Origin: a virus
Length of the DNA: 64,000 nucleotides
IMG/VR virus record: IMGVR_UViG_3300011271_000002
Span: 32,001-96,000 of that record
Direction: 5' to 3' (one strand)
The number at the start of each line of letters is the position of its first letter. Positions within the stretch are counted from its first letter, which is position 1. Positions 1-64,000 of this stretch are shown in pieces. The notes beneath the pieces are model-generated. The model was not told the DNA's origin. It saw only the letters and a list, made by a program, of their open reading frames with translations, and did no database searches. The translations under genes and the position numbers were made by a program.

Positions 1-187
1 ACACGCCCGACGCGGCGATCTGCTCTACCAACTCATCCCAAATTGCGGATCCGCGCGGGCTCAGATTTTCGGGCTTGTCTGGAATACCGGGGACGTAGGG
101 CGCCTCTTCAGGAATCGGCCGGCGCGACAGATTTCCTTCGAGTCTTCGAATGCCCGCAGGCTTTGGCTGAGCGCCGCGTAACCCCAT
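1..187 (-). CDS. terS: Terminase small subunit, P27-family-like (5' part; runs off the window edge)
   Basis: Manual translation from ATG at 187: MGLRGAQPKPAGIRRLEGNLSRRPIPEEAPYVPGIPDKPENLSPRGSAIWDELVEQIAASGV. This matches the typical P27 TerS N-terminus (G.R.PKP....LEGN..RP) and lies just downstream of a cos-like sequence. Not in the ORF track. Confidence 0.85.
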   Translation of the reverse strand, partial: MGLRGAQPKPAGIRRLEGNLSRRPIPEEAPYVPGIPDKPENLSPRGSAIWDELVEQIAASGV

Positions 188-221
188 GGATCTATTATGG
201 CTTTATTTTGATCAAGGTCAA
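188..221 (-). promoter_or_regulatory. Sigma70-like promoter for terS, probably leaderless
   Basis: TTGACC-16 nt-CATAAT-6 nt-ATG, with no Shine-Dalgarno. Confidence 0.55.
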
Positions 222-544
222 ATCGAGGGGCGCTTGAATTTGAATACAGCGACGCATCGATGAAACGCTGTCGCGAGAAAGTCAAAAATGAATGACTGGC
301 GCGGTGGGTGCGATTTAACCAATCAGTCTGGCTGCTGTTCTGGAAACGACTTCAGGCCGATCAATGTGCGGGCATCCTTGGTAAGCCAAATTTCATAAGA
401 AATCAGGCCCAGCATCGTAACACTTTCGGACTGCTTCAATCGCGACCGCTTCGTCCACCCCTAAACGCTCTCGCTCCCGTACCGAGAGAACATAAGGGTG
501 TGATGGCAACGTTCTGGTGGCAGCCAGTTAGGATTTTTTAAGCC

Positions 545-640
545 GTAAAAAATTTCTCGAAAATGTGCGACTTTTTGCAAAAGCTCGCAACACGGTCACA
601 GGCGGCTAGGGCTGAGTTTTCGACTCCCCCTATCCCCTCT
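545..640 (-). other. Probable cos (packaging/cohesive end) region
   Basis: Minus strand reads GGGGATAGGGGGAGTCGAAAA...GACCG-TGTTGCGAGC-TTTTGCAAAAAGTCGCACATTTTCGAGAAATTTTTT, between a gp74-like HNH and terS. This is the usual layout in HK97-like cos phages. The exact cut site is not determined. Confidence 0.6.
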
Positions 641-848
641 AGTTCAAAGAGATGCGCGATGCTGACGCAGCCGTGCGATGTGACAGGTCGCCTTTGAGAG
701 ATTGGGTTTAATGAATCGCCGCTGCGGATTGCGTCGCGAATGGCGCGGCTTAACGTTTCGTGAGCACCATCGCGAGCATCGATGTGATAACTGACCGGTG
801 GTTTGTGGAACCCAGGAGCCGCCGGGCTGCGTGCGTCAACACGAGCGA

Positions 849-1124
849 TCAGTTCTGGTGAACGCGAGTGCTCGGGGGAATCGCGGGGCGTCCGTAGTGC
901 TGACAATTCAGATTCGTGCAAACGATATACTCACCAGTCGTGCTGAGGCGACCGCGCACAACGAACATGTAACCACACTCGCAGAATGGTATGGGCTGAC
1001 GGGCAGCAAACCCGGATGTCGGCGGATGATCGGGCGGCGTGGAAGGCGTGCTGATTGTGGCAGCAACGGCAGCGACAACCGGAGCGCCTAGGAGGGAGCG
1101 GAAGAACAGGCGGCGTGTATTCAT
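849..1124 (-). CDS. Small protein with twin-arginine-like N-terminus and Cys cluster
   Basis: MNTRRLFFRSLLGAPVVAAVAA...CECG...CTNLNC. TACACT -10 box 7 nt before the ATG. Confidence 0.6.
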   Translation of the reverse strand: MNTRRLFFRSLLGAPVVAAVAATISTPSTPPDHPPTSGFAARQPIPFCECGYMFVVRGRLSTTGEYIVCTNLNCQHYGRPAIPPSTRVHQN

Positions 1125-1128
1125 GCCC

Positions 1129-1332
1129 CTAAGTGTATCTGATCCAGCGCCCATGCTCACGAACGTAATCGATTGGCAGCCAGCAGCGTCCCTTGCTTGA
1201 CGCTCGCCCTTTCTCGGTCAATCGTGCGAACGTCACCTCGGACTCCTTCACATCAGTGATAATCATCGTATTTGGGTGAGCCTTGAATCGCACAACGGCA
1301 CCGACACGGCATTGACCTGTTCGCATCGGCAC
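1129..1332 (-). CDS. Hypothetical protein
   Basis: ORF with TG-N-TACACT -10 box 6 nt before a GTG; divergent from the RHH gene. Confidence 0.5.
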   Translation of the reverse strand: MPMRTGQCRVGAVVRFKAHPNTMIITDVKESEVTFARLTEKGRASSKGRCWLPIDYVREHGRWIRYT

Positions 1333-1338
1333 CATCGA

Positions 1339-1390
1339 AGTGTACCACGAAACAATTTGTGTTGACAACAGCAACCGCGCCTGTTACTCT
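1339..1390. promoter_or_regulatory. Back-to-back sigma70-like promoters
   Basis: + strand: TTGACA(1362-1367)-17 nt-TACTCT(1385-1390)-6 nt-GTG. - strand: TTGTCA-18 nt-TACACT(1344-1339). Confidence 0.65.
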
Positions 1391-1396
1391 TTGATC

Positions 1397-1597
1397 GTGC
1401 CAGACAAACAACCGTTTCTCCACGTACGCATGAGCGCTAAGGAACAGGCCGGGTTCAATATGGCCGCTGAGATTGCCGGGCTGTCATTGTCCTCCTGGGT
1501 GAGAATCGGGCTCCGCGACAAGGCCGTGAAGGAATTGAGCGCGGCTGGGCGGCGTGCGCCGTTCGTCATCGGCAAGAGCGTGGCAGCGAAAGGCTGA
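1397..1597 (+). CDS. Ribbon-helix-helix DNA-binding protein
   Basis: MPDKQPFLHVRMSAKEQAGFNMAAEIAGLSLSSWVR has the beta-strand + two-helix RHH pattern. Confidence 0.7.
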   Translation: MPDKQPFLHVRMSAKEQAGFNMAAEIAGLSLSSWVRIGLRDKAVKELSAAGRRAPFVIGKSVAAKG

Positions 1598-1601
1598 AAC
1601 G

Positions 1602-1934
1602 ATGAGATTCCTAAACATGAATCGATGCTATTGGGGAATGAATTTAGAAATCTGTAAAAGTTTTGCAGTTCATCCGTCGGAAATCGCCCTCGCCTCAGTC
1701 GCCAAACTATCGCCGGTTTCCGTTTCCGATCAATTCGGAAAGCTACAAATCAAAGTCTCTGGCGATGGATTCGTGCAGGCGCACCCGGATCACATTGATT
1801 GCGACACCAGCAATGGCGACGTGATGATTGAGCTATCGCCGAATGCGAGCGTAACCGTTCGCAAGACCACCGCCGACGATCACAAGGTCTTCATCCGGAC
1901 GACAGGCACCGTGCTGACTGGGCAGAGCAAATGA
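1602..1934 (+). CDS. Hypothetical protein (start uncertain)
   Basis: ORF in the + strand run, ATGA-coupled to the next gene. Confidence 0.5.
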   Translation: MRFLNMNRCYWGMNLEICKSFAVHPSEIALASVAKLSPVSVSDQFGKLQIKVSGDGFVQAHPDHIDCDTSNGDVMIELSPNASVTVRKTTADDHKVFIRTTGTVLTGQSK

Positions 1935-2218
1935 AATGGCTCTCTCGATTTTTATTGCGCTGGTGGAGCAAGTCTGGAACTATGCGGCAAGTCACGCGAG
2001 AGCAATATGAGATTTTCCTTAAAGACTACAAGCGAACATTGACTCCTCACACTATCGGTTTTTGCACGCCGCCGATTCGGGAGCACCACGATTTAGCAAT
2101 TGGTACGCCATATGGCCGACGATCCAGCTTGGTCGCCTATCGAAATATGATGGCGGGCTCGCAGGGTGCCGGTCCAGCCGACGAGGATGAATATTTCATC
2201 TTGATTTCACGCGATTAA
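1931..2218 (+). CDS. Hypothetical protein
   Basis: ATGA overlap with the previous ORF. Confidence 0.55.
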   Translation: MKWLSRFLLRWWSKSGTMRQVTREQYEIFLKDYKRTLTPHTIGFCTPPIREHHDLAIGTPYGRRSSLVAYRNMMAGSQGAGPADEDEYFILISRD

Positions 2219-2223
2219 AGACT

Positions 2224-2613
2224 ATGCAAGAGAAGTCCATGCAAGAGATCAAAGCAGTCGCTTGCAACTATTCAGTTCCGGTAAAGGCCGCGTCTCGCAG
2301 ATCGATAGCTTACGTCCTGAATGTCAATCGTGGCGGCGGGGCTGAGCGCATTGAAATATTGTCTCGCTCGCGAGACGGTCGATGGATTAACCGATGGGAG
2401 CGAATTGATCGATTGACAAACTTTAGATTCAAAACGGTAGTTCCGGAGAATCCGATCTATAACGAAATCAAATTCGCCCCGCAGGCAGCCGTTGATCCCG
2501 GCATCATCGAACAGTTGAAATCGGCAGAACTACGCGAGCGTATTCGCCGTTTGAATGGCATGCGGCCTTCAGTCTTCGGTCATGGATTTGAGGATCGCCG
2601 CACCGCGCCATGA
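2224..2613 (+). CDS. Hypothetical protein
   Basis: ORF 5 nt after the previous stop; converges on the HNH gene. Confidence 0.55.
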   Translation: MQEKSMQEIKAVACNYSVPVKAASRRSIAYVLNVNRGGGAERIEILSRSRDGRWINRWERIDRLTNFRFKTVVPENPIYNEIKFAPQAAVDPGIIEQLKSAELRERIRRLNGMRPSVFGHGFEDRRTAP

Positions 2614-2885
2614 CAGGCCAGGCAAGTGCTCTTGAGATTGTTCCAGTCCAATCTCAGATCCGGCCGATCCTCGATAGTCTCCACGTGGTGAACCTCGATC
2701 GCCACGGCACCGCGGCATATTTTTTGCAACTCACAGACCGGATTGGCGGCGAGCTTGGCCCTGCGCAATTTCCGCCAGTCCGAACCATAGCCGCGCTCGG
2801 TCGTCGTGCGCGGATCCCGCCGGCGATGTGCTGGGCAGCGGCTTTCCTCGGAGAGCTCGCCACAGAGTCCGCACGGGTGAAGCAC
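2580..2885 (-). CDS. Packaging-associated HNH endonuclease (HK97 gp74-like)
   Basis: CGLC..RCPAH, RGYGSDWRKLR, NPVCE..C, EVHHV, WNNLKSTCLACH; upstream of cos/terS. Confidence 0.88.
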   Translation of the reverse strand: MLHPCGLCGELSEESRCPAHRRRDPRTTTERGYGSDWRKLRRAKLAANPVCELQKICRGAVAIEVHHVETIEDRPDLRLDWNNLKSTCLACHGAVRRSSNP

Positions 2886-2907
2886 GTGGCGGTCGGGCGC
2901 TGGCGGC

Positions 2908-4200
2908 TCAGGCAGCCGCGATGGTTGTGATGGTCCCAGAACTACCTCGGTACTTCAGGGCTCCGCTCTCAACGTAAAGCTGTCCCATGCCAGCAGGAGA
3001 ACTAGCCGGAGCCGTTCCGTTGCCGATCGCGATCACGCCGACCGCTGATGTTCCGAACGACGCGGCATTCACGCCTATATTGCCGAGATTGTCAATCCGC
3101 ATTCGCTCGGCTGCTGAAGCTGCGGCATTGGCGGTGCCGAAAGTTAGAATCCCTTTACAGGCCCCTGCGGCATGATCCGCGAAAATGACATTGAGGTAAG
3201 CGGCGGCATTGCTGTTGCCGCTGATGAACTCGATGTTGGCTTGGTTATTGTTGGTGATAGTCTGTTGCTGAATGTAGACGCCTGTGTTGTTGTACTCGGC
3301 CCCGCCAACACTAGAGGCTGGTCCCCGAAAATAGGCGATCGGCGGCCCCATCGCTGTGACATCCAGCGCCATCGTAAAAGCGTTGATAGCGGCGGAACTG
3401 CTAATAAGAATTCCAACGCCAGGATGCTGCGTTCCAGCAACTTCAGACACCAAATGCAAGCCGACATTATTCGCGCCCGCTTTGTCCCCCCGAAAGATTC
3501 CCCAGAAGCAACGGCCGGCCGGCGTCGTGCTGTTCGTGGTGTTGTTGATGACGCCAGTAAACGCGCCACAATCGATGCCGCCGCCCCCAATGGTCTTGTC
3601 GAGTTTTATTCCGGACCAGATACCTACCGGGGACACAGGCGAGGAAACTGTGTTGTCAATTCTAGTCTGAACTAATAAAGTAGCGCCATCCGGGTTGCCA
3701 GTCGTCCAGAGCCGATTGATCGAGTAAGGCGTGACAATATTCAAGGTGGGTGGATCGCCAGCACCGAGGAAGGTGTAGTAGTTAGCTGTGGTGATGGGGT
3801 TTGTGACTGTGGCGGAAAACGCCCCAAGCGAATCCATGCGAAATAATTCGGTAGGTCCTCCGCTGTCGAGAGAAGAGAAGAGCGAGAGGTATCCGGCCCC
3901 GGCGTTGCTCGTGGTGAAAGGTTGGAGAAAGAAATCCAACGTGTGGTTGCTGGTGTCGTAAGAGTTGGCGCGAAGACGGAATTTGCTCCCGGTTTGAACG
4001 CCGGGCGCAATGAGGACTGGGGGAGTGATCGCCAGTCCGTCCGTGTTCACGGCTGGGGTGATGTTGACCTGGAGCCACCCGGACGAAACGTGGCCGTTGC
4101 CATTGTAGTCTCCCTGAGCGGTGCTCAGAGCGTCCACAATGGAATTCCACTCAGCCGATGAGGGCTTGAAGGTGCTCAGTTGATGAGGGGGCCACGGCAT
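2908..4200 (-). CDS. Tail fibre / receptor-binding protein (paralogue 2)
   Basis: Gly/Ser/Thr/Asn-rich; [13 protein letters not shown] fibre repeat; N-terminal ~127 aa shared with 4201-4974. Confidence 0.7.
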
Positions 4201-4974
4201 TTAGTGTACAACCATCACCGGGTCGGGGTTAGCGCCTGTCCGATATAAATCTCCGGCCGCCAAGCCGCCGGTGATCGCGGCGGCATTGGTGGCATACACT
4301 GGAAGACCAATGACGGCCAGCGCGGAGTGGGGAGTCGCGGTACCGATGCCAACGAAGCCTGAGGGGAGTATGCGGAGAACCTCGGTCCATGCTGCCGAAG
4401 CATTCCTAACGCCTATTGCAAGAGCGGCACCCGCTGCTGAAAGCGCCTGGATCTTTACGCCATATCCGTCCGCTACTGGGAGTTCGATGCCGCCGATTGC
4501 AGCCAAGGTGGTCTGGGTGGCTCCGGTCACCATCAGGCTGCCCGTGAAAGTGGAAGGGGTGGCTTCCACCGCCATCGTGCCAACCCTGAGAGCGGCAGTG
4601 GCGGTATCGAAGCGGGCAAGTTCTACAGGCGTGGCGCTGTCGTAGGAATAGAGGACGGAGAGGTAGCTGACTCCTGCGTTCGTGCGGCTCGTTGGACGGA
4701 AGAGGAAGTCGGTCTGATGGTTGGAGGTGTCGTAGGCGTTGACCCGCAACTTGAGCCGCCCGCCGACTTGGACCCCGGCTGACACTAGCGCCAAGGGACT
4801 CATCACCAGCCCATCGGTGTCTACCCCTGGTGTGATGTTGATTTGCAGGAAGCCAGAGAAGACTTGGCCGTTGGCGTTGTAAGACCCTTGGGCGGTTGAG
4901 AGGGCGTCAACGATGGCGTTCCACTCGGCGGAAGTTGGTTTGAAAGTGGAGACTTGGTGGGGCGGCCAAGGCAT
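4201..4974 (-). CDS. Tail fibre / receptor-binding protein (paralogue 1)
   Basis: EVLRILPSGFVGIGTATP repeat; C-terminal YATNAAAITGGLAAGDLYRTG fibre tip. Confidence 0.7.
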   Translation of the reverse strand: MPWPPHQVSTFKPTSAEWNAIVDALSTAQGSYNANGQVFSGFLQINITPGVDTDGLVMSPLALVSAGVQVGGRLKLRVNAYDTSNHQTDFLFRPTSRTNAGVSYLSVLYSYDSATPVELARFDTATAALRVGTMAVEATPSTFTGSLMVTGATQTTLAAIGGIELPVADGYGVKIQALSAAGAALAIGVRNASAAWTEVLRILPSGFVGIGTATPHSALAVIGLPVYATNAAAITGGLAAGDLYRTGANPDPVMVVH

Positions 4975-4980
4975 TGAGGG

Positions 4981-5385
4981 TTATCCTTTCAGATCGGGGG
5001 CGGCGACGGGCTGTGGTGATTGCTTGCGAATCACTTTGCGGGCGTCATCCGATAACTCCCAATCGGCCCCAGGGTTTATTTTTCTCTGGATCAACACCAT
5101 GACGAGAGCGCCGTTGGCTTGCTGGGTCACCGTTTGGGCTTGCTGATTGAGAGCTTCCAAGGTTCTGCGGATCGAGACAAAGTGCTGGTGCTCCTCTTCA
5201 GTTAGCACGACCTCGCTAGGAGCGGGCACGGTTGGGTTCTGAGGGGATGGGAGCGCTGCCTTCGGTGGATTGGCCAACGTGGGGTCGATTGGCAATGGCA
5301 CTTTGTTGGACGGGATGGTAACGCTGCCAAGCGATGGCGGCGGGATGCCGTTCGACTTTGCGCGTCGGCTTTCGGATCTGGTCAT
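4981..5385 (-). CDS. Hypothetical protein (Pro-rich + coiled coil; possible fibre chaperone)
   Basis: GGAG SD; lies between fibre genes. Confidence 0.5.
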   Translation of the reverse strand: MTRSESRRAKSNGIPPPSLGSVTIPSNKVPLPIDPTLANPPKAALPSPQNPTVPAPSEVVLTEEEHQHFVSIRRTLEALNQQAQTVTQQANGALVMVLIQRKINPGADWELSDDARKVIRKQSPQPVAAPDLKG

Positions 5386-5553
5386 TATGATTCTCCGTTT
5401 CTTCTCCCCGCATTTGGGGGTATTTACAAATTCAAGTATAACGACTACAGTCTATTCAGGCGCGAGTCCTGAGCGCACACCATAAGTCTTAGCGGTCGCT
5501 CCGCTTTGGGTGGCAAAGGGCGACGGAGCTTGTGCCTATAAAAAGGAAACCAA

Positions 5554-5910
5554 ATGAAACGCTTACTGCTCGCCCTGATGTTCGCCGCGCTGATATGCTC
5601 GGGGTGTTTTGCCGACCCCTGCAATTCCAAAACCATCGGCAACGTGACCTTGACTACCTGCCATGCGAACGGACCCGAACTGCATCTCTTCATTTCCACC
5701 GCCGATCCGCAGACCACCGCATTCTACATCGCGCTGCGAACTTCGACAGGTGGAATGTACATCACGGCGGATAACGAAATTCAGCAGACCTCGCATGTCA
5801 CGGTTAAGATGACCGGCAAATTGGCGGGAAAGCTAGAGCACGTCACAATTAGCGAGTTACAGGTGACATCTACCTCGTCTTTTTCTGAAGTAAACAATAC
5901 GCTTCCCTAA
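5554..5910 (+). CDS. Small exported protein (moron) with signal peptide
   Basis: MKRLLLALMFAALICSGCFA; AGGA SD; own promoter TTTACA-17 nt-TACAGT; antisense to the tail module. Confidence 0.7.
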   Translation: MKRLLLALMFAALICSGCFADPCNSKTIGNVTLTTCHANGPELHLFISTADPQTTAFYIALRTSTGGMYITADNEIQQTSHVTVKMTGKLAGKLEHVTISELQVTSTSSFSEVNNTLP

Positions 5911-8129
5911 GTTCCAATCATGCCATGCTGCTGAAATAAATCGGTTATAAGCGCGGCAAGTCTTTGAGCCACATCGGCGAGAGTAGCAGTAGACTGATCG
6001 AATGTTGCCCTACTAAGCGTTCCGCTTGGTAGATGCCACCCGAGCGCTCGTGGACCAATAACATTTTGTCCGAAGCTTTGAAGATATCCTGTTGAAGCGT
6101 CCAGGCTCATTATGGTTCCCCCGCCAGCGGCGTTGAGCGTTAATTTTCCATAACCACCTGTCGCATCAAGCGTTGCTACTGTGATGCCACTGTTGTTTGT
6201 CGCCCCGAATGTGTTGAAAGTTACGAAAGCGCCTTTGGCTGGGGTAGAAGTGCTATTTATGTTAAGGCCAGAAGAGAGCAATTGCGTCTGTACATGTCCA
6301 GTACTTGGATCTTTAAGTAATATATAGTTTGTTCCATCAATGTTGATCGTCACAGAGCCGCTGGTGATGACAATGGTAGGAGCGGTCAGCGTTACCGCCA
6401 CCGAAATGGTGCCTGCGTTAATTTGCGATGTGTTTATTTGACCTGCATAGACCACGCCTCCGACAAAAGTTCCCGCCGTAATATTTGAAGCCGCCAGAAC
6501 CCCGACCTGGAGCAATCCGACCGTGATTGTGTTCGCCACGATCCGATCTCCAGTGATCGTCCCGGCCTGAATGTCCACGCCGCCGTTGATGGCCTTCTCC
6601 CACGCCGTGCCAGCAGCATTCACGCGCTTCATAATGAGCGTGGTCGTGTTGAACTCATACGTGCCCGTGGGGTAACGCGAATCGGGGAGCGCCGGGTCCG
6701 ACGTGACGACCAGGACTGGGCGGATGCCAGCCACGAATTTTTGAATCGCGATAGAGGTATCTGGAATTCCCAATTTGCTGGAGAAGATGGCCAAGGTCGC
6801 ATCGAGAGTCGCCGGATCTAAGCGATGGGCTTTCAAACTGCCGGTGGTCTGGGTGGTCGGGTTGAGCCCGAATATCTCCGGCGTCTCAGTAAGGAAGAAG
6901 GTGTTCTGTCTATTGTTGGTGTCGTACGAAAGCGCGTATAGATCCCATGTCGGCTGCGGTCCTTGAATCGGCCACAGATCAGTGTGCCAAGTAACATCAA
7001 TAGCCGACAGCCCCCCAGTGATCGGATAGTCGTGGGAGTGATCGGTTCCATCGGCTTGATTGTGGATGTAGACTTGGTAGCCACCAAAAGAAGAATCGGC
7101 GGCAGGCATCGTGGCGGTGCCAAAGAACCCATAAGTCTCCACGCCATCCGCGCTCAGACCGTAGACCACTGAGGCGGTGAAGGACGGCAGAACAGATGTC
7201 CTCTCCTGCCCGACATTGCCTATAGCCGGAGGGCCGATAGTGATTGTGACTGACGGAGTGAAGCCATTGACAAAGGAGTTAACTCCGGTTCCATCTGAGG
7301 AAAGGATGGTGATTTGATCGTTCTCGGACACGGTGGGGAAAGAGGACAGTTCGGTAGTCCACTCTCCATTGATCTGCGTGCCGGGGATGAACCCGCTGAG
7401 AATGTCTTGGGACTGACTCAGAAGAACGCCTGTTCGCGTTCCCGATAGTCGCGGGTCTAGATTCGCTGGCCGGTGGATGCGGATGTAGACCCCGGCGAAC
7501 TGCGGATCGGCAGGAGGAGTCCAGAATACCTTGATGAAAAGAACTTCTTGGCCTGATCCGTTCTGGCCATAGAAGGCTGACGCGCCGATGGTGGCCACAA
7601 TCTTGGCGTATTCTTCGCCGAGCGCGAACACTGGAGGGGGCGTGATCGTCACAACCGCGCTGGGACTTGGGCCCGTGGCCGTCGCGCGAACCAATTTGGG
7701 ATCGACATTGTTGGCGTAGGCGACCAAATAGATTCGAAGATTGATGGTTTCGCTTGGTGCCGAAATACCGGTGAGCACAATAGCTCCGGTCCCGTCATCC
7801 GCGAATTGTCCAAGGTCTTGAACTTTCCATTCGCCGCCGATCTGTGACGTTCCGTCGAGCGCCGTGGTGCCATTCAGACTGAAGCCCGTAGCGGCGCTCT
7901 GATCGGGATATTCCAAATAGGCGTGAACGCCTTTCCCAGTCCACCCGCCTGGCTTGGTGTAGGGCACGGTCAATTCCAACACCTGCAAGCGGCTGCCGGA
8001 ATATTGACTATTCGGATTCAAGACGTATTGATAGGTGATGGTTCCAATCGTCACGGCGGCCGGCGCATTCAATGACGGAACCGAACCGGCTCCAGCCCCG
8101 CCTACGACAGCATAGTTTGTGTTCGGCAT
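5907..8129 (-). CDS. Minor tail / central fibre protein
   Basis: 740 aa with Ig/FN3-like repeats and IQAGTITGDRIVANTIT-type repeats; follows the tail tip gene. Confidence 0.75.
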   Translation of the reverse strand: MPNTNYAVVGGAGAGSVPSLNAPAAVTIGTITYQYVLNPNSQYSGSRLQVLELTVPYTKPGGWTGKGVHAYLEYPDQSAATGFSLNGTTALDGTSQIGGEWKVQDLGQFADDGTGAIVLTGISAPSETINLRIYLVAYANNVDPKLVRATATGPSPSAVVTITPPPVFALGEEYAKIVATIGASAFYGQNGSGQEVLFIKVFWTPPADPQFAGVYIRIHRPANLDPRLSGTRTGVLLSQSQDILSGFIPGTQINGEWTTELSSFPTVSENDQITILSSDGTGVNSFVNGFTPSVTITIGPPAIGNVGQERTSVLPSFTASVVYGLSADGVETYGFFGTATMPAADSSFGGYQVYIHNQADGTDHSHDYPITGGLSAIDVTWHTDLWPIQGPQPTWDLYALSYDTNNRQNTFFLTETPEIFGLNPTTQTTGSLKAHRLDPATLDATLAIFSSKLGIPDTSIAIQKFVAGIRPVLVVTSDPALPDSRYPTGTYEFNTTTLIMKRVNAAGTAWEKAINGGVDIQAGTITGDRIVANTITVGLLQVGVLAASNITAGTFVGGVVYAGQINTSQINAGTISVAVTLTAPTIVITSGSVTINIDGTNYILLKDPSTGHVQTQLLSSGLNINSTSTPAKGAFVTFNTFGATNNSGITVATLDATGGYGKLTLNAAGGGTIMSLDASTGYLQSFGQNVIGPRALGWHLPSGTLSRATFDQSTATLADVAQRLAALITDLFQQHGMIGT

Positions 8130-8139
8130 AAATCTATTC

Positions 8140-11100
8140 TCATCCGTTGCTTACTATTTGCGCTACGTCCCAAACGTTGGTCAACACCACGCTCGCTGCG
8201 CCGTTGATCGTTTCCGTTCCAAACGGAAGAATCGTAACGATATTGGCATCCACGGAAATCTTCTGCACGAACAGAATCTGTCCTTTGGTTTGCGCCGATG
8301 GCAACAGATGCACGATTATGTTGCCAGCCGTGGTGTCACAACCGATGGACCGGTCGCCCTGCAGCACGGTGGTATCGGCCGTCACGACCCTGGTATTCAG
8401 ACCCAGCCCGTAAACATAAAGCAGCCTGAGCGGCTCATCGCCGTCAAGCGATTCGGTTCCCTGGAGATCATCCGTGAACGCACCAATCAAAAGCTGTTTG
8501 CGGACGTAGTTGATGGTCGGAATCGTGATCGTGCTGACCGATTGCGGATCCGGATTATCACCAATCGGGGTGGATGAGAACGGGAACCAACTCGGGCCAA
8601 CGATAATCGGAACTGAAGTCGCATCCATCAACAAGGGTTGATCGAAGGTATAGCCGGTGTGACCATTGGCCACCACTTTCGCGGTTGCCCCGCGATTGAA
8701 ACCAGCCCAAATAAGCCCGAACAAACCGACCTCGAAATTTATGTTGAGTCCAGCGTGTGGATTCGGGATACCGGTGATCTGGTCGATGTTCTGCGAATTC
8801 GACATGCCGGCATCGGTGAAGACCGTGTTCGAGCCGCTGTTGTCATAGCCCTTGAACGAAACCGCGAACACGTCGCCGATCAGGATGTCGCTGGGTGTGC
8901 GATCCAGAGTGAAGGTGCCGGTCGCCGGATCGAACGCCGTGATGCTGTAAGCGCTGAATGGCGCTGCGGCGTTATTCCGCCCCATCAAGATCCAGAAACG
9001 CCCCGCCCAATTATCCGTGAGGCTGACATCCACGCAATCCGGAGAAATTATCGTATTACCGACGATGCTGCCAACCGTGGCACCCTCGACGCCGGCATGA
9101 CCGATTGGCTTGTATTTCAGGATCACGTCATTGACCTGATCGTCCGGAAGCGCCCAGGTGGACCGTGCCAGAGGCCCAGTCAGCGTAACGGAACCAGGCG
9201 TATAGTTGTCGGGCGGCGAAGATGCCGTCAATGCACCGGTCGCCTGCTCGCAGATCAGATCATTGAAGTAGGAAGCGAAAATAGTGTAGGTCGTTAGCCC
9301 GCCAGCGCTGGGCCAGATAATATCCGCGCCGCCATAAAACACCCCCATGTTGCCCCAAATCGCAATGCCCGAGGCGGTCAACGAGTTCCCCGCCAAGCCC
9401 GCAGTGATAGCCGTGCATTGAATGCTCACATTGTCCGCGGCCAACGCCGCCGTCGCGCTCCCATTGGCAGTTGTGGCGGCTGCATAGGCGCTACCGGAGC
9501 CAGCGCCAAGATTTACGGCCGCCGCGAAATTGCTAATGCTGGTAGGAAGGTCGACGCCGATCGCCACATTGCCGTCGACATTGGTCAGCGTGGTCTGAAA
9601 AGTGTATAGTTTGCCCGCGATCTGGACCTGATTGCCATCGCCCGGCTGTGCCGCGAACAGGCCAGCAATCGATGCTTGCGCAGGACCGATCACTATTTTG
9701 TTAGTGTTAGTCCCAGCCGGAATGCTTACGGCAACTATTTTTGATGGTGGAATTTGATTGCGATTGGCGTCCTGAGCGCCGAGCGCGAGCCAGACAGTTG
9801 TGCCGCCCTTTAGAAATCCGCCGGTCGGCAGCACGCTGATGTTGGACAGCATGAGCGACATCGCGACGGTACCTGGAATGAAAGTGGTGCACGGGAATTT
9901 GCCGGTCGCGTTAGCGAACGCCTGGGCGCTTCCATCGGCCAACATCGTGTAGGTTTGCGAGAGATCGAAAGTCCATTCGCTCGGGAAAAGCGCATCGCTC
10001 GCCGAGGCCTGCACCTGGAACGGCGCCCATTGCCCGATCGGAACGATAGCAACGGGACCGCCTTGCGCGATAACCCAAGCGGAAGGAATGCCGGCGGCGT
10101 TCACCGAGCGAATCCGGACGGTGAATTGCTGGCCGGCTGTCAACCCGGGAATTGGGATGCTGGTTATTTTTGGATCTATCTTGCCGAGCGAGATCCAGAT
10201 ACCGGGCGGCGTCGCCAAAAGCTGATATTGGGGCTCGAGGTGGCCCCCATTGATGACATAGGAATCCGCCGGCGCCGTCCAGGAAAGGATCACATTGCGT
10301 TCATGGTCTCCCGTGACGCGTACGTTAGTCGGTGGCGCCGGATTTCTTGTATCGGGAGAGATCGCCTGCTGGAAACCGTCTGGGGAAAGCTCCTCTCCGA
10401 TTACCCAGGCATAGATTGAACTATCCGTTTCCTGAACGTCTATTTCGGTTCCGAGCAGCGTGACATCCTGACCCGAATGCCCCGATTGCCGGTCCATCTT
10501 GAAGCGAAACGCCTGAATTTCCAGCGTCTTGGCGGACCATCCAAAATACGGAAAATCCATTGAGATCACGTCTAGCGGCGCGAGCTGGTAACCGGTCATG
10601 TTCAACATGAAACTGCCGGTCCCCATATTCAATCTGCGCAGCAATTCTATCTTGGCGATTCTTTGAGCGGTCGCGGCGGAATTTGTAAACGGAAGTTGAA
10701 TATCGAGCCAGCGACGGTCGCCGCCATCGTAATCTAAATTTGCATCGAATGTCGGGCCCGCTCCCCAGGTGTATCCGTGATACGTGTCCTGGGCATACCT
10801 GGGAAAGTCAGCAGCCATCCAGCCGTTCGAAGGACTGATGTAGGTTCCCTTGACGCCGTTGTACCGATTGGATATTGAGACCGTCGGCCGCCAGCGGGGG
10901 CCGCCTGTTGAAAGCGAAAGAATCTCCGTTGCTAGCGAGGGCGTGCCGCCAACGCCAATAATGGTAGAGACGCCGGCCCAATGCGCCGGCCAAATCACGA
11001 ATTGTCCGCCCACGTAAGTTATGCGGCCGGCGCAAGAGGTCAGCATGTTGTGGAGAATCTCGCCGCGCTTCATGGTCAATTGAAAACCGCCGTTGCAGGT

Positions 11101-12201
11101 ATAGCGTGGTTCGGTTCCGCCAGTCGCTAGCGGCACAGCCTCATCGCAAATATTGGCGGCGGCGATCAACGGCGCACTCGGGATGTCGGTGCCATAGTTC
11201 GCTTTGAATCCCCATTTCTTGTTCGCCAAATGATCTGCCGTGCATAACGCGGCGTTTTCGCTGTAACCGGAGGTCGAGGTCCTGGGGTCGAAAATGTCGT
11301 TTTTGCCGCGGACCAAAAAGCTAATCTGCGGGAGTCCGTTAGCGAATACTTCGTCGTTGTAGTGAAGGCGCAAAAATACCGCTGTCATCCCAACCAAAGA
11401 ACAGTTTGCGGTCCATGGGTTCGTGTTGTTGTGAACGAGATTGCCGGCGTCGCCGTCATATGGCGTGCCGTTGATCATGCCATTGAAGGTCTGGCCGAGA
11501 GTCTGCGAGCCCAGCATGACCTCCATATAAATTTTGCCGCGATAGTCAACCCAGGCCGTGTGCGTGTCGCCGGTTTCGGAACCAGGGAACGAGGGAATGC
11601 TGATCGCCACGCCGCCGGAAACGTAGGTGAATGTAACCGTGTTTCCTGGTCCGTGCGTGACCGTTTGCACCATGACCTTGCCGTTGAGTCCGGCGCTGAC
11701 CGGATGCACGTTCTGGACGATAACGGAATCGCCAACGGATAACAGCGGAATGTCCTTGCTCACGTGAACCGTAACGATGTTCCCAACCCTGGCGATGCTG
11801 CTATTCGAAGGATCTTGCTGCACCGGACTGAAACTCGTGTTGTTGCGGCCAATTTGAACCTTCTGCTGATCGAAGAGTAGCCAATCGACTGCCTGACACG
11901 GATGGCAGGCGAGGACAATTACAAGATCGCGGTACTTATCGTTGTCGCCGAAAGAATTGTCATAAACCAGCGTGCCGCCCTCGCGTTTGCGGCCATAGAT
12001 TACGTTCCACGGCGCAATCGGATTGCGTTCGGTGGTGGCAAACCCCTGGAGCGGCCCTTTCTGAAATATGGTGCCGAGTGCGCTGAGGACGAGGCCCGCC
12101 GCGGAACTGATGAGAAATTCCGAGAGCCCAATGATGGCCGCCCCAACACCTGGCGTGGGCGCATAAGCTCCGGCGATTTTTCCAAATATGCCCTTGGACA
12201 A
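8140..12201 (-). CDS. Tail tip / host-specificity protein (lambda J / GTA-like), TTG start
   Basis: 1353 aa: PWNVIYGR..GG, GLPQISFLVRG, YSENAALC, AANICDE, RYTCNG, AQRIAKIEL, FN3 domain. Confidence 0.88.
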   Translation of the reverse strand: MSKGIFGKIAGAYAPTPGVGAAIIGLSEFLISSAAGLVLSALGTIFQKGPLQGFATTERNPIAPWNVIYGRKREGGTLVYDNSFGDNDKYRDLVIVLACHPCQAVDWLLFDQQKVQIGRNNTSFSPVQQDPSNSSIARVGNIVTVHVSKDIPLLSVGDSVIVQNVHPVSAGLNGKVMVQTVTHGPGNTVTFTYVSGGVAISIPSFPGSETGDTHTAWVDYRGKIYMEVMLGSQTLGQTFNGMINGTPYDGDAGNLVHNNTNPWTANCSLVGMTAVFLRLHYNDEVFANGLPQISFLVRGKNDIFDPRTSTSGYSENAALCTADHLANKKWGFKANYGTDIPSAPLIAAANICDEAVPLATGGTEPRYTCNGGFQLTMKRGEILHNMLTSCAGRITYVGGQFVIWPAHWAGVSTIIGVGGTPSLATEILSLSTGGPRWRPTVSISNRYNGVKGTYISPSNGWMAADFPRYAQDTYHGYTWGAGPTFDANLDYDGGDRRWLDIQLPFTNSAATAQRIAKIELLRRLNMGTGSFMLNMTGYQLAPLDVISMDFPYFGWSAKTLEIQAFRFKMDRQSGHSGQDVTLLGTEIDVQETDSSIYAWVIGEELSPDGFQQAISPDTRNPAPPTNVRVTGDHERNVILSWTAPADSYVINGGHLEPQYQLLATPPGIWISLGKIDPKITSIPIPGLTAGQQFTVRIRSVNAAGIPSAWVIAQGGPVAIVPIGQWAPFQVQASASDALFPSEWTFDLSQTYTMLADGSAQAFANATGKFPCTTFIPGTVAMSLMLSNISVLPTGGFLKGGTTVWLALGAQDANRNQIPPSKIVAVSIPAGTNTNKIVIGPAQASIAGLFAAQPGDGNQVQIAGKLYTFQTTLTNVDGNVAIGVDLPTSISNFAAAVNLGAGSGSAYAAATTANGSATAALAADNVSIQCTAITAGLAGNSLTASGIAIWGNMGVFYGGADIIWPSAGGLTTYTIFASYFNDLICEQATGALTASSPPDNYTPGSVTLTGPLARSTWALPDDQVNDVILKYKPIGHAGVEGATVGSIVGNTIISPDCVDVSLTDNWAGRFWILMGRNNAAAPFSAYSITAFDPATGTFTLDRTPSDILIGDVFAVSFKGYDNSGSNTVFTDAGMSNSQNIDQITGIPNPHAGLNINFEVGLFGLIWAGFNRGATAKVVANGHTGYTFDQPLLMDATSVPIIVGPSWFPFSSTPIGDNPDPQSVSTITIPTINYVRKQLLIGAFTDDLQGTESLDGDEPLRLLYVYGLGLNTRVVTADTTVLQGDRSIGCDTTAGNIIVHLLPSAQTKGQILFVQKISVDANIVTILPFGTETINGAASVVLTNVWDVAQIVSNG

Positions 12202-12202
12202 T

Positions 12203-12634
12203 CTATACCCGCCACGCCGTCACCGCAAAACTGAGCGGAATGCGCAGCAATTCCTTTTTGCCGGGGATGACGATCTGGGCGCCGTTCAAGGCCAATATCC
12301 CAATGGAATAATCTCTTGGTCTTTTTACGACGATCATGTCGCCGCGTCTGGCCAGCCCCGGCGCGGCCTGCTCCATCGAATGTTCCTGAGCTAGCTTTTC
12401 CGCAATCCTGGCGACGGATCGGTGTCCGCAGTATTCCCGAATTCGGCGAATCGCCGTGTTTGCCGAATCGTATCGCCCGCGGAATTTAGTCGCTACATCA
12501 ACACCCGTCATCACCTGGATTGCGTCGGCCGCAAACAGACAGCAGTCCCAGCGCCCATACAGAAACGCGCGCTCGCGATTCGCCAAGAAGAAATTGTCCA
12601 ATAGCGATTCCCAGTTTACAAATCGTGTCAGCAT
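12203..12634 (-). CDS. NlpC/P60-like tail assembly protein (DUF6950-like)
   Basis: FLYGRWDCCLFAADAIQVMTG..ARRGD motif at its typical tail position. Confidence 0.8.
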   Translation of the reverse strand: MLTRFVNWESLLDNFFLANRERAFLYGRWDCCLFAADAIQVMTGVDVATKFRGRYDSANTAIRRIREYCGHRSVARIAEKLAQEHSMEQAAPGLARRGDMIVVKRPRDYSIGILALNGAQIVIPGKKELLRIPLSFAVTAWRV

Positions 12635-12635
12635 C

Positions 12636-13217
12636 TCAAATGTTGGTGCTCGAGGACGGAACGCGGCCCCATGGCACGGTGATTTCCTGAATGGAGATCA
12701 CAAAGAAGAAGCCGCGATCTCCAGGAGAATCAATTTGCTGATCGTCCTGAGTGTAGCGGCGATCGACCGCCACGTTCATATCGAGCAATCTGTTTTCGCA
12801 GTTGATCGAAATCGTCGCAGTATCGGCTCCCACTTCAATCGTCGGCTGATCCATCCGCCCGCTCCAGGAAGTGAATGGCGTTGCAATAAGAGTTCCGGAG
12901 TTGTCGAACAATCCGAGATAGAGCAACACTGGTAGGCCCAGTTGTAGATTCTGAAGCGCCTCGGCCAGCATCGCGGGGTCAATGCCGCTGAGCGTTAAGG
13001 TGATGCCCTTTGCCTCCACGGTGTCGCCTTCCTCGATAATGGAGCAGCCGCCGTAGGTCCCGATACCGATCCAACTATGCGTATTCCACACCGTCGTGCC
13101 CACGCCGCTCCACACATAGACGATTCCATCCGCGAAATGAAGCTCGACAAATATGGCGGGCCTCATCTCGGTCGCCTGCACCGCAGCCAACATCCCACTA
13201 GTTAATGAGCGCGGCAC
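12636..13217 (-). CDS. Minor tail / baseplate hub protein
   Basis: ITLTLSGID, WSGRMD, RRYTQDDQQ..PGDRGF motifs. Confidence 0.8.
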   Translation of the reverse strand: MPRSLTSGMLAAVQATEMRPAIFVELHFADGIVYVWSGVGTTVWNTHSWIGIGTYGGCSIIEEGDTVEAKGITLTLSGIDPAMLAEALQNLQLGLPVLLYLGLFDNSGTLIATPFTSWSGRMDQPTIEVGADTATISINCENRLLDMNVAVDRRYTQDDQQIDSPGDRGFFFVISIQEITVPWGRVPSSSTNI

Positions 13218-13604
13218 TTACTTGGCCTCGCGGATTTCGAACTGAACCCCGAACACTCGCATCTCAGAGATCGACCATTTTCGCGTGTTGGTTTTCAATC
13301 GCCAATAGCGCGAGCCGATACTGGAAGCATATTGGGTGGCGAAAGCTGACCCGAATTGGAAGACGTTGGCCATACCGTTCAATGCCCGCAGGAAGGTGAT
13401 CCAGGCTTCCGACTGTGTTTGCGTTAACGGCGGATAGGCTACGATCGCTTCCTCGGGAAGCGGGCCCCAATTCTGGGTTTGCTGCTGGCCGGTGAACAGA
13501 CTGATGTTGATCGCTACCGCATCGTCAATAATGAATTCGATGGATGCTGGGGCCGGCGGATTCGTCGGTATCGTGATGACGTTCCAGCCGAGATAGGTTG
13601 GCAT
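13218..13604 (-). CDS. Putative distal tail protein
   Basis: SLFTGQQQTQ, AWITFLRALNG..NVF, VQFEIREA; first tail gene after the tape measure. Confidence 0.65.
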   Translation of the reverse strand: MPTYLGWNVITIPTNPPAPASIEFIIDDAVAINISLFTGQQQTQNWGPLPEEAIVAYPPLTQTQSEAWITFLRALNGMANVFQFGSAFATQYASSIGSRYWRLKTNTRKWSISEMRVFGVQFEIREAK

Positions 13605-13665
13605 GGCTTAAAGGATAGTTTGACACAAGCTTCGGCGAGAGTTGCGTGATTGGTATTCTGTTGAA

Positions 13666-13956
13666 ATGAACAGAAGGTTGTTTTTTAGTCGATTCCTGGC
13701 AGCCATCATCAGTCTGAAATCGCTCTACGGCGTGGGTAGTTTATCAAATCGCGAGAAGATCGCGGCATCGTTAAAAATGTGGGGGCATGTAAAGTTAAGC
13801 GATCTCGGGAAGGTAGAGTCGCGCACCTTTTCGAAACAAGAAATATTTATCCCTGCGCATTGGGGCGATCCGGCTTTGACGAAAAGGCGAGTCGTAATGG
13901 GTCTTCTGTCGGCGCATCGTTTCGATCAAGGAAGATTAGATTGGCGTTTCTTATAG
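13666..13956 (+). CDS. Small protein with twin-arginine-like N-terminus
   Basis: MNRRLFFSRFLAAII; TG-N-TATTCT 6 nt upstream. Confidence 0.55.
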   Translation: MNRRLFFSRFLAAIISLKSLYGVGSLSNREKIAASLKMWGHVKLSDLGKVESRTFSKQEIFIPAHWGDPALTKRRVVMGLLSAHRFDQGRLDWRFL

Positions 13957-14277
13957 TCAGAACCATCTTCTCCGACGCGGAGCCTGATTCATCACCGGGC
14001 GGGGCAACAGCAACTTGTAAATGAATTGCGCCTGCTCTGGCGTAAACGCGGCCTTTCTGGCCTCAACAAAGAACTGCTCTTTAGCGTTTTCTTCCGCAAA
14101 TAACTTAGCAGCGCCTGGACCGATAAAATCGGGATGCTGGCGCGGCAACAATGCTCGCCACAAAACTTCCACGGACACATCTCGCTCGCGATGCAATTCT
14201 CGAAAGAACTCCAGCCAAGCTCGCGATTGCTCTTCAGTCAGCGGCGGGAAATAGACGGGCATGCCGAAAACGGTCAT
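13957..14277 (-). CDS. Hypothetical protein
   Basis: ORF in a cassette inserted into the tail module. Confidence 0.5.
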   Translation of the reverse strand: MTVFGMPVYFPPLTEEQSRAWLEFFRELHRERDVSVEVLWRALLPRQHPDFIGPGAAKLFAEENAKEQFFVEARKAAFTPEQAQFIYKLLLPRPVMNQAPRRRRWF

Positions 14278-14359
14278 ATGGTGATCACGGCTCTGAATCC
14301 ATTGACTGTAGCGCCCAGCGAGGCATCTTCTGCTTCCTGGCCGACGAAATATTTATCGC

Positions 14360-14647
14360 TCATATAACAATCCAGTCCCCGAGAGGACGGCCTTCGCGTG
14401 GGCTGGGGCCATAGCGATCCTCGCCAAAAACAGTATTGATCCGTTCATTAGGAAACGCCGCGTGTGTCTTCGCGATAGCCTCCTCTGTTGTATTGGCTAT
14501 AACAACACAGGAAGTAACGCGCGGCTTCCCCTTTTTCCTGATCAGCGGAATCTGGTCCCCGGTGGCGGCGTATTCGTATAGACTTTCAAAATACACCTTC
14601 CAGATACGCCCCCTGTACTTTACGGTTTTCGTTCGTTGCTTTTTCAT
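14360..14647 (-). CDS. Hypothetical protein
   Basis: GGAG SD; ATGA overlap with the RHH gene. Confidence 0.6.
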   Translation of the reverse strand: MKKQRTKTVKYRGRIWKVYFESLYEYAATGDQIPLIRKKGKPRVTSCVVIANTTEEAIAKTHAAFPNERINTVFGEDRYGPSPREGRPLGDWIVI

Positions 14648-14787
14648 GAGACTCCCTGTTTCTTGGCCATTTCCCGCACAGCCATTTCCATCACGGCGGT
14701 CTGCGTGACCCCGAGATTAGCAGCAAGCTTCACGAGCAGGCGTTTCCCTATCGCGCTGAATCGGATTGCTGTTTGTGTTTTAGCCAC
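14644..14787 (-). CDS. Ribbon-helix-helix protein, 47 aa (not in ORF track)
   Basis: MAKTQTAIRFSAIGKRLLVKLAANLGVTQTAVMEMAVREMAKKQGVS; promoter TTGACA(14824-14819)-18 nt-TACACT-7 nt-GTG. Confidence 0.75.
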   Translation of the reverse strand: MAKTQTAIRFSAIGKRLLVKLAANLGVTQTAVMEMAVREMAKKQGVS

Positions 14788-14841
14788 AGCCGGAAGTGTA
14801 TAACGATTGGCTACGCGATGTCAAGCTAGCAAGATTGGGGC

Positions 14842-17793
14842 TTAATTTCCGGCAGAGGACAGCGTTCCATAGGGGACGCGTCGAAGGCGATCGGCATTCA
14901 CGCGTACGGCGGTGCCAACGGCATCACGATGCGCCGCGAGTATACCCATCCTCGTTCGTTGCTCGGTGAGCACGGGATCCGTCCCGCGCGCATCGATTGC
15001 ATAGTATGCATTCGGCCCGCCACCGCCGAATGCCCGGCGCGCGGACGCATTGCTCATGATCGTACCTGGGCTATTTGGGAAAAACGGCTCGGCACCGCGC
15101 TCTCCGACCAAATAGGCCGACCCAGGCGAGACTGGACCGCCGCTAGCATGCGGTATCAGCGAGCTCGCCAACAGACTGAAAATCCCACCTCCCTTGTCGC
15201 CCTCACCGAATAGTCCCCCAATGCTCTTGCCGAGTCCGTCTCTCGCGCCGCCGAGTCCGAGTGAATCGGCTAGCTTCATATAGCCCGGATTGGTTTTTGT
15301 GAAATCCGGCTTGCCGCCGCCGATGAGATCCGTTAGCCCGCTGAGCTTAGGAAATGCCTTGCCAAGCGCGCCAAGGCCTTTTTGGGCCATGCCCTTGATC
15401 TGGCCCTCGACTACATGGCCGCCAATGTCCTGGAAGACTTTGCTGAAAGACGTTTTCTGGAAGGTCGCCAACTTGGCCAGCTCGCCGGTGACGCGATCAA
15501 AGCCCATGTGAAACGCTTCGTAAATGCTTTCGGCGGCCGATTTACCATCCCGTTGCATGTCCAAGAAAAAGGCCCGGACGCCATCTCGCATGCCACGCAT
15601 GGCGAGCGATTGTTCCGCGAGAATTCGGAGTTGATCGTTGCGGAGATTGCGTAGCGAAAGTTCGATTTCGAAATTCGTGTGCCCGCTGGCAATGATCAGC
15701 TCGAGTGTGGTGATCTGCTGATTCAGCGCTTCCAACTGATTTTTGTAGATTAGACCGGTGCGCATGGCCTCGGCGGTGATCTGCCGTTGATGTTCCAATC
15801 GGGCCTCGCCGGCCTCCGCCACAGCCTCTTGCGTCAATCCGCCGGCACCAGGAATCGGAGTGCCACCACTTCTCACGGATTCGATAGCTCTATTTTTTAA
15901 TGCCGCGCGCCGTTCCGCCTCGGCGCCTTCCGTGATGGCCGCAGTGAGTCGCTTCGTGGCGGCGATTCTTTCGTTGATGCGTGTCATCGCAGCCGCGGAT
16001 TGATTGATCCCTCTCGCCTTGAATAAATCAAGCTCGGCCTTAATCTGCTCCTTTGTGGCACCGTCCTCTTGCATCTTGGCGAGTTTGACTTGAAGGGTCG
16101 CCAAGCGCACCGCTTCCGCTCCCTGACTTTGGACTTGCGCCAAGCGGTTTTCCAGAGTGATTTCGTCCATCAATTTATCGGAAGCGTTCTTTGCCTGCTC
16201 GAGATGCTTCGCTTCATACTCTGCGGCGTATTTGGATCGCACTGCCGTCACCTCATTCAGGTGGGTGAGCATAAATATTTCATCGTTGTATTTCTCAGCG
16301 CCCACGGCCGCGGCCACGCGGGTTTCCACGTTCGCCTTTTTGATGGCCTCGTATCCTTTCCCGATCGCGGCGGTCAAGGTCTCCTGGGATCGAACGCTAT
16401 TCCTGATCTGCGCCGTGGTCTGGGCCAGTTTCGTCTTCCACTTTTCCTCTTCGCCAGTGGTCACGATCTGAAGCTCAATAGCTTTGATGGAATCCTTCTG
16501 CGAGGTGCTCAGTTGCGTGTGCCGACGTTCTAAGGCCTTGTTCACCTCCTCGATAATTTTCAGCGACTCCCCATAAGCTGCGGCAACCGCTTTTTCTGCC
16601 TCGCTGAGTCCGGCAGCGTCCACCTTCGCCTTTGCCGCCGCTAGTTCCGCCGCCAATTTTTTCATGCGGTCCTGGAACGGGCGATCCAGTTTGGCGTTTT
16701 CGGCATCGCTCGTAAGTTTTTCCTTTTTTGCGGCCAGATCCTCTTCGGCGAACTTTTTAGGAACATACCGGGCTTGTTCGGCCACATAGCGACGGGCTTC
16801 CTTCAACTCCTCCAATTCCACGGTGTTTTCAGTGGTAGCAGCGTGCCCTACGAGGCTTGGCACTCCTTGTGGATTTACCAGCGTACGGGATTTTGGACTA
16901 GTCTCGTATCGTAAAGTGTTCTTTCTGGCTTCTTCCGCATCGGCGATGCGTTTATCCAGGATTGCCAACTTAGCATCGAAGAAGTCTTTCAACTCACTTT
17001 TTGTCTTTTCGCGCGCGGCCGCTATTGCTGCGGTTTGGAGTTTGGGATCTTTAATCGTTCCAGCAGCTTCTATTTTGGCCCGCCCTTGGTCGGTGATAAC
17101 ATCCATTTCGGCCTTCATGCCGCCACCGCCAGCTTTACCACCGATAAACTCGCGGATGTATTTCGTGCCGGTCTCGCCGAGCAATCGCCGCATGATGCCG
17201 ACGTCTGATTCCTTGAGTAGTTTGTAAAGCGCGGAGAGGTCTCTGTCCAGAGCCATCGCTAGATTGTCGGCCGCAGCGCGGGCTTCATCCAACGCTAGTT
17301 TCAGCGTGTTCTGTCTTCGCCCTTCCAATTTGGCGATCTGGTTTTCGAGGCGATCATTCGTCACGTCGAGTTGATCGTTTGTCAATTTTAGCGGAGCATT
17401 CAACTCTCGAAACATCAGATTCACTTTTTCAGGGGCGTTCTGTATGGTTTTGAAAAATTCGTAAACTTTTTCTCCAATGCCGACGATCAAGCCTGAAAAG
17501 GCAACCGCGCCAACGATGGGAAAGGCAGCCTGCAACACCGGGCTCAGCCCCAGCGTTGTGGACATGAAGCGCTCTACCGCCCGCACGTTGTGGGTGAGAT
17601 TGCCCTCCATCGTACGGATCGCGCCGCTCGCCGCCATCATACTCGATGCGGTGTGGCCGCCGAACTCCCGCATGGCCTGCGATCCGGAGGAGCCGAATTT
17701 CTTTACACGAACCTCGGCTTGATTGATATCGCTGGTGAAGCGGCTGGTGCCTGCGGCGAGATCGATGACCACGGTTCCAATTCTTTTTGGCAC
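14842..17793 (-). CDS. Tape measure protein
   Basis: 983 aa, Ala/Glu/Lys helical; N-terminal IGTVVIDLAAGTSRF; C-terminal HASGGPV..YLVGERGAE. Confidence 0.92.
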   Translation of the reverse strand: MPKRIGTVVIDLAAGTSRFTSDINQAEVRVKKFGSSGSQAMREFGGHTASSMMAASGAIRTMEGNLTHNVRAVERFMSTTLGLSPVLQAAFPIVGAVAFSGLIVGIGEKVYEFFKTIQNAPEKVNLMFRELNAPLKLTNDQLDVTNDRLENQIAKLEGRRQNTLKLALDEARAAADNLAMALDRDLSALYKLLKESDVGIMRRLLGETGTKYIREFIGGKAGGGGMKAEMDVITDQGRAKIEAAGTIKDPKLQTAAIAAAREKTKSELKDFFDAKLAILDKRIADAEEARKNTLRYETSPKSRTLVNPQGVPSLVGHAATTENTVELEELKEARRYVAEQARYVPKKFAEEDLAAKKEKLTSDAENAKLDRPFQDRMKKLAAELAAAKAKVDAAGLSEAEKAVAAAYGESLKIIEEVNKALERRHTQLSTSQKDSIKAIELQIVTTGEEEKWKTKLAQTTAQIRNSVRSQETLTAAIGKGYEAIKKANVETRVAAAVGAEKYNDEIFMLTHLNEVTAVRSKYAAEYEAKHLEQAKNASDKLMDEITLENRLAQVQSQGAEAVRLATLQVKLAKMQEDGATKEQIKAELDLFKARGINQSAAAMTRINERIAATKRLTAAITEGAEAERRAALKNRAIESVRSGGTPIPGAGGLTQEAVAEAGEARLEHQRQITAEAMRTGLIYKNQLEALNQQITTLELIIASGHTNFEIELSLRNLRNDQLRILAEQSLAMRGMRDGVRAFFLDMQRDGKSAAESIYEAFHMGFDRVTGELAKLATFQKTSFSKVFQDIGGHVVEGQIKGMAQKGLGALGKAFPKLSGLTDLIGGGKPDFTKTNPGYMKLADSLGLGGARDGLGKSIGGLFGEGDKGGGIFSLLASSLIPHASGGPVSPGSAYLVGERGAEPFFPNSPGTIMSNASARRAFGGGGPNAYYAIDARGTDPVLTEQRTRMGILAAHRDAVGTAVRVNADRLRRVPYGTLSSAGN

Positions 17794-17933
17794 TAGATCG
17801 CCGCCTTTATTTTTTCAGAACAGGGCTTGCCACGCCAGGCATAATCGATCCGCGATTGGGTAAAATAGAAACGGGCCGCGACGAAGTTCATAGCTTCGTG
17901 CAGCCCTGACCGATGCGACCGATAGGGAGTCAC

Positions 17934-18335
17934 ATGGCTACCACCAATACTAAGGGACCAGAGCCGAATAGTGGCTGTTGGCTGTGGACTGGCATGCTCA
18001 AGGATAGCGGCTACGGAAAGATTCAAACCGGCACGTTCGCCAACCCCAACATGCAGCGGGCGCATCGCGTTGCCTACGAATTGTTCGTTGGCCCAATACC
18101 TCCCGGACTGCAACTTGACCATCTTTGCCGGGTTTCTAGTTGCGTCAATCCGAATCATCTGGAGCCGGTCACTAATGCAGAGAACACAAGACGCGGAATC
18201 GCAGGACAGTGGCAGAAAAACAAAACACATTGCCCACAGGGTCATGAATACACAATTGAAAATACCATGATGTATTTGGGAAAGTGGAGGCGCTGCCGAA
18301 CATGCAGCAGAGAGCGTAATCATCTTGCCGCTTGA
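17934..18335 (+). CDS. Free-standing HNH homing endonuclease (antisense insertion)
   Basis: GCWLWTG, AHRVAYE, LDHLCR..CVNPNHLE, KTHCPQGHEY; GGGAG SD. Confidence 0.9.
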   Translation: MATTNTKGPEPNSGCWLWTGMLKDSGYGKIQTGTFANPNMQRAHRVAYELFVGPIPPGLQLDHLCRVSSCVNPNHLEPVTNAENTRRGIAGQWQKNKTHCPQGHEYTIENTMMYLGKWRRCRTCSRERNHLAA

Positions 18336-18340
18336 CGAGC

Positions 18341-18796
18341 TCACGGAATCACCATGCTAGTTGAACCCTGCGGGAATTGCTCCCTTACGGTCTGTGCCAA
18401 AGAGTCGGCAAATGCGGCTATGGCCCGTTCCGCTGAACTATCAAACGCCACTCTCATAAAAGGGTGTGGAGCGATCATCCCCTCCGCTTTTTTTCCCGGC
18501 TTGTGGCCGATCATGCGATGCCCGTATTCCACCCACAGCGCGCGCTGGCCCATTTTGCCATAGCCGATTCTGGCCAAGCCGCCGCGGAGTTGATTGTCGA
18601 GAGTGATCTCCATCATCCGCGCTGCCTTGAGTTTCCCTTCGCGGACCGGTTCTCTGATGTTGAGCTCGCGATTGATTTCCTGCGCGCCGGCGTTCAGTGC
18701 TTTAAGGAAACCAGTGGCCACGATGATCTTGGGTGCCTCGCGTAGCATCTTGCAGACATCCTCGATGCCGATGATCCGCGAGACCTCGCCAGCCAT
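18341..18796 (-). CDS. HK97 gp10-like tail completion protein
   Basis: PVREGKLK, WVEYGH, PHPFMRVAFD motifs. Confidence 0.85.
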   Translation of the reverse strand: MAGEVSRIIGIEDVCKMLREAPKIIVATGFLKALNAGAQEINRELNIREPVREGKLKAARMMEITLDNQLRGGLARIGYGKMGQRALWVEYGHRMIGHKPGKKAEGMIAPHPFMRVAFDSSAERAIAAFADSLAQTVREQFPQGSTSMVIP

Positions 18797-18805
18797 GAGT
18801 TAATC

Positions 18806-19294
18806 TTAGCCGCTTGCGGCAGCTTCGACCGGCAATGCTTCCGGGTTGGGCGTTGGTGACGCGGGCGGCGGCACTTCCGCAGTCGCAGGCTCGGGCGTTG
18901 GCTGTGACGGGGAAGGATTAAGCAGTTCGTCCAGGCTTTTCGGCTCGTTGCCCATCGAGACATTGTAGGCGTTTGCCAGGGCGGCCATCGCGATCCCGAG
19001 CCGATCGACGCGCAGCAGCTTGCCGGTTTCCTTGAGCGAATCTTTCTTGCTCAATCCAGGGAAAGCCGCCTCAGGCCCAGCTTCCAGCGCGGCGAAGAAA
19101 AGCCCGCGCAATTCCGCAGCCGTGATGCCGCCGCCCTCGCCCGTGATGCGGAGCAGCGCACTGAAAAGATTGCAACCGCAGATTTCCTCTACGTCCACGA
19201 TGGTGTTGAAATCGTAGGCGAGCGTCAGTTCCTCGGCATCGTCGTCGTCAAACTTGAATCGATAGTATTTCAGATCGTCTTTCGGTTGTGGCAT
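18806..19294 (-). CDS. Tail assembly chaperone (G-like)
   Basis: LTLAYDFNTIVDVEEICG..ELRGLFFAAL; between the tail tube and tape measure genes. Confidence 0.65.
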   Translation of the reverse strand: MPQPKDDLKYYRFKFDDDDAEELTLAYDFNTIVDVEEICGCNLFSALLRITGEGGGITAAELRGLFFAALEAGPEAAFPGLSKKDSLKETGKLLRVDRLGIAMAALANAYNVSMGNEPKSLDELLNPSPSQPTPEPATAEVPPPASPTPNPEALPVEAAASG

Positions 19295-19298
19295 GTGT

Positions 19299-19967
19299 TC
19301 ACCCTTGTTTTCTAAACTGCGCAAAATGTCTCATCAGGTATTCGCCAGTGATCGGCTGCTCACGCTGCTTGGCCCAGGGATGCAGCATGAAGGCGTCGGC
19401 ACGCAACGGCTCCTTCGGGGCCAATTGGCTGTAGTTCGCGTTGTTGGCGATGACCATCCCAAACATCAGTTCCCATTGTCGTAGATTTTCAATGTGCCGG
19501 CGCAGAAGTGCCTGAAGAAGTTTGGGCGTCAGATCAAGCCATTCGCGATCAGTGAGGCGAAGATTCTCGTGGGCCATCGCCCAAGCTTCTGGCCAACTCA
19601 ACGATTTGGCCTGTTTCGCGGATTCGCCTTCATCGGCATTTTCCGAATCTTCTTCCTCGTTTCTCTCTGGCATCGAGGCCTGCCAGGCTCTGAAAAGGAT
19701 GTTCCTGACATTCATCACGTTCCCGAGATGAAGGATTTCGCCGGCAGCCCGAATCGAACAATCAGCGCCAACGTGGGTAAGAATTTCGAAAAGCACGCTG
19801 CGGAGCGTTTTAGCCGCTGGGCGGACAAGGTTCAGATTTCCTGCCAAGACGTCCAGGCCGGTGCTGCTTTCAAGTTTCAACAGAAGCTCGTGCGTGAAGA
19901 GAATTCGCCAGCGTCGGCCGCCGAAAGGCAATTCGATCACCGGGCTGAGAATTTCGGCTATCGTCAC
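19299..19967 (-). CDS. Tail assembly chaperone (G-T-like, single ORF)
   Basis: G-like N-domain, acidic linker, T-like LRLTDREWLDLTP segment. Confidence 0.65.
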   Translation of the reverse strand: MTIAEILSPVIELPFGGRRWRILFTHELLLKLESSTGLDVLAGNLNLVRPAAKTLRSVLFEILTHVGADCSIRAAGEILHLGNVMNVRNILFRAWQASMPERNEEEDSENADEGESAKQAKSLSWPEAWAMAHENLRLTDREWLDLTPKLLQALLRRHIENLRQWELMFGMVIANNANYSQLAPKEPLRADAFMLHPWAKQREQPITGEYLMRHFAQFRKQG

Positions 19968-19976
19968 ATGGAGCGA

Positions 19977-20420
19977 TTAGACGACTGTTTCGGTAATGGT
20001 CCCGCTGATTTGGACATCGGCCATATATTCGATGGCCTTGTTTTGTTCGAATGGGCCGTTCTCGTACTTGGCAATATAGCCGATGCCGGTGCATGTGTAA
20101 ACCTTGCTGCCCTTATCCACCGGCGCGGTAATCTTCCACGAAAAAACTGTTTGGGCTTGGGCGAGCGCCAGGAGACTCAACTGCGAGGTGTCCCCGATGA
20201 AATTTCCAGCGATTGAATTCAGGCCAGGCTTGATTAGTCCGGGAATGAATTCCTCCGTTGCGTTCGGAGAAAGCAGATGCGTCGTATCTACCTGCGGAAC
20301 ACTCACCTGCGCAGGCTTGATACTTTTCACCTCAAGCATCGCATTGTAGCTGCCAGGACTGGCTACAGTGCCAATGTAAAATACCGCTGTGTTGCCAGTG
20401 TTGGCGCGAGATGCTGCCAT
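19977..20420 (-). CDS. Major tail tube protein
   Basis: VDTTHLLS..EEFIPGL..PG, C-terminal VQISG; GGAG SD. Confidence 0.88.
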   Translation of the reverse strand: MAASRANTGNTAVFYIGTVASPGSYNAMLEVKSIKPAQVSVPQVDTTHLLSPNATEEFIPGLIKPGLNSIAGNFIGDTSQLSLLALAQAQTVFSWKITAPVDKGSKVYTCTGIGYIAKYENGPFEQNKAIEYMADVQISGTITETVV

Positions 20421-20490
20421 GACATTCTCCTTGTCTTTGGGACTTCTAGCTACCCATCATATCCCTAAAAGCAAATCTGCGTGTAAATGT

Positions 20491-20898
20491 TTAATTCGCC
20501 TGATTGAACCAGATCTCGTATTCGATCATCCGGCGAAAGGTTCGGCTGGCATCGTCATAGGGGAAATCCATCGGTTCTTGTTCCATCAGGCAGCTTTGCA
20601 CGAACGTGGAATCTGGGTCCGATAGCGTCCCCCTGAAATTGTTCAACACTACGTCAATGGCGCTGGCGAGAGTGATCGTGCCCGCCTGATCGTAAGCGTA
20701 GCAATCTATCTGTAGACGCCGATGCCTTGGTCCTCGTTCGCCAGCCAGCGTGTGATCGGGCGTTCCTCCAACATAGAGATAGGTCCAACTGGGCAGCACC
20801 ATATCCTTTGGCAACTGGCCCAGGAAGCCTCCGCTGGCAGCGATCGCGGCCACGGCCGGCGTTCCCTGTACCAGCACGCTGATGCCTTGATCTATCAA
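20491..20898 (-). CDS. Tail terminator / completion protein (DUF3168-like)
   Basis: RLQIDCYA..LASAIDVVL..YDDASRTFR; TTG start overlapping the GT stop. Confidence 0.82.
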   Translation of the reverse strand: MIDQGISVLVQGTPAVAAIAASGGFLGQLPKDMVLPSWTYLYVGGTPDHTLAGERGPRHRRLQIDCYAYDQAGTITLASAIDVVLNNFRGTLSDPDSTFVQSCLMEQEPMDFPYDDASRTFRRMIEYEIWFNQAN

Positions 20899-21635
20899 CC
20901 CACAAGGATATCATTGGATTTCTTCACCCACTGATGCGTGCGCACCAATTCCTCATATTGTTGATGCCAGTTCATTGCCCGTTCGGCAGGATCGTAGCGG
21001 GCTATCCGCTCCTGCAATACCTTTCGGGCGCCCTGAACACTACCGCGGATTGGGTAGTGTTTGAGAACGAAGCGCTCCGGATAGACATGCATTCCGGGGA
21101 ATGTCGCGATATGCCCGCCGCTGGAAGTGAGATTGACTCGCTGAGTGTTTCGCCAAGCCTTAACGTGATGAAGCTTCGAATCCAGATGGTCAAGAGTGAA
21201 GCTTTGGAAGTGACGCTCGGGATCACCTGTATACAGATCATCGGTCGGGTAGAATTGCAAAACCTGATGATCCACTGCGTTATAGCCGGCCGCCTGGACC
21301 CGCACGAAGGCGTCCTTCAGTGATTCATCAGGCACGGGACTTTTCCGGATTTCATCGGCGTCGTGATGAATGCACCAGGATGCGGTTGATGCCGCCGCTA
21401 GTTCTTCCACGCGGGTCAACAGCGGCCGCCACGAGTAGTATTGCGAAGGCCCGTCGGCCGGAAACTTCTCGAAGCCGACCAGCGGAAACTCCCGCACGAG
21501 ATCGGGGCTTCCATCGGTGGACCAATTGTCGATCACGTAGACGCCGATGCCCTGATTGATCAGATGTTGGATCGTGAAAACAATTATGTCGGCCTCGTTA
21601 AAACAAGTCATGAACGCTGCGACGGAAAACTTCAT
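20895..21635 (-). CDS. Glycosyltransferase family 2-like
   Basis: FNEADII..H..VIDNWSTDGS, HHDADE (DxD); ATGA-coupled start at MKFSVAAF. Confidence 0.85.
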   Translation of the reverse strand: MKFSVAAFMTCFNEADIIVFTIQHLINQGIGVYVIDNWSTDGSPDLVREFPLVGFEKFPADGPSQYYSWRPLLTRVEELAAASTASWCIHHDADEIRKSPVPDESLKDAFVRVQAAGYNAVDHQVLQFYPTDDLYTGDPERHFQSFTLDHLDSKLHHVKAWRNTQRVNLTSSGGHIATFPGMHVYPERFVLKHYPIRGSVQGARKVLQERIARYDPAERAMNWHQQYEELVRTHQWVKKSNDILVG

Positions 21636-22492
21636 GATTTTGTGTCGCTGCCACTGGCGTTCTTTGCACACCACTCTCGCAGGCGCTGGGCCCAATGCTC
21701 CGCGTCTTCGCCCTTGAATGGAGATCGATACAATACGCAGTCCACCGCGTGATGCGCTCCGGGCTCCGGTTTCGGGCGGCCTGGCTGACAATGCAGGCAT
21801 CTGGTCCTGATGTCGTGAATCTTGCTCGCGCCGTGAATTATCGCATAACAGGGCAGTGCGTGCCATGGCCGGATTTGATTCCAGGCGTAGACGATTCTAA
21901 AATGCCGGGCAACCATGCTCTCGAATTCAGCCGGCGTGAAATCGTGCCGGTGATGCGGATTGGTCGCCATCGTCGGGACAATCGGAGTCGAGACAATCAA
22001 ATGCCGAGCTCGCCTGGCCATCATGGCCAGGAACTCTTCGGGATTTTCCAAATGTTCCAACACCTCAAACGCCATCGCCCCGTCAAACTCCTCGTCTTCC
22101 TCGAGCTGTTCGGGACGCAGGAAAGTTCCCAGCTTGCCAGGCCGCTGCCGGGCAAGGGTGAGCGCGGATTCAGATGTATCGACGGAAACGACATGGCAGC
22201 CCGCGCGGGTCAACATCTCCGAGCCATAACCGACCCCGCAACCAAAATCCAGAATGCGGCCGCCGGTGAAGCACTTCCGCGCGAATGCGTATCGTTCAAT
22301 ATGGGCGTTACGTTCCCACAGATCCGGGCAGCGATCCACGTCAAGGGCACCGCCATCCGGAAGTATCCAATCCAGCGTCGGCAGATCCTCTAAATGCCCC
22401 AGTCCGCCGAAGCGAGACCGGGGAACGCGCCCTCCACCCGGCGCGTGAATATCGACTACTAAATCTGATTGCCCCATATGTCCAGTCCCCAC
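21632..22492 (-). CDS. Class I SAM-dependent methyltransferase with C-terminal Cys/His segment
   Basis: HIERY, ILDFGCGVGYG, FEVLEHL, VSTP. Confidence 0.88.
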   Translation of the reverse strand: MGTGHMGQSDLVVDIHAPGGGRVPRSRFGGLGHLEDLPTLDWILPDGGALDVDRCPDLWERNAHIERYAFARKCFTGGRILDFGCGVGYGSEMLTRAGCHVVSVDTSESALTLARQRPGKLGTFLRPEQLEEDEEFDGAMAFEVLEHLENPEEFLAMMARRARHLIVSTPIVPTMATNPHHRHDFTPAEFESMVARHFRIVYAWNQIRPWHALPCYAIIHGASKIHDIRTRCLHCQPGRPKPEPGAHHAVDCVLYRSPFKGEDAEHWAQRLREWCAKNASGSDTKS

Positions 22493-23136
22493 TTGGCCTT
22501 GAATAGCTCATGGTTGGCGCTGTAATCGCCGGGGCTTCGCGGATCCCCGCGAAACGTGCTCGGCAGACTAAGATGATCCACAAATACGCCATCCAGAATA
22601 CCGAGCTTCAGTCCAGCCCGTCGAACCCGCAGGCAGTAGTCGTCGTCATCGCCGCCATAACCGACGAAGCGTTCATCTAACAGGCCAATTTTATTGATCG
22701 TGCGCCGCGGTATGAAAACACACACGAAGCAACAGACGCGCGGTTCCTCCCTCAGCCCGACGATTCCAGCAAGGGGATTTTGATTTGGATTGCCGACATT
22801 ATTCGTGGTGGCCGAAACGAGACCGTATTCTGGATGCTCCTGCGTCGCGCGCTGCATCGCCGCGAACCCACCGGAGCTTTTCAGGAGTGCGTCATCGTTG
22901 AGCAATACCACATCATCGCTGCCCGCGGATTCAATCCCGATGTTTACATTGCGAGCAAAAACGAAATCTGATTCCACGTCTCTAACGTCGAATCCGTCCG
23001 GGGGGATCCAGTCATTTCCTTTCGAGCGGTCCCATATCACAATGATCCGGGATGTTTCACCGGCCGCGCGGATGGCCGCGACGCAGGCGCGGAGATTGTT
23101 CTCTGTTCTCGAAGGAATGATGATTGAGAAATTCAA
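22459..23136 (-). CDS. Glycosyltransferase family 2
   Basis: FSIIIPS, FARNVNIG, VLLNDD, IGLLDERF.GYGGDDDDYCLR; probable TTG start at 23136. Confidence 0.88.
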   Translation of the reverse strand: MNFSIIIPSRTENNLRACVAAIRAAGETSRIIVIWDRSKGNDWIPPDGFDVRDVESDFVFARNVNIGIESAGSDDVVLLNDDALLKSSGGFAAMQRATQEHPEYGLVSATTNNVGNPNQNPLAGIVGLREEPRVCCFVCVFIPRRTINKIGLLDERFVGYGGDDDDYCLRVRRAGLKLGILDGVFVDHLSLPSTFRGDPRSPGDYSANHELFKAKWGLDIWGNQI

Positions 23137-23810
23137 TGTGGACTGTCTTGCCCTTTGGGCTCGAATCTCGCGCCCGGGGCCCGCCGCCAGAAGGAAAGAT
23201 ACCACAGCAAAAAGCATGCGCCAGCGATCCACATCAATTTCGTGCTGATCGCGCTGGTCGTCACGGAGAAGTAGGCGGCCGAATTCATCCACAGATACAC
23301 AGCCAGGATGATCGAATGCCTTCCTTCGATCTTCATGACATGATGCCGACGGACGGGCAGGAGACTCAACGCCGTGAGTCCGCACGCCAGAAAGCAATCG
23401 ACGCCAGCCCGAAGTGCATAGACGATTTCGAGCCACGATTCCGGCCAGCGCGTTTCGGCGTGAAGCTCCAAGAATATCCAGGTGCTGGCGAAGGCCGACG
23501 CGCCGAATACCAATATCATCGATTGAAGATGAAAGGGCGTCCGCAAATGCATCCTTCTGGCGGCTTCATAGGAAACGACTCCGCGGAAGGCGATCTGAAT
23601 CACCATCGCGGTAATGGCGAACCGAGCGTAGAATTTATTTCCAGCCCTGAATTCTGCTAGACCGAAGAGGATAACGCTGACGATGAGATCGAACAGTAGA
23701 TAGAGATAGAATTTCCCGTACAGTGATCGCCAGGATCGTACTTTCATAGTCAGCGCGAATTCCGCGAAGAGCGACAAGCCCCAGGCGAGAGCCAGATTCG
23801 GATCCATCAA
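23133..23810 (-). CDS. Polytopic (6-7 TM) membrane protein
   Basis: About seven hydrophobic segments over 225 aa. Confidence 0.7.
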   Translation of the reverse strand: MMDPNLALAWGLSLFAEFALTMKVRSWRSLYGKFYLYLLFDLIVSVILFGLAEFRAGNKFYARFAITAMVIQIAFRGVVSYEAARRMHLRTPFHLQSMILVFGASAFASTWIFLELHAETRWPESWLEIVYALRAGVDCFLACGLTALSLLPVRRHHVMKIEGRHSIILAVYLWMNSAAYFSVTTSAISTKLMWIAGACFLLWYLSFWRRAPGARFEPKGQDSPH

Positions 23811-23815
23811 AGAGT

Positions 23816-24025
23816 TTACTCCTTACTGGATGGACTTCCGCTCGGCGGATTTCGTTTCGCTGGCTTTTTACCCTTGGGCTTTTTGGCCTTTGGCGCCGGC
23901 ACCGGTTTCTTCACGGTGGCGTCCGGGCATGGTGGCTGATCTGGGCCGCAGGGAGGCGGGAAATCACCGCTCCCCATTTGCATCACTTGACTCGTCATCG
24001 CGTTGTCTCCTTTGCCTGATTTCAT
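23816..24025 (-). CDS. Small Pro/Cys/Lys-rich peptide (probable start MTSQ)
   Basis: AGGAG SD before MTSQ; GSGDFPPPCGPDQPPCP followed by a Lys-rich tail. Confidence 0.55.
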   Translation of the reverse strand: MKSGKGDNAMTSQVMQMGSGDFPPPCGPDQPPCPDATVKKPVPAPKAKKPKGKKPAKRNPPSGSPSSKE

Positions 24026-24218
24026 TTCTTACGAAATTAAGTGACTCGATGTAGGCTCCCATGAAATATCTTCCGTCTTTGGTTAGAAGCCAGTTCTTGG
24101 TACGCTTTTCCGCGCCGCCAGCCAACCAAATCGATAGCCAGCCGCTCACTACCGCGACCATCGTGATCACGCTTCCGATGGCCTGAATAGCGGCGCCGAA
24201 CGATTGCCCCTGCATCAC
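23964..24218 (-). CDS. Small membrane protein
   Basis: One hydrophobic helix; start uncertain. Confidence 0.45.
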   Translation of the reverse strand: MMQGQSFGAAIQAIGSVITMVAVVSGWLSIWLAGGAEKRTKNWLLTKDGRYFMGAYIESLNFVRNEIRQRRQRDDESSDANGER

Positions 24219-24285
24219 AATAATGACCGCCGAAATTAGATCTCATTAACGATACCATGAACGGAAAATATGATCGGACTTTTTA

Positions 24286-24489
24286 TCAGGGCTCATCCTC
24301 TAGTTGACTGATAAAGTTCAACTGCGAGATATCTTCCGAGAACGGGTCGCAGTCGTTGTCGTCCGGCCATTCGTCGATGGAGCCGGGAGCGTTCAGAAAG
24401 TCCGGGGCATCGGATCGTTCCTTGGGCGAGCTATCAAGCTTCACCGGCTTTCTTCCGGGCTTTCGCTTGGGGTCTGGCATGATTGTCAT
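24286..24489 (-). CDS. Hypothetical protein
   Basis: ATGA-coupled; basic N-terminus, acidic C-terminus. Confidence 0.45.
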   Translation of the reverse strand: MTIMPDPKRKPGRKPVKLDSSPKERSDAPDFLNAPGSIDEWPDDNDCDPFSEDISQLNFISQLEDEP

Positions 24490-24692
24490 TTCCCGCTTCG
24501 CGCTCTCTCAAGTATACGCGCCGCGATTTCGCGAGCCGAACGTTTTGGCTTGGGTCCCGGCTTATCGACCCTATTGATAAGCGCATCTTTAATCATGCGC
24601 CCATGATCGAGTCTTCGCTGTTCGGACCATTTCGGATTTCGGGCCTGGAACCGTGCGAGTTTGCGGGCATAGATTTCCGATCCCTTGGCCAT
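24486..24692 (-). CDS. Hypothetical basic protein
   Basis: TGATG coupling with the RusA-like gene. Confidence 0.5.
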   Translation of the reverse strand: MAKGSEIYARKLARFQARNPKWSEQRRLDHGRMIKDALINRVDKPGPKPKRSAREIAARILERARSGK

Positions 24693-25309
24693 CAGGCCTC
24701 GCTGTCCGATGTTTCCGGCGCGTCGATCTCCTGTTCATCCGGCTCATCGGGCACGAGCGCGAGCTGGTCGCCATCGTCGGGCGGTAGAATTTCGAGGCAG
24801 ACCTCGATCCTTGGATGCTTGTGATCAACGTGAAGCCGTGTTCCGTCCCAGTGGCGAATGAGAACGTCATTCTGAATCAGACCTTTATAGACCTTGTTGT
24901 CCTTGGCCCCTGGCGGTCGCTTGTATCCGCCGGCCCTTCCTGTCGGGCAGTGACCGCCCTTGTGCGCTACCGCCGGGCATTCGCAATTAAGGCAATCCGG
25001 TTTAATCGAACTGTGCCATTCGAGGATATCCCCGAGGGCCTGCGTGAAACCGTTCCAGTCTCCGGAATTTTGCTTGCGATAGAATTGGGCCGAAATACAA
25101 ACGGGATCAGCGATCGGCATCGGAACGCCGACTGCGGCGAAGTCTTTGCGGAGTTTAGTGATGTGCGGTTTACATTCTCGGAACATGGTGGTGAAAGCTT
25201 CGCTGGGCAGGATGCGGACCATCCCACCTCTAATAATCTGACTGGCAGGAACCACGGAACTATTTTTCTTGGTTCGGGGTATGCAAGGCAAAGTGAAGCG
25301 GATTTTCAA
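24692..25309 (-). CDS. RusA-like Holliday junction resolvase with Cys/His insertion
   Basis: IRFTLP..P..KKN, GDWNGFTQALGDILE, LIQND..I, D..HPRIEV. Confidence 0.65.
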   Translation of the reverse strand: MKIRFTLPCIPRTKKNSSVVPASQIIRGGMVRILPSEAFTTMFRECKPHITKLRKDFAAVGVPMPIADPVCISAQFYRKQNSGDWNGFTQALGDILEWHSSIKPDCLNCECPAVAHKGGHCPTGRAGGYKRPPGAKDNKVYKGLIQNDVLIRHWDGTRLHVDHKHPRIEVCLEILPPDDGDQLALVPDEPDEQEIDAPETSDSEA

Positions 25310-25569
25310 TTGGTTCCCTGGCGCAAGAGCCTGCTCCAGCCCTCCATCTCTCGAAGTCGCTGGATCGTTTGCTGGGCGAACTCTCGCTCGTTCAAGCCTA
25401 GCTCTGAAGCATTTTTAGCGGCGGATTCCCACCATTCCAGAGCTGCAAAAGCATAGCGATCATAATCTGGCACGGCATCGTTATCATTCAGCGAAGCCGT
25501 GGTCATGTGCGCTTTCATCACGATCTGCGCCTCGGGACAATGCTGCAGGATGCGCTCGCGGGCGGTCAT
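25306..25569 (-). CDS. Hypothetical protein
   Basis: ATGA-coupled chain. Confidence 0.55.
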   Translation of the reverse strand: MTARERILQHCPEAQIVMKAHMTTASLNDNDAVPDYDRYAFAALEWWESAAKNASELGLNEREFAQQTIQRLREMEGWSRLLRQGTN

Positions 25570-25781
25570 GTGAGTTTGATCTCCACGCCGCTGATGCTGT
25601 CATCATCGAGCAGTAGAGCGTCCTCAGCGGCCTCTTTCTTCTCCTTGGCCGCCGCAATACAGGACGTGCAGACCTGGCCGTATATTTCCTCGGAGACGAA
25701 CTTGCCCTCGGTGTTGTGGCCCTTGATCAGCGTCAGGCAATCGTGGGACGGTACTTCATGGTCGCAAATGAGGCAGATCAA
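25566..25781 (-). CDS. Hypothetical Zn-finger-like protein
   Basis: CLIC...CTSC; coupled. Confidence 0.5.
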   Translation of the reverse strand: MICLICDHEVPSHDCLTLIKGHNTEGKFVSEEIYGQVCTSCIAAAKEKKEAAEDALLLDDDSISGVEIKLT

Positions 25782-26041
25782 TCTACAGGCTCCATGCGAT
25801 AATATCGCGCACCTTCCACATGTGACGAATCGTGGGGATTCCCTGAAAGTTCGTTCATTCGTACTATCTGTCGTGCGAATTCAGCGTGTGTCGAAGGCCC
25901 GATGCAACGCAGCGCGGTTCTGGTATCCTCCTCGTAGTAATCGCAACGATGAATCGAGCCGCGTTGGCAGTAGGCATGCATAGTCATGACCAAGAACCCC
26001 TGCTCGTTGTAAACTTGCGATGCTATTTCGTCTCCGCTCAC
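25778..26041 (-). CDS. Hypothetical protein
   Basis: GTGA-coupled. Confidence 0.5.
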   Translation of the reverse strand: MSGDEIASQVYNEQGFLVMTMHAYCQRGSIHRCDYYEEDTRTALRCIGPSTHAEFARQIVRMNELSGNPHDSSHVEGARYYRMEPVD

Positions 26042-26700
26042 GGCCTCACCCATAGAATCGGCTTGGCATTATCCGGCACTCGCATTCGCCCACGTGCCAT
26101 CGGGTGCAGCGGCTGGCCGGCGGAATTAACGCCGATGCAATAGAGTCGCTCATCAACATCGGCTCGATCATAGCCAGTTTCGTCCTCGTCCATGCCTGAA
26201 TAACAATACTGCTTGCCGAGAATTTCTGTCGGTTGACTGAACGCTTCCAGGCATTGCTCCAGCCACGGCTCGTTGCGCTTCACGGCCTCGGCACCGAACG
26301 CCACGATGCGGATCGAAGCCATACGCGCGAAGCGCTCGATATCCTTCAGATTGGTCTGCATATCGTCGCGAGCGGGATAGTCATCGGTCACTTGCCAGTT
26401 AGCGCGAAGCCACATTTCGGGAGGATCGCTCGTGACAAACGGATAGAGATTCACCGCGATATAGCCGCCATATCCCCAAGCCTTGCTGAAATTTATTATC
26501 CGCCTGCTAGTCGGATCCTCTTTGCTTTCGGATGCGTCCGACGGATTCAGCATCAACCACACCGCCCAGCGGCGAAGACCAACGCCATTATGCGGGCTCA
26601 ATGGACCGAGCGAACCGCCGTCCCACCAGCGCGAGAGATGCCGGCGGATCGTGCGGTCGCGCCCGAACATCGCGTCGCCATTGATTGTTGGTGCGCCCAT
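26038..26700 (-). CDS. DUF1643-like protein
   Basis: WLMLNPS.A....DPT.RR...F...WGYGG...VNLYP, QPLHP. Confidence 0.85.
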   Translation of the reverse strand: MGAPTINGDAMFGRDRTIRRHLSRWWDGGSLGPLSPHNGVGLRRWAVWLMLNPSDASESKEDPTSRRIINFSKAWGYGGYIAVNLYPFVTSDPPEMWLRANWQVTDDYPARDDMQTNLKDIERFARMASIRIVAFGAEAVKRNEPWLEQCLEAFSQPTEILGKQYCYSGMDEDETGYDRADVDERLYCIGVNSAGQPLHPMARGRMRVPDNAKPILWVRP

Positions 26701-27248
26701 TAGCCCTGCTCGGACATGAAATCCTCGGCGGACATGAAATCCTCGGCTTCGCTTGCGTTAATCATGGCGCAAGCTCTACATCCGCACTCGCCATCACACG
26801 TCTCATCGCATGATTCCGAACAGGTGCACTCCGGATCAACATCATCAACAGTAGGCGAACTGAGCGCAAAAGCCGGACCTGGCGCACGCTCGATAAGGAT
26901 TAACGGGCGCGGCGACTTCCGTTCGAGAGCCTGACGCGCCGCTTCCTCATTGCAGGGATTGATGGCGTAGAGCGCTCCTGGCGATAATAGTCTGGTCCTC
27001 GCTGGACTGGCGGCGCGTTTTACTTTGGACCCAGCCGGGCACCATTGCCGCAGGTCGTCATCCACGCTGCCATTCGCATATTCCGGAGCGGTGAGCACAA
27101 ATTCCCGCTCCGGAAGATCCGGCGTATCGACGCGAAACATGACCGCCTGACCATAGGCTTCCGTGGTGACGAAGCCGATTTCAATTTGACGGCCGAGAAG
27201 CTCAACTATAGCCCAACCCTCGAATTTATTTTGCAGATTCTCGTTCAT
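26700..27248 (-). CDS. Hypothetical phage protein
   Basis: WAIVELLG..IG..E..G...RVD.P; Cys-rich tail; 18-bp tandem duplication at 26711-26747. Confidence 0.7.
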   Translation of the reverse strand: MNENLQNKFEGWAIVELLGRQIEIGFVTTEAYGQAVMFRVDTPDLPEREFVLTAPEYANGSVDDDLRQWCPAGSKVKRAASPARTRLLSPGALYAINPCNEEAARQALERKSPRPLILIERAPGPAFALSSPTVDDVDPECTCSESCDETCDGECGCRACAMINASEAEDFMSAEDFMSEQG

Positions 27249-27895
27249 CCTCTCCTCCTGGACTGGCCAGAACATATTCTTCTGGCGGTGCTGAAATTTA
27301 CGCCGAACAAAGTCCCAAGAGCCACGTAGCTTAGTCCTTCTATTCGTTTCTCTTTTAGGCTCTGGATCTGGCGATGATCAAGCGTGGCGGCATGATGGTT
27401 TTCGCCGAAAGGCACATTCGGAATCCTAAGTCCAGTGCGATAGGCGTGCTTCAAATTATCTGATCGGGTCAGATACTCCAGATTCAACAATTTCGGATTG
27501 CCTTTATTGCCATCCTTGTGATTCACCTCGAGTCCTTCAGGTGCGGGGCCGAGGAAGGCGCTGGCGACCAGAACGTGGACTTGAAAGTTTGTCTCGTGAT
27601 TGTCCTTGGATAATTGAACCGCTAAATATTCCGCGCACCATCCCGGTACCAGTTTACGCATGCGTCCAGTGCGAGCATTTCTGACACGGCCCATGTCGCT
27701 GACTTCATAAAGTCCTTCAAAGTCAACGACTGGTTTCCAGCGCTCTAATGCCTCTGCCAGTTTTAACGCGTTCCAGTCCTCAATGATCTTCCTGGCGCTG
27801 CATTCTAGCCCATTCACACAGTTCATGCAGATTACTGAATCGTGAAGGCGGGCGAGTTCCAGCATAGACTCGCCGGCCCAGTCTCGCGGCTCCAT
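27245..27895 (-). CDS. NUMOD4-HNH homing endonuclease with N-terminal extension
   Basis: ERWKPVVDFEGLYEVSDMGRVR, VHVLVASAF, VNHKDGNKGN..LLNLEY. Confidence 0.88.
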   Translation of the reverse strand: MEPRDWAGESMLELARLHDSVICMNCVNGLECSARKIIEDWNALKLAEALERWKPVVDFEGLYEVSDMGRVRNARTGRMRKLVPGWCAEYLAVQLSKDNHETNFQVHVLVASAFLGPAPEGLEVNHKDGNKGNPKLLNLEYLTRSDNLKHAYRTGLRIPNVPFGENHHAATLDHRQIQSLKEKRIEGLSYVALGTLFGVNFSTARRICSGQSRRRG

Positions 27896-27897
27896 CG

Positions 27898-28440
27898 CTA
27901 AGCCTCGACTTCCGCCGTTTCGTTCTCGGCTTCGGTTTCCTCTGGGACGCTTTTCGATATCAGCCTCAATTGAGCTTCCGCTGCTTTCACGGCCGTCGCA
28001 TTGCCTGGCTGTATATCGCAATCGAATGGATCTTTTCTCATGGCGTGCATCGCCTGGTGCATGGCAGCGTCCTCGTCGATCATTGCGAAGTGAAAAGAAA
28101 TGAGACACTGCTCGTCGTTCTTGTGTTTTTTTACCACAAAGCTATCCACCTTCAACGAGCCGAATCTAAGTTCATTATCGATCTTGATTCGCCCATCCGT
28201 GGTCGCCTGTTTGGGGCGAATTATCAACGACGCCGCAACCATCTCCAAGTCAAGCCCCCAAGTTCGCACCTCGGCATCTTCTTCATTTCGGCGTTTGTAA
28301 ACCTCCTTGAGGCCCATCTGATCGGCCACCAGTTGATCGAATCGAGCGCTTACGGTTACGGTTGTAAGGCAGCTCGATCCCAATTTTAGCGTCGCGCCGC
28401 GAAAGTTCGCGTCAAGTAGTCTGATACGTTTTCTTGCCAT
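27898..28440 (-). CDS. Hypothetical protein
   Basis: AAGGAG SD. Confidence 0.65.
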   Translation of the reverse strand: MARKRIRLLDANFRGATLKLGSSCLTTVTVSARFDQLVADQMGLKEVYKRRNEEDAEVRTWGLDLEMVAASLIIRPKQATTDGRIKIDNELRFGSLKVDSFVVKKHKNDEQCLISFHFAMIDEDAAMHQAMHAMRKDPFDCDIQPGNATAVKAAEAQLRLISKSVPEETEAENETAEVEA

Positions 28441-28455
28441 GATTCTCCTTGGATT

Positions 28456-30255
28456 CTAATCGAACAAATTCCGGTCTGCCCTAACCTCGCCGCGCGGAAG
28501 TACTTCAACCAATCCTCTAGCCTTGAGCCGCTGAATGTATGCATCACGGCTGGACCGGGCATAACCAGTCGGCTCATCCAGCGAATCGCGCTGAAGCGGT
28601 TCCCCGGCAGCCGCTATCAGCAACGCCAGAATCTTGGCCTCACCGTCGGGGAGCTTGTGCTCCCAATATTCCTGTAGCGCCGAGCCGGTGGGCAGCGGCT
28701 CGAAGTCACCTAGCGCAGCGATACCTTCCGGCGTGGCCGTGATGATAGGCCCATCCTCGACGTATCCCTTTTCTCGCAGGCGCTGAATGTAGGCGTCGCG
28801 CGAGGAGCGCCTGTAGCCGGTGAGTACGCGGAGTCGATTGCGTTCGCAGCCTTCTGGATAGGTGGCGCAGGCCGTCAGCACGGCTCGTTCTCCGGGCGGG
28901 AGTTTCACATTGCCGTTATTGGCGGATGGCGGGCGCTGGCTGACCGATCGGGCCGATCGCGGCGGGATCTTTGGCGCTTGTCGGTCAAGTAAAGCTCGCG
29001 GCAAGATTGGTGGTCGTTCGATTTCTTCCGGCTGCACCGGCAGCGCCTTGTCCACAGCCGCGATCGCCAGGTTGATCGCTTCGACCGCACCTGAGCCAAG
29101 ATTCTTGATAGTGTGCGATCGATCCGCTCCACAGCGGATTTCGACATTGAGCGGCAGGGCGTCATCGATTTCGCGCTTCGCGAGCTTCAGCGTACCAACG
29201 ATCTCGCCGCGGATGCGTTTGCGCTCAGCCTTGACGCCACGTTCGTAGGCGGCGATGAGTTTCTCTTGACTCACGGCTTTGGACGGAGATGGCACTGGCG
29301 CGGCGATGCTGGCCTTGCTCGCCAATTGCTTCCTGAGCGTGGATACTTCGGCGCGGAGTTCCTTCTCTGTCGCCAGCTTCTTTTCCGATTCTCCCGGCTC
29401 AGCCAATTGTGCAAGAATCCGCTGGATTTCGGCTGGCGCAGCCGTGGGCGCAGTCATTCTGGAACCGAGTCGAGGTGATTCTGTCACTGTAGGACCGACG
29501 AATACCTCCATAACCTCATCACTGAAAGCTGGACCGAATGTATAGAAGTGTCCCTTATGGAGCCCACGAATCAACTGCTCGTCCTTCCGTCCGATGCCGA
29601 GATATCGCATCGCGCGTGCGACATCAATGTCGAGCGTTGATTTGCCGATCATCATATTATGGGCTTCAGAAATGGCGTTCTTGTCCAGCTTCGAGAGCCG
29701 CTGCGTGGCAAGGATCGGACATAGCAGCCGCTTCCGCGCTTGGGCCATCAGTGTGATGACTGAATTTCGCGACGCGGCCTCTCCCTCGCCCTTCTCGGGC
29801 GCGAACGCATGAGCTTCGTCGAGCACAACCATGCACGGGTGCCGAAGGTTCTTTGGTGCGTTAAGAAGTGCATCGATAAAGTTCTTGACGAACAGCACTC
29901 GACCGTCGGGGTTCAGTTCGTACAGATCGATAATGCACGAGACGCGCAGTTCCAAAAGTCGCAACGCCAGACTATCAGCCTTATGCGGATCGGCAGGACA
30001 ATCGCCATTCTGCCCGGCAAGCACATAGGGGAATTTCTCGCGCAAAGTGTAAAACTCGCCCTCGGGGTCGATTACGATCTGCTGCACCTGGCCGTGAGTC
30101 TGTTCAAGTATCCGGCGGATAGCGTGACTCTTTCCGCCGCCCGAAATGGCCGTTAGAACGAGCCTGGTTTCGATCAAGCGCTCGATGTCAATACGAACGT
30201 CGGCTCCTTCGACTTTGCTTATGCCATCCGTTGCTTTTCCTAGAACTGGCTTCAT
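28456..30255 (-). CDS. HerA/DUF87-like ATPase with tandem C-terminal winged helices
   Basis: Walker A AISGGGKS, VIDPEGEF, Walker B VVLDEAH, ARKR, ATQR; duplicated TGY.RSSRDAYIQRL...G.VE. Confidence 0.85.
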   Translation of the reverse strand: MKPVLGKATDGISKVEGADVRIDIERLIETRLVLTAISGGGKSHAIRRILEQTHGQVQQIVIDPEGEFYTLREKFPYVLAGQNGDCPADPHKADSLALRLLELRVSCIIDLYELNPDGRVLFVKNFIDALLNAPKNLRHPCMVVLDEAHAFAPEKGEGEAASRNSVITLMAQARKRLLCPILATQRLSKLDKNAISEAHNMMIGKSTLDIDVARAMRYLGIGRKDEQLIRGLHKGHFYTFGPAFSDEVMEVFVGPTVTESPRLGSRMTAPTAAPAEIQRILAQLAEPGESEKKLATEKELRAEVSTLRKQLASKASIAAPVPSPSKAVSQEKLIAAYERGVKAERKRIRGEIVGTLKLAKREIDDALPLNVEIRCGADRSHTIKNLGSGAVEAINLAIAAVDKALPVQPEEIERPPILPRALLDRQAPKIPPRSARSVSQRPPSANNGNVKLPPGERAVLTACATYPEGCERNRLRVLTGYRRSSRDAYIQRLREKGYVEDGPIITATPEGIAALGDFEPLPTGSALQEYWEHKLPDGEAKILALLIAAAGEPLQRDSLDEPTGYARSSRDAYIQRLKARGLVEVLPRGEVRADRNLFD

Positions 30256-30623
30256 TTGCGTTCCTGCCCGCTGGCGGCTGGCAGCAGAAACCGTGCATCG
30301 ATCTGCCGCTGCGACTCTGTCCGCGCCGGAATGTCGGCGGAGAATTCGTAATTCACGCTCTCGCGCGGCTTCGGCGCACATTTACTGCACCAGGGCAACA
30401 GATCGAGAATCGGCCCGCTCATCGGGATTATTTCACTGTGCGGGTTCGGGCGCTTGATCAGATAGGTGCAATTCGGATTCGCGTGGAGATGCCCGACGTT
30501 GACGTGGTGATTCTCCGCGTCGTACAGCCCGCCAGGACCGTGCGCCTGCACTACCGTCAGCCGGGCCCAGGCTCGGGCAAATGGCGCTGGCGTTCGACTG
30601 GCTGGAGTCACAGACCGGCTCAC
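30252..30623 (-). CDS. Hypothetical protein
   Basis: Coupled at both ends; H..PNC, WCSKC. Confidence 0.5.
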   Translation of the reverse strand: MSRSVTPASRTPAPFARAWARLTVVQAHGPGGLYDAENHHVNVGHLHANPNCTYLIKRPNPHSEIIPMSGPILDLLPWCSKCAPKPRESVNYEFSADIPARTESQRQIDARFLLPAASGQERK

Positions 30624-30904
30624 CTAATCCTCCGGATGCTTATCTTTTTAGTTCCGTCCGGCAACGTCTCGATTATCTCGGACATCGCGAACGTCTCGTC
30701 GGTCTTGAGGATGTTCAAGGCGCGGATCTGCTTGTCGGACGGAGAGTAATAATCCTCCAACAAGGCAGACGTGCAGTGCAGATCATCATCAAGACCGAAA
30801 TCGGCGATAAGGGAAATCTTGTGCTTTTTGCAGATGGCTAGGATCTGGGCCATCAGTGGCTCGATTTGACTGTCATATATTTCTTCTTTGCTCATGAATG
30901 GCAC
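30620..30904 (-). CDS. Hypothetical phage protein
   Basis: KEEIYDSQIEPLMAQILAICKKHKI. Confidence 0.65.
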   Translation of the reverse strand: MPFMSKEEIYDSQIEPLMAQILAICKKHKISLIADFGLDDDLHCTSALLEDYYSPSDKQIRALNILKTDETFAMSEIIETLPDGTKKISIRRIR

Positions 30905-31359
30905 CCAAGAATCTCTTTCGCCCTATCTACCGCTTGATCGGTCATGGAAACCAATTGCACGAGTGGGCTAGACGCGTCCACTCTCCGATCACGAAGATGT
31001 GAGCAGCAAGCGAAGTGGCGGCGGCGCTCAGATTTAAGATAGTATTGGCATTTTCGGCAAACTGATCGCGGGACGTAAAAGACGAGTCGTTGTCCTTCGC
31101 GTCGCGAGAACATCGGGTATTTTCCACGACACAGTTCTTGAGCTTCGCAGTTGGAAACCGATTCCTTCAGCGCGGCGCTGGCCTGCTTGCCATCGGCGTC
31201 GATGACCGGGTATAGCTTAATGCCGGATTTGGTAACCGCGCCCTGGTCGCAGAATGCATAGCCTGATCGCACGAAATGTATGCGCCCCAGTTTGAAGTCT
31301 CGCTGGTCACGCGCAATCGTGACCATTAGTTGTGATAGTGCGCCTTGCCTTCTAGCCAT
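30892..31359 (-). CDS. Hypothetical protein
   Basis: ORF in the operon; Cys-rich. Confidence 0.55.
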   Translation of the reverse strand: MARRQGALSQLMVTIARDQRDFKLGRIHFVRSGYAFCDQGAVTKSGIKLYPVIDADGKQASAALKESVSNCEAQELCRGKYPMFSRREGQRLVFYVPRSVCRKCQYYLKSERRRHFACCSHLRDRRVDASSPLVQLVSMTDQAVDRAKEILGCHS

Positions 31360-31366
31360 ACCAAAT

Positions 31367-32584
31367 TCAGTCTTTCTTCAGGCCAGCCTTCGCCTGCAAC
31401 TCTTCCTCAAGCCAGCGCATGAAGGCAATCTTATCGCCGCGAAACTTACCAAGGAACTCCTCGAGCTGAGGGCGATTTTGCGCGTGGCCCAAAGATTTTA
31501 GTCCAGCCTGCACGCTCTTAAATTCCTCGCTATTGAAAGCGCCAATAGAGATCCCCGTGCTGGTTCCAGATTGTGTCTGCGACTCGCCGCCGTTTGTTTG
31601 TTTCTCGGTTGACTTGTCAGTGGCTGGCGTACTGGCCCCGGTCGGCTGGCTTCCCTTTGCGTCGCCGGCAGGAGCTCCGGTTGCTCTTTTTAATTTATCC
31701 TTCAAGGACTCACTGCCTGGTTCTTCGTCCGCCCCATCCTCGGCACGTTTTGCAGCCATAACGTCGCGCCACGTTGTGTGCCCTTCCCTGATAGCTGTGT
31801 ACAGTTCACGCAAGGCGGCAAGCTCCGCAGGCGCGACCTGGCTCAATTCGGTTTCAAGATACTCCTTCAAATGGGATGGGAGAATGTTTAATTTCAGGAA
31901 CGCGTCGGCGATCTCTTTGCGTTCCGAATCTGGATCATCCTTGATCTTGGCCGCGATGGTTGTATTGATTGCCAACAGGCATTCTGCTTTCAGATCTGGG
32001 GGAATGACGCGTTCAATGCCGGTGCGTGACGCTTTACTCACCAGCGAATTTTCCTTTGTCAACAATTCTTCGTCGGTCGCCCGGACAATGGCTATCGTGC
32101 CGCCATCTGCCTTTTGCCGAAAGCGCACCACCTCCCTGCCAGCATGATCTTTTCTCTCTATCGTCTTGAGGATTACTACGTCCTTGGTCCAGGTAACATT
32201 GCGCTCTAGATCCATGACCGTCACGCAAATCGTGCGTTGATATTCATCCTCAACGATACAGGGCGCACTCACATACATATTGCCGAGATGAGCCATAGCG
32301 GATTCGGCGAATCTGATCGTGAATCCCTCGCCGCGATTTGGAATTTTGTATCGTGCGGCCTTAGCAAACTCAGGGCGCTGACAATCCTTGAGTAGTCTTG
32401 CGCGAACGTCATCCATGTCCCGCCGATTAAGCATGGCCATCGAGTAGCGGGCTTCGACCTCAGCCTTAGCCTTCGCTGCCTGCGCGATGGCAGACCGTTC
32501 AGCCTGCATCATCATCTCGCGCTCGCCAAATCCCTCGCGCACCTTCAAGCTCACCTGGGGTGCGGTAATTTCGGTACTTGCCAT
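31367..32584 (-). CDS. Putative single-strand annealing / recombination protein
   Basis: Directly after YqaJ; ARYKIP..EGFTIRFAE...LGN; AGGAG SD; low-complexity C-terminal linker. Confidence 0.6.
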   Translation of the reverse strand: MASTEITAPQVSLKVREGFGEREMMMQAERSAIAQAAKAKAEVEARYSMAMLNRRDMDDVRARLLKDCQRPEFAKAARYKIPNRGEGFTIRFAESAMAHLGNMYVSAPCIVEDEYQRTICVTVMDLERNVTWTKDVVILKTIERKDHAGREVVRFRQKADGGTIAIVRATDEELLTKENSLVSKASRTGIERVIPPDLKAECLLAINTTIAAKIKDDPDSERKEIADAFLKLNILPSHLKEYLETELSQVAPAELAALRELYTAIREGHTTWRDVMAAKRAEDGADEEPGSESLKDKLKRATGAPAGDAKGSQPTGASTPATDKSTEKQTNGGESQTQSGTSTGISIGAFNSEEFKSVQAGLKSLGHAQNRPQLEEFLGKFRGDKIAFMRWLEEELQAKAGLKKD

Positions 32585-32605
32585 GACAATTCTCCTTCTC
32601 TTGAA

Positions 32606-33472
32606 CTATTTGAAATTCTTGTGAAGCCGCCTATGATCTGGGACCACGTATGATCGTGGGCCACCCCGCACCTTCTTGAATGTCACCGTGCCTCCGGACC
32701 AGATAAATCCTTCGCTTTCGGCGATGGCGAATTTAAGCCGCGCTTCTAGGTCTTTCTTGTTTTTTTCCGCGATATCGAATTCTTCATCAGCCAGACGGTA
32801 GCAATTCAACAAGTCTTCTTCTTCTAGCGTGGGTGTTCGCAAGGCCCCATCATTATCAGGGAAACGCTTCTTCAGCCATTCCAATGTTGAATCGGTAGCC
32901 GTTATTTCAGGAGCCTTGCCGTTCAGAACATGATCAACCCAAAATCTTTCGCCCGCCTCGACCAGCATCGCTTCGACTTCCTCGTCGCGAACCACGATAT
33001 ATACCTTCAAGTTGTGCCCGCCGAAAAGAGCGGCTACGTCCCATCGCTCGCGTTCCGGCAGCGCCGACAGGCTCCAATGGCACTGTAAGGCAATCCTGTC
33101 GGGAACTTCCGCGGTACCGGGTTCGCCGAACTTGCCAGCCTGATCCCAGGCCACATTTTTGCAATCTACGCCGATCGGTTCATGGACCACGAAGGCATCG
33201 GGGGTCAGAACTTGATACGGATGCCGGCCCAATATCGTTTTGTCGAACCATTCAATTTCGCGATTTGTCTCGATAGCGTAGCCCTGGGCAATCGCTTGCT
33301 CCAGTAATCGGCCCCAACGCACGCGCGGATTTGAAGCAAAGTCTTCTTGTTCGACCTGGCCGGTCTTAGCGAGCCAGAGATCAAACGCTGAACGCGTGGG
33401 ATGCAGTCCCACCACGCAGGCGATCTCGCTGGCACCTATACCTTTCGAGCGAAGGGCGACATCAACAGGCAT
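32606..33472 (-). CDS. YqaJ-like viral recombinase exonuclease
   Basis: R..GIGASEIA..G, LWLAKTG, WGRLLE, TPD, DCK, QC.W. Confidence 0.9.
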   Translation of the reverse strand: MPVDVALRSKGIGASEIACVVGLHPTRSAFDLWLAKTGQVEQEDFASNPRVRWGRLLEQAIAQGYAIETNREIEWFDKTILGRHPYQVLTPDAFVVHEPIGVDCKNVAWDQAGKFGEPGTAEVPDRIALQCHWSLSALPERERWDVAALFGGHNLKVYIVVRDEEVEAMLVEAGERFWVDHVLNGKAPEITATDSTLEWLKKRFPDNDGALRTPTLEEEDLLNCYRLADEEFDIAEKNKKDLEARLKFAIAESEGFIWSGGTVTFKKVRGGPRSYVVPDHRRLHKNFK

Positions 33473-33738
33473 TAGCTTTTGGCCTGCTCGAATACATGAA
33501 AGACTAGAGAGCCCTCCATCAATTGATAGGTTCCGATGTACCGCAGATCGTCACGGATGAACTCGTGCCCGGTGCCGACAATGCGGAAAGATCTGTGCTC
33601 GTTTTGTTGTCCGGGATCAACGATGGCCCACACTTTGGGCTTATCGCGTTGCGTTTGAACCGCCAATATTTCTGCGCCGCGAGGCATGGCCACGGTTTGA
33701 ACGTCGGTTGTTTCTAAATCAAACTTCCAGATTTTCAT
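33472..33738 (-). CDS. Conserved phage hypothetical protein
   Basis: IWKF.L..MP.GAEIL.VQ.Q..WA.VD..GTGH..YIGT.Q..LVFHVFE. Confidence 0.75.
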   Translation of the reverse strand: MKIWKFDLETTDVQTVAMPRGAEILAVQTQRDKPKVWAIVDPGQQNEHRSFRIVGTGHEFIRDDLRYIGTYQLMEGSLVFHVFEQAKS

Positions 33739-33740
33739 GG

Positions 33741-34238
33741 CTAGTCCTTCTTCCTTGTGGGATTCTTCTTACATCTCGGCTCGTGATACCGCAATTCCAT
33801 CGCGCCTTTGAGTTGCCGGCACCATCGGCAAGGTTTGCCGTTCTTGATTTCTCCCTCGCGCCGATTCGGATTCTTGCCGCAGTTCGGCAGATGGACGTAG
33901 CGGAGCTCGAGCTTGCTCGGTCGCTTTGAATTGCAGTGCGGACACAGAGCAGTCTGGCCGACGAAGCCGACGCGCGTCTTCCGGAGCGCCGCTGACAGCG
34001 CCGACCCGGTGTTGATCCACTCATGATCGTCGATGACGCGATGGCAGCGCGGACAGCGGGAATCGTAGGTTGGCTTGCTCCGAAGATTCTGGCGCAGGGC
34101 TGCCGCGAGCCGGCCGCCAATCTGTATCCAAACCTTCGGCGGGATCTCGCGATAACAATGCGGGCACGCGGTTTTTGAAACGCGATCAATCTGGTTCACC
34201 CTTTGGGCCTCTGCGGCTCTCAACAATAATGCTCCCAT
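33741..34238 (-). CDS. Multi-Zn-finger protein
   Basis: CPHC, CPRC, CPHC, H..C..NP repeats. Confidence 0.6.
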   Translation of the reverse strand: MGALLLRAAEAQRVNQIDRVSKTACPHCYREIPPKVWIQIGGRLAAALRQNLRSKPTYDSRCPRCHRVIDDHEWINTGSALSAALRKTRVGFVGQTALCPHCNSKRPSKLELRYVHLPNCGKNPNRREGEIKNGKPCRWCRQLKGAMELRYHEPRCKKNPTRKKD

Positions 34239-34305
34239 TCGAATCGTTTGTCAAGGCTTGTGGCGGCAATCGTCATTCTGTGCCGCTTTACTGGCTTGTG
34301 TGGTT

Positions 34306-34626
34306 TCATTTTAAGTCCCCCTCAATTCCCAACTCCCTCAGCACTTGTTGGTAATCGTGGCAATGCACTCCCTTGCGCCACTGCTTGTTCTTGACGAACT
34401 TGGCAGATGACGGCCACCACTCCCACGCATCGACTCCGTTGCGAATGATCCAGTGCTGCCCTTCGTTCTTGATTGCCATCGCGAACCCGGCGCGCGCTAA
34501 CGTCGCGGCGAACTGATCTCGGGCTTCGAGGTTCGCTCGTAATCGGCGCTCGTGACGATCTGCCGCGGGCTCGTCGCGGACGAAGGGAACGATAACGCTT
34601 TTCCCGGCTGATCGGGCGTCACGCAT
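34306..34626 (-). CDS. Hypothetical protein
   Basis: N.GQHW...EWWPSSAK. Confidence 0.55.
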   Translation of the reverse strand: MRDARSAGKSVIVPFVRDEPAADRHERRLRANLEARDQFAATLARAGFAMAIKNEGQHWIIRNGVDAWEWWPSSAKFVKNKQWRKGVHCHDYQQVLRELGIEGDLK

Positions 34627-34766
34627 GGCGGCGCTTCACTGGGAATCGCTTCATTCTTTGCCGATCTTGGAGAGTATCACGCTAGGATGCTCTTCACGTT
34701 TACCGCGCACCCATGACGTAGCTCATCTGCGCCGACCACGACAGGTTTGCGGACGAACATCTGCAT

Positions 34767-34901
34767 TTAGTTTCCCGTCCTCCAGAACGCCAGCAATGTC
34801 AGCCCAAGCGCGATAACCGCGATCCAGAAAAAGATCCACAGATATGGCTGGCAGCCGCTGGTATGCTTCGGCGGGCGAGGCTGCGGCACAGGCGGCTTCA
34901 T
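34767..34901 (-). CDS. Small membrane peptide
   Basis: ATGA-coupled; one TM helix. Confidence 0.5.
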   Translation of the reverse strand: MKPPVPQPRPPKHTSGCQPYLWIFFWIAVIALGLTLLAFWRTGN

Positions 34902-35092
34902 GCGATCCGCTCCAGATTGGCTGCGCCGTAGCCTTGTGGTTTGCCTTTCGAATTGAAAAGCGGATTGTCCCACTTAACCAGAAGTCGCGAGGGCGCCACC
35001 TTCACGATGGTGCCAGGGCCGGGTCTGTAAAGCGGGTTCACGCTATTCCCACAATAGCGGACGCGGTCGTCCTTCTTTGGATCTTCGATCAT
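34898..35092 (-). CDS. Hypothetical (SH3/KOW-like) protein
   Basis: DRVRY...GTIVKV....VKWD. Confidence 0.55.
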   Translation of the reverse strand: MIEDPKKDDRVRYCGNSVNPLYRPGPGTIVKVAPSRLLVKWDNPLFNSKGKPQGYGAANLERIA

Positions 35093-35292
35093 ACCGCTGG
35101 CTGCGCGTTAACAAGTTTTATCAACGCCTTTTGCGCACTGAGTTTGTCTGGTCTCACAAAATCCGGCGTGTGTGCTCCATCAAGATAGCCAGCCCAAGAA
35201 CCGCCAGCTGACTCAATGCGTCCGCAAAGCGTGCCGTTGTGATCGCGCAATGATACAACATCGCTTGTGAAATCTTCTTCCCAGGTCCACAT
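35089..35292 (-). CDS. Hypothetical protein
   Basis: GGAG SD; coupled. Confidence 0.55.
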   Translation of the reverse strand: MWTWEEDFTSDVVSLRDHNGTLCGRIESAGGSWAGYLDGAHTPDFVRPDKLSAQKALIKLVNAQPAV

Positions 35293-35294
35293 TT

Positions 35295-35693
35295 TTACTT
35301 CTCCTCTCTAACTTTCCGCCATAACTCCGCGACATCAATCGTGTGGACAGCGCCCTGCTGACAGGCCCACTCTATCGCCTTGCGCTGGTCGGTGTGGCAT
35401 TTGATGGTCAAGCCGCTCAACAGCGCATAGAAATGAGGCTGTCTGTTTTCGAAGTTGTCGAAGCTGGACAGGAACTGCTCGAGGATTCGTTTCGAAACCT
35501 GCTTCGCCGCCGAGAGCCGCAAGCCTCTTCTGTGCAGCTCGGCGAAGATCATGATGTTCAGCGTATCGCGATTGCAGAATTCAAGAGGCCCGCGGCCGCA
35601 GCGAGCGCTATGGATGTACCGATGGTCGCGCCACCACCGAAGCTGGCGGCCGGTGATGCCGGCCAGCCGCATGACATCCACGCTACGAAGCAT
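35295..35693 (-). CDS. MerR-family HTH protein
   Basis: DVMRLAGITGRQLRWW....I, ELHRRGLRL. Confidence 0.75.
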   Translation of the reverse strand: MLRSVDVMRLAGITGRQLRWWRDHRYIHSARCGRGPLEFCNRDTLNIMIFAELHRRGLRLSAAKQVSKRILEQFLSSFDNFENRQPHFYALLSGLTIKCHTDQRKAIEWACQQGAVHTIDVAELWRKVREEK

Positions 35694-35949
35694 CGCTGCT
35701 CCTCTGTAGGTGCGTCCATGGCTCAGGGCAGACGTGCGCGAATCCCCAGCCGTGAACCTGCCAGCCTAATAGAAATACCATCATGAGCGTCACCGGCCCG
35801 GCGGCCGCCGAACCTAAGCCGCTTCGAAGATCGGAGGAGTAGTGCGAGCAGGCGAGAGCGGGAAACTCTCTCTGAAAATTGCGGACAGCGTAGCCAGCGC
35901 CTAAGAGTCCACAGCCTAGCCACGCAATCGCGATCAATACCCAAGTCAT
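35683..35949 (-). CDS. Small two-TM membrane protein
   Basis: Two hydrophobic segments; ATGA-coupled. Confidence 0.55.
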   Translation of the reverse strand: MTWVLIAIAWLGCGLLGAGYAVRNFQREFPALACSHYSSDLRSGLGSAAAGPVTLMMVFLLGWQVHGWGFAHVCPEPWTHLQRSSDAS

Positions 35950-36413
35950 GGCGTGCGGACCCATCGCTGTTTCGGTGTGACCGGATCGGCTTTGCGATTC
36001 GGGCGCGAAGCCCAGCCGTAGCCGCTCTTGTGCGTGCTCATACCGAACGGTGCCCAGCCATCCGCTCGATAGATAGTCCCCTCGTGCCCTTGCTGCGGGT
36101 CGCTATAGGAGATGAGCAGTCGAATTCCGTTGAGCCAAGTGCGCACGTGTTTGCGCATCATCGCGAGCGCTTGAGATTCAACATAGGCGGTCGTATCGTC
36201 GATAAAGTAGAGCCGATTCAATTCAAGGACAAGATCCGCGTCCAGTCCCCGCGAGGATGGCCGACCGAGGATCATCGCCCCGATCAGTTCTCGACCTTCG
36301 ACAAATTCCAGCACGTGAACGAACCCCGACGGCTTCGAACGCAGATAATGCAATTCGGCGATCCACTCTGCCGTGAGCCGCGATTCGGATGGCTGGCACC
36401 GGCGAATGTTCAC
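35946..36413 (-). CDS. Mom-like (GNAT-fold) DNA modification protein
   Basis: HY, IG....GRP, LELNRL, ES, ISYSD..QGH.GTIY.A.GW. Confidence 0.8.
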   Translation of the reverse strand: MNIRRCQPSESRLTAEWIAELHYLRSKPSGFVHVLEFVEGRELIGAMILGRPSSRGLDADLVLELNRLYFIDDTTAYVESQALAMMRKHVRTWLNGIRLLISYSDPQQGHEGTIYRADGWAPFGMSTHKSGYGWASRPNRKADPVTPKQRWVRTP

Positions 36414-37846
36414 GGCTTGGTCCGATCCAGCACCATTTGCGCAGACTCGTTCTGACTCGCCCGCAGATCCTCAACGCTACCAATCTCCCTGGTGCGCAAC
36501 GGGCCCAGCGCCACTTCGGTCATTATGCACTGCATGCCGCTCTCCAACAGTCGCGCAACGAGCCGCTCCTGATGTTCCGGGTCAAGCGCCTGAATCCCAT
36601 CGACGCAGATGAATCCGAGCTTGCCAGCCCGCTGCTCGGCGAGGCGCACGGATAGATCGATTCGCTCGGCTTCGTTTAGCCGCTGGAACGGCACGCCCTT
36701 AACGAATATCTCGCCGTCGATGACCTCGGTTTCCGGAAGTGGATTTTGCTTCAGAAGTTCAGAGCGTCGTGCGGCGATGGCTTCGAGGCGCGCGGAATAC
36801 TGCGCGGAGATCGCCTCGGCAGTCTCGGCCTGTTGTTTGAACTTCTCCTGTGCTTGGCGGGATTGTTCGACTGCGCCCCAGTCGGCGAGGGAACGCTCGG
36901 CGGCCTCAAGCGATACCCTCGCTTCGTCGATTGGCTTTTGGAAATCTGTGGCGATTTGTCCTAGGGCTAATTCTTTTGCATGCCCGATGTTTTGCGACGC
37001 TTCGTTGAAAATGTTGCTGGCCGCCAACAACGCCTCTCGATAAACGCGCTCTGCTTCCGCGCAACTGGCGATCTTGACTTCTTCCGCTGATCGAAGCGCG
37101 GTTATTGCCTCTCGTCGCGCTTCATCCATTGCCTCGGTCGCCTTTTGGCGAATCTCTGTCAGGGTCTGACGCCGATTCTCCACTTCCGCCTGCGACACGC
37201 CCACAACCGTCAACTTCGGCGCCGTCTCAGCCAGCGTCTTCATGGTGGCGCGGTATTCTTTGGCCTTCACGTTCTGTTGCTTGCGGAATTCGGTAAGGAA
37301 TCCATCAGCCTTGCGAAGCGCTTCCAGTGGATGCTGTTTCATGAGCGTCGCCACATCTGTCGGGGACAGCCCGGAGTCGGCGACCAGATCCTCGGCCGAA
37401 AGTTTCAGCGGCATCGATTCAAGGAGCCAACGCGCCCGCTCCTTGGGGTCCGTGACGGCCAGAAACTCCAGCGGGTTCGCCAGCCGCAGATCGAGAAGAT
37501 CGTTCAGCCAAGCGGCGCTGGCCCCGATAACGCCGAATTTTGGGACGCGCACCTTGCGATTGATCTTGCCTGGCCGAATATCCGCATCAAGCTCGCCATG
37601 CGGCTCGTCAGGCGTCCGGTCATCACTGAAGACGATGAGTACATTGGCCTTCTCGGCGCTAGTCCGGATGAGGGTAGCGTCGGCCACCACTCCTGGGCCA
37701 CCCAATGCGGACCTGATGGCGGTTGCCAGGGAACTTTTGCCCGAAGCGTTCCTGCCCTTGACCAAAGTGATTTTCTTGCCCGGCTCCAGGGAGTATTCCT
37801 CGAGGCCCAAGGCGTTGATTGTGGTTATCTTGCTGATGTATAACAT
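36410..37846 (-). CDS. Rad50/SMC-like ABC ATPase with coiled coil
   Basis: Walker A GRNASGKS, long coiled coil, LNEAE signature, ICVDG Walker B; start MLYISK. Confidence 0.85.
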   Translation of the reverse strand: MLYISKITTINALGLEEYSLEPGKKITLVKGRNASGKSSLATAIRSALGGPGVVADATLIRTSAEKANVLIVFSDDRTPDEPHGELDADIRPGKINRKVRVPKFGVIGASAAWLNDLLDLRLANPLEFLAVTDPKERARWLLESMPLKLSAEDLVADSGLSPTDVATLMKQHPLEALRKADGFLTEFRKQQNVKAKEYRATMKTLAETAPKLTVVGVSQAEVENRRQTLTEIRQKATEAMDEARREAITALRSAEEVKIASCAEAERVYREALLAASNIFNEASQNIGHAKELALGQIATDFQKPIDEARVSLEAAERSLADWGAVEQSRQAQEKFKQQAETAEAISAQYSARLEAIAARRSELLKQNPLPETEVIDGEIFVKGVPFQRLNEAERIDLSVRLAEQRAGKLGFICVDGIQALDPEHQERLVARLLESGMQCIMTEVALGPLRTREIGSVEDLRASQNESAQMVLDRTKP

Positions 37847-37851
37847 GCTTT

Positions 37852-38358
37852 TCACTCTTTCGGTACCAGTCGTAAACTCTTCTCGACAATTTCCTCGAAG
37901 CGCCCTTCCTGATGCAGCATAGCCTTCGATAGAGAGATCATCTTCACCATCAGATCCTCGAAGCTGAAGTATTCGACGCGCAAAATGCCGCAATCGAACG
38001 TGATACCGGTAAGCTCGTCGAAGTTCGGCACGGGCGGCAGTTTGAAACTGGCGTGCCGCGCCGGGCTGATGCTGGCTTCCATTGTCACTACCTTTGCTAT
38101 TCCAGCCCGACGTCGGCGCTCCTTCTTGAAATCGCCAACCCTGCTCTCTACATACTTTAGAAGCATCGACGCCGGAATCTTCATATTGCGACCTACCGAG
38201 GCGGCACCAGCGATTTTCATTACACGGATGGCTTCCGTTTTCCTCACGCTAAACAGATCCTCCACGTTTCTACGATTAAGAGATTGAGTTGGTTCCAAAT
38301 TCGCCAGTCGCTCAATGATGGGTTCGGTATTCGCAAACCAATCTGGCTTTCGTGGCAT
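37852..38358 (-). CDS. Putative DNA-binding (excisionase-like HTH) protein
   Basis: MPRKPDWF...LNRRNVEDLFSVRKTEAIRVM; resembles a family I recall from Acidobacteria mobile elements (unverified). Confidence 0.55.
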   Translation of the reverse strand: MPRKPDWFANTEPIIERLANLEPTQSLNRRNVEDLFSVRKTEAIRVMKIAGAASVGRNMKIPASMLLKYVESRVGDFKKERRRRAGIAKVVTMEASISPARHASFKLPPVPNFDELTGITFDCGILRVEYFSFEDLMVKMISLSKAMLHQEGRFEEIVEKSLRLVPKE

Positions 38359-38361
38359 TAC

Positions 38362-38982
38362 TCAAGCCGCCCTGGTTTTGGCTCTGATCCTATCGAGAGT
38401 CTTTTCAAAAGCCTCAATTAGATCTAGAAGTGTGTTGTACAGATCAGGCGAGGAGAAAAGTTCCAGTTCCGCCTGGACCTGTTCGCGGAGTTTCACTGAT
38501 CTCGATTCTTCGATCATTCGCGATCTCAAGGATTCGATCCGCAATCGGTCTTGATCGGATCGTTCCCATGCCCAATAAGCCCTGCCGTTTGGAGCGAAAA
38601 TATGACAAGCGAGACAGAGTGTCCGGAGACATCCAGGACGATTATCTCGCCAACTATTCACATGATGCACCTGAAAGGAGTCCGGATGTAAATGCTTCAA
38701 ATTCAGCGTTTGCGGACGAGCACATTTTCGGCATTGATAACCATCGCGTGCCAGAATCAATGGGCGAAGTTTACCGAATTCCGATTGATGTAAGGATGCT
38801 TTGTCGCGAGGCTGCTTCTTCTCGTTTATATATCTGGCGAGACTGGGCTTACAGGATCGATTTCTCTTAAGTTGTTGAAACAACTTAGTTAGGCATGATT
38901 TGCGGAAGCGCAAAAAGTGCTTAACGTTTACGGTCGAGCGTCGGCATTGTTTAGGGTCGATCAAGCCGTCGGCGATGCTCAT
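38362..38982 (-). CDS. HNH endonuclease (McrA-type motif)
   Basis: ILARDGYQCRKC..QVHH..N...LRTLCLACH. Confidence 0.75.
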   Translation of the reverse strand: MSIADGLIDPKQCRRSTVNVKHFLRFRKSCLTKLFQQLKRNRSCKPSLARYINEKKQPRDKASLHQSEFGKLRPLILARDGYQCRKCARPQTLNLKHLHPDSFQVHHVNSWRDNRPGCLRTLCLACHIFAPNGRAYWAWERSDQDRLRIESLRSRMIEESRSVKLREQVQAELELFSSPDLYNTLLDLIEAFEKTLDRIRAKTRAA

Positions 38983-39317
38983 GAGTCTTCCTCCGCTTGA
39001 ATCAGCAGGTCAACATTGGCGATAAGGTTCTTCGCCGCCGAGCGCATCGCCTGTAAGTCACCATGCCTGTTTTTGGAAGCGATGATGCCTTTGAACAAAT
39101 CCGCGATGATAAGCGAGTCCATCCACGCCTGATCGAGTGCGTTTAAGGCATTGGGCTTGGGGGCCAACTGTACTTGATTCGGTACAGACTGTTCATTATG
39201 CTGAACAGCCGCGCTGTTAGCATTGGACTTCTTGGCACGCGGTTTTTGCAGTAATTCATTATGCTGAATTGACTCGGGAGCGGTGGAGAAGCGAATAGAG
39301 CGTGAGCCGCCGGTCAT
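38979..39317 (-). CDS. Hypothetical protein
   Basis: ATGA-coupled at both ends. Confidence 0.5.
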   Translation of the reverse strand: MTGGSRSIRFSTAPESIQHNELLQKPRAKKSNANSAAVQHNEQSVPNQVQLAPKPNALNALDQAWMDSLIIADLFKGIIASKNRHGDLQAMRSAAKNLIANVDLLIQAEEDS

Positions 39318-39655
39318 GGTTTCGGATTCTCCGTCGGCGGCAAAACTACGAAAATAGTGCTCTCGTCTGGCATGGCCGCCCATGGCGTAGCTGGTGACAA
39401 AGGCACTCTCGCCAGCAATTCGACGTGCAGGCGACGCATGGTATCGACCGCGTTCTGCATCAGTGCGAGCGCATCGGTGCAGAGTTCCAGAATTTTTCGG
39501 TTGCGCCTTTCAATGGCGCGACTCGCTTCGTCGTGCTGGCCTTGCGAGTTCAATTGATGAACTTCCGCGACGTTGTCGGCGAACAGATGGATAAGGGTGA
39601 TTGTCAGCGCACGTGCGTATTCATTCGAGACTGGCTTGGCTGGAAGATCGCTCAC
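39314..39655 (-). CDS. Hypothetical helical protein
   Basis: Probable GTG start (MSDLPAKP) after promoter TTGCCG-17 nt-TAATGT (39704-39676). Confidence 0.55.
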   Translation of the reverse strand: MSDLPAKPVSNEYARALTITLIHLFADNVAEVHQLNSQGQHDEASRAIERRNRKILELCTDALALMQNAVDTMRRLHVELLARVPLSPATPWAAMPDESTIFVVLPPTENPKP

Positions 39656-39787
39656 GTTCGATTCACCCGCCAATAACATTACCACACAAGGCTTCTGTCG
39701 GCAATAGCTATTTTTTTTACGGTTGACAATTTCCAGACATCAGTTTAGCTTCAAGAAGGAGCCAGGTTCCAGATCTGTTCACCCAAA

Positions 39788-40264
39788 TCAGATTATCTGA
39801 CTTGGTTCTACCGGGCCCATCTTCGGCTGGGCCTGGTTCCCCGTTCTTCTCCTCGTGCTGCATCGACCCCGATGATACTGTTTTCGGCCGCAGGCGCATT
39901 TTCGCCCGCCGAAAAGATCTTCGAGCAGGCGATAGGCGTTTCTCGCGGTGTTCCGCCCTGCGCTGGCAGCCCGCGCTGCGCTTCTGATCGCCTCTCCCGC
40001 CAAGTAGCAGCTCTTGAAAATTCTCCACTGGTTAGCCAGTCGCATTCGCCTTTTGTGAAGCTTTGAGCCGGAAGGCGCGATAGCCGACGTAGAAAAGCGT
40101 TTACAAGCGTAGCACTGAAATCTCTGTGCGCCATTTCTCGCATGGCCGTATTTGCGAATGCGATGTCCAGCGAGCACGCAGGCGACAGGCGCACCTCGCG
40201 GAGCATCGCCGAGGCCAGCCGCGATCAGACTGTCTAGCTCGAGGAAAGCTGCCGAACGAGACAC
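39788..40264 (-). CDS. InsA-like Zn-ribbon/HTH protein
   Basis: KYGH.RNGAQRFQCYACKRF, GEAIRSAARA..A.RNT, CACG...H.GRC. Confidence 0.6.
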   Translation of the reverse strand: MSRSAAFLELDSLIAAGLGDAPRGAPVACVLAGHRIRKYGHARNGAQRFQCYACKRFSTSAIAPSGSKLHKRRMRLANQWRIFKSCYLAGEAIRSAARAASAGRNTARNAYRLLEDLFGGRKCACGRKQYHRGRCSTRRRTGNQAQPKMGPVEPSQII

Positions 40265-40268
40265 TAAC

Positions 40269-40982
40269 TCACCAGGTGCTTACGGCCACTCGCCGCCAGG
40301 TGCCAGTGTTGACGCATGAATAATAGAAGGAGCTATCCACCGCGTATGAGCCTGATACGCACGCCGAGGCGGAGCTTGTCGGCACAGCCACTCTGATCCC
40401 GATCAAGGTCAGATCGGCCCCGAGAGTGGTGATGCCGCCGACGTCCGTCGTCGTCATGCCGGTGCCGGGTTGAATGGCCTTCGTTCCGATAAACGCGCGG
40501 AGATCGGTGCCTCCGTTTATATCCCATGCGCCGTTCGTCGCCGTCCACTGAAAGAGCGGAACGGAATCGGGAGGGAACGAGTTTACGCCGAGAACGGAAG
40601 TGCAGCCCGCGCAGGCGATGGTCAAGTTATGCCCGACCGTCAGGTTTCCTTGCGGGGTTATGTAGAATAGTGCTGCGCCACTGCCGGCCGAGATCGTCGC
40701 TGTCGCGCTGGCGACCAGCGAGTAGACCAAGCTGCCGAAACGCACATTGCAGGGTGTGGGGATGGAACAGCGCGCGCCGATCGTGAGAATGTGCGGATCT
40801 TTGCCGACATCGAAATCCCCAAGCTGGCTCGCCATCGAAGCGCCGGCGCCGGAAATTGTCACGCTGGCTGGCGCGTTCTTGAGATCCTTAGCGCTGAATT
40901 GCGTCGGGCTCTGTGCGAAGGCCCCGGCGATCGCCAGTAGCAGAATCGAAAGCTTTAAGGATTGGTCTTGTAGTCGAAACAT
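40269..40982 (-). CDS. Secreted fibre-like protein 9
   Basis: KLSILLLAIAGAFA-Q signal; C-terminal PTSSASACVSG.YAVDSSFYYSCVNTGTWRRV fibre-tip motif. Confidence 0.75.
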   Translation of the reverse strand: MFRLQDQSLKLSILLLAIAGAFAQSPTQFSAKDLKNAPASVTISGAGASMASQLGDFDVGKDPHILTIGARCSIPTPCNVRFGSLVYSLVASATATISAGSGAALFYITPQGNLTVGHNLTIACAGCTSVLGVNSFPPDSVPLFQWTATNGAWDINGGTDLRAFIGTKAIQPGTGMTTTDVGGITTLGADLTLIGIRVAVPTSSASACVSGSYAVDSSFYYSCVNTGTWRRVAVSTW

Positions 40983-41701
40983 ATCCGGCCATCACCAGGT
41001 TGGAACCGTGCGGGGTTGATGATCGTCACTGTCGTGCCCGTGAGTCCATAATCCTGCCCCGCTTCCCATTGCTGGCCATTCTCATGGACGTAGAGACTTC
41101 CGGAAACAAGAGAAGTTCCGGCCGCTAGTGCTAACGGATAAGAGCCACTGGCATTCGCCGCGTAGCACTCGCCGCGGACGGTCGATGGTGTAGCGGTCGG
41201 CGAGCTAGCCGGAAGCGCCTGCGGCTCCCAGCGGCCTGTGGTGGCGTTCCAAATGAGCGCCTGCCCTTCCTGTGGCGCATTCGGCGAAACAGGCTTGCCC
41301 TGAATCGCGAGCACGGCATTGACACCCAGTGTGCCCTGCACGTCGCCGGTTAAGGCGAGCGCCTGCCAGAGCGCATTAACGCCATCGGTCAAGAGAGACT
41401 GCCCGACGTGTCCGGCCATCGGCGGCAGACCGGATCCTCCGGTCGGTGTCACGGTAAAGATTCCAGGTGTGCCGCCAAGCGCAGGCGCGGGCCCGGTCGG
41501 CGGCGTGAGCTTTGCGCCGACGAGAATCGCGCAGCCGCACTGATAGGCCATTCCGTTATTGACTGGCCAACAGGTAAACACCACAGGCTGTGGCGCGAGC
41601 GGCACGCAGGAGCCAGGCACGATGTCTTTGATGTTGATTTGCGTGGGGGACTGAGCCTGGAGAGTCAAACAGAGCCATATCGAAATGAATGCTGATCTCA
41701 T
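40955..41701 (-). CDS. Secreted fibre-like protein 8
   Basis: MRSAFISIWLCLTLQA-Q signal; LTGDVQG...IQGKPVS..AP.EGQALIWN...WEP repeat; VHENGQ....GQDY C-domain. Confidence 0.75.
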   Translation of the reverse strand: MRSAFISIWLCLTLQAQSPTQINIKDIVPGSCVPLAPQPVVFTCWPVNNGMAYQCGCAILVGAKLTPPTGPAPALGGTPGIFTVTPTGGSGLPPMAGHVGQSLLTDGVNALWQALALTGDVQGTLGVNAVLAIQGKPVSPNAPQEGQALIWNATTGRWEPQALPASSPTATPSTVRGECYAANASGSYPLALAAGTSLVSGSLYVHENGQQWEAGQDYGLTGTTVTIINPARFQPGDGRICFDYKTNP

Positions 41702-41733
41702 GGAGCGCAGTCTAGCACGATCCGGCAATAACC

Positions 41734-43230
41734 TTAGTGTATCGCTCCTCCAGCCAACACGCTCTTGCTGGATAACTGTCCACCGCCCATCGGGCCGAAC
41801 ACCACCACGGTATTGGAAAACGTGCTCAGATAGACCTTGCCGTTCGCAACAGTGGGCGAGACATACTTGGCACAATTACCAACGGCGTCTCCAGCCTTGG
41901 CGGTTGAATCGTATAGTAGGGACAGTGTCGTGCCATCGAAGGCCCGCAGCGCTCCGACCTGTGTAACGTCCAGATTGTATACTTGGCAGGAATTCACCCA
42001 AAGTATTCCATTGGAGGCTCCGTTTGAGCTGTAGGCCACTCCCGACATATAAGTCGGATACACATAGCTAGTAGCAGATGGAGTGGTCGTGAATGTCGTT
42101 CCGTTGTATGTGTTGCGTTGGATTCCCGCTGGCAGAGCCGGATTGACATGCGAGTTATCAATAGTGTAGAGACCGTTGTTGGCAAAGGCTGAAGCGTCAA
42201 AAAGTTCTATCTGCCCTGCCCAATCCTGCACCTGAGAACTTGGTGAGGCAGCAACCTGAGTATGTCCCATGTTGCTCTGGTCGGTTATCCACCAAACGCC
42301 GTTCTTGCCGCCGGACATCACGCGCGTGCCGACCAGGATTGGGCGTCCAGAACCTTGATCGGTATCGTTGGTATTGAGCGTGGCCCACCCGGAGTTGACG
42401 AGATAATCTTGGACAACCAGGGAAGAGTTTAGTTTGAGGATGCATTCACCGAAATTGTTGGTGCCGTCGAATGATCCGTTTCCAACTGTACAGTAGACAT
42501 TTCCAGAACCATCGGCAGCCATGCCTCCGCCCGCCTGCCAGATTCCGCCTCTTCCCCCGCTCGTGTTGACTGTGACAAACACGGCAGTTTGAGCAAGCGT
42601 CGTTGAATTGTAAGCAAATGCCCAGCCCTGCCATGTACCGCCGTCGTTGTAGCTGGCAAATCCGAAGTCCACCTTTCCACCGGATAACAGCAGGGCAGTC
42701 CTCGCCTGATGGCTGGTGGAATCAAAGGTTAACCCTTGGGCGGTACCGGAAATAGTGACGGCGGCGTGGAATGTGGACCCATCGGAGATATTGAGCGCAA
42801 AAAGTTTCCACACATCGGTTGAGTTCACGCAGACTAGATAGATCACGCCAGCCGACGAATCGATGACTGGTGTGCTGGTGCAACCAACCTTGGCTGCCGA
42901 GAAGTTCGTATCCGTGGTGGTTTTCGGAGTGTCGAGATGTTGGCTCCAGATAGCTGATCCGCAGCCATCCGCATTAAAGGCGTAGACGGTATCGTTGTCG
43001 GTGGCCACAAAGATCCGATTCGGGCTCCCACTCATATATAGGACTTGTCCGTAAACCAAACCATCCACCGAGTACGAACATAGTTTGCCAAATGCCCCAC
43101 TCACTTTGGCGGTAGTTAGTATGGTCTCGGTTGTGGTCGCGTTTGTACGCGAATTGTCGTACTGACCGGTGAGTACATCGGCACACGCATGGCAGCCAAA
43201 CAATAGAAAACTTACAAGCAAGGTCCTCAT
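41734..43230 (-). CDS. Secreted PQQ-like beta-propeller protein
   Basis: MRTLLVSFLLFGCHACA-D signal; VLT.QYDNSRT, VDG.VY.Q.LY, STPVID, GGIWQAG, PTVANGKVY. Confidence 0.85.
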   Translation of the reverse strand: MRTLLVSFLLFGCHACADVLTGQYDNSRTNATTTETILTTAKVSGAFGKLCSYSVDGLVYGQVLYMSGSPNRIFVATDNDTVYAFNADGCGSAIWSQHLDTPKTTTDTNFSAAKVGCTSTPVIDSSAGVIYLVCVNSTDVWKLFALNISDGSTFHAAVTISGTAQGLTFDSTSHQARTALLLSGGKVDFGFASYNDGGTWQGWAFAYNSTTLAQTAVFVTVNTSGGRGGIWQAGGGMAADGSGNVYCTVGNGSFDGTNNFGECILKLNSSLVVQDYLVNSGWATLNTNDTDQGSGRPILVGTRVMSGGKNGVWWITDQSNMGHTQVAASPSSQVQDWAGQIELFDASAFANNGLYTIDNSHVNPALPAGIQRNTYNGTTFTTTPSATSYVYPTYMSGVAYSSNGASNGILWVNSCQVYNLDVTQVGALRAFDGTTLSLLYDSTAKAGDAVGNCAKYVSPTVANGKVYLSTFSNTVVVFGPMGGGQLSSKSVLAGGAIH

Positions 43231-44117
43231 GGATGTATCCATGCGATTCCTAAATTGTCGGCGTTGTTAGCAAATGCTCCAAGCGTGGCTGGTAGAGTCG
43301 TCCCGCTGATGGAATTTGCCACTTTTCCAGCAACCCCAAAACTAGTATCTAACAGCAACTCGATGTTCCCCGTGGCATTCACCGCTCCGATAAGGCCTAC
43401 GCCACTATCCGTGCAACCTATCGCAGAGTAGTAAAAGCCTGGGTTCAGAACAACCGTGGTGATCGTGGTGGTTTTGACCCCCGTGGCCGCACTGGAAATA
43501 GCCCCCGAGGTCAGAAGGAGGGTGTTGCCCGTATTGTCATATACACCGACCAAGCAATTACTTGCCGCAATGGCGGTCGTAACGAGGATGTCTATTTTGG
43601 TGACCGACAGGGTGAATGGAAGATTAAATAGAGCGGCTTGAACGCTATTAGAGCCAGGGTTGTTCCAAGGCGTGCCGTTGATAGTGGCAATCGCTGGATT
43701 GCCGAACGGTAACAAAATACCGCAATTGCCGCTTGAGCAACTGAACCCGCCCGCCGCCGTAGTCTGCGGATTTTGCAATTCCCATTGCGTGCCAGTTGTG
43801 TTGTAGATCGCACAGGCTTGGGCAGTGGTGATAATGTCGTTAGCCACGAGAGCGCCGCCTGCCTTGACGATGGGGTGGGCTGTTAGGCCGTTGGGCGAGA
43901 AGCTCGGCGCGGCTGCGGTGTTGGCCGCTGTTGGCTTCCAGCAGACATGCAATCCGTCGTAGAGTCCGGTAATCGCTGGGGAGTAGGTGGCCGTCTGCGC
44001 CTGGGCTGTGCCGCCGCCAGCTATCCAGTTATGAGCACCGTCCACCGTGCGGGATCCTTCCCTAGTCTGAGCAAGCGTTACTACCGAAACAACGAGGATG
44101 ATTGCAACTTTTTTCAT
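43227..44117 (-). CDS. Secreted fibre-like protein 6
   Basis: MKKVAIILVVSVVTLA-Q signal; IAGGGTAQAQTAT module; C-terminal beta-sandwich. Confidence 0.75.
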   Translation of the reverse strand: MKKVAIILVVSVVTLAQTREGSRTVDGAHNWIAGGGTAQAQTATYSPAITGLYDGLHVCWKPTAANTAAAPSFSPNGLTAHPIVKAGGALVANDIITTAQACAIYNTTGTQWELQNPQTTAAGGFSCSSGNCGILLPFGNPAIATINGTPWNNPGSNSVQAALFNLPFTLSVTKIDILVTTAIAASNCLVGVYDNTGNTLLLTSGAISSAATGVKTTTITTVVLNPGFYYSAIGCTDSGVGLIGAVNATGNIELLLDTSFGVAGKVANSISGTTLPATLGAFANNADNLGIAWIHP

Positions 44118-44122
44118 AACGC

Positions 44123-44854
44123 TCAGTGAACCACAAAGACGCTTGGAGTGCTCACATAGCTCAGGGCCGACGTGTCCATTTCAACAGCGACAACGCCGAA
44201 AGCGCTCGCCGATGTTCCGCCCCAAGTAATTGTTGTGCCTGTGAACCCGCTATCACGAGTCTCATAGTCCGCTCCGGTGGAAGGCGTGTTGTATCCAGTG
44301 TCGGACTGCCGCGTCCAACTTGACGTGACTGTAACGCCTCCTGTGTTGGTACCGTTGCCGACGCAACTGAGCGTTGGGTTTCCGGTGAGAGCCGAACCTG
44401 TAAAGGTAGTAGCGGGCGTGCCGGATGCAGCCTGGTTACTAGACACTTTGGATTGTTTAACGGCGCTGGAACCTTTTCGCGTCATGCCGCTTATGCGAGC
44501 CACCATTACGATCGCGCCGGTGGCGTTGCCGCCAGAAGTGTTGAACGTCACGGTCATTGAGGAATTCGCGGCGAGCGCGTTGGCCACAAAGACGTAGATC
44601 GTATCCGCGCTGCTGTTTTTTAATGCAGTTGTGATCTGGGTGAAGCCTAGGGACTGGGAGTCGGTGAGACTGCCCGCAGTATTGCCGCTGGATATAACGC
44701 AGGCGTACAGGAGATCATTCGCGGCCGGCGTGAAGGAACCGCTCGCGTAGGTCGAAACGTTGGAAGTGCTGGCCGTAGAAACCCCAGCCGTCACCGCCGC
44801 TGCCGAGAGAGAAAGCGAGAGCGCGAGCAGTATCAACAAGCCGCGCCGCATCAC
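44123..44854 (-). CDS. Secreted Ser/Thr-rich beta protein 5
   Basis: MRRGLLILLALSLSLSA signal. Confidence 0.75.
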   Translation of the reverse strand: MMRRGLLILLALSLSLSAAAVTAGVSTASTSNVSTYASGSFTPAANDLLYACVISSGNTAGSLTDSQSLGFTQITTALKNSSADTIYVFVANALAANSSMTVTFNTSGGNATGAIVMVARISGMTRKGSSAVKQSKVSSNQAASGTPATTFTGSALTGNPTLSCVGNGTNTGGVTVTSSWTRQSDTGYNTPSTGADYETRDSGFTGTTITWGGTSASAFGVVAVEMDTSALSYVSTPSVFVVH

Positions 44855-47800
44855 CTCATCACCATCCAGTTTAGGGTGATCGCTCCTGGAGTGACGGAAG
44901 ACCCGGTGTTATTGCACGTCTTAAAATTCACATTTCCAGAAGTAGGATACGCGATGATAGTCAACATCCCGCTTGTGGATGGGACGTAGCCGGTAACCGC
45001 TGTCGGATCGCCGTTAAAGCTGGCTACCAGTACATCGGTCGATGCCACGCCGGTTGCGGTGGACGTGACTACAGTGGCGCACGCTCCGGAGGAAATCGCT
45101 CCAGTTCCCATCGCCGCCGTGCCGCTGGCAATAGTCTGACTGAGGATATTTGATCCGGCGGCCGTGGGGACCGTGCTGCCATTGATCGAGGTCAGGCTGG
45201 CTAGTGTCGAAACACCTGTAGCATCCCCGTTCCCGACTCCCTGATGACTGGCGAGCCGAATCAACGGCAAGGTGGTAGAAAGCGTAGGGAATGCTGTTCC
45301 ATCAGGGAATGTGGGCCAAGTTCCGCTGGTTGCGATCACCACACCAACCGTAATGCCCGTGCCGCATGGAGTAGTACCGCCGCTATCGGTCACCTTTCCG
45401 GCGGTCGTTCCCGCGCACACGGTATGACCTATCGTGACGGCCGCCGAAGCATTCACCGGTATTTCAGACGGGGCTGCAGCCACTGTGACTTGAATAGTGC
45501 TCGACTTTGAAAGCGCTATCCCGGCGATGACCTTGGGGGAGGCGCTGCAATCCGTCGCTGTCTTTGCAGTAGAGGTATAGCATTCAAGATTCCACTGAGT
45601 AACGGTGCCGCTCTGAGCGTAGGACTCCGCGACCAGGAGTAATCCTTGAAGGCCCGTACTGGTAGCACCGGTGCTAGATCCTGCCAGTAACTCAGCCGAC
45701 CCACCCGCACTCGCTGTATTCGTAGCGGCATTCGATCCGCCGGCATGGAGCGCACCGCCGCCCTGTGAAGACGCTCCACCTGCGCCGGTTTCGTTCGCTC
45801 CGCGTAGCGTCACAGATCCAAGGGCCGAGTTTGCCGATGCGTCCTGGCCGCCGATATAAGTGAGCGCCTGTGTAGAGGTCGGCGATTGCAATTTGTTCGT
45901 TCCATCCTGAAAACTGGCTAACTCAACGTATCCTTGTGACTCGATTCTAAGATGGGTATCGTAAGTCCCGCCTCCTCCGTTGGTAGTAAGAACCCGTCCC
46001 AGTATTTGTCCGATGAGAGGAACCGTCGCGCCCGCATCGTGACAGTCGCCAGCGGTGGTGGTCGATATCTGTACATAATCGCCAGCGGTGGTAGCCCCGT
46101 CGTATATACACTGAGTCATTCCGGCTATGCTGATTTCGGCGGTGCTAGTAGTGCCACAGCCGGAAACGCAAATGCCTATAACGCCGTTCGTATCGGTAGT
46201 GAGTGGCGTAACTGCTGTACTTGGAGCTCCAGTCAATTTAGCCAACTTGTTCAGTGTCGTCCCCGTCGAACTGGCGTTCGTGTGCGTCATCGTGATCGCC
46301 ATGTTGCCCACGCTGAGATTGGTATTCAGCGACGGAAAAACTAAGTTGGATAGAGCCGTGTTCGCGCCGCCAGTACCGCTTCCACTCTTAAGAAGCAAAA
46401 CGTACCCCGCCGTGGCGGTATCCCAGTTGATTGTCACATCATACTGCGTCCCGCCCGCCGCCATCTCGCAATGCGCGTCCTTCGGCTGAAGCCACTGACG
46501 AGTTGTCCCTGATGTGACCAAGGTGGTAAAGGACAAATCGCAAGTGCCCAAACCGTGAACCGAGTTGGGGATGCTCCAAGTTGTAGCCGAAGCTTCGGCG
46601 GCGGCGTAAGATCCAGATCCGCCAGAGAAAGGCATCACGCCACCAGAGCGCTGGGTAAACGTATTAGCCGTGACGGCATTGGTGGAAAACGCCACCGTGA
46701 AGTCCACGAACAGAGCGGCGGTTAAATCGATGTTTGAGGATACGGCGGTATTTGTATCTACAAATACTGAGTCTGCTGTAGTCGTCAACGCGCCTAAATC
46801 GACAGCCAATGGACCATGGATCTCAAGGTTCCCCGAGGCCCCGGTGGTAGCAGTATAGCCGAGCACGGCAAGATTCCAGTTGTTATTCGTGACCGCTGCA
46901 ATGGTGGCGGTGCTGACAATCGAAACGAGTGTCACCACTGTTCCCGATCCGCAGCCGCTTACGGTGCAAAGTTTGGTCTTGAGAGTAATCGTTGGAGTCT
47001 GGGCAGTTTGGGTTGAGTACGTTCCAGCCCCATCGAACAGAAACGGTTGACGGAGGTTATTCAAATACCCGGTCGGCAAGGCTAGTTCCATTAACGTCTG
47101 ATCAGATGTCGTATTGGTATTCACCGTCACAGCGCTGAGATTAACAACTGCACCACCAGGCGGAGTGATCGGGATATAACCGGACACACTGCTACCTGAA
47201 GTTTGCCACGTTACATTAACATTACCCCCCGGCGCGGCGGGCGTGGCTGCGTTGAAGTTTGGACTAGAAACCGATCCGCCATTTACTGATACGCTGGTGC
47301 CGCCTCCTCCTCCACTGATCACTTCGGCAAAGTAGTTAGTGCCATCTGACCAGACGCGCCAGCCAGTAGGAGCCGTTGCCGAGCCCGCCGTGCCGGTAAG
47401 ATTCGCAGCCGCACCGTTGATGTTCTGTCCGCTACGCGCAAGTATCACAACGCCAGTTCCATAGTTCAAGATCGTGATGTAATTTCCATTCACAGGTTGA
47501 GAACCGGAAGCCACGAGCGTAATGGTAAAAGTGCCAGAGGCCACGAGAATAGTTTTGTAGTTGGTGAAGTCGGCGGCTAGGACTTGGTAGGCAGCGGTTT
47601 GAGCGTTGGAGGCGAATGGAGCGCCGAGAACGACCTGGCGGCTTGAGTTCGTGGCTAGTAGAGCGGCAGACAAAGGAAGAATAAGACCATTGGTTCCCGT
47701 GATCTGATCGGAGATGTTGATGTCCACGCCGGATGCTACTACCTGCACTGCCCCGCCATTGTTGTTGTTCATCTTCCAACGATGCGCGGCGCTATCGGCA

Positions 47801-48273
47801 TAGAATAGATCCGAGTTCGCCACGCCAGCAGGCGCGGAGCCTTCCGGTTCCGACACTCCATGCCAACTACTTCCAGGGACTCCCGTCACCACACCCGTCA
47901 TGTTCGTACCGTCATATGAGAAAATTTGTTCAGTGCAATTCGTGGTCCCAGCTGCAGGATCAGGCTGGCTACCGCTAAGGATGTTTGAAGAGAACGTGTA
48001 TGTCCGACTACCGACTGAATCCTGGCACGAGCGTAGGAGATATAGCCCCGGTCCTTCCGTCGTGGCGCTGAAAGCCAGTGTGGTGTTACCCGCCCCGAAG
48101 TCCACCTCGCAGACATTCGTATTTAGGAAATTACACGTTGTCGTCCCACCCGAATTGAACGTCGGCTTATTGACATTGCCGTTTGAGAACAATGATGGAA
48201 CGCCGTTCAAGGTTAAAGTTTGAGCCGCCATCGGCACGCACGAGATGGTGAGTAGTATTAGGGCTTGGCGCAT
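44851..48273 (-). CDS. Large secreted fibre/adhesin-like protein 4 (1140 aa)
   Basis: MRQALILLTISCVPMAA-Q signal; Thr/Gly/Ser-rich modules, paired Cys, cement/DUF2190-like segments. Confidence 0.8.
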   Translation of the reverse strand: MRQALILLTISCVPMAAQTLTLNGVPSLFSNGNVNKPTFNSGGTTTCNFLNTNVCEVDFGAGNTTLAFSATTEGPGLYLLRSCQDSVGSRTYTFSSNILSGSQPDPAAGTTNCTEQIFSYDGTNMTGVVTGVPGSSWHGVSEPEGSAPAGVANSDLFYADSAAHRWKMNNNNGGAVQVVASGVDINISDQITGTNGLILPLSAALLATNSSRQVVLGAPFASNAQTAAYQVLAADFTNYKTILVASGTFTITLVASGSQPVNGNYITILNYGTGVVILARSGQNINGAAANLTGTAGSATAPTGWRVWSDGTNYFAEVISGGGGGTSVSVNGGSVSSPNFNAATPAAPGGNVNVTWQTSGSSVSGYIPITPPGGAVVNLSAVTVNTNTTSDQTLMELALPTGYLNNLRQPFLFDGAGTYSTQTAQTPTITLKTKLCTVSGCGSGTVVTLVSIVSTATIAAVTNNNWNLAVLGYTATTGASGNLEIHGPLAVDLGALTTTADSVFVDTNTAVSSNIDLTAALFVDFTVAFSTNAVTANTFTQRSGGVMPFSGGSGSYAAAEASATTWSIPNSVHGLGTCDLSFTTLVTSGTTRQWLQPKDAHCEMAAGGTQYDVTINWDTATAGYVLLLKSGSGTGGANTALSNLVFPSLNTNLSVGNMAITMTHTNASSTGTTLNKLAKLTGAPSTAVTPLTTDTNGVIGICVSGCGTTSTAEISIAGMTQCIYDGATTAGDYVQISTTTAGDCHDAGATVPLIGQILGRVLTTNGGGGTYDTHLRIESQGYVELASFQDGTNKLQSPTSTQALTYIGGQDASANSALGSVTLRGANETGAGGASSQGGGALHAGGSNAATNTASAGGSAELLAGSSTGATSTGLQGLLLVAESYAQSGTVTQWNLECYTSTAKTATDCSASPKVIAGIALSKSSTIQVTVAAAPSEIPVNASAAVTIGHTVCAGTTAGKVTDSGGTTPCGTGITVGVVIATSGTWPTFPDGTAFPTLSTTLPLIRLASHQGVGNGDATGVSTLASLTSINGSTVPTAAGSNILSQTIASGTAAMGTGAISSGACATVVTSTATGVASTDVLVASFNGDPTAVTGYVPSTSGMLTIIAYPTSGNVNFKTCNNTGSSVTPGAITLNWMVMR

Positions 48274-48596
48274 TCAAGCACGTTCTCTTTGGCAAACTTG
48301 GCTTCATCCAGTTGGCAGATTGCTCGAACTACTATCAGATAAGCATCGAATTCTCTTTCCGCCGCGATCCGCGCCGCCTGGGCATTTATTTCGTCGAGCC
48401 GCTTCTCCATCATTTTTGCCCGCTTGCTCCAATAGATGATCTGCATGGGAGCTAGGATGACAGGCGAATCTTTCTTGCTCTCCGGCGTGGCGACTGTTTC
48501 TTTCGTGGCGTCGGCCACCGGCTTTTCGTCCTGTTGCTTCGTTTGGCCAGCAAAGGATAGACTCGCACACAATACGAAAAATAGTAACCGTGTCAT
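48258..48596 (-). CDS. Secreted coiled-coil protein 3
   Basis: MTRLLFFVLCASLSFA signal; helical; two C-terminal Cys. Confidence 0.7.
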   Translation of the reverse strand: MTRLLFFVLCASLSFAGQTKQQDEKPVADATKETVATPESKKDSPVILAPMQIIYWSKRAKMMEKRLDEINAQAARIAAEREFDAYLIVVRAICQLDEAKFAKENVLECAKP

Positions 48597-48605
48597 TCTC
48601 GGTTC

Positions 48606-49631
48606 CTACATGTTGATGACGGAGATGCCGGTAGCGTAAGAATTGGTTCCGTCGTCGAGAAACGATACAACTGTACACTTCGACGCCGTAAGACCGATGT
48701 CTGGATGACCCAACATCGTGGCTGGCCAAACGAAGGTAAAGTTCCCAGTTCCATTTTGGCAGACTTTGATTATTGGCTCAAGGCCGTTCGAATGATTCGA
48801 TACCGTCGCTCCGGTGACGTTGCCGGTCAGTGTGATGGTGAAAATGTCCGACAAACTTAGATCAAAATTAGGCGTGGCGGAAAATGACACCGTCGTGCTC
48901 TTGTGTGCCATGTTGCCTGGCAGAATGATGGCAGTAGCCAACGAGATCACCGGAGTTGTACCTCCAGTGCTCGCGATTTGATTGCTCGTACCGTTGACTG
49001 CTGTCACGGAACCACCAGCGCTACCACAAGCCCCTGACTGAGGATTGAATAGTTGGAATTGAGTTCCATCATAAATGACTTCGGCCACGGCCGCCGTGAT
49101 CAGATCATTCGCCACAAGAGCCGTAGTTCCGCACTTCGTGATGGCCGTGGCGGTAAGACCATTGACCGCTAGCGTCGGAGCCGCTCCGGTATTGGCCGCA
49201 TTCGGCTTGAAATAAAGCGTGAGACCGGTCGTCAACGCCGTAGCGGCAGGAGCTAGCGTTGCGGTCTGAGCTTGCGCCGTGCCACCACCCGCGATGTAGT
49301 CGGTTGCGTTGAGATCAGAGAAACTCTTGCCAGCTGGATCGGCTCCCGTCACGCCACTCAAGATAGCTAGGTTCGCAAGCGCTACGCCGCCGATCGCATT
49401 GCCAGAAGCTGCGTTAACCGATACGCTATGATTCGCCGCCCCGCTATTGACGTTGCAGGTAGAACCTAAGGTACAGGTCTGGCCATTGACGGTAGTGGAA
49501 GCATTACTCAGCGAGCCGTTGGTAACACTAGCCAGCGTTTGATTTGGGACGCCATTGATGGTGCCGGTACCTTGTGCGAAAGCCGCTATTGCGATTAGCT
49601 GCAACGAGAAGGCGAGACGAAGAGAACGCAT
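48606..49631 (-). CDS. Secreted fibre-like protein 2
   Basis: MRSLRLAFSLQLIAIAAFA-Q signal; AANTGAAPTLAVNGL fibre motif; C-terminal FSATPNFDLS..ITLTGNVT..CQ.G.G..F.W module. Confidence 0.8.
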   Translation of the reverse strand: MRSLRLAFSLQLIAIAAFAQGTGTINGVPNQTLASVTNGSLSNASTTVNGQTCTLGSTCNVNSGAANHSVSVNAASGNAIGGVALANLAILSGVTGADPAGKSFSDLNATDYIAGGGTAQAQTATLAPAATALTTGLTLYFKPNAANTGAAPTLAVNGLTATAITKCGTTALVANDLITAAVAEVIYDGTQFQLFNPQSGACGSAGGSVTAVNGTSNQIASTGGTTPVISLATAIILPGNMAHKSTTVSFSATPNFDLSLSDIFTITLTGNVTGATVSNHSNGLEPIIKVCQNGTGNFTFVWPATMLGHPDIGLTASKCTVVSFLDDGTNSYATGISVINM

Positions 49632-49653
49632 TTTGTTTTGTATCCTTCTTGTG

Positions 49654-50451
49654 TCATTGATTGATGAGACCCTTAGCGTAGATTTGATCACCATCCGAAG
49701 TGAAATCCTGTGTTGAACATTTGCTTGCTATCAATCCTACCCCAAAACCGCCGTGCACGCGCGCGGCCCAAGCGAAGGTGTGATTTCCGGCCGGGTCCTG
49801 GCAGATCGTTATGGTGATCGTCTGTCCAGCCAGAACGTTGGGGAAAGTCTGATTCGTCACGTTGCCGGTCAATGTTATTTTGAAGGCGGTCGCCACGCTG
49901 AGATCGAATACCGGTGTGGCAGAATAAGGCACAGTTAAAAAAGTTGGCGGGCTCTGCGGTCCCCATTGCACGACGCCGCCTATCACCTCGAGCGCATAAC
50001 CATTCGATCCAATCGGCGTCAGTTGATTTATGTTCAGCGCGAACGGCGTGGCGGGTAAGGCGTTGACCTGAACTCCGGAAAGATCCAGCGTCGTCCCCGT
50101 ATCCGGCACGCTCCAGAAATCGCGGTACACGATCCCGTTCGTGTGGTACTCCGCAACGTATCCGAGCGGCGCCGTGGTGGTGCCCGTGGCCGTACTTCCG
50201 ATCGTTGGTTGCAGATTGACATCGAGGTATCCGGTGTTCGCTCCGGATGTGGGGATATCGTATCGGAAAACTGTGGTGGTGACCGCTACGCCACCGGCCG
50301 TCCGGAAGGGACGATTTGCCTGGATCAACACGTAGCCTGTCGCCGGTGCGCTGCCCGGGCCCGCGACATTGAGCAATTGGCGAATGTGCGTGATCGCGCC
50401 CAATGGCATGGAGACGCTCAGAAGAGCAAGTACTGCCAGCCTGTGACGCAT
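49654..50451 (-). CDS. Secreted fibre-like protein 1
   Basis: GGAGGT SD; MRHRLAVLALLSVSMPLGA signal; C-terminal YSATPVFDLS..ITLTGNVT..CQD module. Confidence 0.8.
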   Translation of the reverse strand: MRHRLAVLALLSVSMPLGAITHIRQLLNVAGPGSAPATGYVLIQANRPFRTAGGVAVTTTVFRYDIPTSGANTGYLDVNLQPTIGSTATGTTTAPLGYVAEYHTNGIVYRDFWSVPDTGTTLDLSGVQVNALPATPFALNINQLTPIGSNGYALEVIGGVVQWGPQSPPTFLTVPYSATPVFDLSVATAFKITLTGNVTNQTFPNVLAGQTITITICQDPAGNHTFAWAARVHGGFGVGLIASKCSTQDFTSDGDQIYAKGLINQ

Positions 50452-50523
50452 CGGACGCGCGACCTCCAGTCGGGATTCTTAATTACTCAGTCTACGCTAA
50501 GATCGGAACTGGAGGAACATCCC

Positions 50524-50694
50524 ATGTGGCTCTCGGTGCTCGTGTTCGTGCTCGGCCTCGCTCTTTTCGTGACGGTCGATCAGGCGAAATATCCAAACTT
50601 GAAGGAAATCGGAAGGATAATGTTATTTTCCGGCCTGTTCGTGGCGCTGCTGAAATTCGCTTGGCCGCTGAGTGAGGCAGTGCGGAGATTTTAG
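50524..50694 (+). CDS. Small two-TM membrane protein
   Basis: GGAGG SD; MWLSVLVFVLGLALFV...IMLFSGLFVALL; divergent from the fibre operon. Confidence 0.7.
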   Translation: MWLSVLVFVLGLALFVTVDQAKYPNLKEIGRIMLFSGLFVALLKFAWPLSEAVRRF

Positions 50695-50924
50695 TCGGCA
50701 AGATCCGCTTCGCCGTGACTCGCGTTCCAGTGCGGAATCTCGCCACAGGCCGCGCAGTGCACGAACTTGCCCACGGTACCGCCGGGCGCATCGTGGCCGC
50801 ATTCCAGTGCCACTCTTCGCGGCGTCATCGACGGGCACTCGCATTTCGTGGATCGCCGGTGGCAGGCAATGCAGAACGCGACTACTTCGCGTAGGAGTTT
50901 GAAGGCGCCGGATTTGAAGCCCAT
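50691..50924 (-). CDS. Small Cys-rich protein
   Basis: CIAC, LECGH, CAAC; GAGG SD. Confidence 0.55.
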   Translation of the reverse strand: MGFKSGAFKLLREVVAFCIACHRRSTKCECPSMTPRRVALECGHDAPGGTVGKFVHCAACGEIPHWNASHGEADLAD

Positions 50925-51265
50925 TTGCTATTCCTCTGAATCTGCCTGTGTTTGATGATTAGTTCCGCCATCACCTCGGGATTTCTGTAGACGATCCTGC
51001 TTTTGCATCGCTGGCGCATCGCATCGTCGATCTCTTGAACTCCTCGAATCAAATTGCAGTAACGATGGGCCAGTTTAAGATTCTCGCTGACCGTCTGCCC
51101 TTTCTTAAAGCGCGGCACAACGTGATCGAGGGAAGCGCGAACATCGTGGCTCAACGGAAGATGAGAAAGAAACCTACCACGAAATAGCATCGGCAGTTCG
51201 CAGATCCAGCACAGCTCGCCGTGTTCGTGGCGCATCCGCACGAGATTCGAGCGCAGACTTTTCAG
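50882..51265 (-). CDS. HNH endonuclease (start uncertain, possibly CTG at 51265)
   Basis: CWIC..M, ASLDHVVP...G....NL.LAH..CN..RG. Confidence 0.8.
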   Translation of the reverse strand: MKSLRSNLVRMRHEHGELCWICELPMLFRGRFLSHLPLSHDVRASLDHVVPRFKKGQTVSENLKLAHRYCNLIRGVQEIDDAMRQRCKSRIVYRNPEVMAELIIKHRQIQRNSKWASNPAPSNSYAK

Positions 51266-51801
51266 CCGATCATCCTCAACTGTTCCGGCCAGTGCTCCGC
51301 GCAAATGAATGAGCGGTCATCGCCAAGGTCGCGGATGTGTCGGAAGCAGCCTGGCTGTCCGCATTGGACGCGCTGTAGGGTCAGGACGACGTCGCTCTTT
51401 TTCCAGTAATATTCGTCGACGCGGCGGTCGCCACCAGACTTGTTCCGCTTCCTCCGGACGATAACGCGCATCGTGTGATCCATGACAACTCCCTGCTGAT
51501 TGAGGTCCGCGATTTGCAGAATGTGGCCCTGGCGAGTTCGCTTCATATTTGAGCATTCGTCGCCAACCTGGAGAAGATCCACGCGCTTGGGCAGGAACAA
51601 TTCAACCGGCCAGATACAGCGGCCATCGGCGGCGGCCGCGCACTGGTAGCAGAGCTGATGTTTGCATGTGCAATCGGTGAAAGTGCCCGTCATCGAAACC
51701 GTCATCGCGGTGCAAAACTGGAAAATCTGGCCATGCTCGCGCGGGCAGCGATGGCAGAATGGACGGTCGCTTCGACAGATCGCGCAGAAGGCGGAAGTCA
51801 T
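51262..51801 (-). CDS. Cys-rich hypothetical protein
   Basis: ATGA-coupled start MTSAFCAIC; multiple CxxC. Confidence 0.55.
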   Translation of the reverse strand: MTSAFCAICRSDRPFCHRCPREHGQIFQFCTAMTVSMTGTFTDCTCKHQLCYQCAAAADGRCIWPVELFLPKRVDLLQVGDECSNMKRTRQGHILQIADLNQQGVVMDHTMRVIVRRKRNKSGGDRRVDEYYWKKSDVVLTLQRVQCGQPGCFRHIRDLGDDRSFICAEHWPEQLRMIG

Positions 51802-52220
51802 TTGCCTTCCAGGATGCCTCTGATCTTGTGAATCCGACATGTGTGATCGAAACTGCACGGATCGCCATCTTCGCAGCGATCTAAATTGACGTGATCTCCA
51901 ATTCTTGAGGCCAGATCGGTAGGCGGTAAGGCAGGAACGCCACTGCCGCCGCGCGGTGGGACTGGCACCGTCGCCATTTCTACCGCCGCATCAATCGGGC
52001 CATCGTGCTCGCGCCCAGCGAGCCTGTCGATCACCCACGGATCGCGCGCGGCCGGCCACACCTTCGCGGACCGCATCAGCCCGCCGCCGTCCGAGTGCGT
52101 CGTCCAACCGAAGACTCGCTCGGCGCCGGTTTGCGCATCGAAGAAGCGGACCTCGTAGCGCTGGCCGCGGTCACCGCTTATGACGGCAAGAAAACTACAC
52201 TCGTTTTCAGTCTTCGACAT
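51798..52220 (-). CDS. Hypothetical protein
   Basis: GGAG SD; overlapping chain. Confidence 0.55.
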   Translation of the reverse strand: MSKTENECSFLAVISGDRGQRYEVRFFDAQTGAERVFGWTTHSDGGGLMRSAKVWPAARDPWVIDRLAGREHDGPIDAAVEMATVPVPPRGGSGVPALPPTDLASRIGDHVNLDRCEDGDPCSFDHTCRIHKIRGILEGK

Positions 52221-52533
52221 CGCGCTCTCCAGGGCCGAAAGGATCGAATTGCGTCAGGATGTCAACCGCGAACCGTTTGGCGGAATCGACGTCTATGAAC
52301 ATAAAACCGTCGCACTGGTTGAGAATTTTTGAGGGTACGCCGCAGCGGAATTCTACTTGGTAATCATATTCATCCTCGGTAGGTTCCTTTATGTCCGCGA
52401 GGATTCTGCCGCTGGCATGCACCAGGATGTGATTTGAGAATTTATCACCATCACGATCACGTCCGGATTTGAACTGCCAGTCAAGCTCGGCTGCATCGAG
52501 GCGGCGGGATTCACTCCCTATTTTTTCTTCCAT
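52207..52533 (-). CDS. Hypothetical protein
   Basis: GGAGG SD. Confidence 0.6.
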   Translation of the reverse strand: MEEKIGSESRRLDAAELDWQFKSGRDRDGDKFSNHILVHASGRILADIKEPTEDEYDYQVEFRCGVPSKILNQCDGFMFIDVDSAKRFAVDILTQFDPFGPGERDVED

Positions 52534-52793
52534 TTCAAGCCTCCTGTCAGCCCATGTGTCAGGGCCCGCGCACCGCGTTGCTTTCGCGCATCCGAAGCGG
52601 CGCTCGAGTCTCGCGCTCTATCGATTCCCGATCTACGCATCCAGGCCATGCCGCGAGAGTGCGTCTGGCAGCGCCCGGTGATTGGATCGGCTGGGAACAC
52701 ACAGCCCTTTACCGCCGTGCAGCGCGGGCCGGGATCGACCGGGGAGTCCGCACGCATCGCTGGGGCCATGTTGGGCATTAGGCAGTTCTCCAT
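52518..52793 (-). CDS. Hypothetical protein
   Basis: RC....C.F.....GRC..H; start uncertain. Confidence 0.45.
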   Translation of the reverse strand: MENCLMPNMAPAMRADSPVDPGPRCTAVKGCVFPADPITGRCQTHSRGMAWMRRSGIDRARDSSAASDARKQRGARALTHGLTGGLKWKKK

Positions 52794-53653
52794 GCTGCGT
52801 GGATGATCGCCGGCCTAGCCCAGCGCCGCTGAAATCGGCGCCACTCCAGACCAGGCCTATACCTCTCCGCGCTGGCAGTCTCCGGATCCCATAGCATCGC
52901 GTGTGGAGTGAAACCGATTTCCAGCATTTCGCGCAATCGTTTTTCGGCCGCCGGAAAAGTGTCTTTGGGGTAGCCGATTAGAACGTAAACGCGTAAACGA
53001 TGCGAACGCGCGGTGAAGCCGGCCGCGAGTAGCCGATCAGCCGCACTCTTCAACGTCTCGAATGGATCGCCAGGATCATAGGCGAAGAAACAATTCGGGC
53101 GTGGCTTCAGATCGGCCAGTAGCCCGACCTGATAGTCCTCTAACGCCAAGGCCTCGAGCCCACCCGTGAATTCTACCCGTCGACGTTGGCGTGTAAGCAT
53201 AGCGAACACCGCGCGCACGTGTGGCTCTGGACACGCTAGCAGATTATCATCGAGGATGTTCCAGCCGTCCTGAATCGGTAGCAGACGTGGAATTGGATCT
53301 CTTTTCCACACTGAACAGAACCAGCAACGTCGCGGGCAGCCACGCGACGTGAAGGTATAGCCGGTCTTGATGTACCGCCCTGGAATGAATTCGGCGCCGG
53401 GATCTTCGTACGCCACGCCGCCAAGCTTGATCGTCGCCACATGCCGCCATTCTTCGGCGAGCCGCTCAGCTCGCGCCTTGTCGGCGGTGAAGGTCACGTC
53501 GATGTGCACCTCGTCGGCCTCAACGAACAGGTTTGGCGGGCCGAAAAAGGCCATCGCATCATCGGGGCTCGCCTTCGTTCGACGCGGGAACACGCGGGCC
53601 ATAAGCTTCGGCTCAGGCGGCTGGCCCAGGATGGGAAAAGTTGGAATAATCAT
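52778..53653 (-). CDS. Radical SAM protein
   Basis: FTSRGCPRRCWFC (CxxxCxxC), ILDDNLLA, FTGGLE, VYVLIGY. Confidence 0.88.
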   Translation of the reverse strand: MIIPTFPILGQPPEPKLMARVFPRRTKASPDDAMAFFGPPNLFVEADEVHIDVTFTADKARAERLAEEWRHVATIKLGGVAYEDPGAEFIPGRYIKTGYTFTSRGCPRRCWFCSVWKRDPIPRLLPIQDGWNILDDNLLACPEPHVRAVFAMLTRQRRRVEFTGGLEALALEDYQVGLLADLKPRPNCFFAYDPGDPFETLKSAADRLLAAGFTARSHRLRVYVLIGYPKDTFPAAEKRLREMLEIGFTPHAMLWDPETASAERYRPGLEWRRFQRRWARPAIIHAAWRTA

Positions 53654-53976
53654 GGCTTTTTGGCTCTTCGTATACGAGCCGTACAGAAGCCGGCCGTCTC
53701 CCGCCCGAACTCATTTTGGCAGTGTAGCCCAGGATCAGCTTTGCAATGTGGACATGGGAACGCTAATGGATCTACCTGATCCATGCATGCGGGATCGCTA
53801 CAACGTGCGGCATATTGACCATTCGAGCACGTTGTGTGACCGCATTCCAATCGGACACGCGGCCGATCAAAGATGCTGTTGGATACCGTCAGGACCTCAA
53901 CTATTTTACGAAGCGGCCCGCGGCGCTGAGCGGAATTTCCGCCAGTCCTTCCCTTCAGGTGTCCCTGACGGCTCAT
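53650..53976 (-). CDS. Zn-finger protein
   Basis: LECGH, CPHCKA.PG..C; ATGA-coupled at both ends. Confidence 0.6.
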   Translation of the reverse strand: MSRQGHLKGRTGGNSAQRRGPLRKIVEVLTVSNSIFDRPRVRLECGHTTCSNGQYAARCSDPACMDQVDPLAFPCPHCKADPGLHCQNEFGRETAGFCTARIRRAKKP

Positions 53977-55643
53977 GCGGATGCCGCCTCTCGCAGTTCT
54001 CGCGCCTCGCGCTTCGTGGTGACCCAGCGGGCAAGTTCCTCAAGCACGGCCTTTACCCATCCCCATGAACGGGGCCGTAAATCAGCTTTTTCAATGCAAA
54101 GCTTATAGCGATTGTATAGCCTGGAGACCGCGACCTCTGTCGGTATTTCGCAACGAGTGATGATCCTAATCGCGGCGCGCATGATTTTAGTATCGGCCTC
54201 AAGCTGCACTTTTATCCAGGGTTGGAACTGTAGCAGCCCACGCCGTAGAAGATCGATATCTTCTGATTCCAGAAGTTGCCCGTATGCCGGCGGTTTCCGC
54301 GGGGGTTGGGTTTTGGTTTGGGGTTGAGTTGGATTTATGAGTTCGGCTGAATCAAAGGTTTTCAGATTAGAGAAACCCACTAATGATACGGGCATGAGTG
54401 GATCGGACAAAGTGTCCGATGGACCAGTTGAGATATTCTCTTTATCCACAGGCTTTTCAACAGGCTTGGCGGTGGATCGCAGGAAGTACAACGAAGCAGA
54501 CCGATAGCGCCTTTTGATCCAAATCAGACCCTTCTCCACAAGTTCTTGTGTCCAGCGAGTTACTGACCGGCTCGAACTTTCCAGTTTAGCGGCAAGCCAC
54601 CGCTGGCGAGGATTGCAGGTCTCGAGGCCGCGCGATACTCGGACAAGCAGCGCCATAAGCTCCCGTGCGCCACGGCTGAGTCCGCGGCCGGCCCAGGCGT
54701 CATGCAAGACAGTGCCCGGGCCTTTGGGGTAGCCTTTCTGTGTCGGCCATGGCGGGCGCTGTACGGGCGCTGCGCTGGGGACTGCCGCTATACATTCCAC
54801 CATGCCTATGTATGGTGGAGACTGCTCAAGTTGTTGATTCTTGGTTTCCGAAACCATACATCTGCATTCCGTGCTGATATTATCAGACGGTTCTGCAGTC
54901 TCACGGAGCTCGAGAACCTGCTGGCTACCATCAGGGAGGATGTGGGAGGATGTGGGAGGATGTGGGAGCGGTTGGGAAGATTCAGTAGTATCTAACAGTT
55001 GAGAGGAGTCGACTTCCACTTTTTCTCCTTCATTTGAGGCCGTCGATTGGGGTGTCGCGTCGACACCCTGGCTCACTTGACCGCACGCGCCGGGGTCCAG
55101 CGCCTCATCGCCAGCATCGCAGCCGCCGATTCGGGCCGCGATCCGTTCGATGGTCGACGCTGCGCTCATCATCCCTCCGCCGCGACTTCCGGTAAAACGC
55201 GGTAAATCGGTGGCGCAGAGTGGAACGGTTTCCGACATAGATCGTTGATTCGATTCATTCGAATGCTGGGCACAAGGTGGTAGTGACTGGCGGTAAAACG
55301 CGGTAGAAACAGCGGCTGGCGGTGGCGTCGTGCCTGAAGGTGTACAATCGTGGTAAAGCTGACTTTTTGAGCTAGGCGTTGATTGCGGGTAGTTCTGGCG
55401 GGCTCGCCACCGCGCCTGCTGTTCCTGGTAGATCTGGTCTGCCTCGGCCCTGGTGACGCGCTCGCCAGTGGGCAGGACTACAAAGGTATGGCTTTTTGGA
55501 TTAGAACCAGTTATAATTGGCACGTCAAGCCCTCCTTGGGCCGACTCCGCGATTCGTCGTCGCGGGTGATCTGTGGTCTTGGATTCGGGCCGGCCTTCGG
55601 GTCGGCCTTTTGCTTCTAAGGCGAAAATAAACTGTACACCCAC
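53973..55643 (-). CDS. Replication initiator-like winged-helix protein (true start uncertain; the N-terminal half is low-complexity)
   Basis: LSRGARELMALL...CNPRQRWLAAKLESSSRSVTRWTQELVEKGLI..RR....SLY; DnaA boxes follow the HTH-coding region. Confidence 0.75.
   Translation of the reverse strand: MGVQFIFALEAKGRPEGRPESKTTDHPRRRIAESAQGGLDVPIITGSNPKSHTFVVLPTGERVTRAEADQIYQEQQARWRARQNYPQSTPSSKSQLYHDCTPSGTTPPPAAVSTAFYRQSLPPCAQHSNESNQRSMSETVPLCATDLPRFTGSRGGGMMSAASTIERIAARIGGCDAGDEALDPGACGQVSQGVDATPQSTASNEGEKVEVDSSQLLDTTESSQPLPHPPTSSHILPDGSQQVLELRETAEPSDNISTECRCMVSETKNQQLEQSPPYIGMVECIAAVPSAAPVQRPPWPTQKGYPKGPGTVLHDAWAGRGLSRGARELMALLVRVSRGLETCNPRQRWLAAKLESSSRSVTRWTQELVEKGLIWIKRRYRSASLYFLRSTAKPVEKPVDKENISTGPSDTLSDPLMPVSLVGFSNLKTFDSAELINPTQPQTKTQPPRKPPAYGQLLESEDIDLLRRGLLQFQPWIKVQLEADTKIMRAAIRIITRCEIPTEVAVSRLYNRYKLCIEKADLRPRSWGWVKAVLEELARWVTTKREARELREAASA
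54402..54540. promoter_or_regulatory. Putative replication origin inside the initiator gene
   Basis: Perfect DnaA box TTATCCACA (54442-54450); 1-mismatch boxes TTTTCAACA (54454-54462) and TTCTCCACA (54532-54540); inverted repeat ATCGGACA-AAG-TGTCCGAT (54402-54420). Confidence 0.65.
54934..54968. repeat. 10-bp tandem repeat (GGGAGGATGT) x3.5
   Basis: Read directly from the sequence. Confidence 0.9.
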
Positions 55644-55731
55644 TCCAGCCGATTTGCAAATTTATCTATTAGTGGGCTGGCTCAAGTCAGGACACGCCGC
55701 TAATTGTGGCGCTGCCGATTTACCACTTATT

Positions 55732-56235
55732 TTAATGGAATTTTTTGTTACTCACTAGAGAGGCCATCAGCCCGATCCTGAGACCAGCCTCAAAGGACGC
55801 GGCGGCCTGCTGATGGATGAACATTCCGGCCGTCTTGCGCTGCTCAATAGTGAGAGTCCGAAATTGCTCTGACAACGCACTTCTCTGTTTTTCGACACAC
55901 TCGCCCCAATCATCGCCCCACAGCCGCTTCTTGGCGTAGTACAACACCCCGTAGGCTGCGAACTCACCGAATCCCTCGCAATGCAGTGCGGCCGCAATAG
56001 GCGCAAGTGATTTCGTATGGCGCTCCCGCTCGGATCTAGCGGCGGCTTCCTCGCGTTCTTTTGGATCAGTCGATTTACGGGACGGGCGCTTCTTTCCTTT
56101 CGCGCCCAACAATGCCGCATTCGGGCCGATCAATTCCTCAATCAGCGCAGAAGCTGCGGATCCCGGAACTCCAACTCCTGACCGCTGAAGCGCGTCCTTC
56201 ATCGCGTCATTGCGCCTGATTTGTGCTTTGTTCAT
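55732..56235 (-). CDS. Hypothetical protein
   Basis: ATGA-coupled to the upstream RHH gene. Confidence 0.6.
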   Translation of the reverse strand: MNKAQIRRNDAMKDALQRSGVGVPGSAASALIEELIGPNAALLGAKGKKRPSRKSTDPKEREEAAARSERERHTKSLAPIAAALHCEGFGEFAAYGVLYYAKKRLWGDDWGECVEKQRSALSEQFRTLTIEQRKTAGMFIHQQAAASFEAGLRIGLMASLVSNKKFH

Positions 56236-56375
56236 AATTTGGCTTTCAGCGCCCGCGCCATCAACACAAGAATCATCTGACTGCGATTGCGCGATTCGAG
56301 CTTAGCCGCCTGATCGAGCAGGCGAAGCAATTCGCGAGGAATACGAAGTGATACCGGCATACTGGGCGACGTCAT
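56232..56375 (-). CDS. CopG/RHH DNA-binding protein, 47 aa (not in ORF track)
   Basis: MTSPSMPVSLRIPRELLRLLDQAAKLESRNRSQMILVLMARALKAKL; promoter TTGCCT-18 nt-TACGAT-7 nt-ATG. Confidence 0.8.
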   Translation of the reverse strand: MTSPSMPVSLRIPRELLRLLDQAAKLESRNRSQMILVLMARALKAKL

Positions 56376-56453
56376 ACAGTACATCGTAAGACAACGCATG
56401 GCAAAAAGGCAAGGGGCGGTGGTGCTGAATGAACGAATGAACTATGTGTTAAC

Positions 56454-56494
56454 GTAGTTCGAAGGGGTTCGAACACCCCCCCCACTCGAACTAC
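56454..56494. repeat. Nested inverted repeat
   Basis: GTAGTTCGA...TCGAACTAC flanking GGGG-TTCGAA-CACCCC. Confidence 0.75.
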
Positions 56495-56519
56495 ATTTCA
56501 CGCAGTATCAAGGCGACTT

Positions 56520-56816
56520 TCACGGCAGGCTCTCCCAGAACGCTTCGAAGCGCTCTGCAGTCAGCCCGCCGGTCGCCGGGTAGAGTAGAACGCGGTCCTT
56601 CGAATGAAACACGCACTGACCAGCCGAATTGAAGATCTGCACCTCGCGGCCTCGCCTGATGTCGTCGCGCACGAAGGCCCGCTCAAGTCCCGAGATTATC
56701 TCGACCGCGCGGTCGGTTGGCGTGCGCCGCGTGTAGCTCGTGCCGACAGGCCTGTCCGAGTTCTCGTGAAAGGTCAAGACAGTGAGGCGGCCGGCGCGTG
56801 AGTCGCTATAGGTCAC
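56520..56816 (-). CDS. Hypothetical protein
   Basis: GTGA-coupled. Confidence 0.55.
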   Translation of the reverse strand: MTYSDSRAGRLTVLTFHENSDRPVGTSYTRRTPTDRAVEIISGLERAFVRDDIRRGREVQIFNSAGQCVFHSKDRVLLYPATGGLTAERFEAFWESLP

Positions 56817-57217
56817 TGCTTACGCCGACTTGCCCATCTAGCCGAACACATTCCTTTATGTTGAGCCGGGGCGCCACACGAACATGGAGGGCGGGGAATA
56901 TACTTTCCGAGCAATTTGTAAACATGACAAATTCTTCGACGCGATAAACCAGAGAGGCGCGCCGCTTCATAAAAGCCAACGCCGGCCCGATAGAGAGGCA
57001 GAACATCGATAGCGCATGCAAACAGATTCCGTCTGACGTACCGGGCATTCTGGATGTACGTTTTTCCACAATACGCGCATCGATATCTTTGCCTATGGCC
57101 GTATTTTCTGGTCTTGTGAAATCCAATCTTCCAGAAATGATGAGTGCAGTTGGACCCGAAGCGAGCGGACTCAAGGCGATGCAGCAATTGCTGCTTGTGC
57201 TGCTGATCTAACTCCAA
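56813..57217 (-). CDS. InsA-like Zn-ribbon/HTH protein (paralogue of 39788-40264)
   Basis: GHRQRYRCAYCGKTY, GVGFYEAARLSGLS, CSCG...H.GMC. Confidence 0.6.
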   Translation of the reverse strand: MELDQQHKQQLLHRLESARFGSNCTHHFWKIGFHKTRKYGHRQRYRCAYCGKTYIQNARYVRRNLFACAIDVLPLYRAGVGFYEAARLSGLSRRRICHVYKLLGKYIPRPPCSCGAPAQHKGMCSARWASRRKQ

Positions 57218-57390
57218 TTAAATTTCCAATCCGTCTGGTGATCCCGATACGGCGCCTCCTTATCGCAGTTGGTCTGTCTCGGCCTGGTGGTCACCGGACT
57301 ATTTTAGACGCTTGATCCAGCAAGTAGTCCAGCCCGACAATGGTGCGCGGAATTCTACGGCCTCGGAAAAGTTTACGGGCTCGTAAAAAT

Positions 57391-57621
57391 TTAACCGTCA
57401 TTGTCGGTGGCGACTCCCAGCGACTTCAGCACGGCCCTGCAGGCGTCCTGAAACTGGCTCGTCGCTGCCTGATCGGGCAGGTACATCAGTCCATCAACAG
57501 GAGCGACTGGCAGCCCTTCCGCCTTCGCTTGGTCCACGAGCTTGGAGAAAGCGCATTCGGTTGCGAAATTGACCTTGCTCGCATCGCTCTTTTTTGGTTT
57601 TGCCACATTGATTGTTCCCAT
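57391..57621 (-). CDS. Hypothetical protein
   Basis: GGAG SD. Confidence 0.55.
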   Translation of the reverse strand: MGTINVAKPKKSDASKVNFATECAFSKLVDQAKAEGLPVAPVDGLMYLPDQAATSQFQDACRAVLKSLGVATDNDG

Positions 57622-57647
57622 GTATAATCTCCGTTAGGTCAAATTTT

Positions 57648-57869
57648 TCACTGAGCGTCTATAAAATCCAACTTTCCTAGAGCATTGCGACGCAGCGATC
57701 CGAGCATCTCATTTTGATGTTTCCAGATAGGATCCGGTATTCGCCTGGGCCATACGTTAGCGAAATTAAGACCAAGCTCATCGGCTACTTTCCGTCCCTG
57801 TTCGATGCTGCGAATTGTCTTCTGCCCCGGCTCTCCATTTCCGCAACGTCCACTCCATTCCATCCACAT
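57648..57869 (-). CDS. Hypothetical protein
   Basis: ORF in the operon. Confidence 0.45.
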   Translation of the reverse strand: MWMEWSGRCGNGEPGQKTIRSIEQGRKVADELGLNFANVWPRRIPDPIWKHQNEMLGSLRRNALGKLDFIDAQ

Positions 57870-57875
57870 ATAAAG

Positions 57876-58163
57876 TCAATCCCAGTCCGGAATCTCCACC
57901 GTCTGCCCGGCGAGTTTATGCCAGCAGTCCGATAGAAATTGGATCCGCCCGTCAGTCACGAACGAGTGGCAGCGCCGCGCCGGATCATCGCCGTCGCATA
58001 GCAGTGACGGGTTGAATGTCGGCTTGTCGAAGGAGCCGTTCCAGGTCCATCGCGGTACATGAAAGCCGTGGCCGCGCTCGCAGCCTGGGCAATGAAAGAC
58101 ATACAGCGTCTGCACGCCTTGATTACCGGTGTCGCCAGTGCCCGCCTCGTGAATCTTCGCCAT
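57876..58163 (-). CDS. DUF6527-like Zn-binding protein
   Basis: FHCPGC..GH..WTWNG...PTF.PS...RCHSFVTDGRIQFL.DC.H.LAGQTV. Confidence 0.8.
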   Translation of the reverse strand: MAKIHEAGTGDTGNQGVQTLYVFHCPGCERGHGFHVPRWTWNGSFDKPTFNPSLLCDGDDPARRCHSFVTDGRIQFLSDCWHKLAGQTVEIPDWD

Positions 58164-58164
58164 A

Positions 58165-58386
58165 TCACTCCACCCGCACGAGATCCCGCAACGCCTCTAC
58201 CAACGAATCGCGCAGTGCCGCGTGGTCCGCTGGCGAAAGCCGGTCATCGGCTGAAAGGGCAATCGGCTCGAAGCGGCCCTCAAGATTTACGCGGCCCGTG
58301 ATATTTGCTTCGTGAATGCGCGAAGGAAGGATACGACGGCCGGAATTGTCGCAATGCGGTTCGTCGATTGTCGAATCGTGGCTCAT
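58165..58386 (-). CDS. Hypothetical protein
   Basis: ATGA-coupled start MSHD. Confidence 0.5.
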   Translation of the reverse strand: MSHDSTIDEPHCDNSGRRILPSRIHEANITGRVNLEGRFEPIALSADDRLSPADHAALRDSLVEALRDLVRVE

Positions 58387-58778
58387 TTGCTTTTTAGGCC
58401 AAACAAAAAACGCACTCCGATGATAACGCAGATCGCGCACACGAGGCGTCCGGATATCAGCCAGGCTTCGTATTCGGTGGTGGGCACGATAGTTTTTTGC
58501 AGATCGGCAAGCGAGCCAATAGCAACACTGACTTGATTGTAGGTGAGCTGTTGACGTATCAGCTCTATTTTCGATTTGATCAGATTGCCAGAAGGACGAT
58601 ACTGCATCGCGATGATCGCGGTGATTCGCTCGATCATCATTCCAGAAAGCACCCAACAGAAACCGGCGGCAAGATCGCCGCGATCTTTAACCCGGAAGAT
58701 CCTCCAGACGCCGGCGGCGCAGAACACAATCTCGCTGGCCAATATTAGCAAAAGCAAAACTACAATCGGCCCTCTCAT
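58383..58778 (-). CDS. Three-TM membrane protein (possible lysis accessory)
   Basis: Hydrophobic segments; ATGA-coupled start MRGP. Confidence 0.6.
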   Translation of the reverse strand: MRGPIVVLLLLILASEIVFCAAGVWRIFRVKDRGDLAAGFCWVLSGMMIERITAIIAMQYRPSGNLIKSKIELIRQQLTYNQVSVAIGSLADLQKTIVPTTEYEAWLISGRLVCAICVIIGVRFLFGLKSK

Positions 58779-59236
58779 ATGTGCCCGCCATTGGTCGCAA
58801 TTCGCAAGAGAAGGCCAAGGATAGACACGGCGGCCGCCCACAACAAATAAGTCTTCAATTCAATTCCAGCGATAGTCACTTTCTGCTGCGTCTCCTCTTT
58901 TGCCGTGATTCTCTGCGTCTCCGCGTCAACCATCAATTGCGCGATCTGGCGATCCTTGGCATCCAGCTTCGTCTCGAACCCTTGGGCCGCGATCTTCCCT
59001 GTTATTTCGGCGTTCTGGCGGGAAACTGCCGCCTCGACATTCATTACCTTCTCCTTGATGTCGGAAGAAACCTTAGCCTGCTCTTCGAATTTTAAGCGGA
59101 TAGCCTTCGCATCTTCTTCCCGCTTTTTCGCATCCTCCTCTTGCCTTTGCGCGATGGTATCCAGCCGTTTGTCTAAGCCGGCCAGCGTGCCGTGCAGTTG
59201 GTCGAGGGACGATTTATCGAGATCACGGCCTGCCAG
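58775..59236 (-). CDS. Coiled-coil protein with C-terminal TM anchor; probable CTG start
   Basis: The frame is open 64 codons upstream of the ORF-track start, up to GAGGAG-5 nt-CTG: MAGRDLDKSSLDQLHGTLAGLDKRLD... Confidence 0.65.
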   Translation of the reverse strand: MAGRDLDKSSLDQLHGTLAGLDKRLDTIAQRQEEDAKKREEDAKAIRLKFEEQAKVSSDIKEKVMNVEAAVSRQNAEITGKIAAQGFETKLDAKDRQIAQLMVDAETQRITAKEETQQKVTIAGIELKTYLLWAAAVSILGLLLRIATNGGHI

Positions 59237-59329
59237 ATAGACTCCTCGTCCAACGTCGAACGGCTTGGACTACTTCCTATTTTCGCATGGGCTTCCAGCC
59301 AGCCCGCGCCAGTTCAAGTAGCCCCTGGT

Positions 59330-60034
59330 TCAAGTAGCCGCTGTCTTCGCCGCTATCGCCTCATCGAGCTTCGCTGCAGTGATGGGCTCCTTTGAAGGCA
59401 ACGATGGTGGTCTGTGTCCACGGCGAGGGCTGGAAGTCAGCGCAAGTTCGATAGTCCACCCACGGGAAAGTCTCCTCCTCACAGTAGATTGATTGAGCGA
59501 CGTCTTCTCAATCATGCTAACAAAAACATCGGTCTCGCCGCGAAAGCTAACGTACACATTTGTACAAGCGTTGCGCATTTGCTGGGACTGGGTCGCCCAA
59601 CGGACGTTTCCGGGCTCGTAGTTCCCATCGTTGTTCGGGAATCGGTCAAGCGAATGCTGTTTGCTCGGTCGTTTGCCAACATCGGCCAGAAAGTTCGGGA
59701 AAGAATGTAGCCATCTTTCGCATACGTTAATTCCGCGCCCACCGTAGCGGTCATAGTGTTTATTTTTCGGGTTCAGGCATCTCTGCTTGATTCCCTTCCA
59801 GATCGTGTATTCTGTGGTTTCGATGCCGCCGTGCTTAGTTTTGTGCACACACCCGCACGAAACCGAAGATCCGTTTTCGATGTTGCCCGCTTGAACATCG
59901 CGAATCAAACCACAGATGCAGCGACATTTCCAATATAGCGGCGATCCGGGCGGTCTCGGTCTATCCGCCGGCCCCTCAATGAACCAATGGTTAACCCATT
60001 GTCCCGTTCTGTTTGGTAATCTGTGGTAGGCCAT
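59330..60034 (-). CDS. Free-standing HNH-like homing endonuclease
   Basis: WKCRCICG, SCGC, EY.IW..IKQRC.NP...YGGRGI.VC.RW, HSLDR.NN.G.YEPGNVRWAT; AGGAGG SD. Confidence 0.88.
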   Translation of the reverse strand: MAYHRLPNRTGQWVNHWFIEGPADRPRPPGSPLYWKCRCICGLIRDVQAGNIENGSSVSCGCVHKTKHGGIETTEYTIWKGIKQRCLNPKNKHYDRYGGRGINVCERWLHSFPNFLADVGKRPSKQHSLDRFPNNDGNYEPGNVRWATQSQQMRNACTNVYVSFRGETDVFVSMIEKTSLNQSTVRRRLSRGWTIELALTSSPRRGHRPPSLPSKEPITAAKLDEAIAAKTAAT

Positions 60035-60107
60035 TTGATGAACCCTCCTACGGTTCTTCATGGTTGGTCTCGCGTTCTGTGTGAAGCAGTTCGCGAGACC
60101 GCTTCGT

Positions 60108-60410
60108 TTAGCTTATCAATTTTGAAGCGTTTTTGTCCGGAAAGATGGCGTTCGGGGCGGGAGCCTGATTCGCCTCGGCCAGCGCTTGCGGCGTTGACGG
60201 CACGCCGACATTTCCACCAGTCACGTTATGATCCTTCGCGAAAAACCCCAAAAGCGCAACCAGGATTGCCATCTGCACCTTGCCGTCATGCAGGATCGTG
60301 CCGACGTTGCCATCACCGCTAGCCTGAACGATGCCGAGTATTAGCGAGATCGCACCGAACGCAGTGGTCTTCCAATTCTTGATGATGGGGACAGGAATGT
60401 TGATCGTCAT
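60108..60410 (-). CDS. Putative holin (two TM)
   Basis: KNWKTT..G...I....; LLGFFAKD; AGGAG SD. Confidence 0.6.
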   Translation of the reverse strand: MTINIPVPIIKNWKTTAFGAISLILGIVQASGDGNVGTILHDGKVQMAILVALLGFFAKDHNVTGGNVGVPSTPQALAEANQAPAPNAIFPDKNASKLIS

Positions 60411-60527
60411 TCGACTATTGCTCCTTTTGGATCGGCTTGGACTCAGTCTACCGCGAATTGTTTGTGCTATGCTGCCTTCAACTGGCCGCGAGGCCAAATT
60501 CAAACGTTAGGGAGAACCAATCACTCA

Positions 60528-60584
60528 ATGAAGAACGCAACGAAGAAAAGTTCGAAGGCGGCGCCCGCAAGAAAGAAGAAGTAA
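60528..60584 (+). CDS. 18-aa basic micropeptide
   Basis: MKNATKKSSKAAPARKKK; upstream AGGGAG and TG-N-TATGCT. Confidence 0.4.
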   Translation: MKNATKKSSKAAPARKKK

Positions 60585-61048
60585 CGAGGCGCCCTGAGGG
60601 CTTGCAGTTGAATTAGGGTTCATGCAATCGGGCTGGAGAGATCTGGCCCATTTTTATGCCACTATACATGCGCGGCGTGCCGCCTGAGGCACTCTGGATC
60701 AACATGGGCAAACCGAGCAAGCCCGCGGGCACAGTGATCTTTCCAGGACCTCTGCCTAAAGGCACATGCAGGCACATGCAAGATTGCGCCGAGAGGCATT
60801 CTGTTCCGGAATTACAGGCCCGATTACGACGGGCCACTGGTCGATTGCTGGTTACGACACTGCGGCATATTCCAATCTGGCAGAAACGCTCGTGCTTCTT
60901 AGCTAAAAACAGCAACGGCCCCGATCGCTCGGAGCCGCGCTGCATCAGATTGAAAATCACTGTTAGCTCAGGCTTGTTTTCCGCGATAGAACTCCTTTCG
61001 TTCAAGGATGGTAACACTGCGTGGTAGGCTTACAGGAAAGGAGTCGCC

Positions 61049-62578
61049 ATGAAACTATTTACCGCCCCGTCTACGTGCGGGCCCAAGCGGAGTGCTCAGG
61101 CTTTTTTCGATAGTCCAACCCAAACGCAATCTACGATGCAACGCCCCGAGATTAATTCCGGAATGCCTCCCCCACTCGGGAAGGGTCTTGCTAATCCCGT
61201 CGATAGTAAAAACGTGCGCCAGCATACGCCTTGGGGCCGTCAGCGCCTTTTCCTGCGTCCATCCATGTCTCAGCCGCCTGATCAAAAACTTTCGATTGAC
61301 TCCAGTGGTTTTTGCCCACTCACTCGTACGCCTAGTCTCTCCGTTAAGCGTCACGAGAAGATCTGGAATCGCTCTGACGGGCTTCGGAGAAGTAGTGAGT
61401 GTCCGCTCTTCACTCCAGCCGCGAACAAGACGCCGCCGCAATGTAGCATCCTTTATTCCCGTCACTTCACACCATTCGGTCAGCGTTCTAGTAACTTCGC
61501 CAAGAGTCAAGAAAACAGTGGTGCGTTTGTTTCTTCCTTGCTCAAGCTTCGTTCCCCATTTGCAATTGTCGGGACTGTATGGGCCATTGTTGTTGACTCT
61601 CTCAATGCTGTGCTCAGGCGTTGGACGGGGACCCATATCGGCGAAAAAAGCGGCGAAATCGTGCCATCGTTCGCAGAGCGTGATGCCTCTCGCTCCATAG
61701 TTCTTAAAAGCTTTATTGCTCGGAGTTTCGCATCGGGATTTCATTTGATGCCACGCGCCATACTCTGGCCTATCGTGAAGTCCGTGGCGATGGTACGATA
61801 TCTTGGGCATCGGGGAAATTCATCCTTTTCTCGGTGCAATAGGGCCGCGCTGCTTACAACAGTAGCGACTCTGTGCATTTTAACAGGATTGTGCCCTACG
61901 ACAACGGCCCAAACGGTCACGGTACCAGTAAGAATTGTCTCAACCTTCGAATCGATCGGCACGCTTCGCGCTGTGACTAACGCGAAGAATATCGGCAAGC
62001 ACAATCTCAGCTTTTGTAACGATGGGCAATTTCCGGTCGATCTGCCGCCCGAGCGGATTCTCCAGGCCTTGCCGGATCTACCAATGCTCGACGTTGCGGA
62101 AGCGATTACCCTTATGCGCCTGGCCTACAGTCGCAATTGGAAATTCAGCATCGCCCGATATGCGGAATACGCTCTGATCATCGTGGGAGCCGTGGCTTCA
62201 GGTGGCGCGACCGCAGTTTTCGTAATCTCAGCCAAGGGGCTTTCTAAGATAATTGCCGCGATAGGAATCATGCACGTGGTCGGCGACAAGTTGAAAGGGG
62301 AAGTGCCTCCACTTGAGGACTTCGTTAAAAACGCGCTAATCGATACGATCCACCTTGGCCCGGCCGGCAGCATCAATCAATGCGCGCGTCGCGTCGCATT
62401 CACTGGAATTATACATGGGGTCCACGGCTACAATGTCGTGGTGCAGGTTCCAGTGGCGCCGGCGGCCGCGATTCGAGTTGCCGAAGTTGCACCAGCACCG
62501 GCACAGAAGCCGATCCAAGCCGAAGAGGTTCGCCAGCTCGTGGCTTCCGCGATGAGCCTGGCGCTGTTCAATAATTAA
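61049..62578 (+). CDS. Exported/membrane protein whose 5' region carries an in-register antisense HNH insertion
   Basis: Strong SD (AAGGAG) at MKLFT; frame stays open across the HNH gene; native-looking part starts about LCILTGLCPTTTAQ (61871). Confidence 0.6.
   Translation: MKLFTAPSTCGPKRSAQAFFDSPTQTQSTMQRPEINSGMPPPLGKGLANPVDSKNVRQHTPWGRQRLFLRPSMSQPPDQKLSIDSSGFCPLTRTPSLSVKRHEKIWNRSDGLRRSSECPLFTPAANKTPPQCSILYSRHFTPFGQRSSNFAKSQENSGAFVSSLLKLRSPFAIVGTVWAIVVDSLNAVLRRWTGTHIGEKSGEIVPSFAERDASRSIVLKSFIARSFASGFHLMPRAILWPIVKSVAMVRYLGHRGNSSFSRCNRAALLTTVATLCILTGLCPTTTAQTVTVPVRIVSTFESIGTLRAVTNAKNIGKHNLSFCNDGQFPVDLPPERILQALPDLPMLDVAEAITLMRLAYSRNWKFSIARYAEYALIIVGAVASGGATAVFVISAKGLSKIIAAIGIMHVVGDKLKGEVPPLEDFVKNALIDTIHLGPAGSINQCARRVAFTGIIHGVHGYNVVVQVPVAPAAAIRVAEVAPAPAQKPIQAEEVRQLVASAMSLALFNN
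61055..61810 (-). CDS. Free-standing HNH-like homing endonuclease with three C-terminal repeats
   Basis: EYGAWHQMKSRC, YGARGITLCERW, HSIERVNNNG.YSP.NC.W; 3x T..G.T.TL.EW....GI....L.RRL..GW..E..LT. Confidence 0.88.
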   Translation of the reverse strand: MPKISYHRHGLHDRPEYGAWHQMKSRCETPSNKAFKNYGARGITLCERWHDFAAFFADMGPRPTPEHSIERVNNNGPYSPDNCKWGTKLEQGRNKRTTVFLTLGEVTRTLTEWCEVTGIKDATLRRRLVRGWSEERTLTTSPKPVRAIPDLLVTLNGETRRTSEWAKTTGVNRKFLIRRLRHGWTQEKALTAPRRMLAHVFTIDGISKTLPEWGRHSGINLGALHRRLRLGWTIEKSLSTPLGPARRRGGK

Positions 62579-62579
62579 A

Positions 62580-62689
62580 AACCTGGGGCTCCGATTCTAA
62601 CGGAACGCTGGACCGCTTCGCGTGTATACCCGCTAATCGTCACTGACGTCGGTTCGTAGCCGACCGCTCTCGCACTGAGCTACCCAGGC
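62580..62689 (-). tRNA. Atypical tRNA-Arg(ACG)-like RNA with ~40-nt extra arm (possibly pseudo-tRNA)
   Basis: Acceptor GCCTGGG/CCCAGGT; TA; D arm GCTC-AGTGCGA-GAGC; anticodon arm GTCGG-CT-ACG-AA-CCGAC; T arm TTCCG-TTAGAAT-CGGAG; TAGAAT -10 box 6 nt upstream. Confidence 0.65.
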
Positions 62690-62698
62690 AGTATTATT

Positions 62699-63013
62699 CT
62701 ACACCGTCGGGGCTGGCGCGGCCGGCGTGTTTGCGGCAACGGCGGCGGAAAGCTCGTTGTCGTTGGCGACTAAGCTAGCCCGAAGTTGTGCGAGTTTAAC
62801 TGGATCTGTACCCGCAGCGGCTAGTTTAGCTGCTAACCCCTGAATCAGTGCCAATGCGGATTTTTCGACGCTAGTATTGCGTGTAACTTCCGCTGTTAGA
62901 TCATCAAGTTCCTGTGACATTAGTTTCTCCTGTGCCTTAAAAGTTTCTATCAGTGTGGCCAACGATGTTTCTATTGCGTCCAGTCTCGAAAGCACCTGTC
63001 GCCGCCACCACAC
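62699..63013 (-). CDS. Coiled-coil phage protein (often near lysis genes)
   Basis: LDDLTAEV..NT.V..SA..LI.GL...L...DP..L..L...L......L.AAV.ANTP; TG-N-TAACCT 7 nt upstream. Confidence 0.7.
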   Translation of the reverse strand: MWWRRQVLSRLDAIETSLATLIETFKAQEKLMSQELDDLTAEVTRNTSVEKSALALIQGLAAKLAAAGTDPVKLAQLRASLVANDNELSAAVAANTPAAPAPTV

Positions 63014-63295
63014 GCCATCAAGGTTAGCATTGTAGTCAGCCCATGACCAGGGACGGCTCGTGCTCGACCTTCTTCGAAGCTACCGCAGAGCAAAGGACAA
63101 TGAGCCGCGCATCGCAATCACTCTGGATGTATGTTTGGATCAAGCAAATGCGCGCGCCCGGTTATCGGCTGCCAACAAATCATGCAGTCGCCGAATACAA
63201 ATTCTGTGCGCACGCAGCGATCTGTGGCCTTGACGGGCATAGCATCTGCCACCAGTATACGGTGAATTAGGACGATTTCGAGCTAGGGAAAATAC

Positions 63296-63931
63296 TCAGA
63301 TTACCCGGAAGCACAGAACCCATACCCAGCAGTTCTTCTCCCAGGGCATCGTCTTGCCGTTGATCTTATCCCAGATGTGCCGATAGCCCGCGCGATAGTT
63401 CGGCGGACCAGTCTCATCATGGCGCGAAAACAGACTCGCACCCTCAGCCTTCGCGTCTTCCTCCGTGATGTCGTGCAGTCGCTCGCCGCGGACTTCGGTA
63501 AGCTCCAGCCGCGTCCTGCAGGCCCAGCGTGGCATGAATATCGAGGGGCAGTAATCCTGTTTTCTTGTGGTGCGCCCAAGCATGGCCGTCTCGTCTTCTT
63601 TGGCGACCATCACGGGCTGATTGTCGGCGGCATAGAGCCACGGATCGCCGTCCGGCCGGATCAGCTTCTCACGCACCCACAAGCGGTCGCCGGTCCAGCC
63701 GTGCGGGCAGAAGAAGGGATTGCTCGAATAGCAGACCCCGTTGGTCTGCCAGTAATAAGCCTGGCTGGCTGCCGGAACATCCGTAGTGTAGGCGGCCACT
63801 TGGGACACCGGACGGCCCTTCGCGTTAGTCTGATCCGGCTGCGGCTTGATGATCCGGCGAGTCTCGGTCTTCAGCCCCTGGAGAATCAAGAGCGAGTTCT
63901 CTGGCGTGAATAATATGGGCGTTTCTTTCAT
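63296..63931 (-). CDS. ASCH/PUA-like phage protein
   Basis: PILF..IL.G.KT.TRR.IKPQP, CP.G..GDRLWVRE, PSIFMPRWA.R..L..T.VR.ERL.DI.EEDA.AEG. Confidence 0.82.
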   Translation of the reverse strand: MKETPILFTPENSLLILQGLKTETRRIIKPQPDQTNAKGRPVSQVAAYTTDVPAASQAYYWQTNGVCYSSNPFFCPHGWTGDRLWVREKLIRPDGDPWLYAADNQPVMVAKEDETAMLGRTTRKQDYCPSIFMPRWACRTRLELTEVRGERLHDITEEDAKAEGASLFSRHDETGPPNYRAGYRHIWDKINGKTMPWEKNCWVWVLCFRVI

Positions 63932-64000
63932 TGGGCGCTTCGCTGATTGCTCAAAACGCAGATGACGATTAACGCTCTGATAATCAGGCTCATATGTCTG

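Follow-up and report, generated by a model that had tools for sequence, protein, structure and literature searches.

A two-hairpin element recurring at phage HNH homing endonuclease genes: a probable small antisense RNA gene

Introduction

Homing endonucleases are selfish nucleases that must stay quiet to spare the phage carrying them. The controls known for the T4 homing endonucleases are promoter choice, autorepression and sense-strand hairpins at the ribosome-binding site (RBS). A transposase or a nuclease-like toxin can also be controlled by a cis-antisense RNA, as in RNA-OUT/RNA-IN (IS10/Tn10) and SymR/SymE. RBS-sequestering hairpins are described for I-TevI, I-TevII, I-TevIII and segB of T4 and mobE of Aeh1, and a stable hairpin directly precedes the unsequestered RBS of seg43 in phage 25 (PMC2988022). 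An antisense RNA at a phage homing endonuclease gene has a precedent in CfrI of cyanophage S-PM2, which was experimentally detected and whose coding position lies between psbA and the F-CphI gene (Millard et al. 2010, summarised in PMC12197685). The PeSLs of T4-like phages are compact promoter plus stem-loop modules, numerous per genome, which have clear -35 boxes, occupy hyperplastic regions and lie beside ORFans of many kinds; in one subclass the stem-loop follows directly after the -10 box (PMC2839356, PMC4122927).

In this work, a window of 64,000 nucleotides (positions 32,001 to 96,000 of the IMG/VR record IMGVR_UViG_3300011271_000002) was analysed, in which a folded element precedes three HNH genes. 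We favour the view that this element is a small antisense RNA gene whose product would cover the RBS of the nuclease. As in RNA-OUT and SymR, the predicted promoters converge a few tens of nucleotides apart, the predicted antisense promoter lies within the target ORF, close to its 5' end, and a short RNA with stable predicted stem-loops and a terminator would cover the Shine-Dalgarno (SD) sequence and start codon of a potentially harmful mobile-element gene. Unlike RNA-OUT and SymR, the element belongs to a different sequence family with other targets (phage HNH homing endonucleases), has two hairpins, the second doubling as terminator with a tail that overlaps the sense -10 box, and is predicted from sequence and computed folds. 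With CfrI, compared by description only, it shares the physical link between an antisense RNA and a free-standing phage homing endonuclease gene; CfrI is reportedly longer and extends over the 3' end of psbA as well. As at the T4-type genes and seg43, RNA structure surrounds the RBS of a homing endonuclease gene and a promoter lies right beside the hairpin. In T4, regulation is on the sense strand and the promoter lies inside the hairpin, so that late transcripts escape repression, whereas here the -10 box is upstream of the hairpin and not inside it, the big hairpin excludes the RBS, and the antisense strand is apparently the one under selection; an RBS-sequestering hairpin with an internal late promoter was thus not seen. 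The compact promoter plus stem-loop arrangement at mobile or accessory genes recalls the PeSLs, but whole-record covariance model (CM) scans found each contig to have only 1-3 copies, located almost exclusively at HNH genes, and not many copies spread through plastic regions beside diverse ORFans.

Results and discussion

HNH genes and their leaders on the sense strand

Pfam and phrog matches agreed with the three HNH genes of the original prediction: HNH1 (17934-18335, + strand), an HNH_3-type homing endonuclease (Pfam HNH_3, E 9.6e-15; phrog_826, E 4.6e-51), HNH2 (59330-60034, - strand), of the phrog_374/3377 type, and HNH3 (61055-61810, - strand), of the phrog_3377 type (phrog_3377, E 1.2e-67). 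HNH2 and HNH3 shared 43% identity, matched phrog_3377/374 with E-values of 1e-42 to 1e-67 and had 0 matches in the Pfam search; HNH3 had helix-turn-helix-like repeats at its C-terminus. HNH1 was oriented opposite to both adjoining tail genes (14842-17793 and 18341-18796, both - strand), and the gene upstream of HNH2 (60108-60503, - strand) had the same orientation as HNH2. The element was absent from three further HNH genes of the phage, two in the window (27245-28108 and 38362-38982, both - strand) and one outside it (genome positions 21672-22367, + strand).

The -10-like boxes and GC-rich hairpins previously quoted for the three cassettes (H1, H2 and H3, after their genes) were present at the positions given for them. 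In H1, the box TAAAAT (17861-17866, + strand), whose complement is the U-tract of the opposite strand, was 6 nt 5' of hairpin 1 (17873-17906, + strand; -18.4 kcal/mol sense, -20.3 kcal/mol antisense); in H2, the box TAAGCT (60110-60115, - strand) was a weak -10 match, not flagged by the sigma-70 scan; and in H3 a promoter-like site, TTGTCG-16 nt-TAAAAT, with TG preceding the -10 box, was found at 61877-61904 (- strand). A -35 box was found only for H3 (the simple sigma-70 scan found none in H1), and the host's promoter rules may differ. A sense -10 box (TAAAAT, TATAAT, TACAAT or TAGAAT) was located 3-8 nt 5' of the hairpin in most copies of the collection described below, was preceded by TGn in 6 of 21 (by-eye count; about 1.3 expected) and was kept even where the complementary U-tract was poor.

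The proposal that the cassettes share a folded sense-strand leader held for cassettes 1 and 2, which outfolded shuffled sequence (z of -2.4 and -2.81 for H1 and of -5.0 for H2), but not for cassette 3, whose fold was no better than that of the shuffles (z of -0.62 and -1.05). Ranked against upstream regions of the same genome, the H1 and H2 hairpins were in the top 6-11% and the H3 hairpin was at the median. When the three leaders were aligned by themselves with MAFFT and folded with RNAalifold, no consensus structure was obtained, and the loop similarity claimed for them was not significant. Hairpin 1 ended 22-37 nt 5' of the ATG and, since it does not enclose the SD, T4-type occlusion was not seen; on this strand the SD was touched only by a small, weak second hairpin. 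This second hairpin enclosed the SD in the MFE fold of H2, as originally described, but not in H1 or H3.

Recurrence in other phage contigs

The element was also found upstream of HNH genes in about 20 other uncultivated phage contigs from IMG/VR. The resulting collection had 22 copies in front of HNH ORFs and one solo copy. Both HNH subfamilies carried it among these matches, which bears out the idea of a structured element travelling with the HNH genes of two subfamilies. The CMs used (R1, R2 and R3) comprised hairpin 1 and a 12-nt tail only, without SD or ATG, and their matches fell 15-35 nt upstream of HNH ORFs: L124:674-721 with R1 (23.8 bits), L006 (33.4 bits), L032/L043 (24.5 bits), L013 (24.3 bits) and L009 (17.9 bits) with R2, and L219 (25.6 bits) and L220 (24.2 bits) with R3. 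Among HNH-anchored loci, all non-seed sense matches of at least 17.9 bits were directly 5' of an HNH ORF. CM E-values were rough, the member copies are not phylogenetically independent, and part of the members were chosen by eye or through a pattern containing the tail and ATG context, so that for these the association with gene starts was built in.

Within the window, R1, built without H1, scored H1 at 14.1 bits, its fourth-best match; R3, of which H1 was a seed, gave it 43.3 bits. As H2 served as a seed in all the models, its 22.9 bits with R3 are not an independent score. H3 was not detected (below 7.7, 11.7 and 8.7 bits with R1, R2 and R3, respectively) and was therefore assigned to the group by its architecture. 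About half of the cassettes were inverted with respect to their neighbours (crude ORF calls). Because the case was made by computation and the element was present at about 7% of the sampled HNH loci, we regard it as a solid lead and not as a result.

Covariation and the structured strand

The original prediction had called for a covariation analysis, and the hairpin did covary. In the sense alignment (A11), two-sided changes were observed in 12 of 13 pairs, with a covariation score of 0.386 (0.152 in shuffles); in the antisense alignment (A12), they were observed in 18 of 23 pairs, with a score of 0.474 (0.212 in shuffles), 84.8% of cells were paired (vs. 70.0%), and hairpin B, the GC-rich hairpin read on the other strand, was 92-93% paired. 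None of 500 shuffles scored as high in either alignment. Rfam 15, including HEARO/IscB omega-RNA and phage sRNA families, had no match at gathering score in the window, in line with the suggestion of a structured RNA family that could not be named. When five member loci were scanned on both strands at E<=1, the sole match, near the L013 element, was Mu-gpT-DE, at 20.6 bits against a gathering score of 49 (E 0.79).

Structure is mirrored on both strands by any cis-antisense pair, and the two strands were compared by folding energy and G-U pairs. In 20 of 21 copies hairpin 1 had the lower folding energy when read as antisense (38 G-U pairs vs. 12 on the sense strand), and so did the SD/ATG region in 19 of 20 (by 5.45 kcal/mol on average; 58 G-U pairs vs. 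4); 37 other genes of the phage, used as a control, showed no strand bias (+0.56 kcal/mol, 17 of 37). Most sense-strand mismatches were C-A or A-C, which read as G-U in the opposite direction; G-U pairs totalled 16 for sense and 96 for antisense. The opposite strand thus appears to be the one under selection. Of the functions first listed for the element, the repressive sense leader was not supported as to its strand, as the G-U pairs and folding energies of both hairpins favour antisense; the list had also included an antisense target, and an antisense reading is now favoured.

Folding the antisense strand of 20 copies, among them H3, gave the same order in every one: a hairpin with an anti-SD loop (hairpin A), the GC-rich hairpin (hairpin B) and a U-rich tail. 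U-rich tails were present in about 16 of 22 copies, the other 6 or so having poor U-tracts (as read from A12). The three window copies all folded significantly on this strand, with z-values of -5.27 (H1), -5.30 (H2) and -3.74 (H3). The predicted antisense RNA of H1 (about 80 nt; 17861-17941, - strand; -33.9 kcal/mol antisense vs. -27.2 sense) comprised hairpin A at 17938-17909, hairpin B at 17906-17873 and the tail at 17872-17861. That of H2 (about 85 nt; 60028-60112, + strand; -38.0 kcal/mol) comprised hairpin A at about 60029-60065, with the loop CCUCCUA, hairpin B at 60066-60100 and then a U-rich tail; and that of H3 (about 80 nt; 61805-61884, + strand; -29.3 kcal/mol antisense vs. -17.2 sense) comprised hairpin A at 61807-61837 (12 bp), hairpin B at 61839-61874 and the tail at 61875-61884.

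A -10-like hexamer at a fixed position inside the ORF

Of 22 copies, 19 had an antisense TAnnnT hexamer starting at ORF nucleotide +13 or +14, and in H3 it started at +12, although the residues encoded there differed between copies. The background frequency of TAnnnT was 0.66% per position (binomial P 2.6e-33, with the relatedness of the copies ignored). In the window, the hexamers were TAGTAT in H1 (17947-17952, - strand; ORF nucleotides +14 to +19), from which a start 6-8 nt downstream, near 17939-17941, is predicted, and two extended -10 sequences, TGg TAATCT in H2 (60014-60022, + strand; hexamer at +13 to +18) and TGg TACGAT in H3 (61791-61799, + strand; hexamer at +12 to +17); TGn preceded the hexamer in 5 copies. 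A convincing antisense -35 box was found in hardly any copy (best 1-4 of 6 matches), and here too the host's promoter rules may differ. It is because of this conserved hexamer in codons 5-7, together with the bias in G-U pairs and energy, that the element reads better as an antisense RNA gene.

Proposed mechanism and alternative explanations

With moderate confidence, we propose that compact convergent promoters produce a cis-antisense RNA of 80-85 nt, by which the start site of the HNH gene is masked. Each cassette would be a convergent-promoter module reaching across the 5' UTR into the first HNH codons, in which the antisense -10 box (TAnnnT, often TGn-extended) would start an RNA near the T of the conserved ATGGCT. 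Hairpin A would be complementary to the SD region and start codon and would present a CUCC-like anti-SD in a loop of 5-7 nt, and hairpin B with its U-rich tail resembles an intrinsic terminator. The complement of this tail is the putative sense -10 box, and the HNH mRNA would begin at the base of hairpin 1. The antisense RNA, fully complementary to the translation-initiation region of the mRNA, would pair there, probably loop to loop first, and hold down translation of the nuclease, as RNA-OUT does for the IS10 transposase and SymR for SymE. We infer the production of the RNA, its two ends and the translational repression from the arrangement of these predicted parts.

The sense -10 box, conserved in its own right, counts against a purely antisense reading and leaves room for the sense-strand regulatory leader first proposed. 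In that scheme the mRNA starts from its own -10 box, hairpin 1, as its 5' end, serves to stabilise or insulate it, translation is throttled by a small hairpin in which a conserved ACCA tail pairs with AUGG, with the SD in its loop or 3' arm, and the antisense features are by-products. Besides the position of the box and its TGn, this scheme is consistent with the RBS hairpins of T4 and the hairpin at seg43 in phage 25 (PMC2988022), with inner SD stems that vary in sequence among copies, and with the sense MFE folds, in which at least 2 of the 4 nucleotides of AUGG were paired in 20 of 20 copies, in most of them with the CCA of the tail. It is nevertheless unlikely: the folds are weak (most SD-region z-values were -0.5 to -1.7, and the whole H3 leader had a z of -0.62), the C-A and A-C mismatches turn into G-U on the antisense strand, and the AnnnTA conserved at codons 5-7 is left unexplained.

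Two antisense features, the fixed -10 inside the ORF and the structured G-U-rich complement of the SD/ATG region, would go unexplained by a PeSL-like promoter/terminator cassette, in which the hairpin and its T-rich flank insulate the neighbours from backward transcription through the HNH gene and the repeated module is also a recombination site that shuffles HNH genes, without a regulatory RNA. PeSLs do combine a sigma-70-like promoter with a stem-loop terminator (PMC2839356), the same module heads two unrelated HNH subfamilies, and the inverted cassettes and the solo copy (L212), beside a gp10-like tail gene, fit such a cassette. We judge it quite improbable, the few copies per genome being almost all at HNH genes and not scattered over plastic regions. 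Coincidence, with intergenic hairpins and AT-rich boxes that have no relation to each other and are common upstream of genes in a phage of 55% G+C, draws on the lack of alignment among the three leaders, on the median rank of the H3 sense hairpin and on the density of hairpins of -17 kcal/mol or lower (one every 230 nt or so in this genome). It is already contradicted for H1 and H2, and the independent CM matches upstream of HNH genes in other phages, the covarying structure and the fixed hexamer make it very improbable overall.

If the antisense reading is true, a conserved antisense module in two HNH subfamilies would be a different layer of control, moving along with the gene, would help to find cassette boundaries in metagenomic phages and would add a new, easily testable RNA family to the few phage sRNAs that are understood. 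A wider version of this reading is offered tentatively, as possible but short of probable: the approximately 80-nt RNAs may form an unnamed antisense family, a portable control module of free-standing HNH homing endonuclease cassettes, exchanged among unrelated HNH subfamilies in uncultivated phages, possibly of Acidobacteriota, that masks the start site and silences the nuclease. In backward insertions the terminator would be overridden, since the host operon would be translated straight across the inverted gene.

The solo copy, in contig G001, had the same relative place as H1. The antisense strand of H1 and H3 was also one long open frame and therefore might be read as mRNA there.

Phage and HNH genes

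The source phage record was 104,422 bp long (the window comprising bases 32001-96000), with direct terminal repeats, a G+C content of 55.5%, and tail and tape-measure-like genes. Three of its HNH genes were preceded by the leader module (-10 box, hairpin and tail): H1 (17934-18335, + strand), encoding an HNH_3 endonuclease, and H2 (59330-60034, - strand) and H3 (61055-61810, - strand), which belonged to a second ββα-Me group, matched phrog_3377/374 but no Pfam family, and were 43% identical to each other. Searches of IMG/VR and GenBank phages for close relatives, both of the whole phage and of the HNH genes, yielded none with which the leaders could be compared directly: identity did not exceed 63% (over short segments) in IMG/VR or 62% across 2796 homologues, and no GenBank phage matched at the DNA level.

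At least three additional HNH genes of the same phage, at window positions 38362-38982 (-) and 27245-28108 (-) and at genome positions 21672-22367 (+), outside the window, lacked the module. One was a phrog_119 gene, one was NUMOD4/HNH_3-like and one was HNH_3-like with a zinc-ribbon N-terminus; at two of the three there was no intergenic spacer at all. The gene 5' of H2 (60108-60503, -) encoded a small protein that contains a hydrophobic segment and matched no family; it had a good Shine-Dalgarno (SD) sequence if read from an internal ATG, and its stop codon was 7 nt ahead of the GC-rich leader hairpin of H2. A strong canonical intrinsic terminator (60915-60938, -; 10-bp stem and T-run) was located about 120 nt past the stop of H3, inside ORF 60613-61017 (-), which is therefore probably spurious.

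Leaders on the sense strand

The -10 boxes and hairpins of the three leaders were found where the original prediction had placed them. As structured sense leaders, H1 and H2 stood out but H3 did not: z-scores were -2.4, -5.0 and -1.05 for H1, H2 and H3 respectively, and in a genome-wide ranking of upstream hairpins H1 and H2 were in the top 6-11% while H3 was at the median. The genome background was one hairpin of -17 kcal/mol or better per roughly 230 nt, the three leaders could not be aligned with one another, and MAFFT with RNAalifold gave no consensus structure for them or for the three hairpins. Taken alone, the sense-strand evidence from these leaders is a weak finding.

Recurrence of the module in other phages

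The comparison set consisted of 80 IMG/VR loci per HNH group, relatives of each group. Strong upstream hairpins were only mildly enriched among HNH genes generally (21-24% in the top decile), so the module is a minority feature of these genes, found at only some 7% of sampled HNH loci. Among loci of the H2/H3 group, 9 of 79 had a -10 box followed by a hairpin within 25 nt, as did 4 of 78 H1-group loci and 2% of other ORFs; several of these loci closely resembled H1 and H3.

Covariance models R1, R2 and R3, restricted to the hairpin and a 12-nt tail and excluding the SD and ATG, were searched against HNH-anchored loci and member contigs; several members had initially been picked by eye, the alignments were made with MAFFT, and E-values from the models are rough, their calibration being short. 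R1 (three seeds) matched L124:674-721, L132, L111, L058 and H1; R2 matched L006, L032/L043, L013 and L009; and R3 matched L219 and L220, all of these directly 5' of an HNH ORF and with both subfamilies represented. H3 was detected by none of the three models. Scanning for the H1-type tail as a sequence pattern gave six extra copies, gene-start context being built into that pattern. Downstream of the L006 cassette, on a 56.6-kb phage contig, there was a tRNA gene cluster (L204:2138-2692; about 600-1150 nt away) with three tRNA matches and one weak tRNA-Sec-like match.

Whole-contig scans gave one to three copies per phage, and two sites lacked a following HNH ORF. The solo copy at L212 (L212:1504-1537; contig G001, 21647-21695), with -10 box, hairpin and TGACCA tail, was separated by about 68 nt from the stop codon of a gp10-like tail gene encoded on the opposite strand, a position equivalent to that of H1; it represents either a site that is empty or has decayed, or a terminator of the backbone exploited by the cassettes. 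The other, L207, was a terminator-like hairpin between convergent genes that scored 23 bits with R2 but gave no match at E <= 0.1 when the contig was scanned with R3.

Covariation, among the checks proposed, supported a conserved structure: 12 of 13 hairpin pairs varied on both sides and none of 500 shuffles matched the observed score, a probability to be read as an upper bound on significance since the sequences share kinship. No Rfam family matched the element even at E<=1, and no published description was found in a literature search of limited coverage. Over the whole window Rfam returned nothing at the gathering score, and ARAGORN predicted no tRNA in 62400-62900, around a putative tRNA-Arg-like RNA at 62580-62689.

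The cultured actinophages CN1A, Courthouse, Minerva and Smoothie, whose HNH_3 proteins were the closest, lacked the element. Scanning 185,579 species genomes for the H1-type leader pattern gave mostly chance matches; the only two convincing ones, both in Acidobacteriota MAGs (L234, Candidatus Acidiferrum; L285, uncultured Acidobacteriota, whose next ORF had just 41 codons and no obvious HNH), hint at Acidobacteriota as hosts of these phages.

Strand of the structure

The leader had been described as a sense-strand structure; folding energies and G-U pairs favoured the antisense strand instead. In 20 of 21 copies the reverse complement of the GC-rich hairpin was the more stable form, and G-U pairs totalled 38 on the antisense strand vs. 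12 on the sense strand. The asymmetry was stronger in the region from hairpin to ATG, where the antisense strand was more stable in 19 of 20 copies (by a mean of 5.45 kcal/mol) and G-U pairs numbered 58 vs. 4. A general composition effect was ruled out: 37 other genes of the phage were unbiased, so the antisense bias is not general to start regions.

All 20 copies examined folded into one common antisense shape: a short unpaired stretch, hairpin A, a spacer of 1-2 nt, hairpin B (the GC-rich hairpin read antisense) and a mostly U-rich tail. Hairpin A (11-15 bp) began at the complement of AUGGC and carried the anti-SD in a 5-7-nt loop; hairpin B had 13-15 bp. In the antisense alignment 84.8% of cells were paired (70% in shuffles), 18 of 23 pairs varied on both sides, and hairpin B was 92-93% paired. 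Antisense z-scores for H1, H2 and H3 were -5.3, -5.3 and -3.7 (sense: -2.8, -5.6 and -0.6), so H3 fits the element when read antisense.

Predicted promoters

An antisense TAnnnT hexamer was conserved at ORF nt +13/+14 to +18/+19 in 19 of 22 copies, with H3 carrying it at +12, against a background of 0.66% per position in the same ORFs, and the residues encoded there differed widely among copies. A TGn extension was present in H2 and H3. A scan for full sigma-70 antisense promoters gave nothing consistent and no convincing -35 box, only the -10 being conserved. Transcription is predicted to start 6-8 nt downstream of this -10, at about ORF nt +6, which is the T in a conserved ATGGCT; the resulting RNA would be 80-85 nt long and carry hairpin A at its 5' end. 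On the sense strand, the -10 (TAAAAT or a related sequence) was conserved even where the complementary tail was a poor U-tract, and was preceded by TGn in 6 of 21 copies. From this conservation, both promoters seem real and to face each other.

Proposed function and alternatives

The evidence best supports a cis-antisense RNA that would limit synthesis of the HNH nuclease. If transcribed, this RNA would pair with the HNH mRNA at its translation-initiation region and so repress nuclease synthesis, hairpin B and its tail acting as its terminator. The observed part of this reading is the structure, its strand bias, the conserved hexamer and the link to HNH genes, from which transcription, the ends of the RNA and repression are inferred. 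The same logic operates in RNA-OUT with RNA-IN and in SymR with SymE. The sense mRNA necessarily mirrors both hairpins, and in its minimum free energy fold two or more of the four AUGG nucleotides were paired in every one of the 20 copies, usually to the ACCA tail, which is conserved; a contribution to regulation at the sense-RNA level is therefore possible.

The hairpin with its T-rich flank could also be a plain backwards-facing terminator, or the element a generic promoter/terminator cassette of the PeSL type of T4-like phages (PMC2839356, PMC4122927), with which it shares the promoter/stem-loop design. Against both stand the copy number, the specificity for HNH genes and the structured complement of the SD; the first two are also where the element departs from PeSL. 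The likeness to SD-occluding hairpins of T4 homing-endonuclease genes did not extend to their arrangement: these are sense-strand RBS hairpins with the promoter within the hairpin (PMC2988022), a feature absent from the HNH element. Among known antisense RNAs, CfrI of cyanophage S-PM2 was detected adjoining a phage homing-endonuclease gene (PMC12197685).

Antisense open frames and inverted cassettes

Read codon for codon on the antisense strand, the HNH ORF was stop-free in 8 of 18 members: H1 (window 17793-18344, -), H3 (window 61049-62578, +), L124, L141, L013 (a 310-codon ORF), L135, L189 and L191. These were mostly cassettes inverted relative to their neighbours, whereas co-oriented cassettes such as H2, L132 and L111 had 4-13 stops in this frame. 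This distribution fits translation of the host operon running through the inverted cassettes, in which case hairpin B would also be overridden as a terminator.

Follow-up and report, generated by a model that had tools for sequence, protein, structure and literature searches.

Why should a tailed phage encode, far from its tail genes, a run of proteins, several of them fibre-like, that all begin with an export signal? The question is raised by nine consecutive genes, here called g1 to g9, at positions 40269-50451 of the window, i.e. the whole stretch of viral DNA that was analysed (64,000 nucleotides, positions 32,001 to 96,000 of IMGVR_UViG_3300011271_000002). In the textbook account a tailed phage is assembled entirely within the cytoplasm. 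A signal peptide on a fibre-type protein has been read as evidence that the protein comes from a bacterium and not from a phage (e.g. PMC6199706). Here a complete phage appears to spend 10 kb on signal-bearing derivatives of fibre or spike proteins.

The nine-gene block and its setting

The phage record is complete (104 kb, from soil, with direct terminal repeats and a CheckV completeness of 100 %). The phage is probably a virulent siphophage and its host probably a member of the Acidobacteriota. No match to PF00589 or PF00239, the integrase and recombinase families searched for, was found in the record, which makes a long-term benefit to a lysogen unlikely.

All nine ORFs described in the first-pass annotation, with their basic-hydrophobic N-termini, were recovered. 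They lie on the minus strand, tightly packed or overlapping, and occupy about a tenth of the genome. The best starts are at 50451 (g1), 49631 (g2, Met22 of its ORF), 48596 (g3), 48273 (g4), 44851 (g5), 44117 (g6), 43242 or 43230 (g7), 41701 (g8, Met59 of its ORF) and 40982 (g9). The tail module occupies 2.9-18.3 kb, about 22 kb away, and the block is flanked on one side by genes for a RecE-like exonuclease, an SbcC-like ATPase and an HNH protein and on the other by an HNH gene, a radical-SAM gene and a replication initiator, so that its placement among replication and recombination genes, as annotated earlier, is correct. The tail module has its own signal-less J-like fibre and side fibres, to which none of the nine proteins showed similarity in blastp. 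The GC content of the block equals that of the rest of the phage. No direct repeat of at least 40 nt, as expected of the template and variable repeats of a DGR, was present within the 64-kb window.

Export signals and cysteine content

By direct reading, each of the nine N-termini begins with an n-region containing K or R, continues with 8-12 hydrophobic residues without charge and ends in a small-x-small site. When the requirements were a basic n-region, about 7-15 uncharged residues in a hydrophobic h-region and a small residue at each of -3 and -1, direct reading and two rule-based scans assigned the Sec/signal peptidase I architecture to all nine. A loose signal rule flagged the nine block genes and 11 of the 67 other ORFs of at least 150 aa in the same genome, and even at this lax background of 16 % nine flagged genes in a row would arise by chance with a probability of about 4e-4. 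With a stricter rule the hits elsewhere in the genome were scattered and none fell among the tail genes, in agreement with the earlier statement that the true tail genes lack signal peptides. None of the nine leaders contains the RR motif of twin-arginine signals, and among outer-membrane targeting features the nine proteins showed no lipobox (except possibly in g7), no PEP-CTERM and no barrel-type C-terminus. No in-frame alternative start skips a leader without the loss of conserved mature residues.

Gln follows the predicted cleavage site in g2, g4, g6, g8 and g9, the five proteins counted before, and the A/Q cleavage sites (the slash marks the cut) are the same across the families of their relatives. 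Genes of Porphyromonas gingivalis phages likewise encode signal-bearing products that obey the Q-rule, with Gln at +1 (PMC10367356), and thus resemble the block in their use of host Sec and in the exposed residue. The mature proteins g1 to g9 contain 2, 6, 2, 18, 2, 6, 8, 6 and 6 Cys, an even number in every case, which is consistent with the many paired Cys first described. Among the other ORFs 38 have even and 29 odd numbers, and the tail-module fibres at 2908-8129 have 3, 0 and 0.

The signals are also kept in most of the homologues. They were found in 78 of 120 relatives of g2 and 92 of 120 relatives of g7, and a signal-like N-terminus was present in 109 of the 149 best relatives of g4. 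The g5 family, with signals in only 38 of 120 relatives, is the exception, and there the signal is, from the sequence comparison, a lineage-specific addition. The conservation of the signals, the even Cys numbers, a propeller of periplasmic type and the grafting of signals onto phage families together support the export and oxidative folding proposed in the first-pass annotation. As judged from sequence, it is very probable that the nine proteins leave the cytoplasm and fold outside it.

Predicted folds, families and relatives

Three of the proteins are linked by common modules. The protein g1 (49654-50451; 265 aa; signal ending in LGA; GGAGG 9 nt upstream of the ATG) has an N-terminal domain of no recognised family and a C-terminal tip domain (residues 173-262) with 49 % identity to residues 247-336 of g2 (48606-49631; 341 aa; signal AFA/Q; AAGGA upstream of the start), which further contains a Cys-bearing N-terminal region and a fibre module at residues 109-203. 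In the AF2 model of g2 both domains had pLDDT values of 90-96, and structure searches returned fibre and tailspike folds, the best being the Pa193 tail fibre 9b45_2 (Z 10.3, 28 % identity) and the C-terminal domain of the Solidus tailspike 24qj (Z 9.0), followed by CBA120 TSP4 (Z 7.2). More than 215 viral matches to g2 were present in BFVD, and in a cultured podophage a g2-type module lies inside a signal-less fibre. The g2 tip resembles the XD2 domain of CBA120 TSP4, which belongs to the branched tailspike complex of that phage.

The fibre module of g6 (43227-44117; 296 aa; signal TLA/Q), at residues 28-123, is 60 % identical to that of g2 and is followed by a C-terminal domain; g6 also matched phrog_25864. 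Homotrimer modelling had been suggested earlier, and g6, the one protein of the nine that was tried, scored an ipSAE of 0.84 as three chains, compared with 0.00 for the best of three controls; in calibration, 20 of 30 solved pairs attained the mark for this score, as did 1 of 23 single chains. At least 62 % of the contacts agreed between runs, with pLDDT values of at least 79. The protein g6 is accordingly a predicted homotrimer, the prediction possibly deriving from likeness to solved fibres. In an all-against-all blastp of the nine proteins only the g1-g2 and g2-g6 modules were shared, and these could serve as docking modules of one complex. A single multi-subunit fibre built from all nine, as proposed in the first-pass annotation, is conjectural, and so is the choice among the three fates proposed there (addition to virions at lysis, display on the cell, release as decoys).

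The C-terminal domain of g9 (40269-40982; 237 aa; signal AFA/Q; domain at about residues 130-237) matched phrog_17312, annotated as 'tail protein' (E 1.5e-9), and is similar to the C-terminal parts of tailspikes and depolymerases from Klebsiella phages; tblastn gave matches to K64-1 S2-6, RaK2 and others. A fibre or spike fold was therefore found directly for g2, by homology for g1 and g6 and by sequence for the C-terminus of g9; none was assigned to g3, g5, g8 or the greater part of g4.

In g5 (44123-44851; 242 aa; signal LSA/A) the signal sits exactly before the residues with which the signal-less relatives begin. Of 48 relatives in viral loci, 46 have no signal. Four loci were annotated, and in two of them (L125 and L165) the gene for the signal-less relative comes immediately after one for a portal or major head protein. 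The atlas look-alikes of g5 were 92-100 % viral. By sequence relationship g5 is a member of a virion-module family that is usually without a signal.

The largest protein, g4 (44851-48273; 1140 aa; signal MAA/Q), has a mosaic body rich in Thr, Gly, Ser and Asn, modules of which recur in other signal-bearing proteins; residues 390-567 have 82 % identity with a signal-bearing protein of 784 aa in another viral locus (L002). Matches to g4 at E ≤ 1e-3 comprised 5078 representative clusters (50 % identity clusters). Since this superfamily of more than 5000 clusters carries signals in most cases, a large unstudied class of soil phage proteins appears to act outside the cytoplasm.

The protein g7 (41734-43242; 502 aa) has a signal ending in ACA/D, although its N-terminus also fits a lipobox, LFG/C. 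The AF2 model (pLDDT 87.7, pTM 0.90) is that of an eight-bladed PQQ-like beta-propeller of periplasmic type, and Foldseek matched it to quinoprotein dehydrogenases, BamB and tetrathionate hydrolase with E values of 1e-15 to 1e-12. Relatives at 36-48 % identity carry PF13360/PF13570, for which g7 itself was below the Pfam threshold. The family is a large bacterial one and, judged by its signals, exported in cellular genomes, where fusions to ricin-B, F5/8-C, CBM, legume-lectin, chitobiase-C and Ig domains occur. The conserved residues W231, N251, D291 and K309 offer a lead towards PQQ dehydrogenases. As a propeller g7 was rejected as a fibre, and so was g3 (48258-48596; 112 aa; signal SFA/G), a small protein with a charged, apparently helical body of 96 aa, whose end overlaps the start of g4 and which had no family match in profile searches. 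The remaining protein, g8 (40955-41701; 248 aa from Met59; signal LQA/Q), has a mature start, QSPTQ..KD, that resembles that of g9, and matched phrog_11585 weakly.

None of the nine matched a family in Pfam, NCBIfam or PADLOC or yielded an identifiable catalytic domain or sugar-binding site, and neither of the two models, of g7 and g2, showed a beta-helix. The original description of the bodies as fibre-like thus applies to domains of g1, g2, g6 and g9; it does not apply to g7 and g3, and g5 and g8 contain no recognised fibre domain. At least five of the nine proteins (g1, g2, g5, g6 and g9) appear, from their sequence relatives, to be members of virion fibre or spike families that have gained a cleavable signal, and g4 probably arose in the same way.

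Dozens of viral contigs contain similar clusters of signal-bearing genes, often pairing a fibre with a propeller. The propeller bears a signal and comes directly after another signal-bearing protein in 11 of the 12 closest viral loci, and g2-like genes sit in clusters of three to seven signal-bearing genes. One contig (L185) has eight signal-bearing ORFs in a row and another (L189) combines g1/g2-, g4- and g7-like genes. In the related whole genomes G003 (by about 40 kb) and G005 the signal-bearing cluster lies apart from very large signal-less ORFs, which were taken, without annotation, to be structural genes. In some relatives an N-terminal membrane anchor replaces the cleavable signal.

Possible roles of the exported proteins

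We tentatively favour the view, somewhat short of an even chance, that the block forms an accessory cassette whose exported products work as free proteins that bind, and perhaps cut, glycans of the cell envelope or of exopolysaccharide (EPS). The cassette would be accessory, not part of the core tail, because signal-less fibres are encoded 22 kb away, the nine proteins have no blastp likeness to them and the clusters of G003 and G005 also stand apart. A role in the lytic cycle is suggested by the lack of PF00589 and PF00239 recombinases in the complete record, and a link to carbohydrates by the lectin and CBM fusions of g7 relatives, the depolymerase-like tip of g9 and the precedent of WceF described below. 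In addition to its ordinary tail fibres, the phage would express the nine genes before lysis; the chains would cross the inner membrane unfolded via SecYEG and be cut by signal peptidase I, often exposing Gln, after which disulfides would form and the chains trimerise outside the cytoplasm. The proteins would then work free, not built into the particle in the cytoplasm, on host envelope polysaccharides or EPS, in the periplasm or once released. Receptors might be stripped or masked and rival phages excluded, and progeny kept from sticking to debris and matrix. This functional part is the least certain of the proposal; a Sec signal alone reaches only the periplasm of a diderm host, and a route across the outer membrane is not evident.

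Phages are known to use Sec for T5 Llp, Cor-type exclusion lipoproteins, spanins and SAR endolysins, and Llp masks the receptor and protects progeny, the same logic as proposed here; these are single small proteins, however, not derived from fibres, and none is a nine-gene fibre or spike cassette. PblA and PblB of the Streptococcus mitis phage SM1 are tail-fibre-like and act outside the virion on the bacterial surface, but they lack signals, are released by holin and lysin to re-bind the cell wall, and belong to a phage of a Gram-positive host. WceF of Pantoea stewartii, a tailspike-like trimer that is exported and acts on the exopolysaccharide of the cell that makes it (PMC7949094), provides a precedent for the function proposed for the block, although it has a Tat signal, is encoded by a single bacterial gene in an EPS cluster and is a beta-helix with demonstrated glycanase activity, whereas the block has Sec signals and no beta-helix in the two models. 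If the block proteins strip, mask or bind envelope glycans, they would add a new layer to phage-host and phage-phage competition among matrix-rich soil bacteria, and, if glycan-active, they would provide glycan binders and enzymes that are stabilised by disulfides.

Classic in-vitro complementation has established that fibres can be added to particles already complete. Proteins matured in the periplasm might dock on completed virions when lysis mixes the compartments, forming a second, branched set of recognition fibres. The fibre and spike folds with the predicted g6 trimer, the XD2-like tip of g2 and the modules common to g1, g2 and g6 are in favour of such docking, and some related contigs, with signal-bearing fibre-like genes immediately behind a tape-measure-like gene (L027) or some 2 kb from the major head gene (L029/G002), are more readily explained by a virion role than by a free one. 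We nevertheless consider docking rather unlikely, since the tail module already supplies signal-less fibres, the genes around the block serve replication and recombination, no domain recognisable as a means of virion attachment was found, and g7 and g3 are not fibre-like. Canonical fibres and tailspikes (Pa193, Solidus, CBA120 TSP4, K64-1, RaK2) share domain folds, mosaic shuffling, the predicted trimer and side-by-side genes with the block, but they lack signals, fold in the cytoplasm and are encoded with tail genes. Still more doubtful is the extended form, in which host-recognition proteins matured by Sec, disulfides and pyroglutamate join the particle only at lysis and all nine, propeller included, make up a second branched adsorption apparatus. 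Were joining after lysis true, the assembly paradigm would need an exception, with assembly split across two cell compartments.

Improbable, in our estimation, is the display of the exported fibres on the infected or carrier-state cell as adhesins that tie it to neighbouring hosts or soil polymers, or mask receptors from outside. The model for this is the MAT fibres of Bdellovibrio bacteriovorus, signal-bearing, phage-fibre-like trimers on the cell surface with swappable tips and many paralogues, all 21 of which share a conserved beta-rich N-domain of about 130 aa after the signal (PMC10769870). The block proteins are likewise signal-bearing and in part predicted to be fibre-like, and would act outside the cytoplasm; Acidobacteriota MAGs encode, in chromosomal-looking loci, signal-bearing proteins of 1000-2500 aa with a g2-type fibre module, and the membrane-anchored relatives also fit display. 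MAT proteins, compared here by description, are however bacterial, and by blastp the nine share no anchoring N-domain; outer-membrane targeting features are missing apart from the possible lipobox of g7, and no integrase was found. Because bacteria have such signal-bearing fibre-like trimers (MAT and WceF), the initial claim that no system like this had been described was too strong, although no phage-borne cassette of this kind was found in the literature.

It is very unlikely that the N-termini are not export signals at all but chance hydrophobic leaders, products of miscalled starts or assembly tags that a phage protease takes off, the proteins being ordinary cytoplasmic fibres. The prediction is rule-based, the loose rule has its 16 % background, g8 and g9 have no clear Shine-Dalgarno sequence, and cleavage by a prohead protease has been put forward to account for signal-like leaders of capsid proteins (PMC10367356). 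Against this stand the nine signals in a row with canonical n/h/c layout and AXA sites, their conservation across families with the same A/Q sites, the even Cys counts, the export of the g7 family in cellular genomes and the lack of usable alternative starts. Recent capture of an ordinary host surface-protein locus as passive cargo, to which the bacterial g7 family, the fibre module in host proteins and the flanking HNH endonuclease genes might point, is scarcely credible, as g4-like genes turned up in no more than 3 of 201 Acidobacteriota genomes and in 2 of 5 that were selected, the block has the GC content of the phage, the g5, g2 and g9 domains belong to phage families and similar clusters are found in many viral contigs. 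The outcomes that the first-pass annotation had named as refuting did not come about, since homologues keep the signals, fibre folds were found and the block is no ordinary host locus. The g7-type propeller itself travels with such signal-bearing proteins in many phages.

Signal peptides and cysteines of the nine-gene block

The block at 40269-50451 on the minus strand consists of nine genes, closely packed or overlapping, which are numbered g1 to g9 from the high-coordinate end and correspond to 265, 341, 112, 1140, 242, 296, 502, 248 and 237 predicted amino acids. By direct reading, all nine N-termini combine a basic n-region with a hydrophobic stretch free of charged residues and a small-x-small site, giving nine adjacent Sec-type leaders with predicted cleavage (marked by a hyphen) at LGA-I, AFA-Q, SFA-G, MAA-Q, LSA-A, TLA-Q, ACA-D, LQA-Q and AFA-Q, in the order g1 to g9. 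The signals of g2 and g8 start at an internal methionine of the longest ORF (Met22 and Met59, respectively), and Shine-Dalgarno motifs are recognisable for g1, g2, g3 and g5. Signal peptides were called by two rules, strict and loose, rather than by a trained predictor. Applied to the whole genome, the strict rule picked out the block and elsewhere only scattered ORFs, none of them among the tail genes. The loose rule was positive for 9 of 9 block genes vs 11 of 67 other ORFs of at least 150 amino acids, a rate at which nine consecutive positives would be expected by chance with a probability of about 4e-4. Direct reading and both rules thus bear out the first-pass annotation, which had described nine adjacent signal-bearing genes, and the predicted cleavage sites agree with its placing of Gln at +1 in five of the proteins.

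The mature proteins g1 to g9 contain 2, 6, 2, 18, 2, 6, 8, 6 and 6 cysteines, an even number in all nine; among the other ORFs the count is even in 38 and odd in 29, and in the true side fibres it is 3, 0 and 0. The nine proteins are high in Thr, Gly, Ser and Asn, with few charged residues.

The IMG/VR record is 104,422 bp long, with direct terminal repeats (123 bp by our own count) and a CheckV completeness of 100 %, and the GC content of the block is that of the remaining genome. The tail module, no member of which has a signal, occupies 2.9-18.3 kb of the window and includes fibre-like genes (2908-8129), a J-like central fibre (8140-12201) and the tape measure (14842-17793), and the genes for the major head protein, protease and portal are found at 20-26 kb of the genome, outside the window. 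The block is flanked on one side by genes for an HNH endonuclease, an SbcC-like ATPase and a RecE-like exonuclease, and on the other by a second HNH gene, a radical-SAM protein and a replication initiator. The HNH genes near its two ends are at 38362-38982 and 50882-51304 (minus strand), with three small ORFs between the left one and g9. Predicted promoters and terminators were no more frequent in the block than in shuffled sequences. The sequencing runs found to contain the block were of soil DNA only, most of them possibly from the source sample, with no RNA run among them. No tyrosine or serine recombinase was found in the phage genome, and the phage is therefore probably not an integrating temperate one; in view of the missing integrase or resolvase, a lysogenic-conversion moron of a temperate phage was likewise rejected.

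Folds and relatives of the nine proteins

None of the nine had a match in Pfam, NCBIfam or PADLOC, and PHROGs gave three matches only, weak or partial. PDB sequence searches with g7, g4 and a g2 profile had no match, and single-sequence scans of viral contigs with g7, g5 and g9 found nothing, whereas alignment-based scans of viral contigs gave matches. Together with the structural models, the sequences reveal several fibre or spike ancestries and one propeller of periplasmic type.

The g2 protein shares one module with g1 (residues 247-336 and 173-262, respectively, 49 % identity) and another with g6 (109-203 and 28-123, 60 % identity), and its AlphaFold model (81 sequences) has two confident domains. 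In superpositions, the domain in common with g6 matches the tail fibre 9b45_2 of Pseudomonas phage Pa193 (Z 10.3, rmsd 3.4 over 100 residues, 28 % identity), and that in common with g1 matches the C-terminal domain of the tailspike of Acinetobacter phage Solidus (Z 9.0), domain 79-180 of CBA120 TSP4 (Z 7.2) and the Pa223 capsid spike. A comparison of g2 with predicted viral structures gave over 215 matches (E ≤ 1e-3), many labelled tail fibre. In the cultured Rhodoferax phage P26218, the g2/g6 module is part of a signal-less protein. The gene for this protein comes four genes after one whose annotation notes a similarity to the tail fibre protein of a Ralstonia phage, and a GH108/peptidoglycan-domain gene follows another four genes downstream. 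A homotrimer model of g6 (ipSAE 0.84 vs 0.00 for controls, at least 62 % of contacts shared between runs, pLDDT at least 79) supports a putative trimeric fibre; when the tool was calibrated, 20 of 30 solved pairs attained the mark, as did 1 of 23 single chains. The C-terminal domain of g9 resembles the C-terminal ends of depolymerase tailspikes from Klebsiella phages.

With 5078 representative clusters matched at E ≤ 1e-3, separate parts of g4 match different proteins, and by these sequence matches it is a mosaic protein. Its 178-residue core has 82 % identity with part of an otherwise unlike signal-bearing protein of another phage. An Atlas search with g4 gave scores below 0.9, and there is no g4 model in the Atlas. 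The small, charged g3 had no relatives found, and g8 had no recognised fibre domain.

The most telling case among the nine is g5. More than 260 relatives in its family were found at 45-60 % identity, and most of them start with MAAVTH.VST.STSN, the residues found right after the predicted g5 cleavage site. Since 46 of the 48 relatives in viral contigs are without a signal, and the signal-less relative is directly downstream of the portal gene in locus L125 or of the major head gene in locus L165 (two of the four annotated loci), the g5 signal has been grafted onto a normally signal-less family which in these two loci belongs to a virion gene module. Both signal-carrying viral relatives sit within signal-bearing clusters.

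The first-pass annotation had regarded all nine as fibre-like, which was not borne out for g7, the predicted fold being an 8-bladed PQQ-like beta-propeller (pLDDT 87.7, pTM 0.90). The solved folds closest to g7 are those of periplasmic proteins (quinoprotein dehydrogenases, BamB and tetrathionate hydrolase), and its cellular relatives frequently have a fused ricin, discoidin, CBM, lectin or Ig domain. The g7 leader also matches a lipobox (LFG-C), which is not kept in relatives. More distant g7-like propellers, which are without a signal, follow a conserved protein of approximately 590 amino acids at three loci (L200, L201 and L203). This protein presumably carries an alpha-amylase-like motif (GFTAVQLPP), a further hint of a carbohydrate role for the propeller family.

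Recurrence in other phages and possible roles

Signal-like N-termini were found in 78 of 120 g2 relatives, 109 of 149 g4 relatives and 92 of 120 g7 relatives, to be read against the loose-rule background of 16 %. Most of the signal-bearing relatives have a predicted cut before Gln, and in the signal-less minority the N-terminus is of the classic fibre kind or is a membrane anchor. The arrangement also recurs: the approximately 30 closest g2-like genes in IMG/VR are mostly signal-bearing and in runs of 3-7 such genes, and of the 12 closest g7-like loci, 11 encode a signal-bearing propeller immediately after another protein with a signal. Eight consecutive signal-bearing genes are present in one g7-like contig, and another unites g1/g2-, g4- and g7-like genes. 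In two whole genomes of related viruses, G003 (IMGVR_UViG_3300021479_000008, a complete phage of 119 kb) and G005 (63 kb), the signal cluster is apart from very large signal-less ORFs, which we take to be unannotated structural genes. The G003 cluster (30203-36259) encodes a 1070-amino-acid protein with two copies of a g2 module, approximately 40 kb from the putative structural ORFs; since the GC content of this genome, 44 %, is quite different, the phenomenon may not be confined to one host group. Clusters of signal-bearing fibre derivatives are real and widespread.

In cellular genomes, the g2/g6 module has its best matches exclusively in MAGs of Terriglobia, Bryobacteraceae, Solibacteraceae and Terracidiphilus, and tail genes at a Terracidiphilus locus (L007) are 25-38 % identical to those of the present phage. 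As judged from these sequences, the host very probably belongs to the Acidobacteriota. Predicted cleavage before Gln (AQ/GQ) is very common in exported proteins linked to this phylum (L006 and L010-L015 from Acidobacteriota MAGs, and protein sets P0121-P0240 and P0362-P0510). The 'Q-rule' has been described for Bacteroidota only, and Acidobacteria are not mentioned in the paper on it.

For the proposed working, the chains would be exported unfolded, cut by signal peptidase I, and then oxidised and trimerised outside the cytoplasm. The free proteins could act on envelope polysaccharides or EPS, either in the periplasm during polymer export or after release at lysis, and so strip away or cover receptors, shut out competing phages and prevent the trapping of progeny. 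Function is the least certain part of this explanation, and that the nine are free glycan-binding or glycan-processing proteins of this kind is put forward tentatively, at slightly less than even confidence. It is favoured because ordinary fibres are kept elsewhere in the phage, the neighbours of the block are non-structural genes, the propeller family has links to carbohydrate-binding domains, and WceF of Pantoea, an exported tailspike-like trimer, trims EPS (PMC7949094).

Attachment of the nine to virions after lysis is an unlikely alternative, for which the fibre folds, the modules common to block members and the signal-bearing genes next to head or tail genes in G002 and L027, two related viral sequences, can be cited. 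The nine would work like exported versions of tail fibres, but virion fibres are defined by a tail-module location and by the lack of a signal, and the nine have neither feature. Display on the cell surface as adhesins, like MAT fibres (PMC10769870), is less likely still, and the nine do not have the common N-domain that defines MAT proteins. On these three features, they belong to neither the virion fibre class nor the MAT family. That there is no export at all is improbable. A passive host locus is scarcely credible: g4-like genes were found in just 3 of 201 Acidobacteriota genomes, each time inside a giant ORF, and on this count a captured host locus was rejected. The fibre module itself is present in some signal-bearing proteins of 1000-2500 amino acids in Acidobacteriota MAGs. 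The outcomes which the first-pass annotation had named as refuting its proposal did not occur, as signals are kept in relatives, fibre folds were found and the block is not a host locus; its further idea of a single multi-subunit fibre built from all nine is not supported by any test in this analysis. A DGR target was rejected, as the window has no direct repeat of 40 nt or more, and so were decoys copying the phage's own receptor-binding domains, the nine having no blastp similarity to the tail-module fibres.

No description of a phage-borne cassette of signal-bearing fibre derivatives was found in the literature. The nearest in print are signal-bearing genes of P. gingivalis phages, of unknown function and obeying the Q-rule (PMC10367356), and phage DGR targets without the signals of their bacterial counterparts (PMC6199706).

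Other genes of the phage

A candidate terminase is a 641-amino-acid protein (28456-30381, minus strand) with a weak large-terminase match only (phrog_2666, 2e-12), and an alternative candidate is a large ORF in the head region (genome 29953-31665). Two adjacent signal-less proteins of the tail module (2908-4200 and 4201-4974, minus strand) have a near-identical N-terminus of 27 residues and then diverge, and from their sequences look like a common attachment domain fitted with alternative tips; a PHROG tail-fibre match was obtained for 4201-4974 only. Near these two genes, a 118-amino-acid ORF (5554-5910, plus strand) with a lipoprotein-type leader (…AALIC-SGC) adjoins the 740-amino-acid tail-module ORF (5907-8129) on the opposite strand, and its product is a candidate o-spanin or Llp-like exclusion lipoprotein. 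Twin-arginine-like leaders (RRLFF, RRLFF and RRALF) followed by a hydrophobic run are present in three small ORFs, at 849-1160 (minus strand) and 13642-13956 (plus strand) of the window and at genome 29220-29750 (minus strand), outside the window, which suggests Tat-type rather than Sec-type export of these few other phage proteins.
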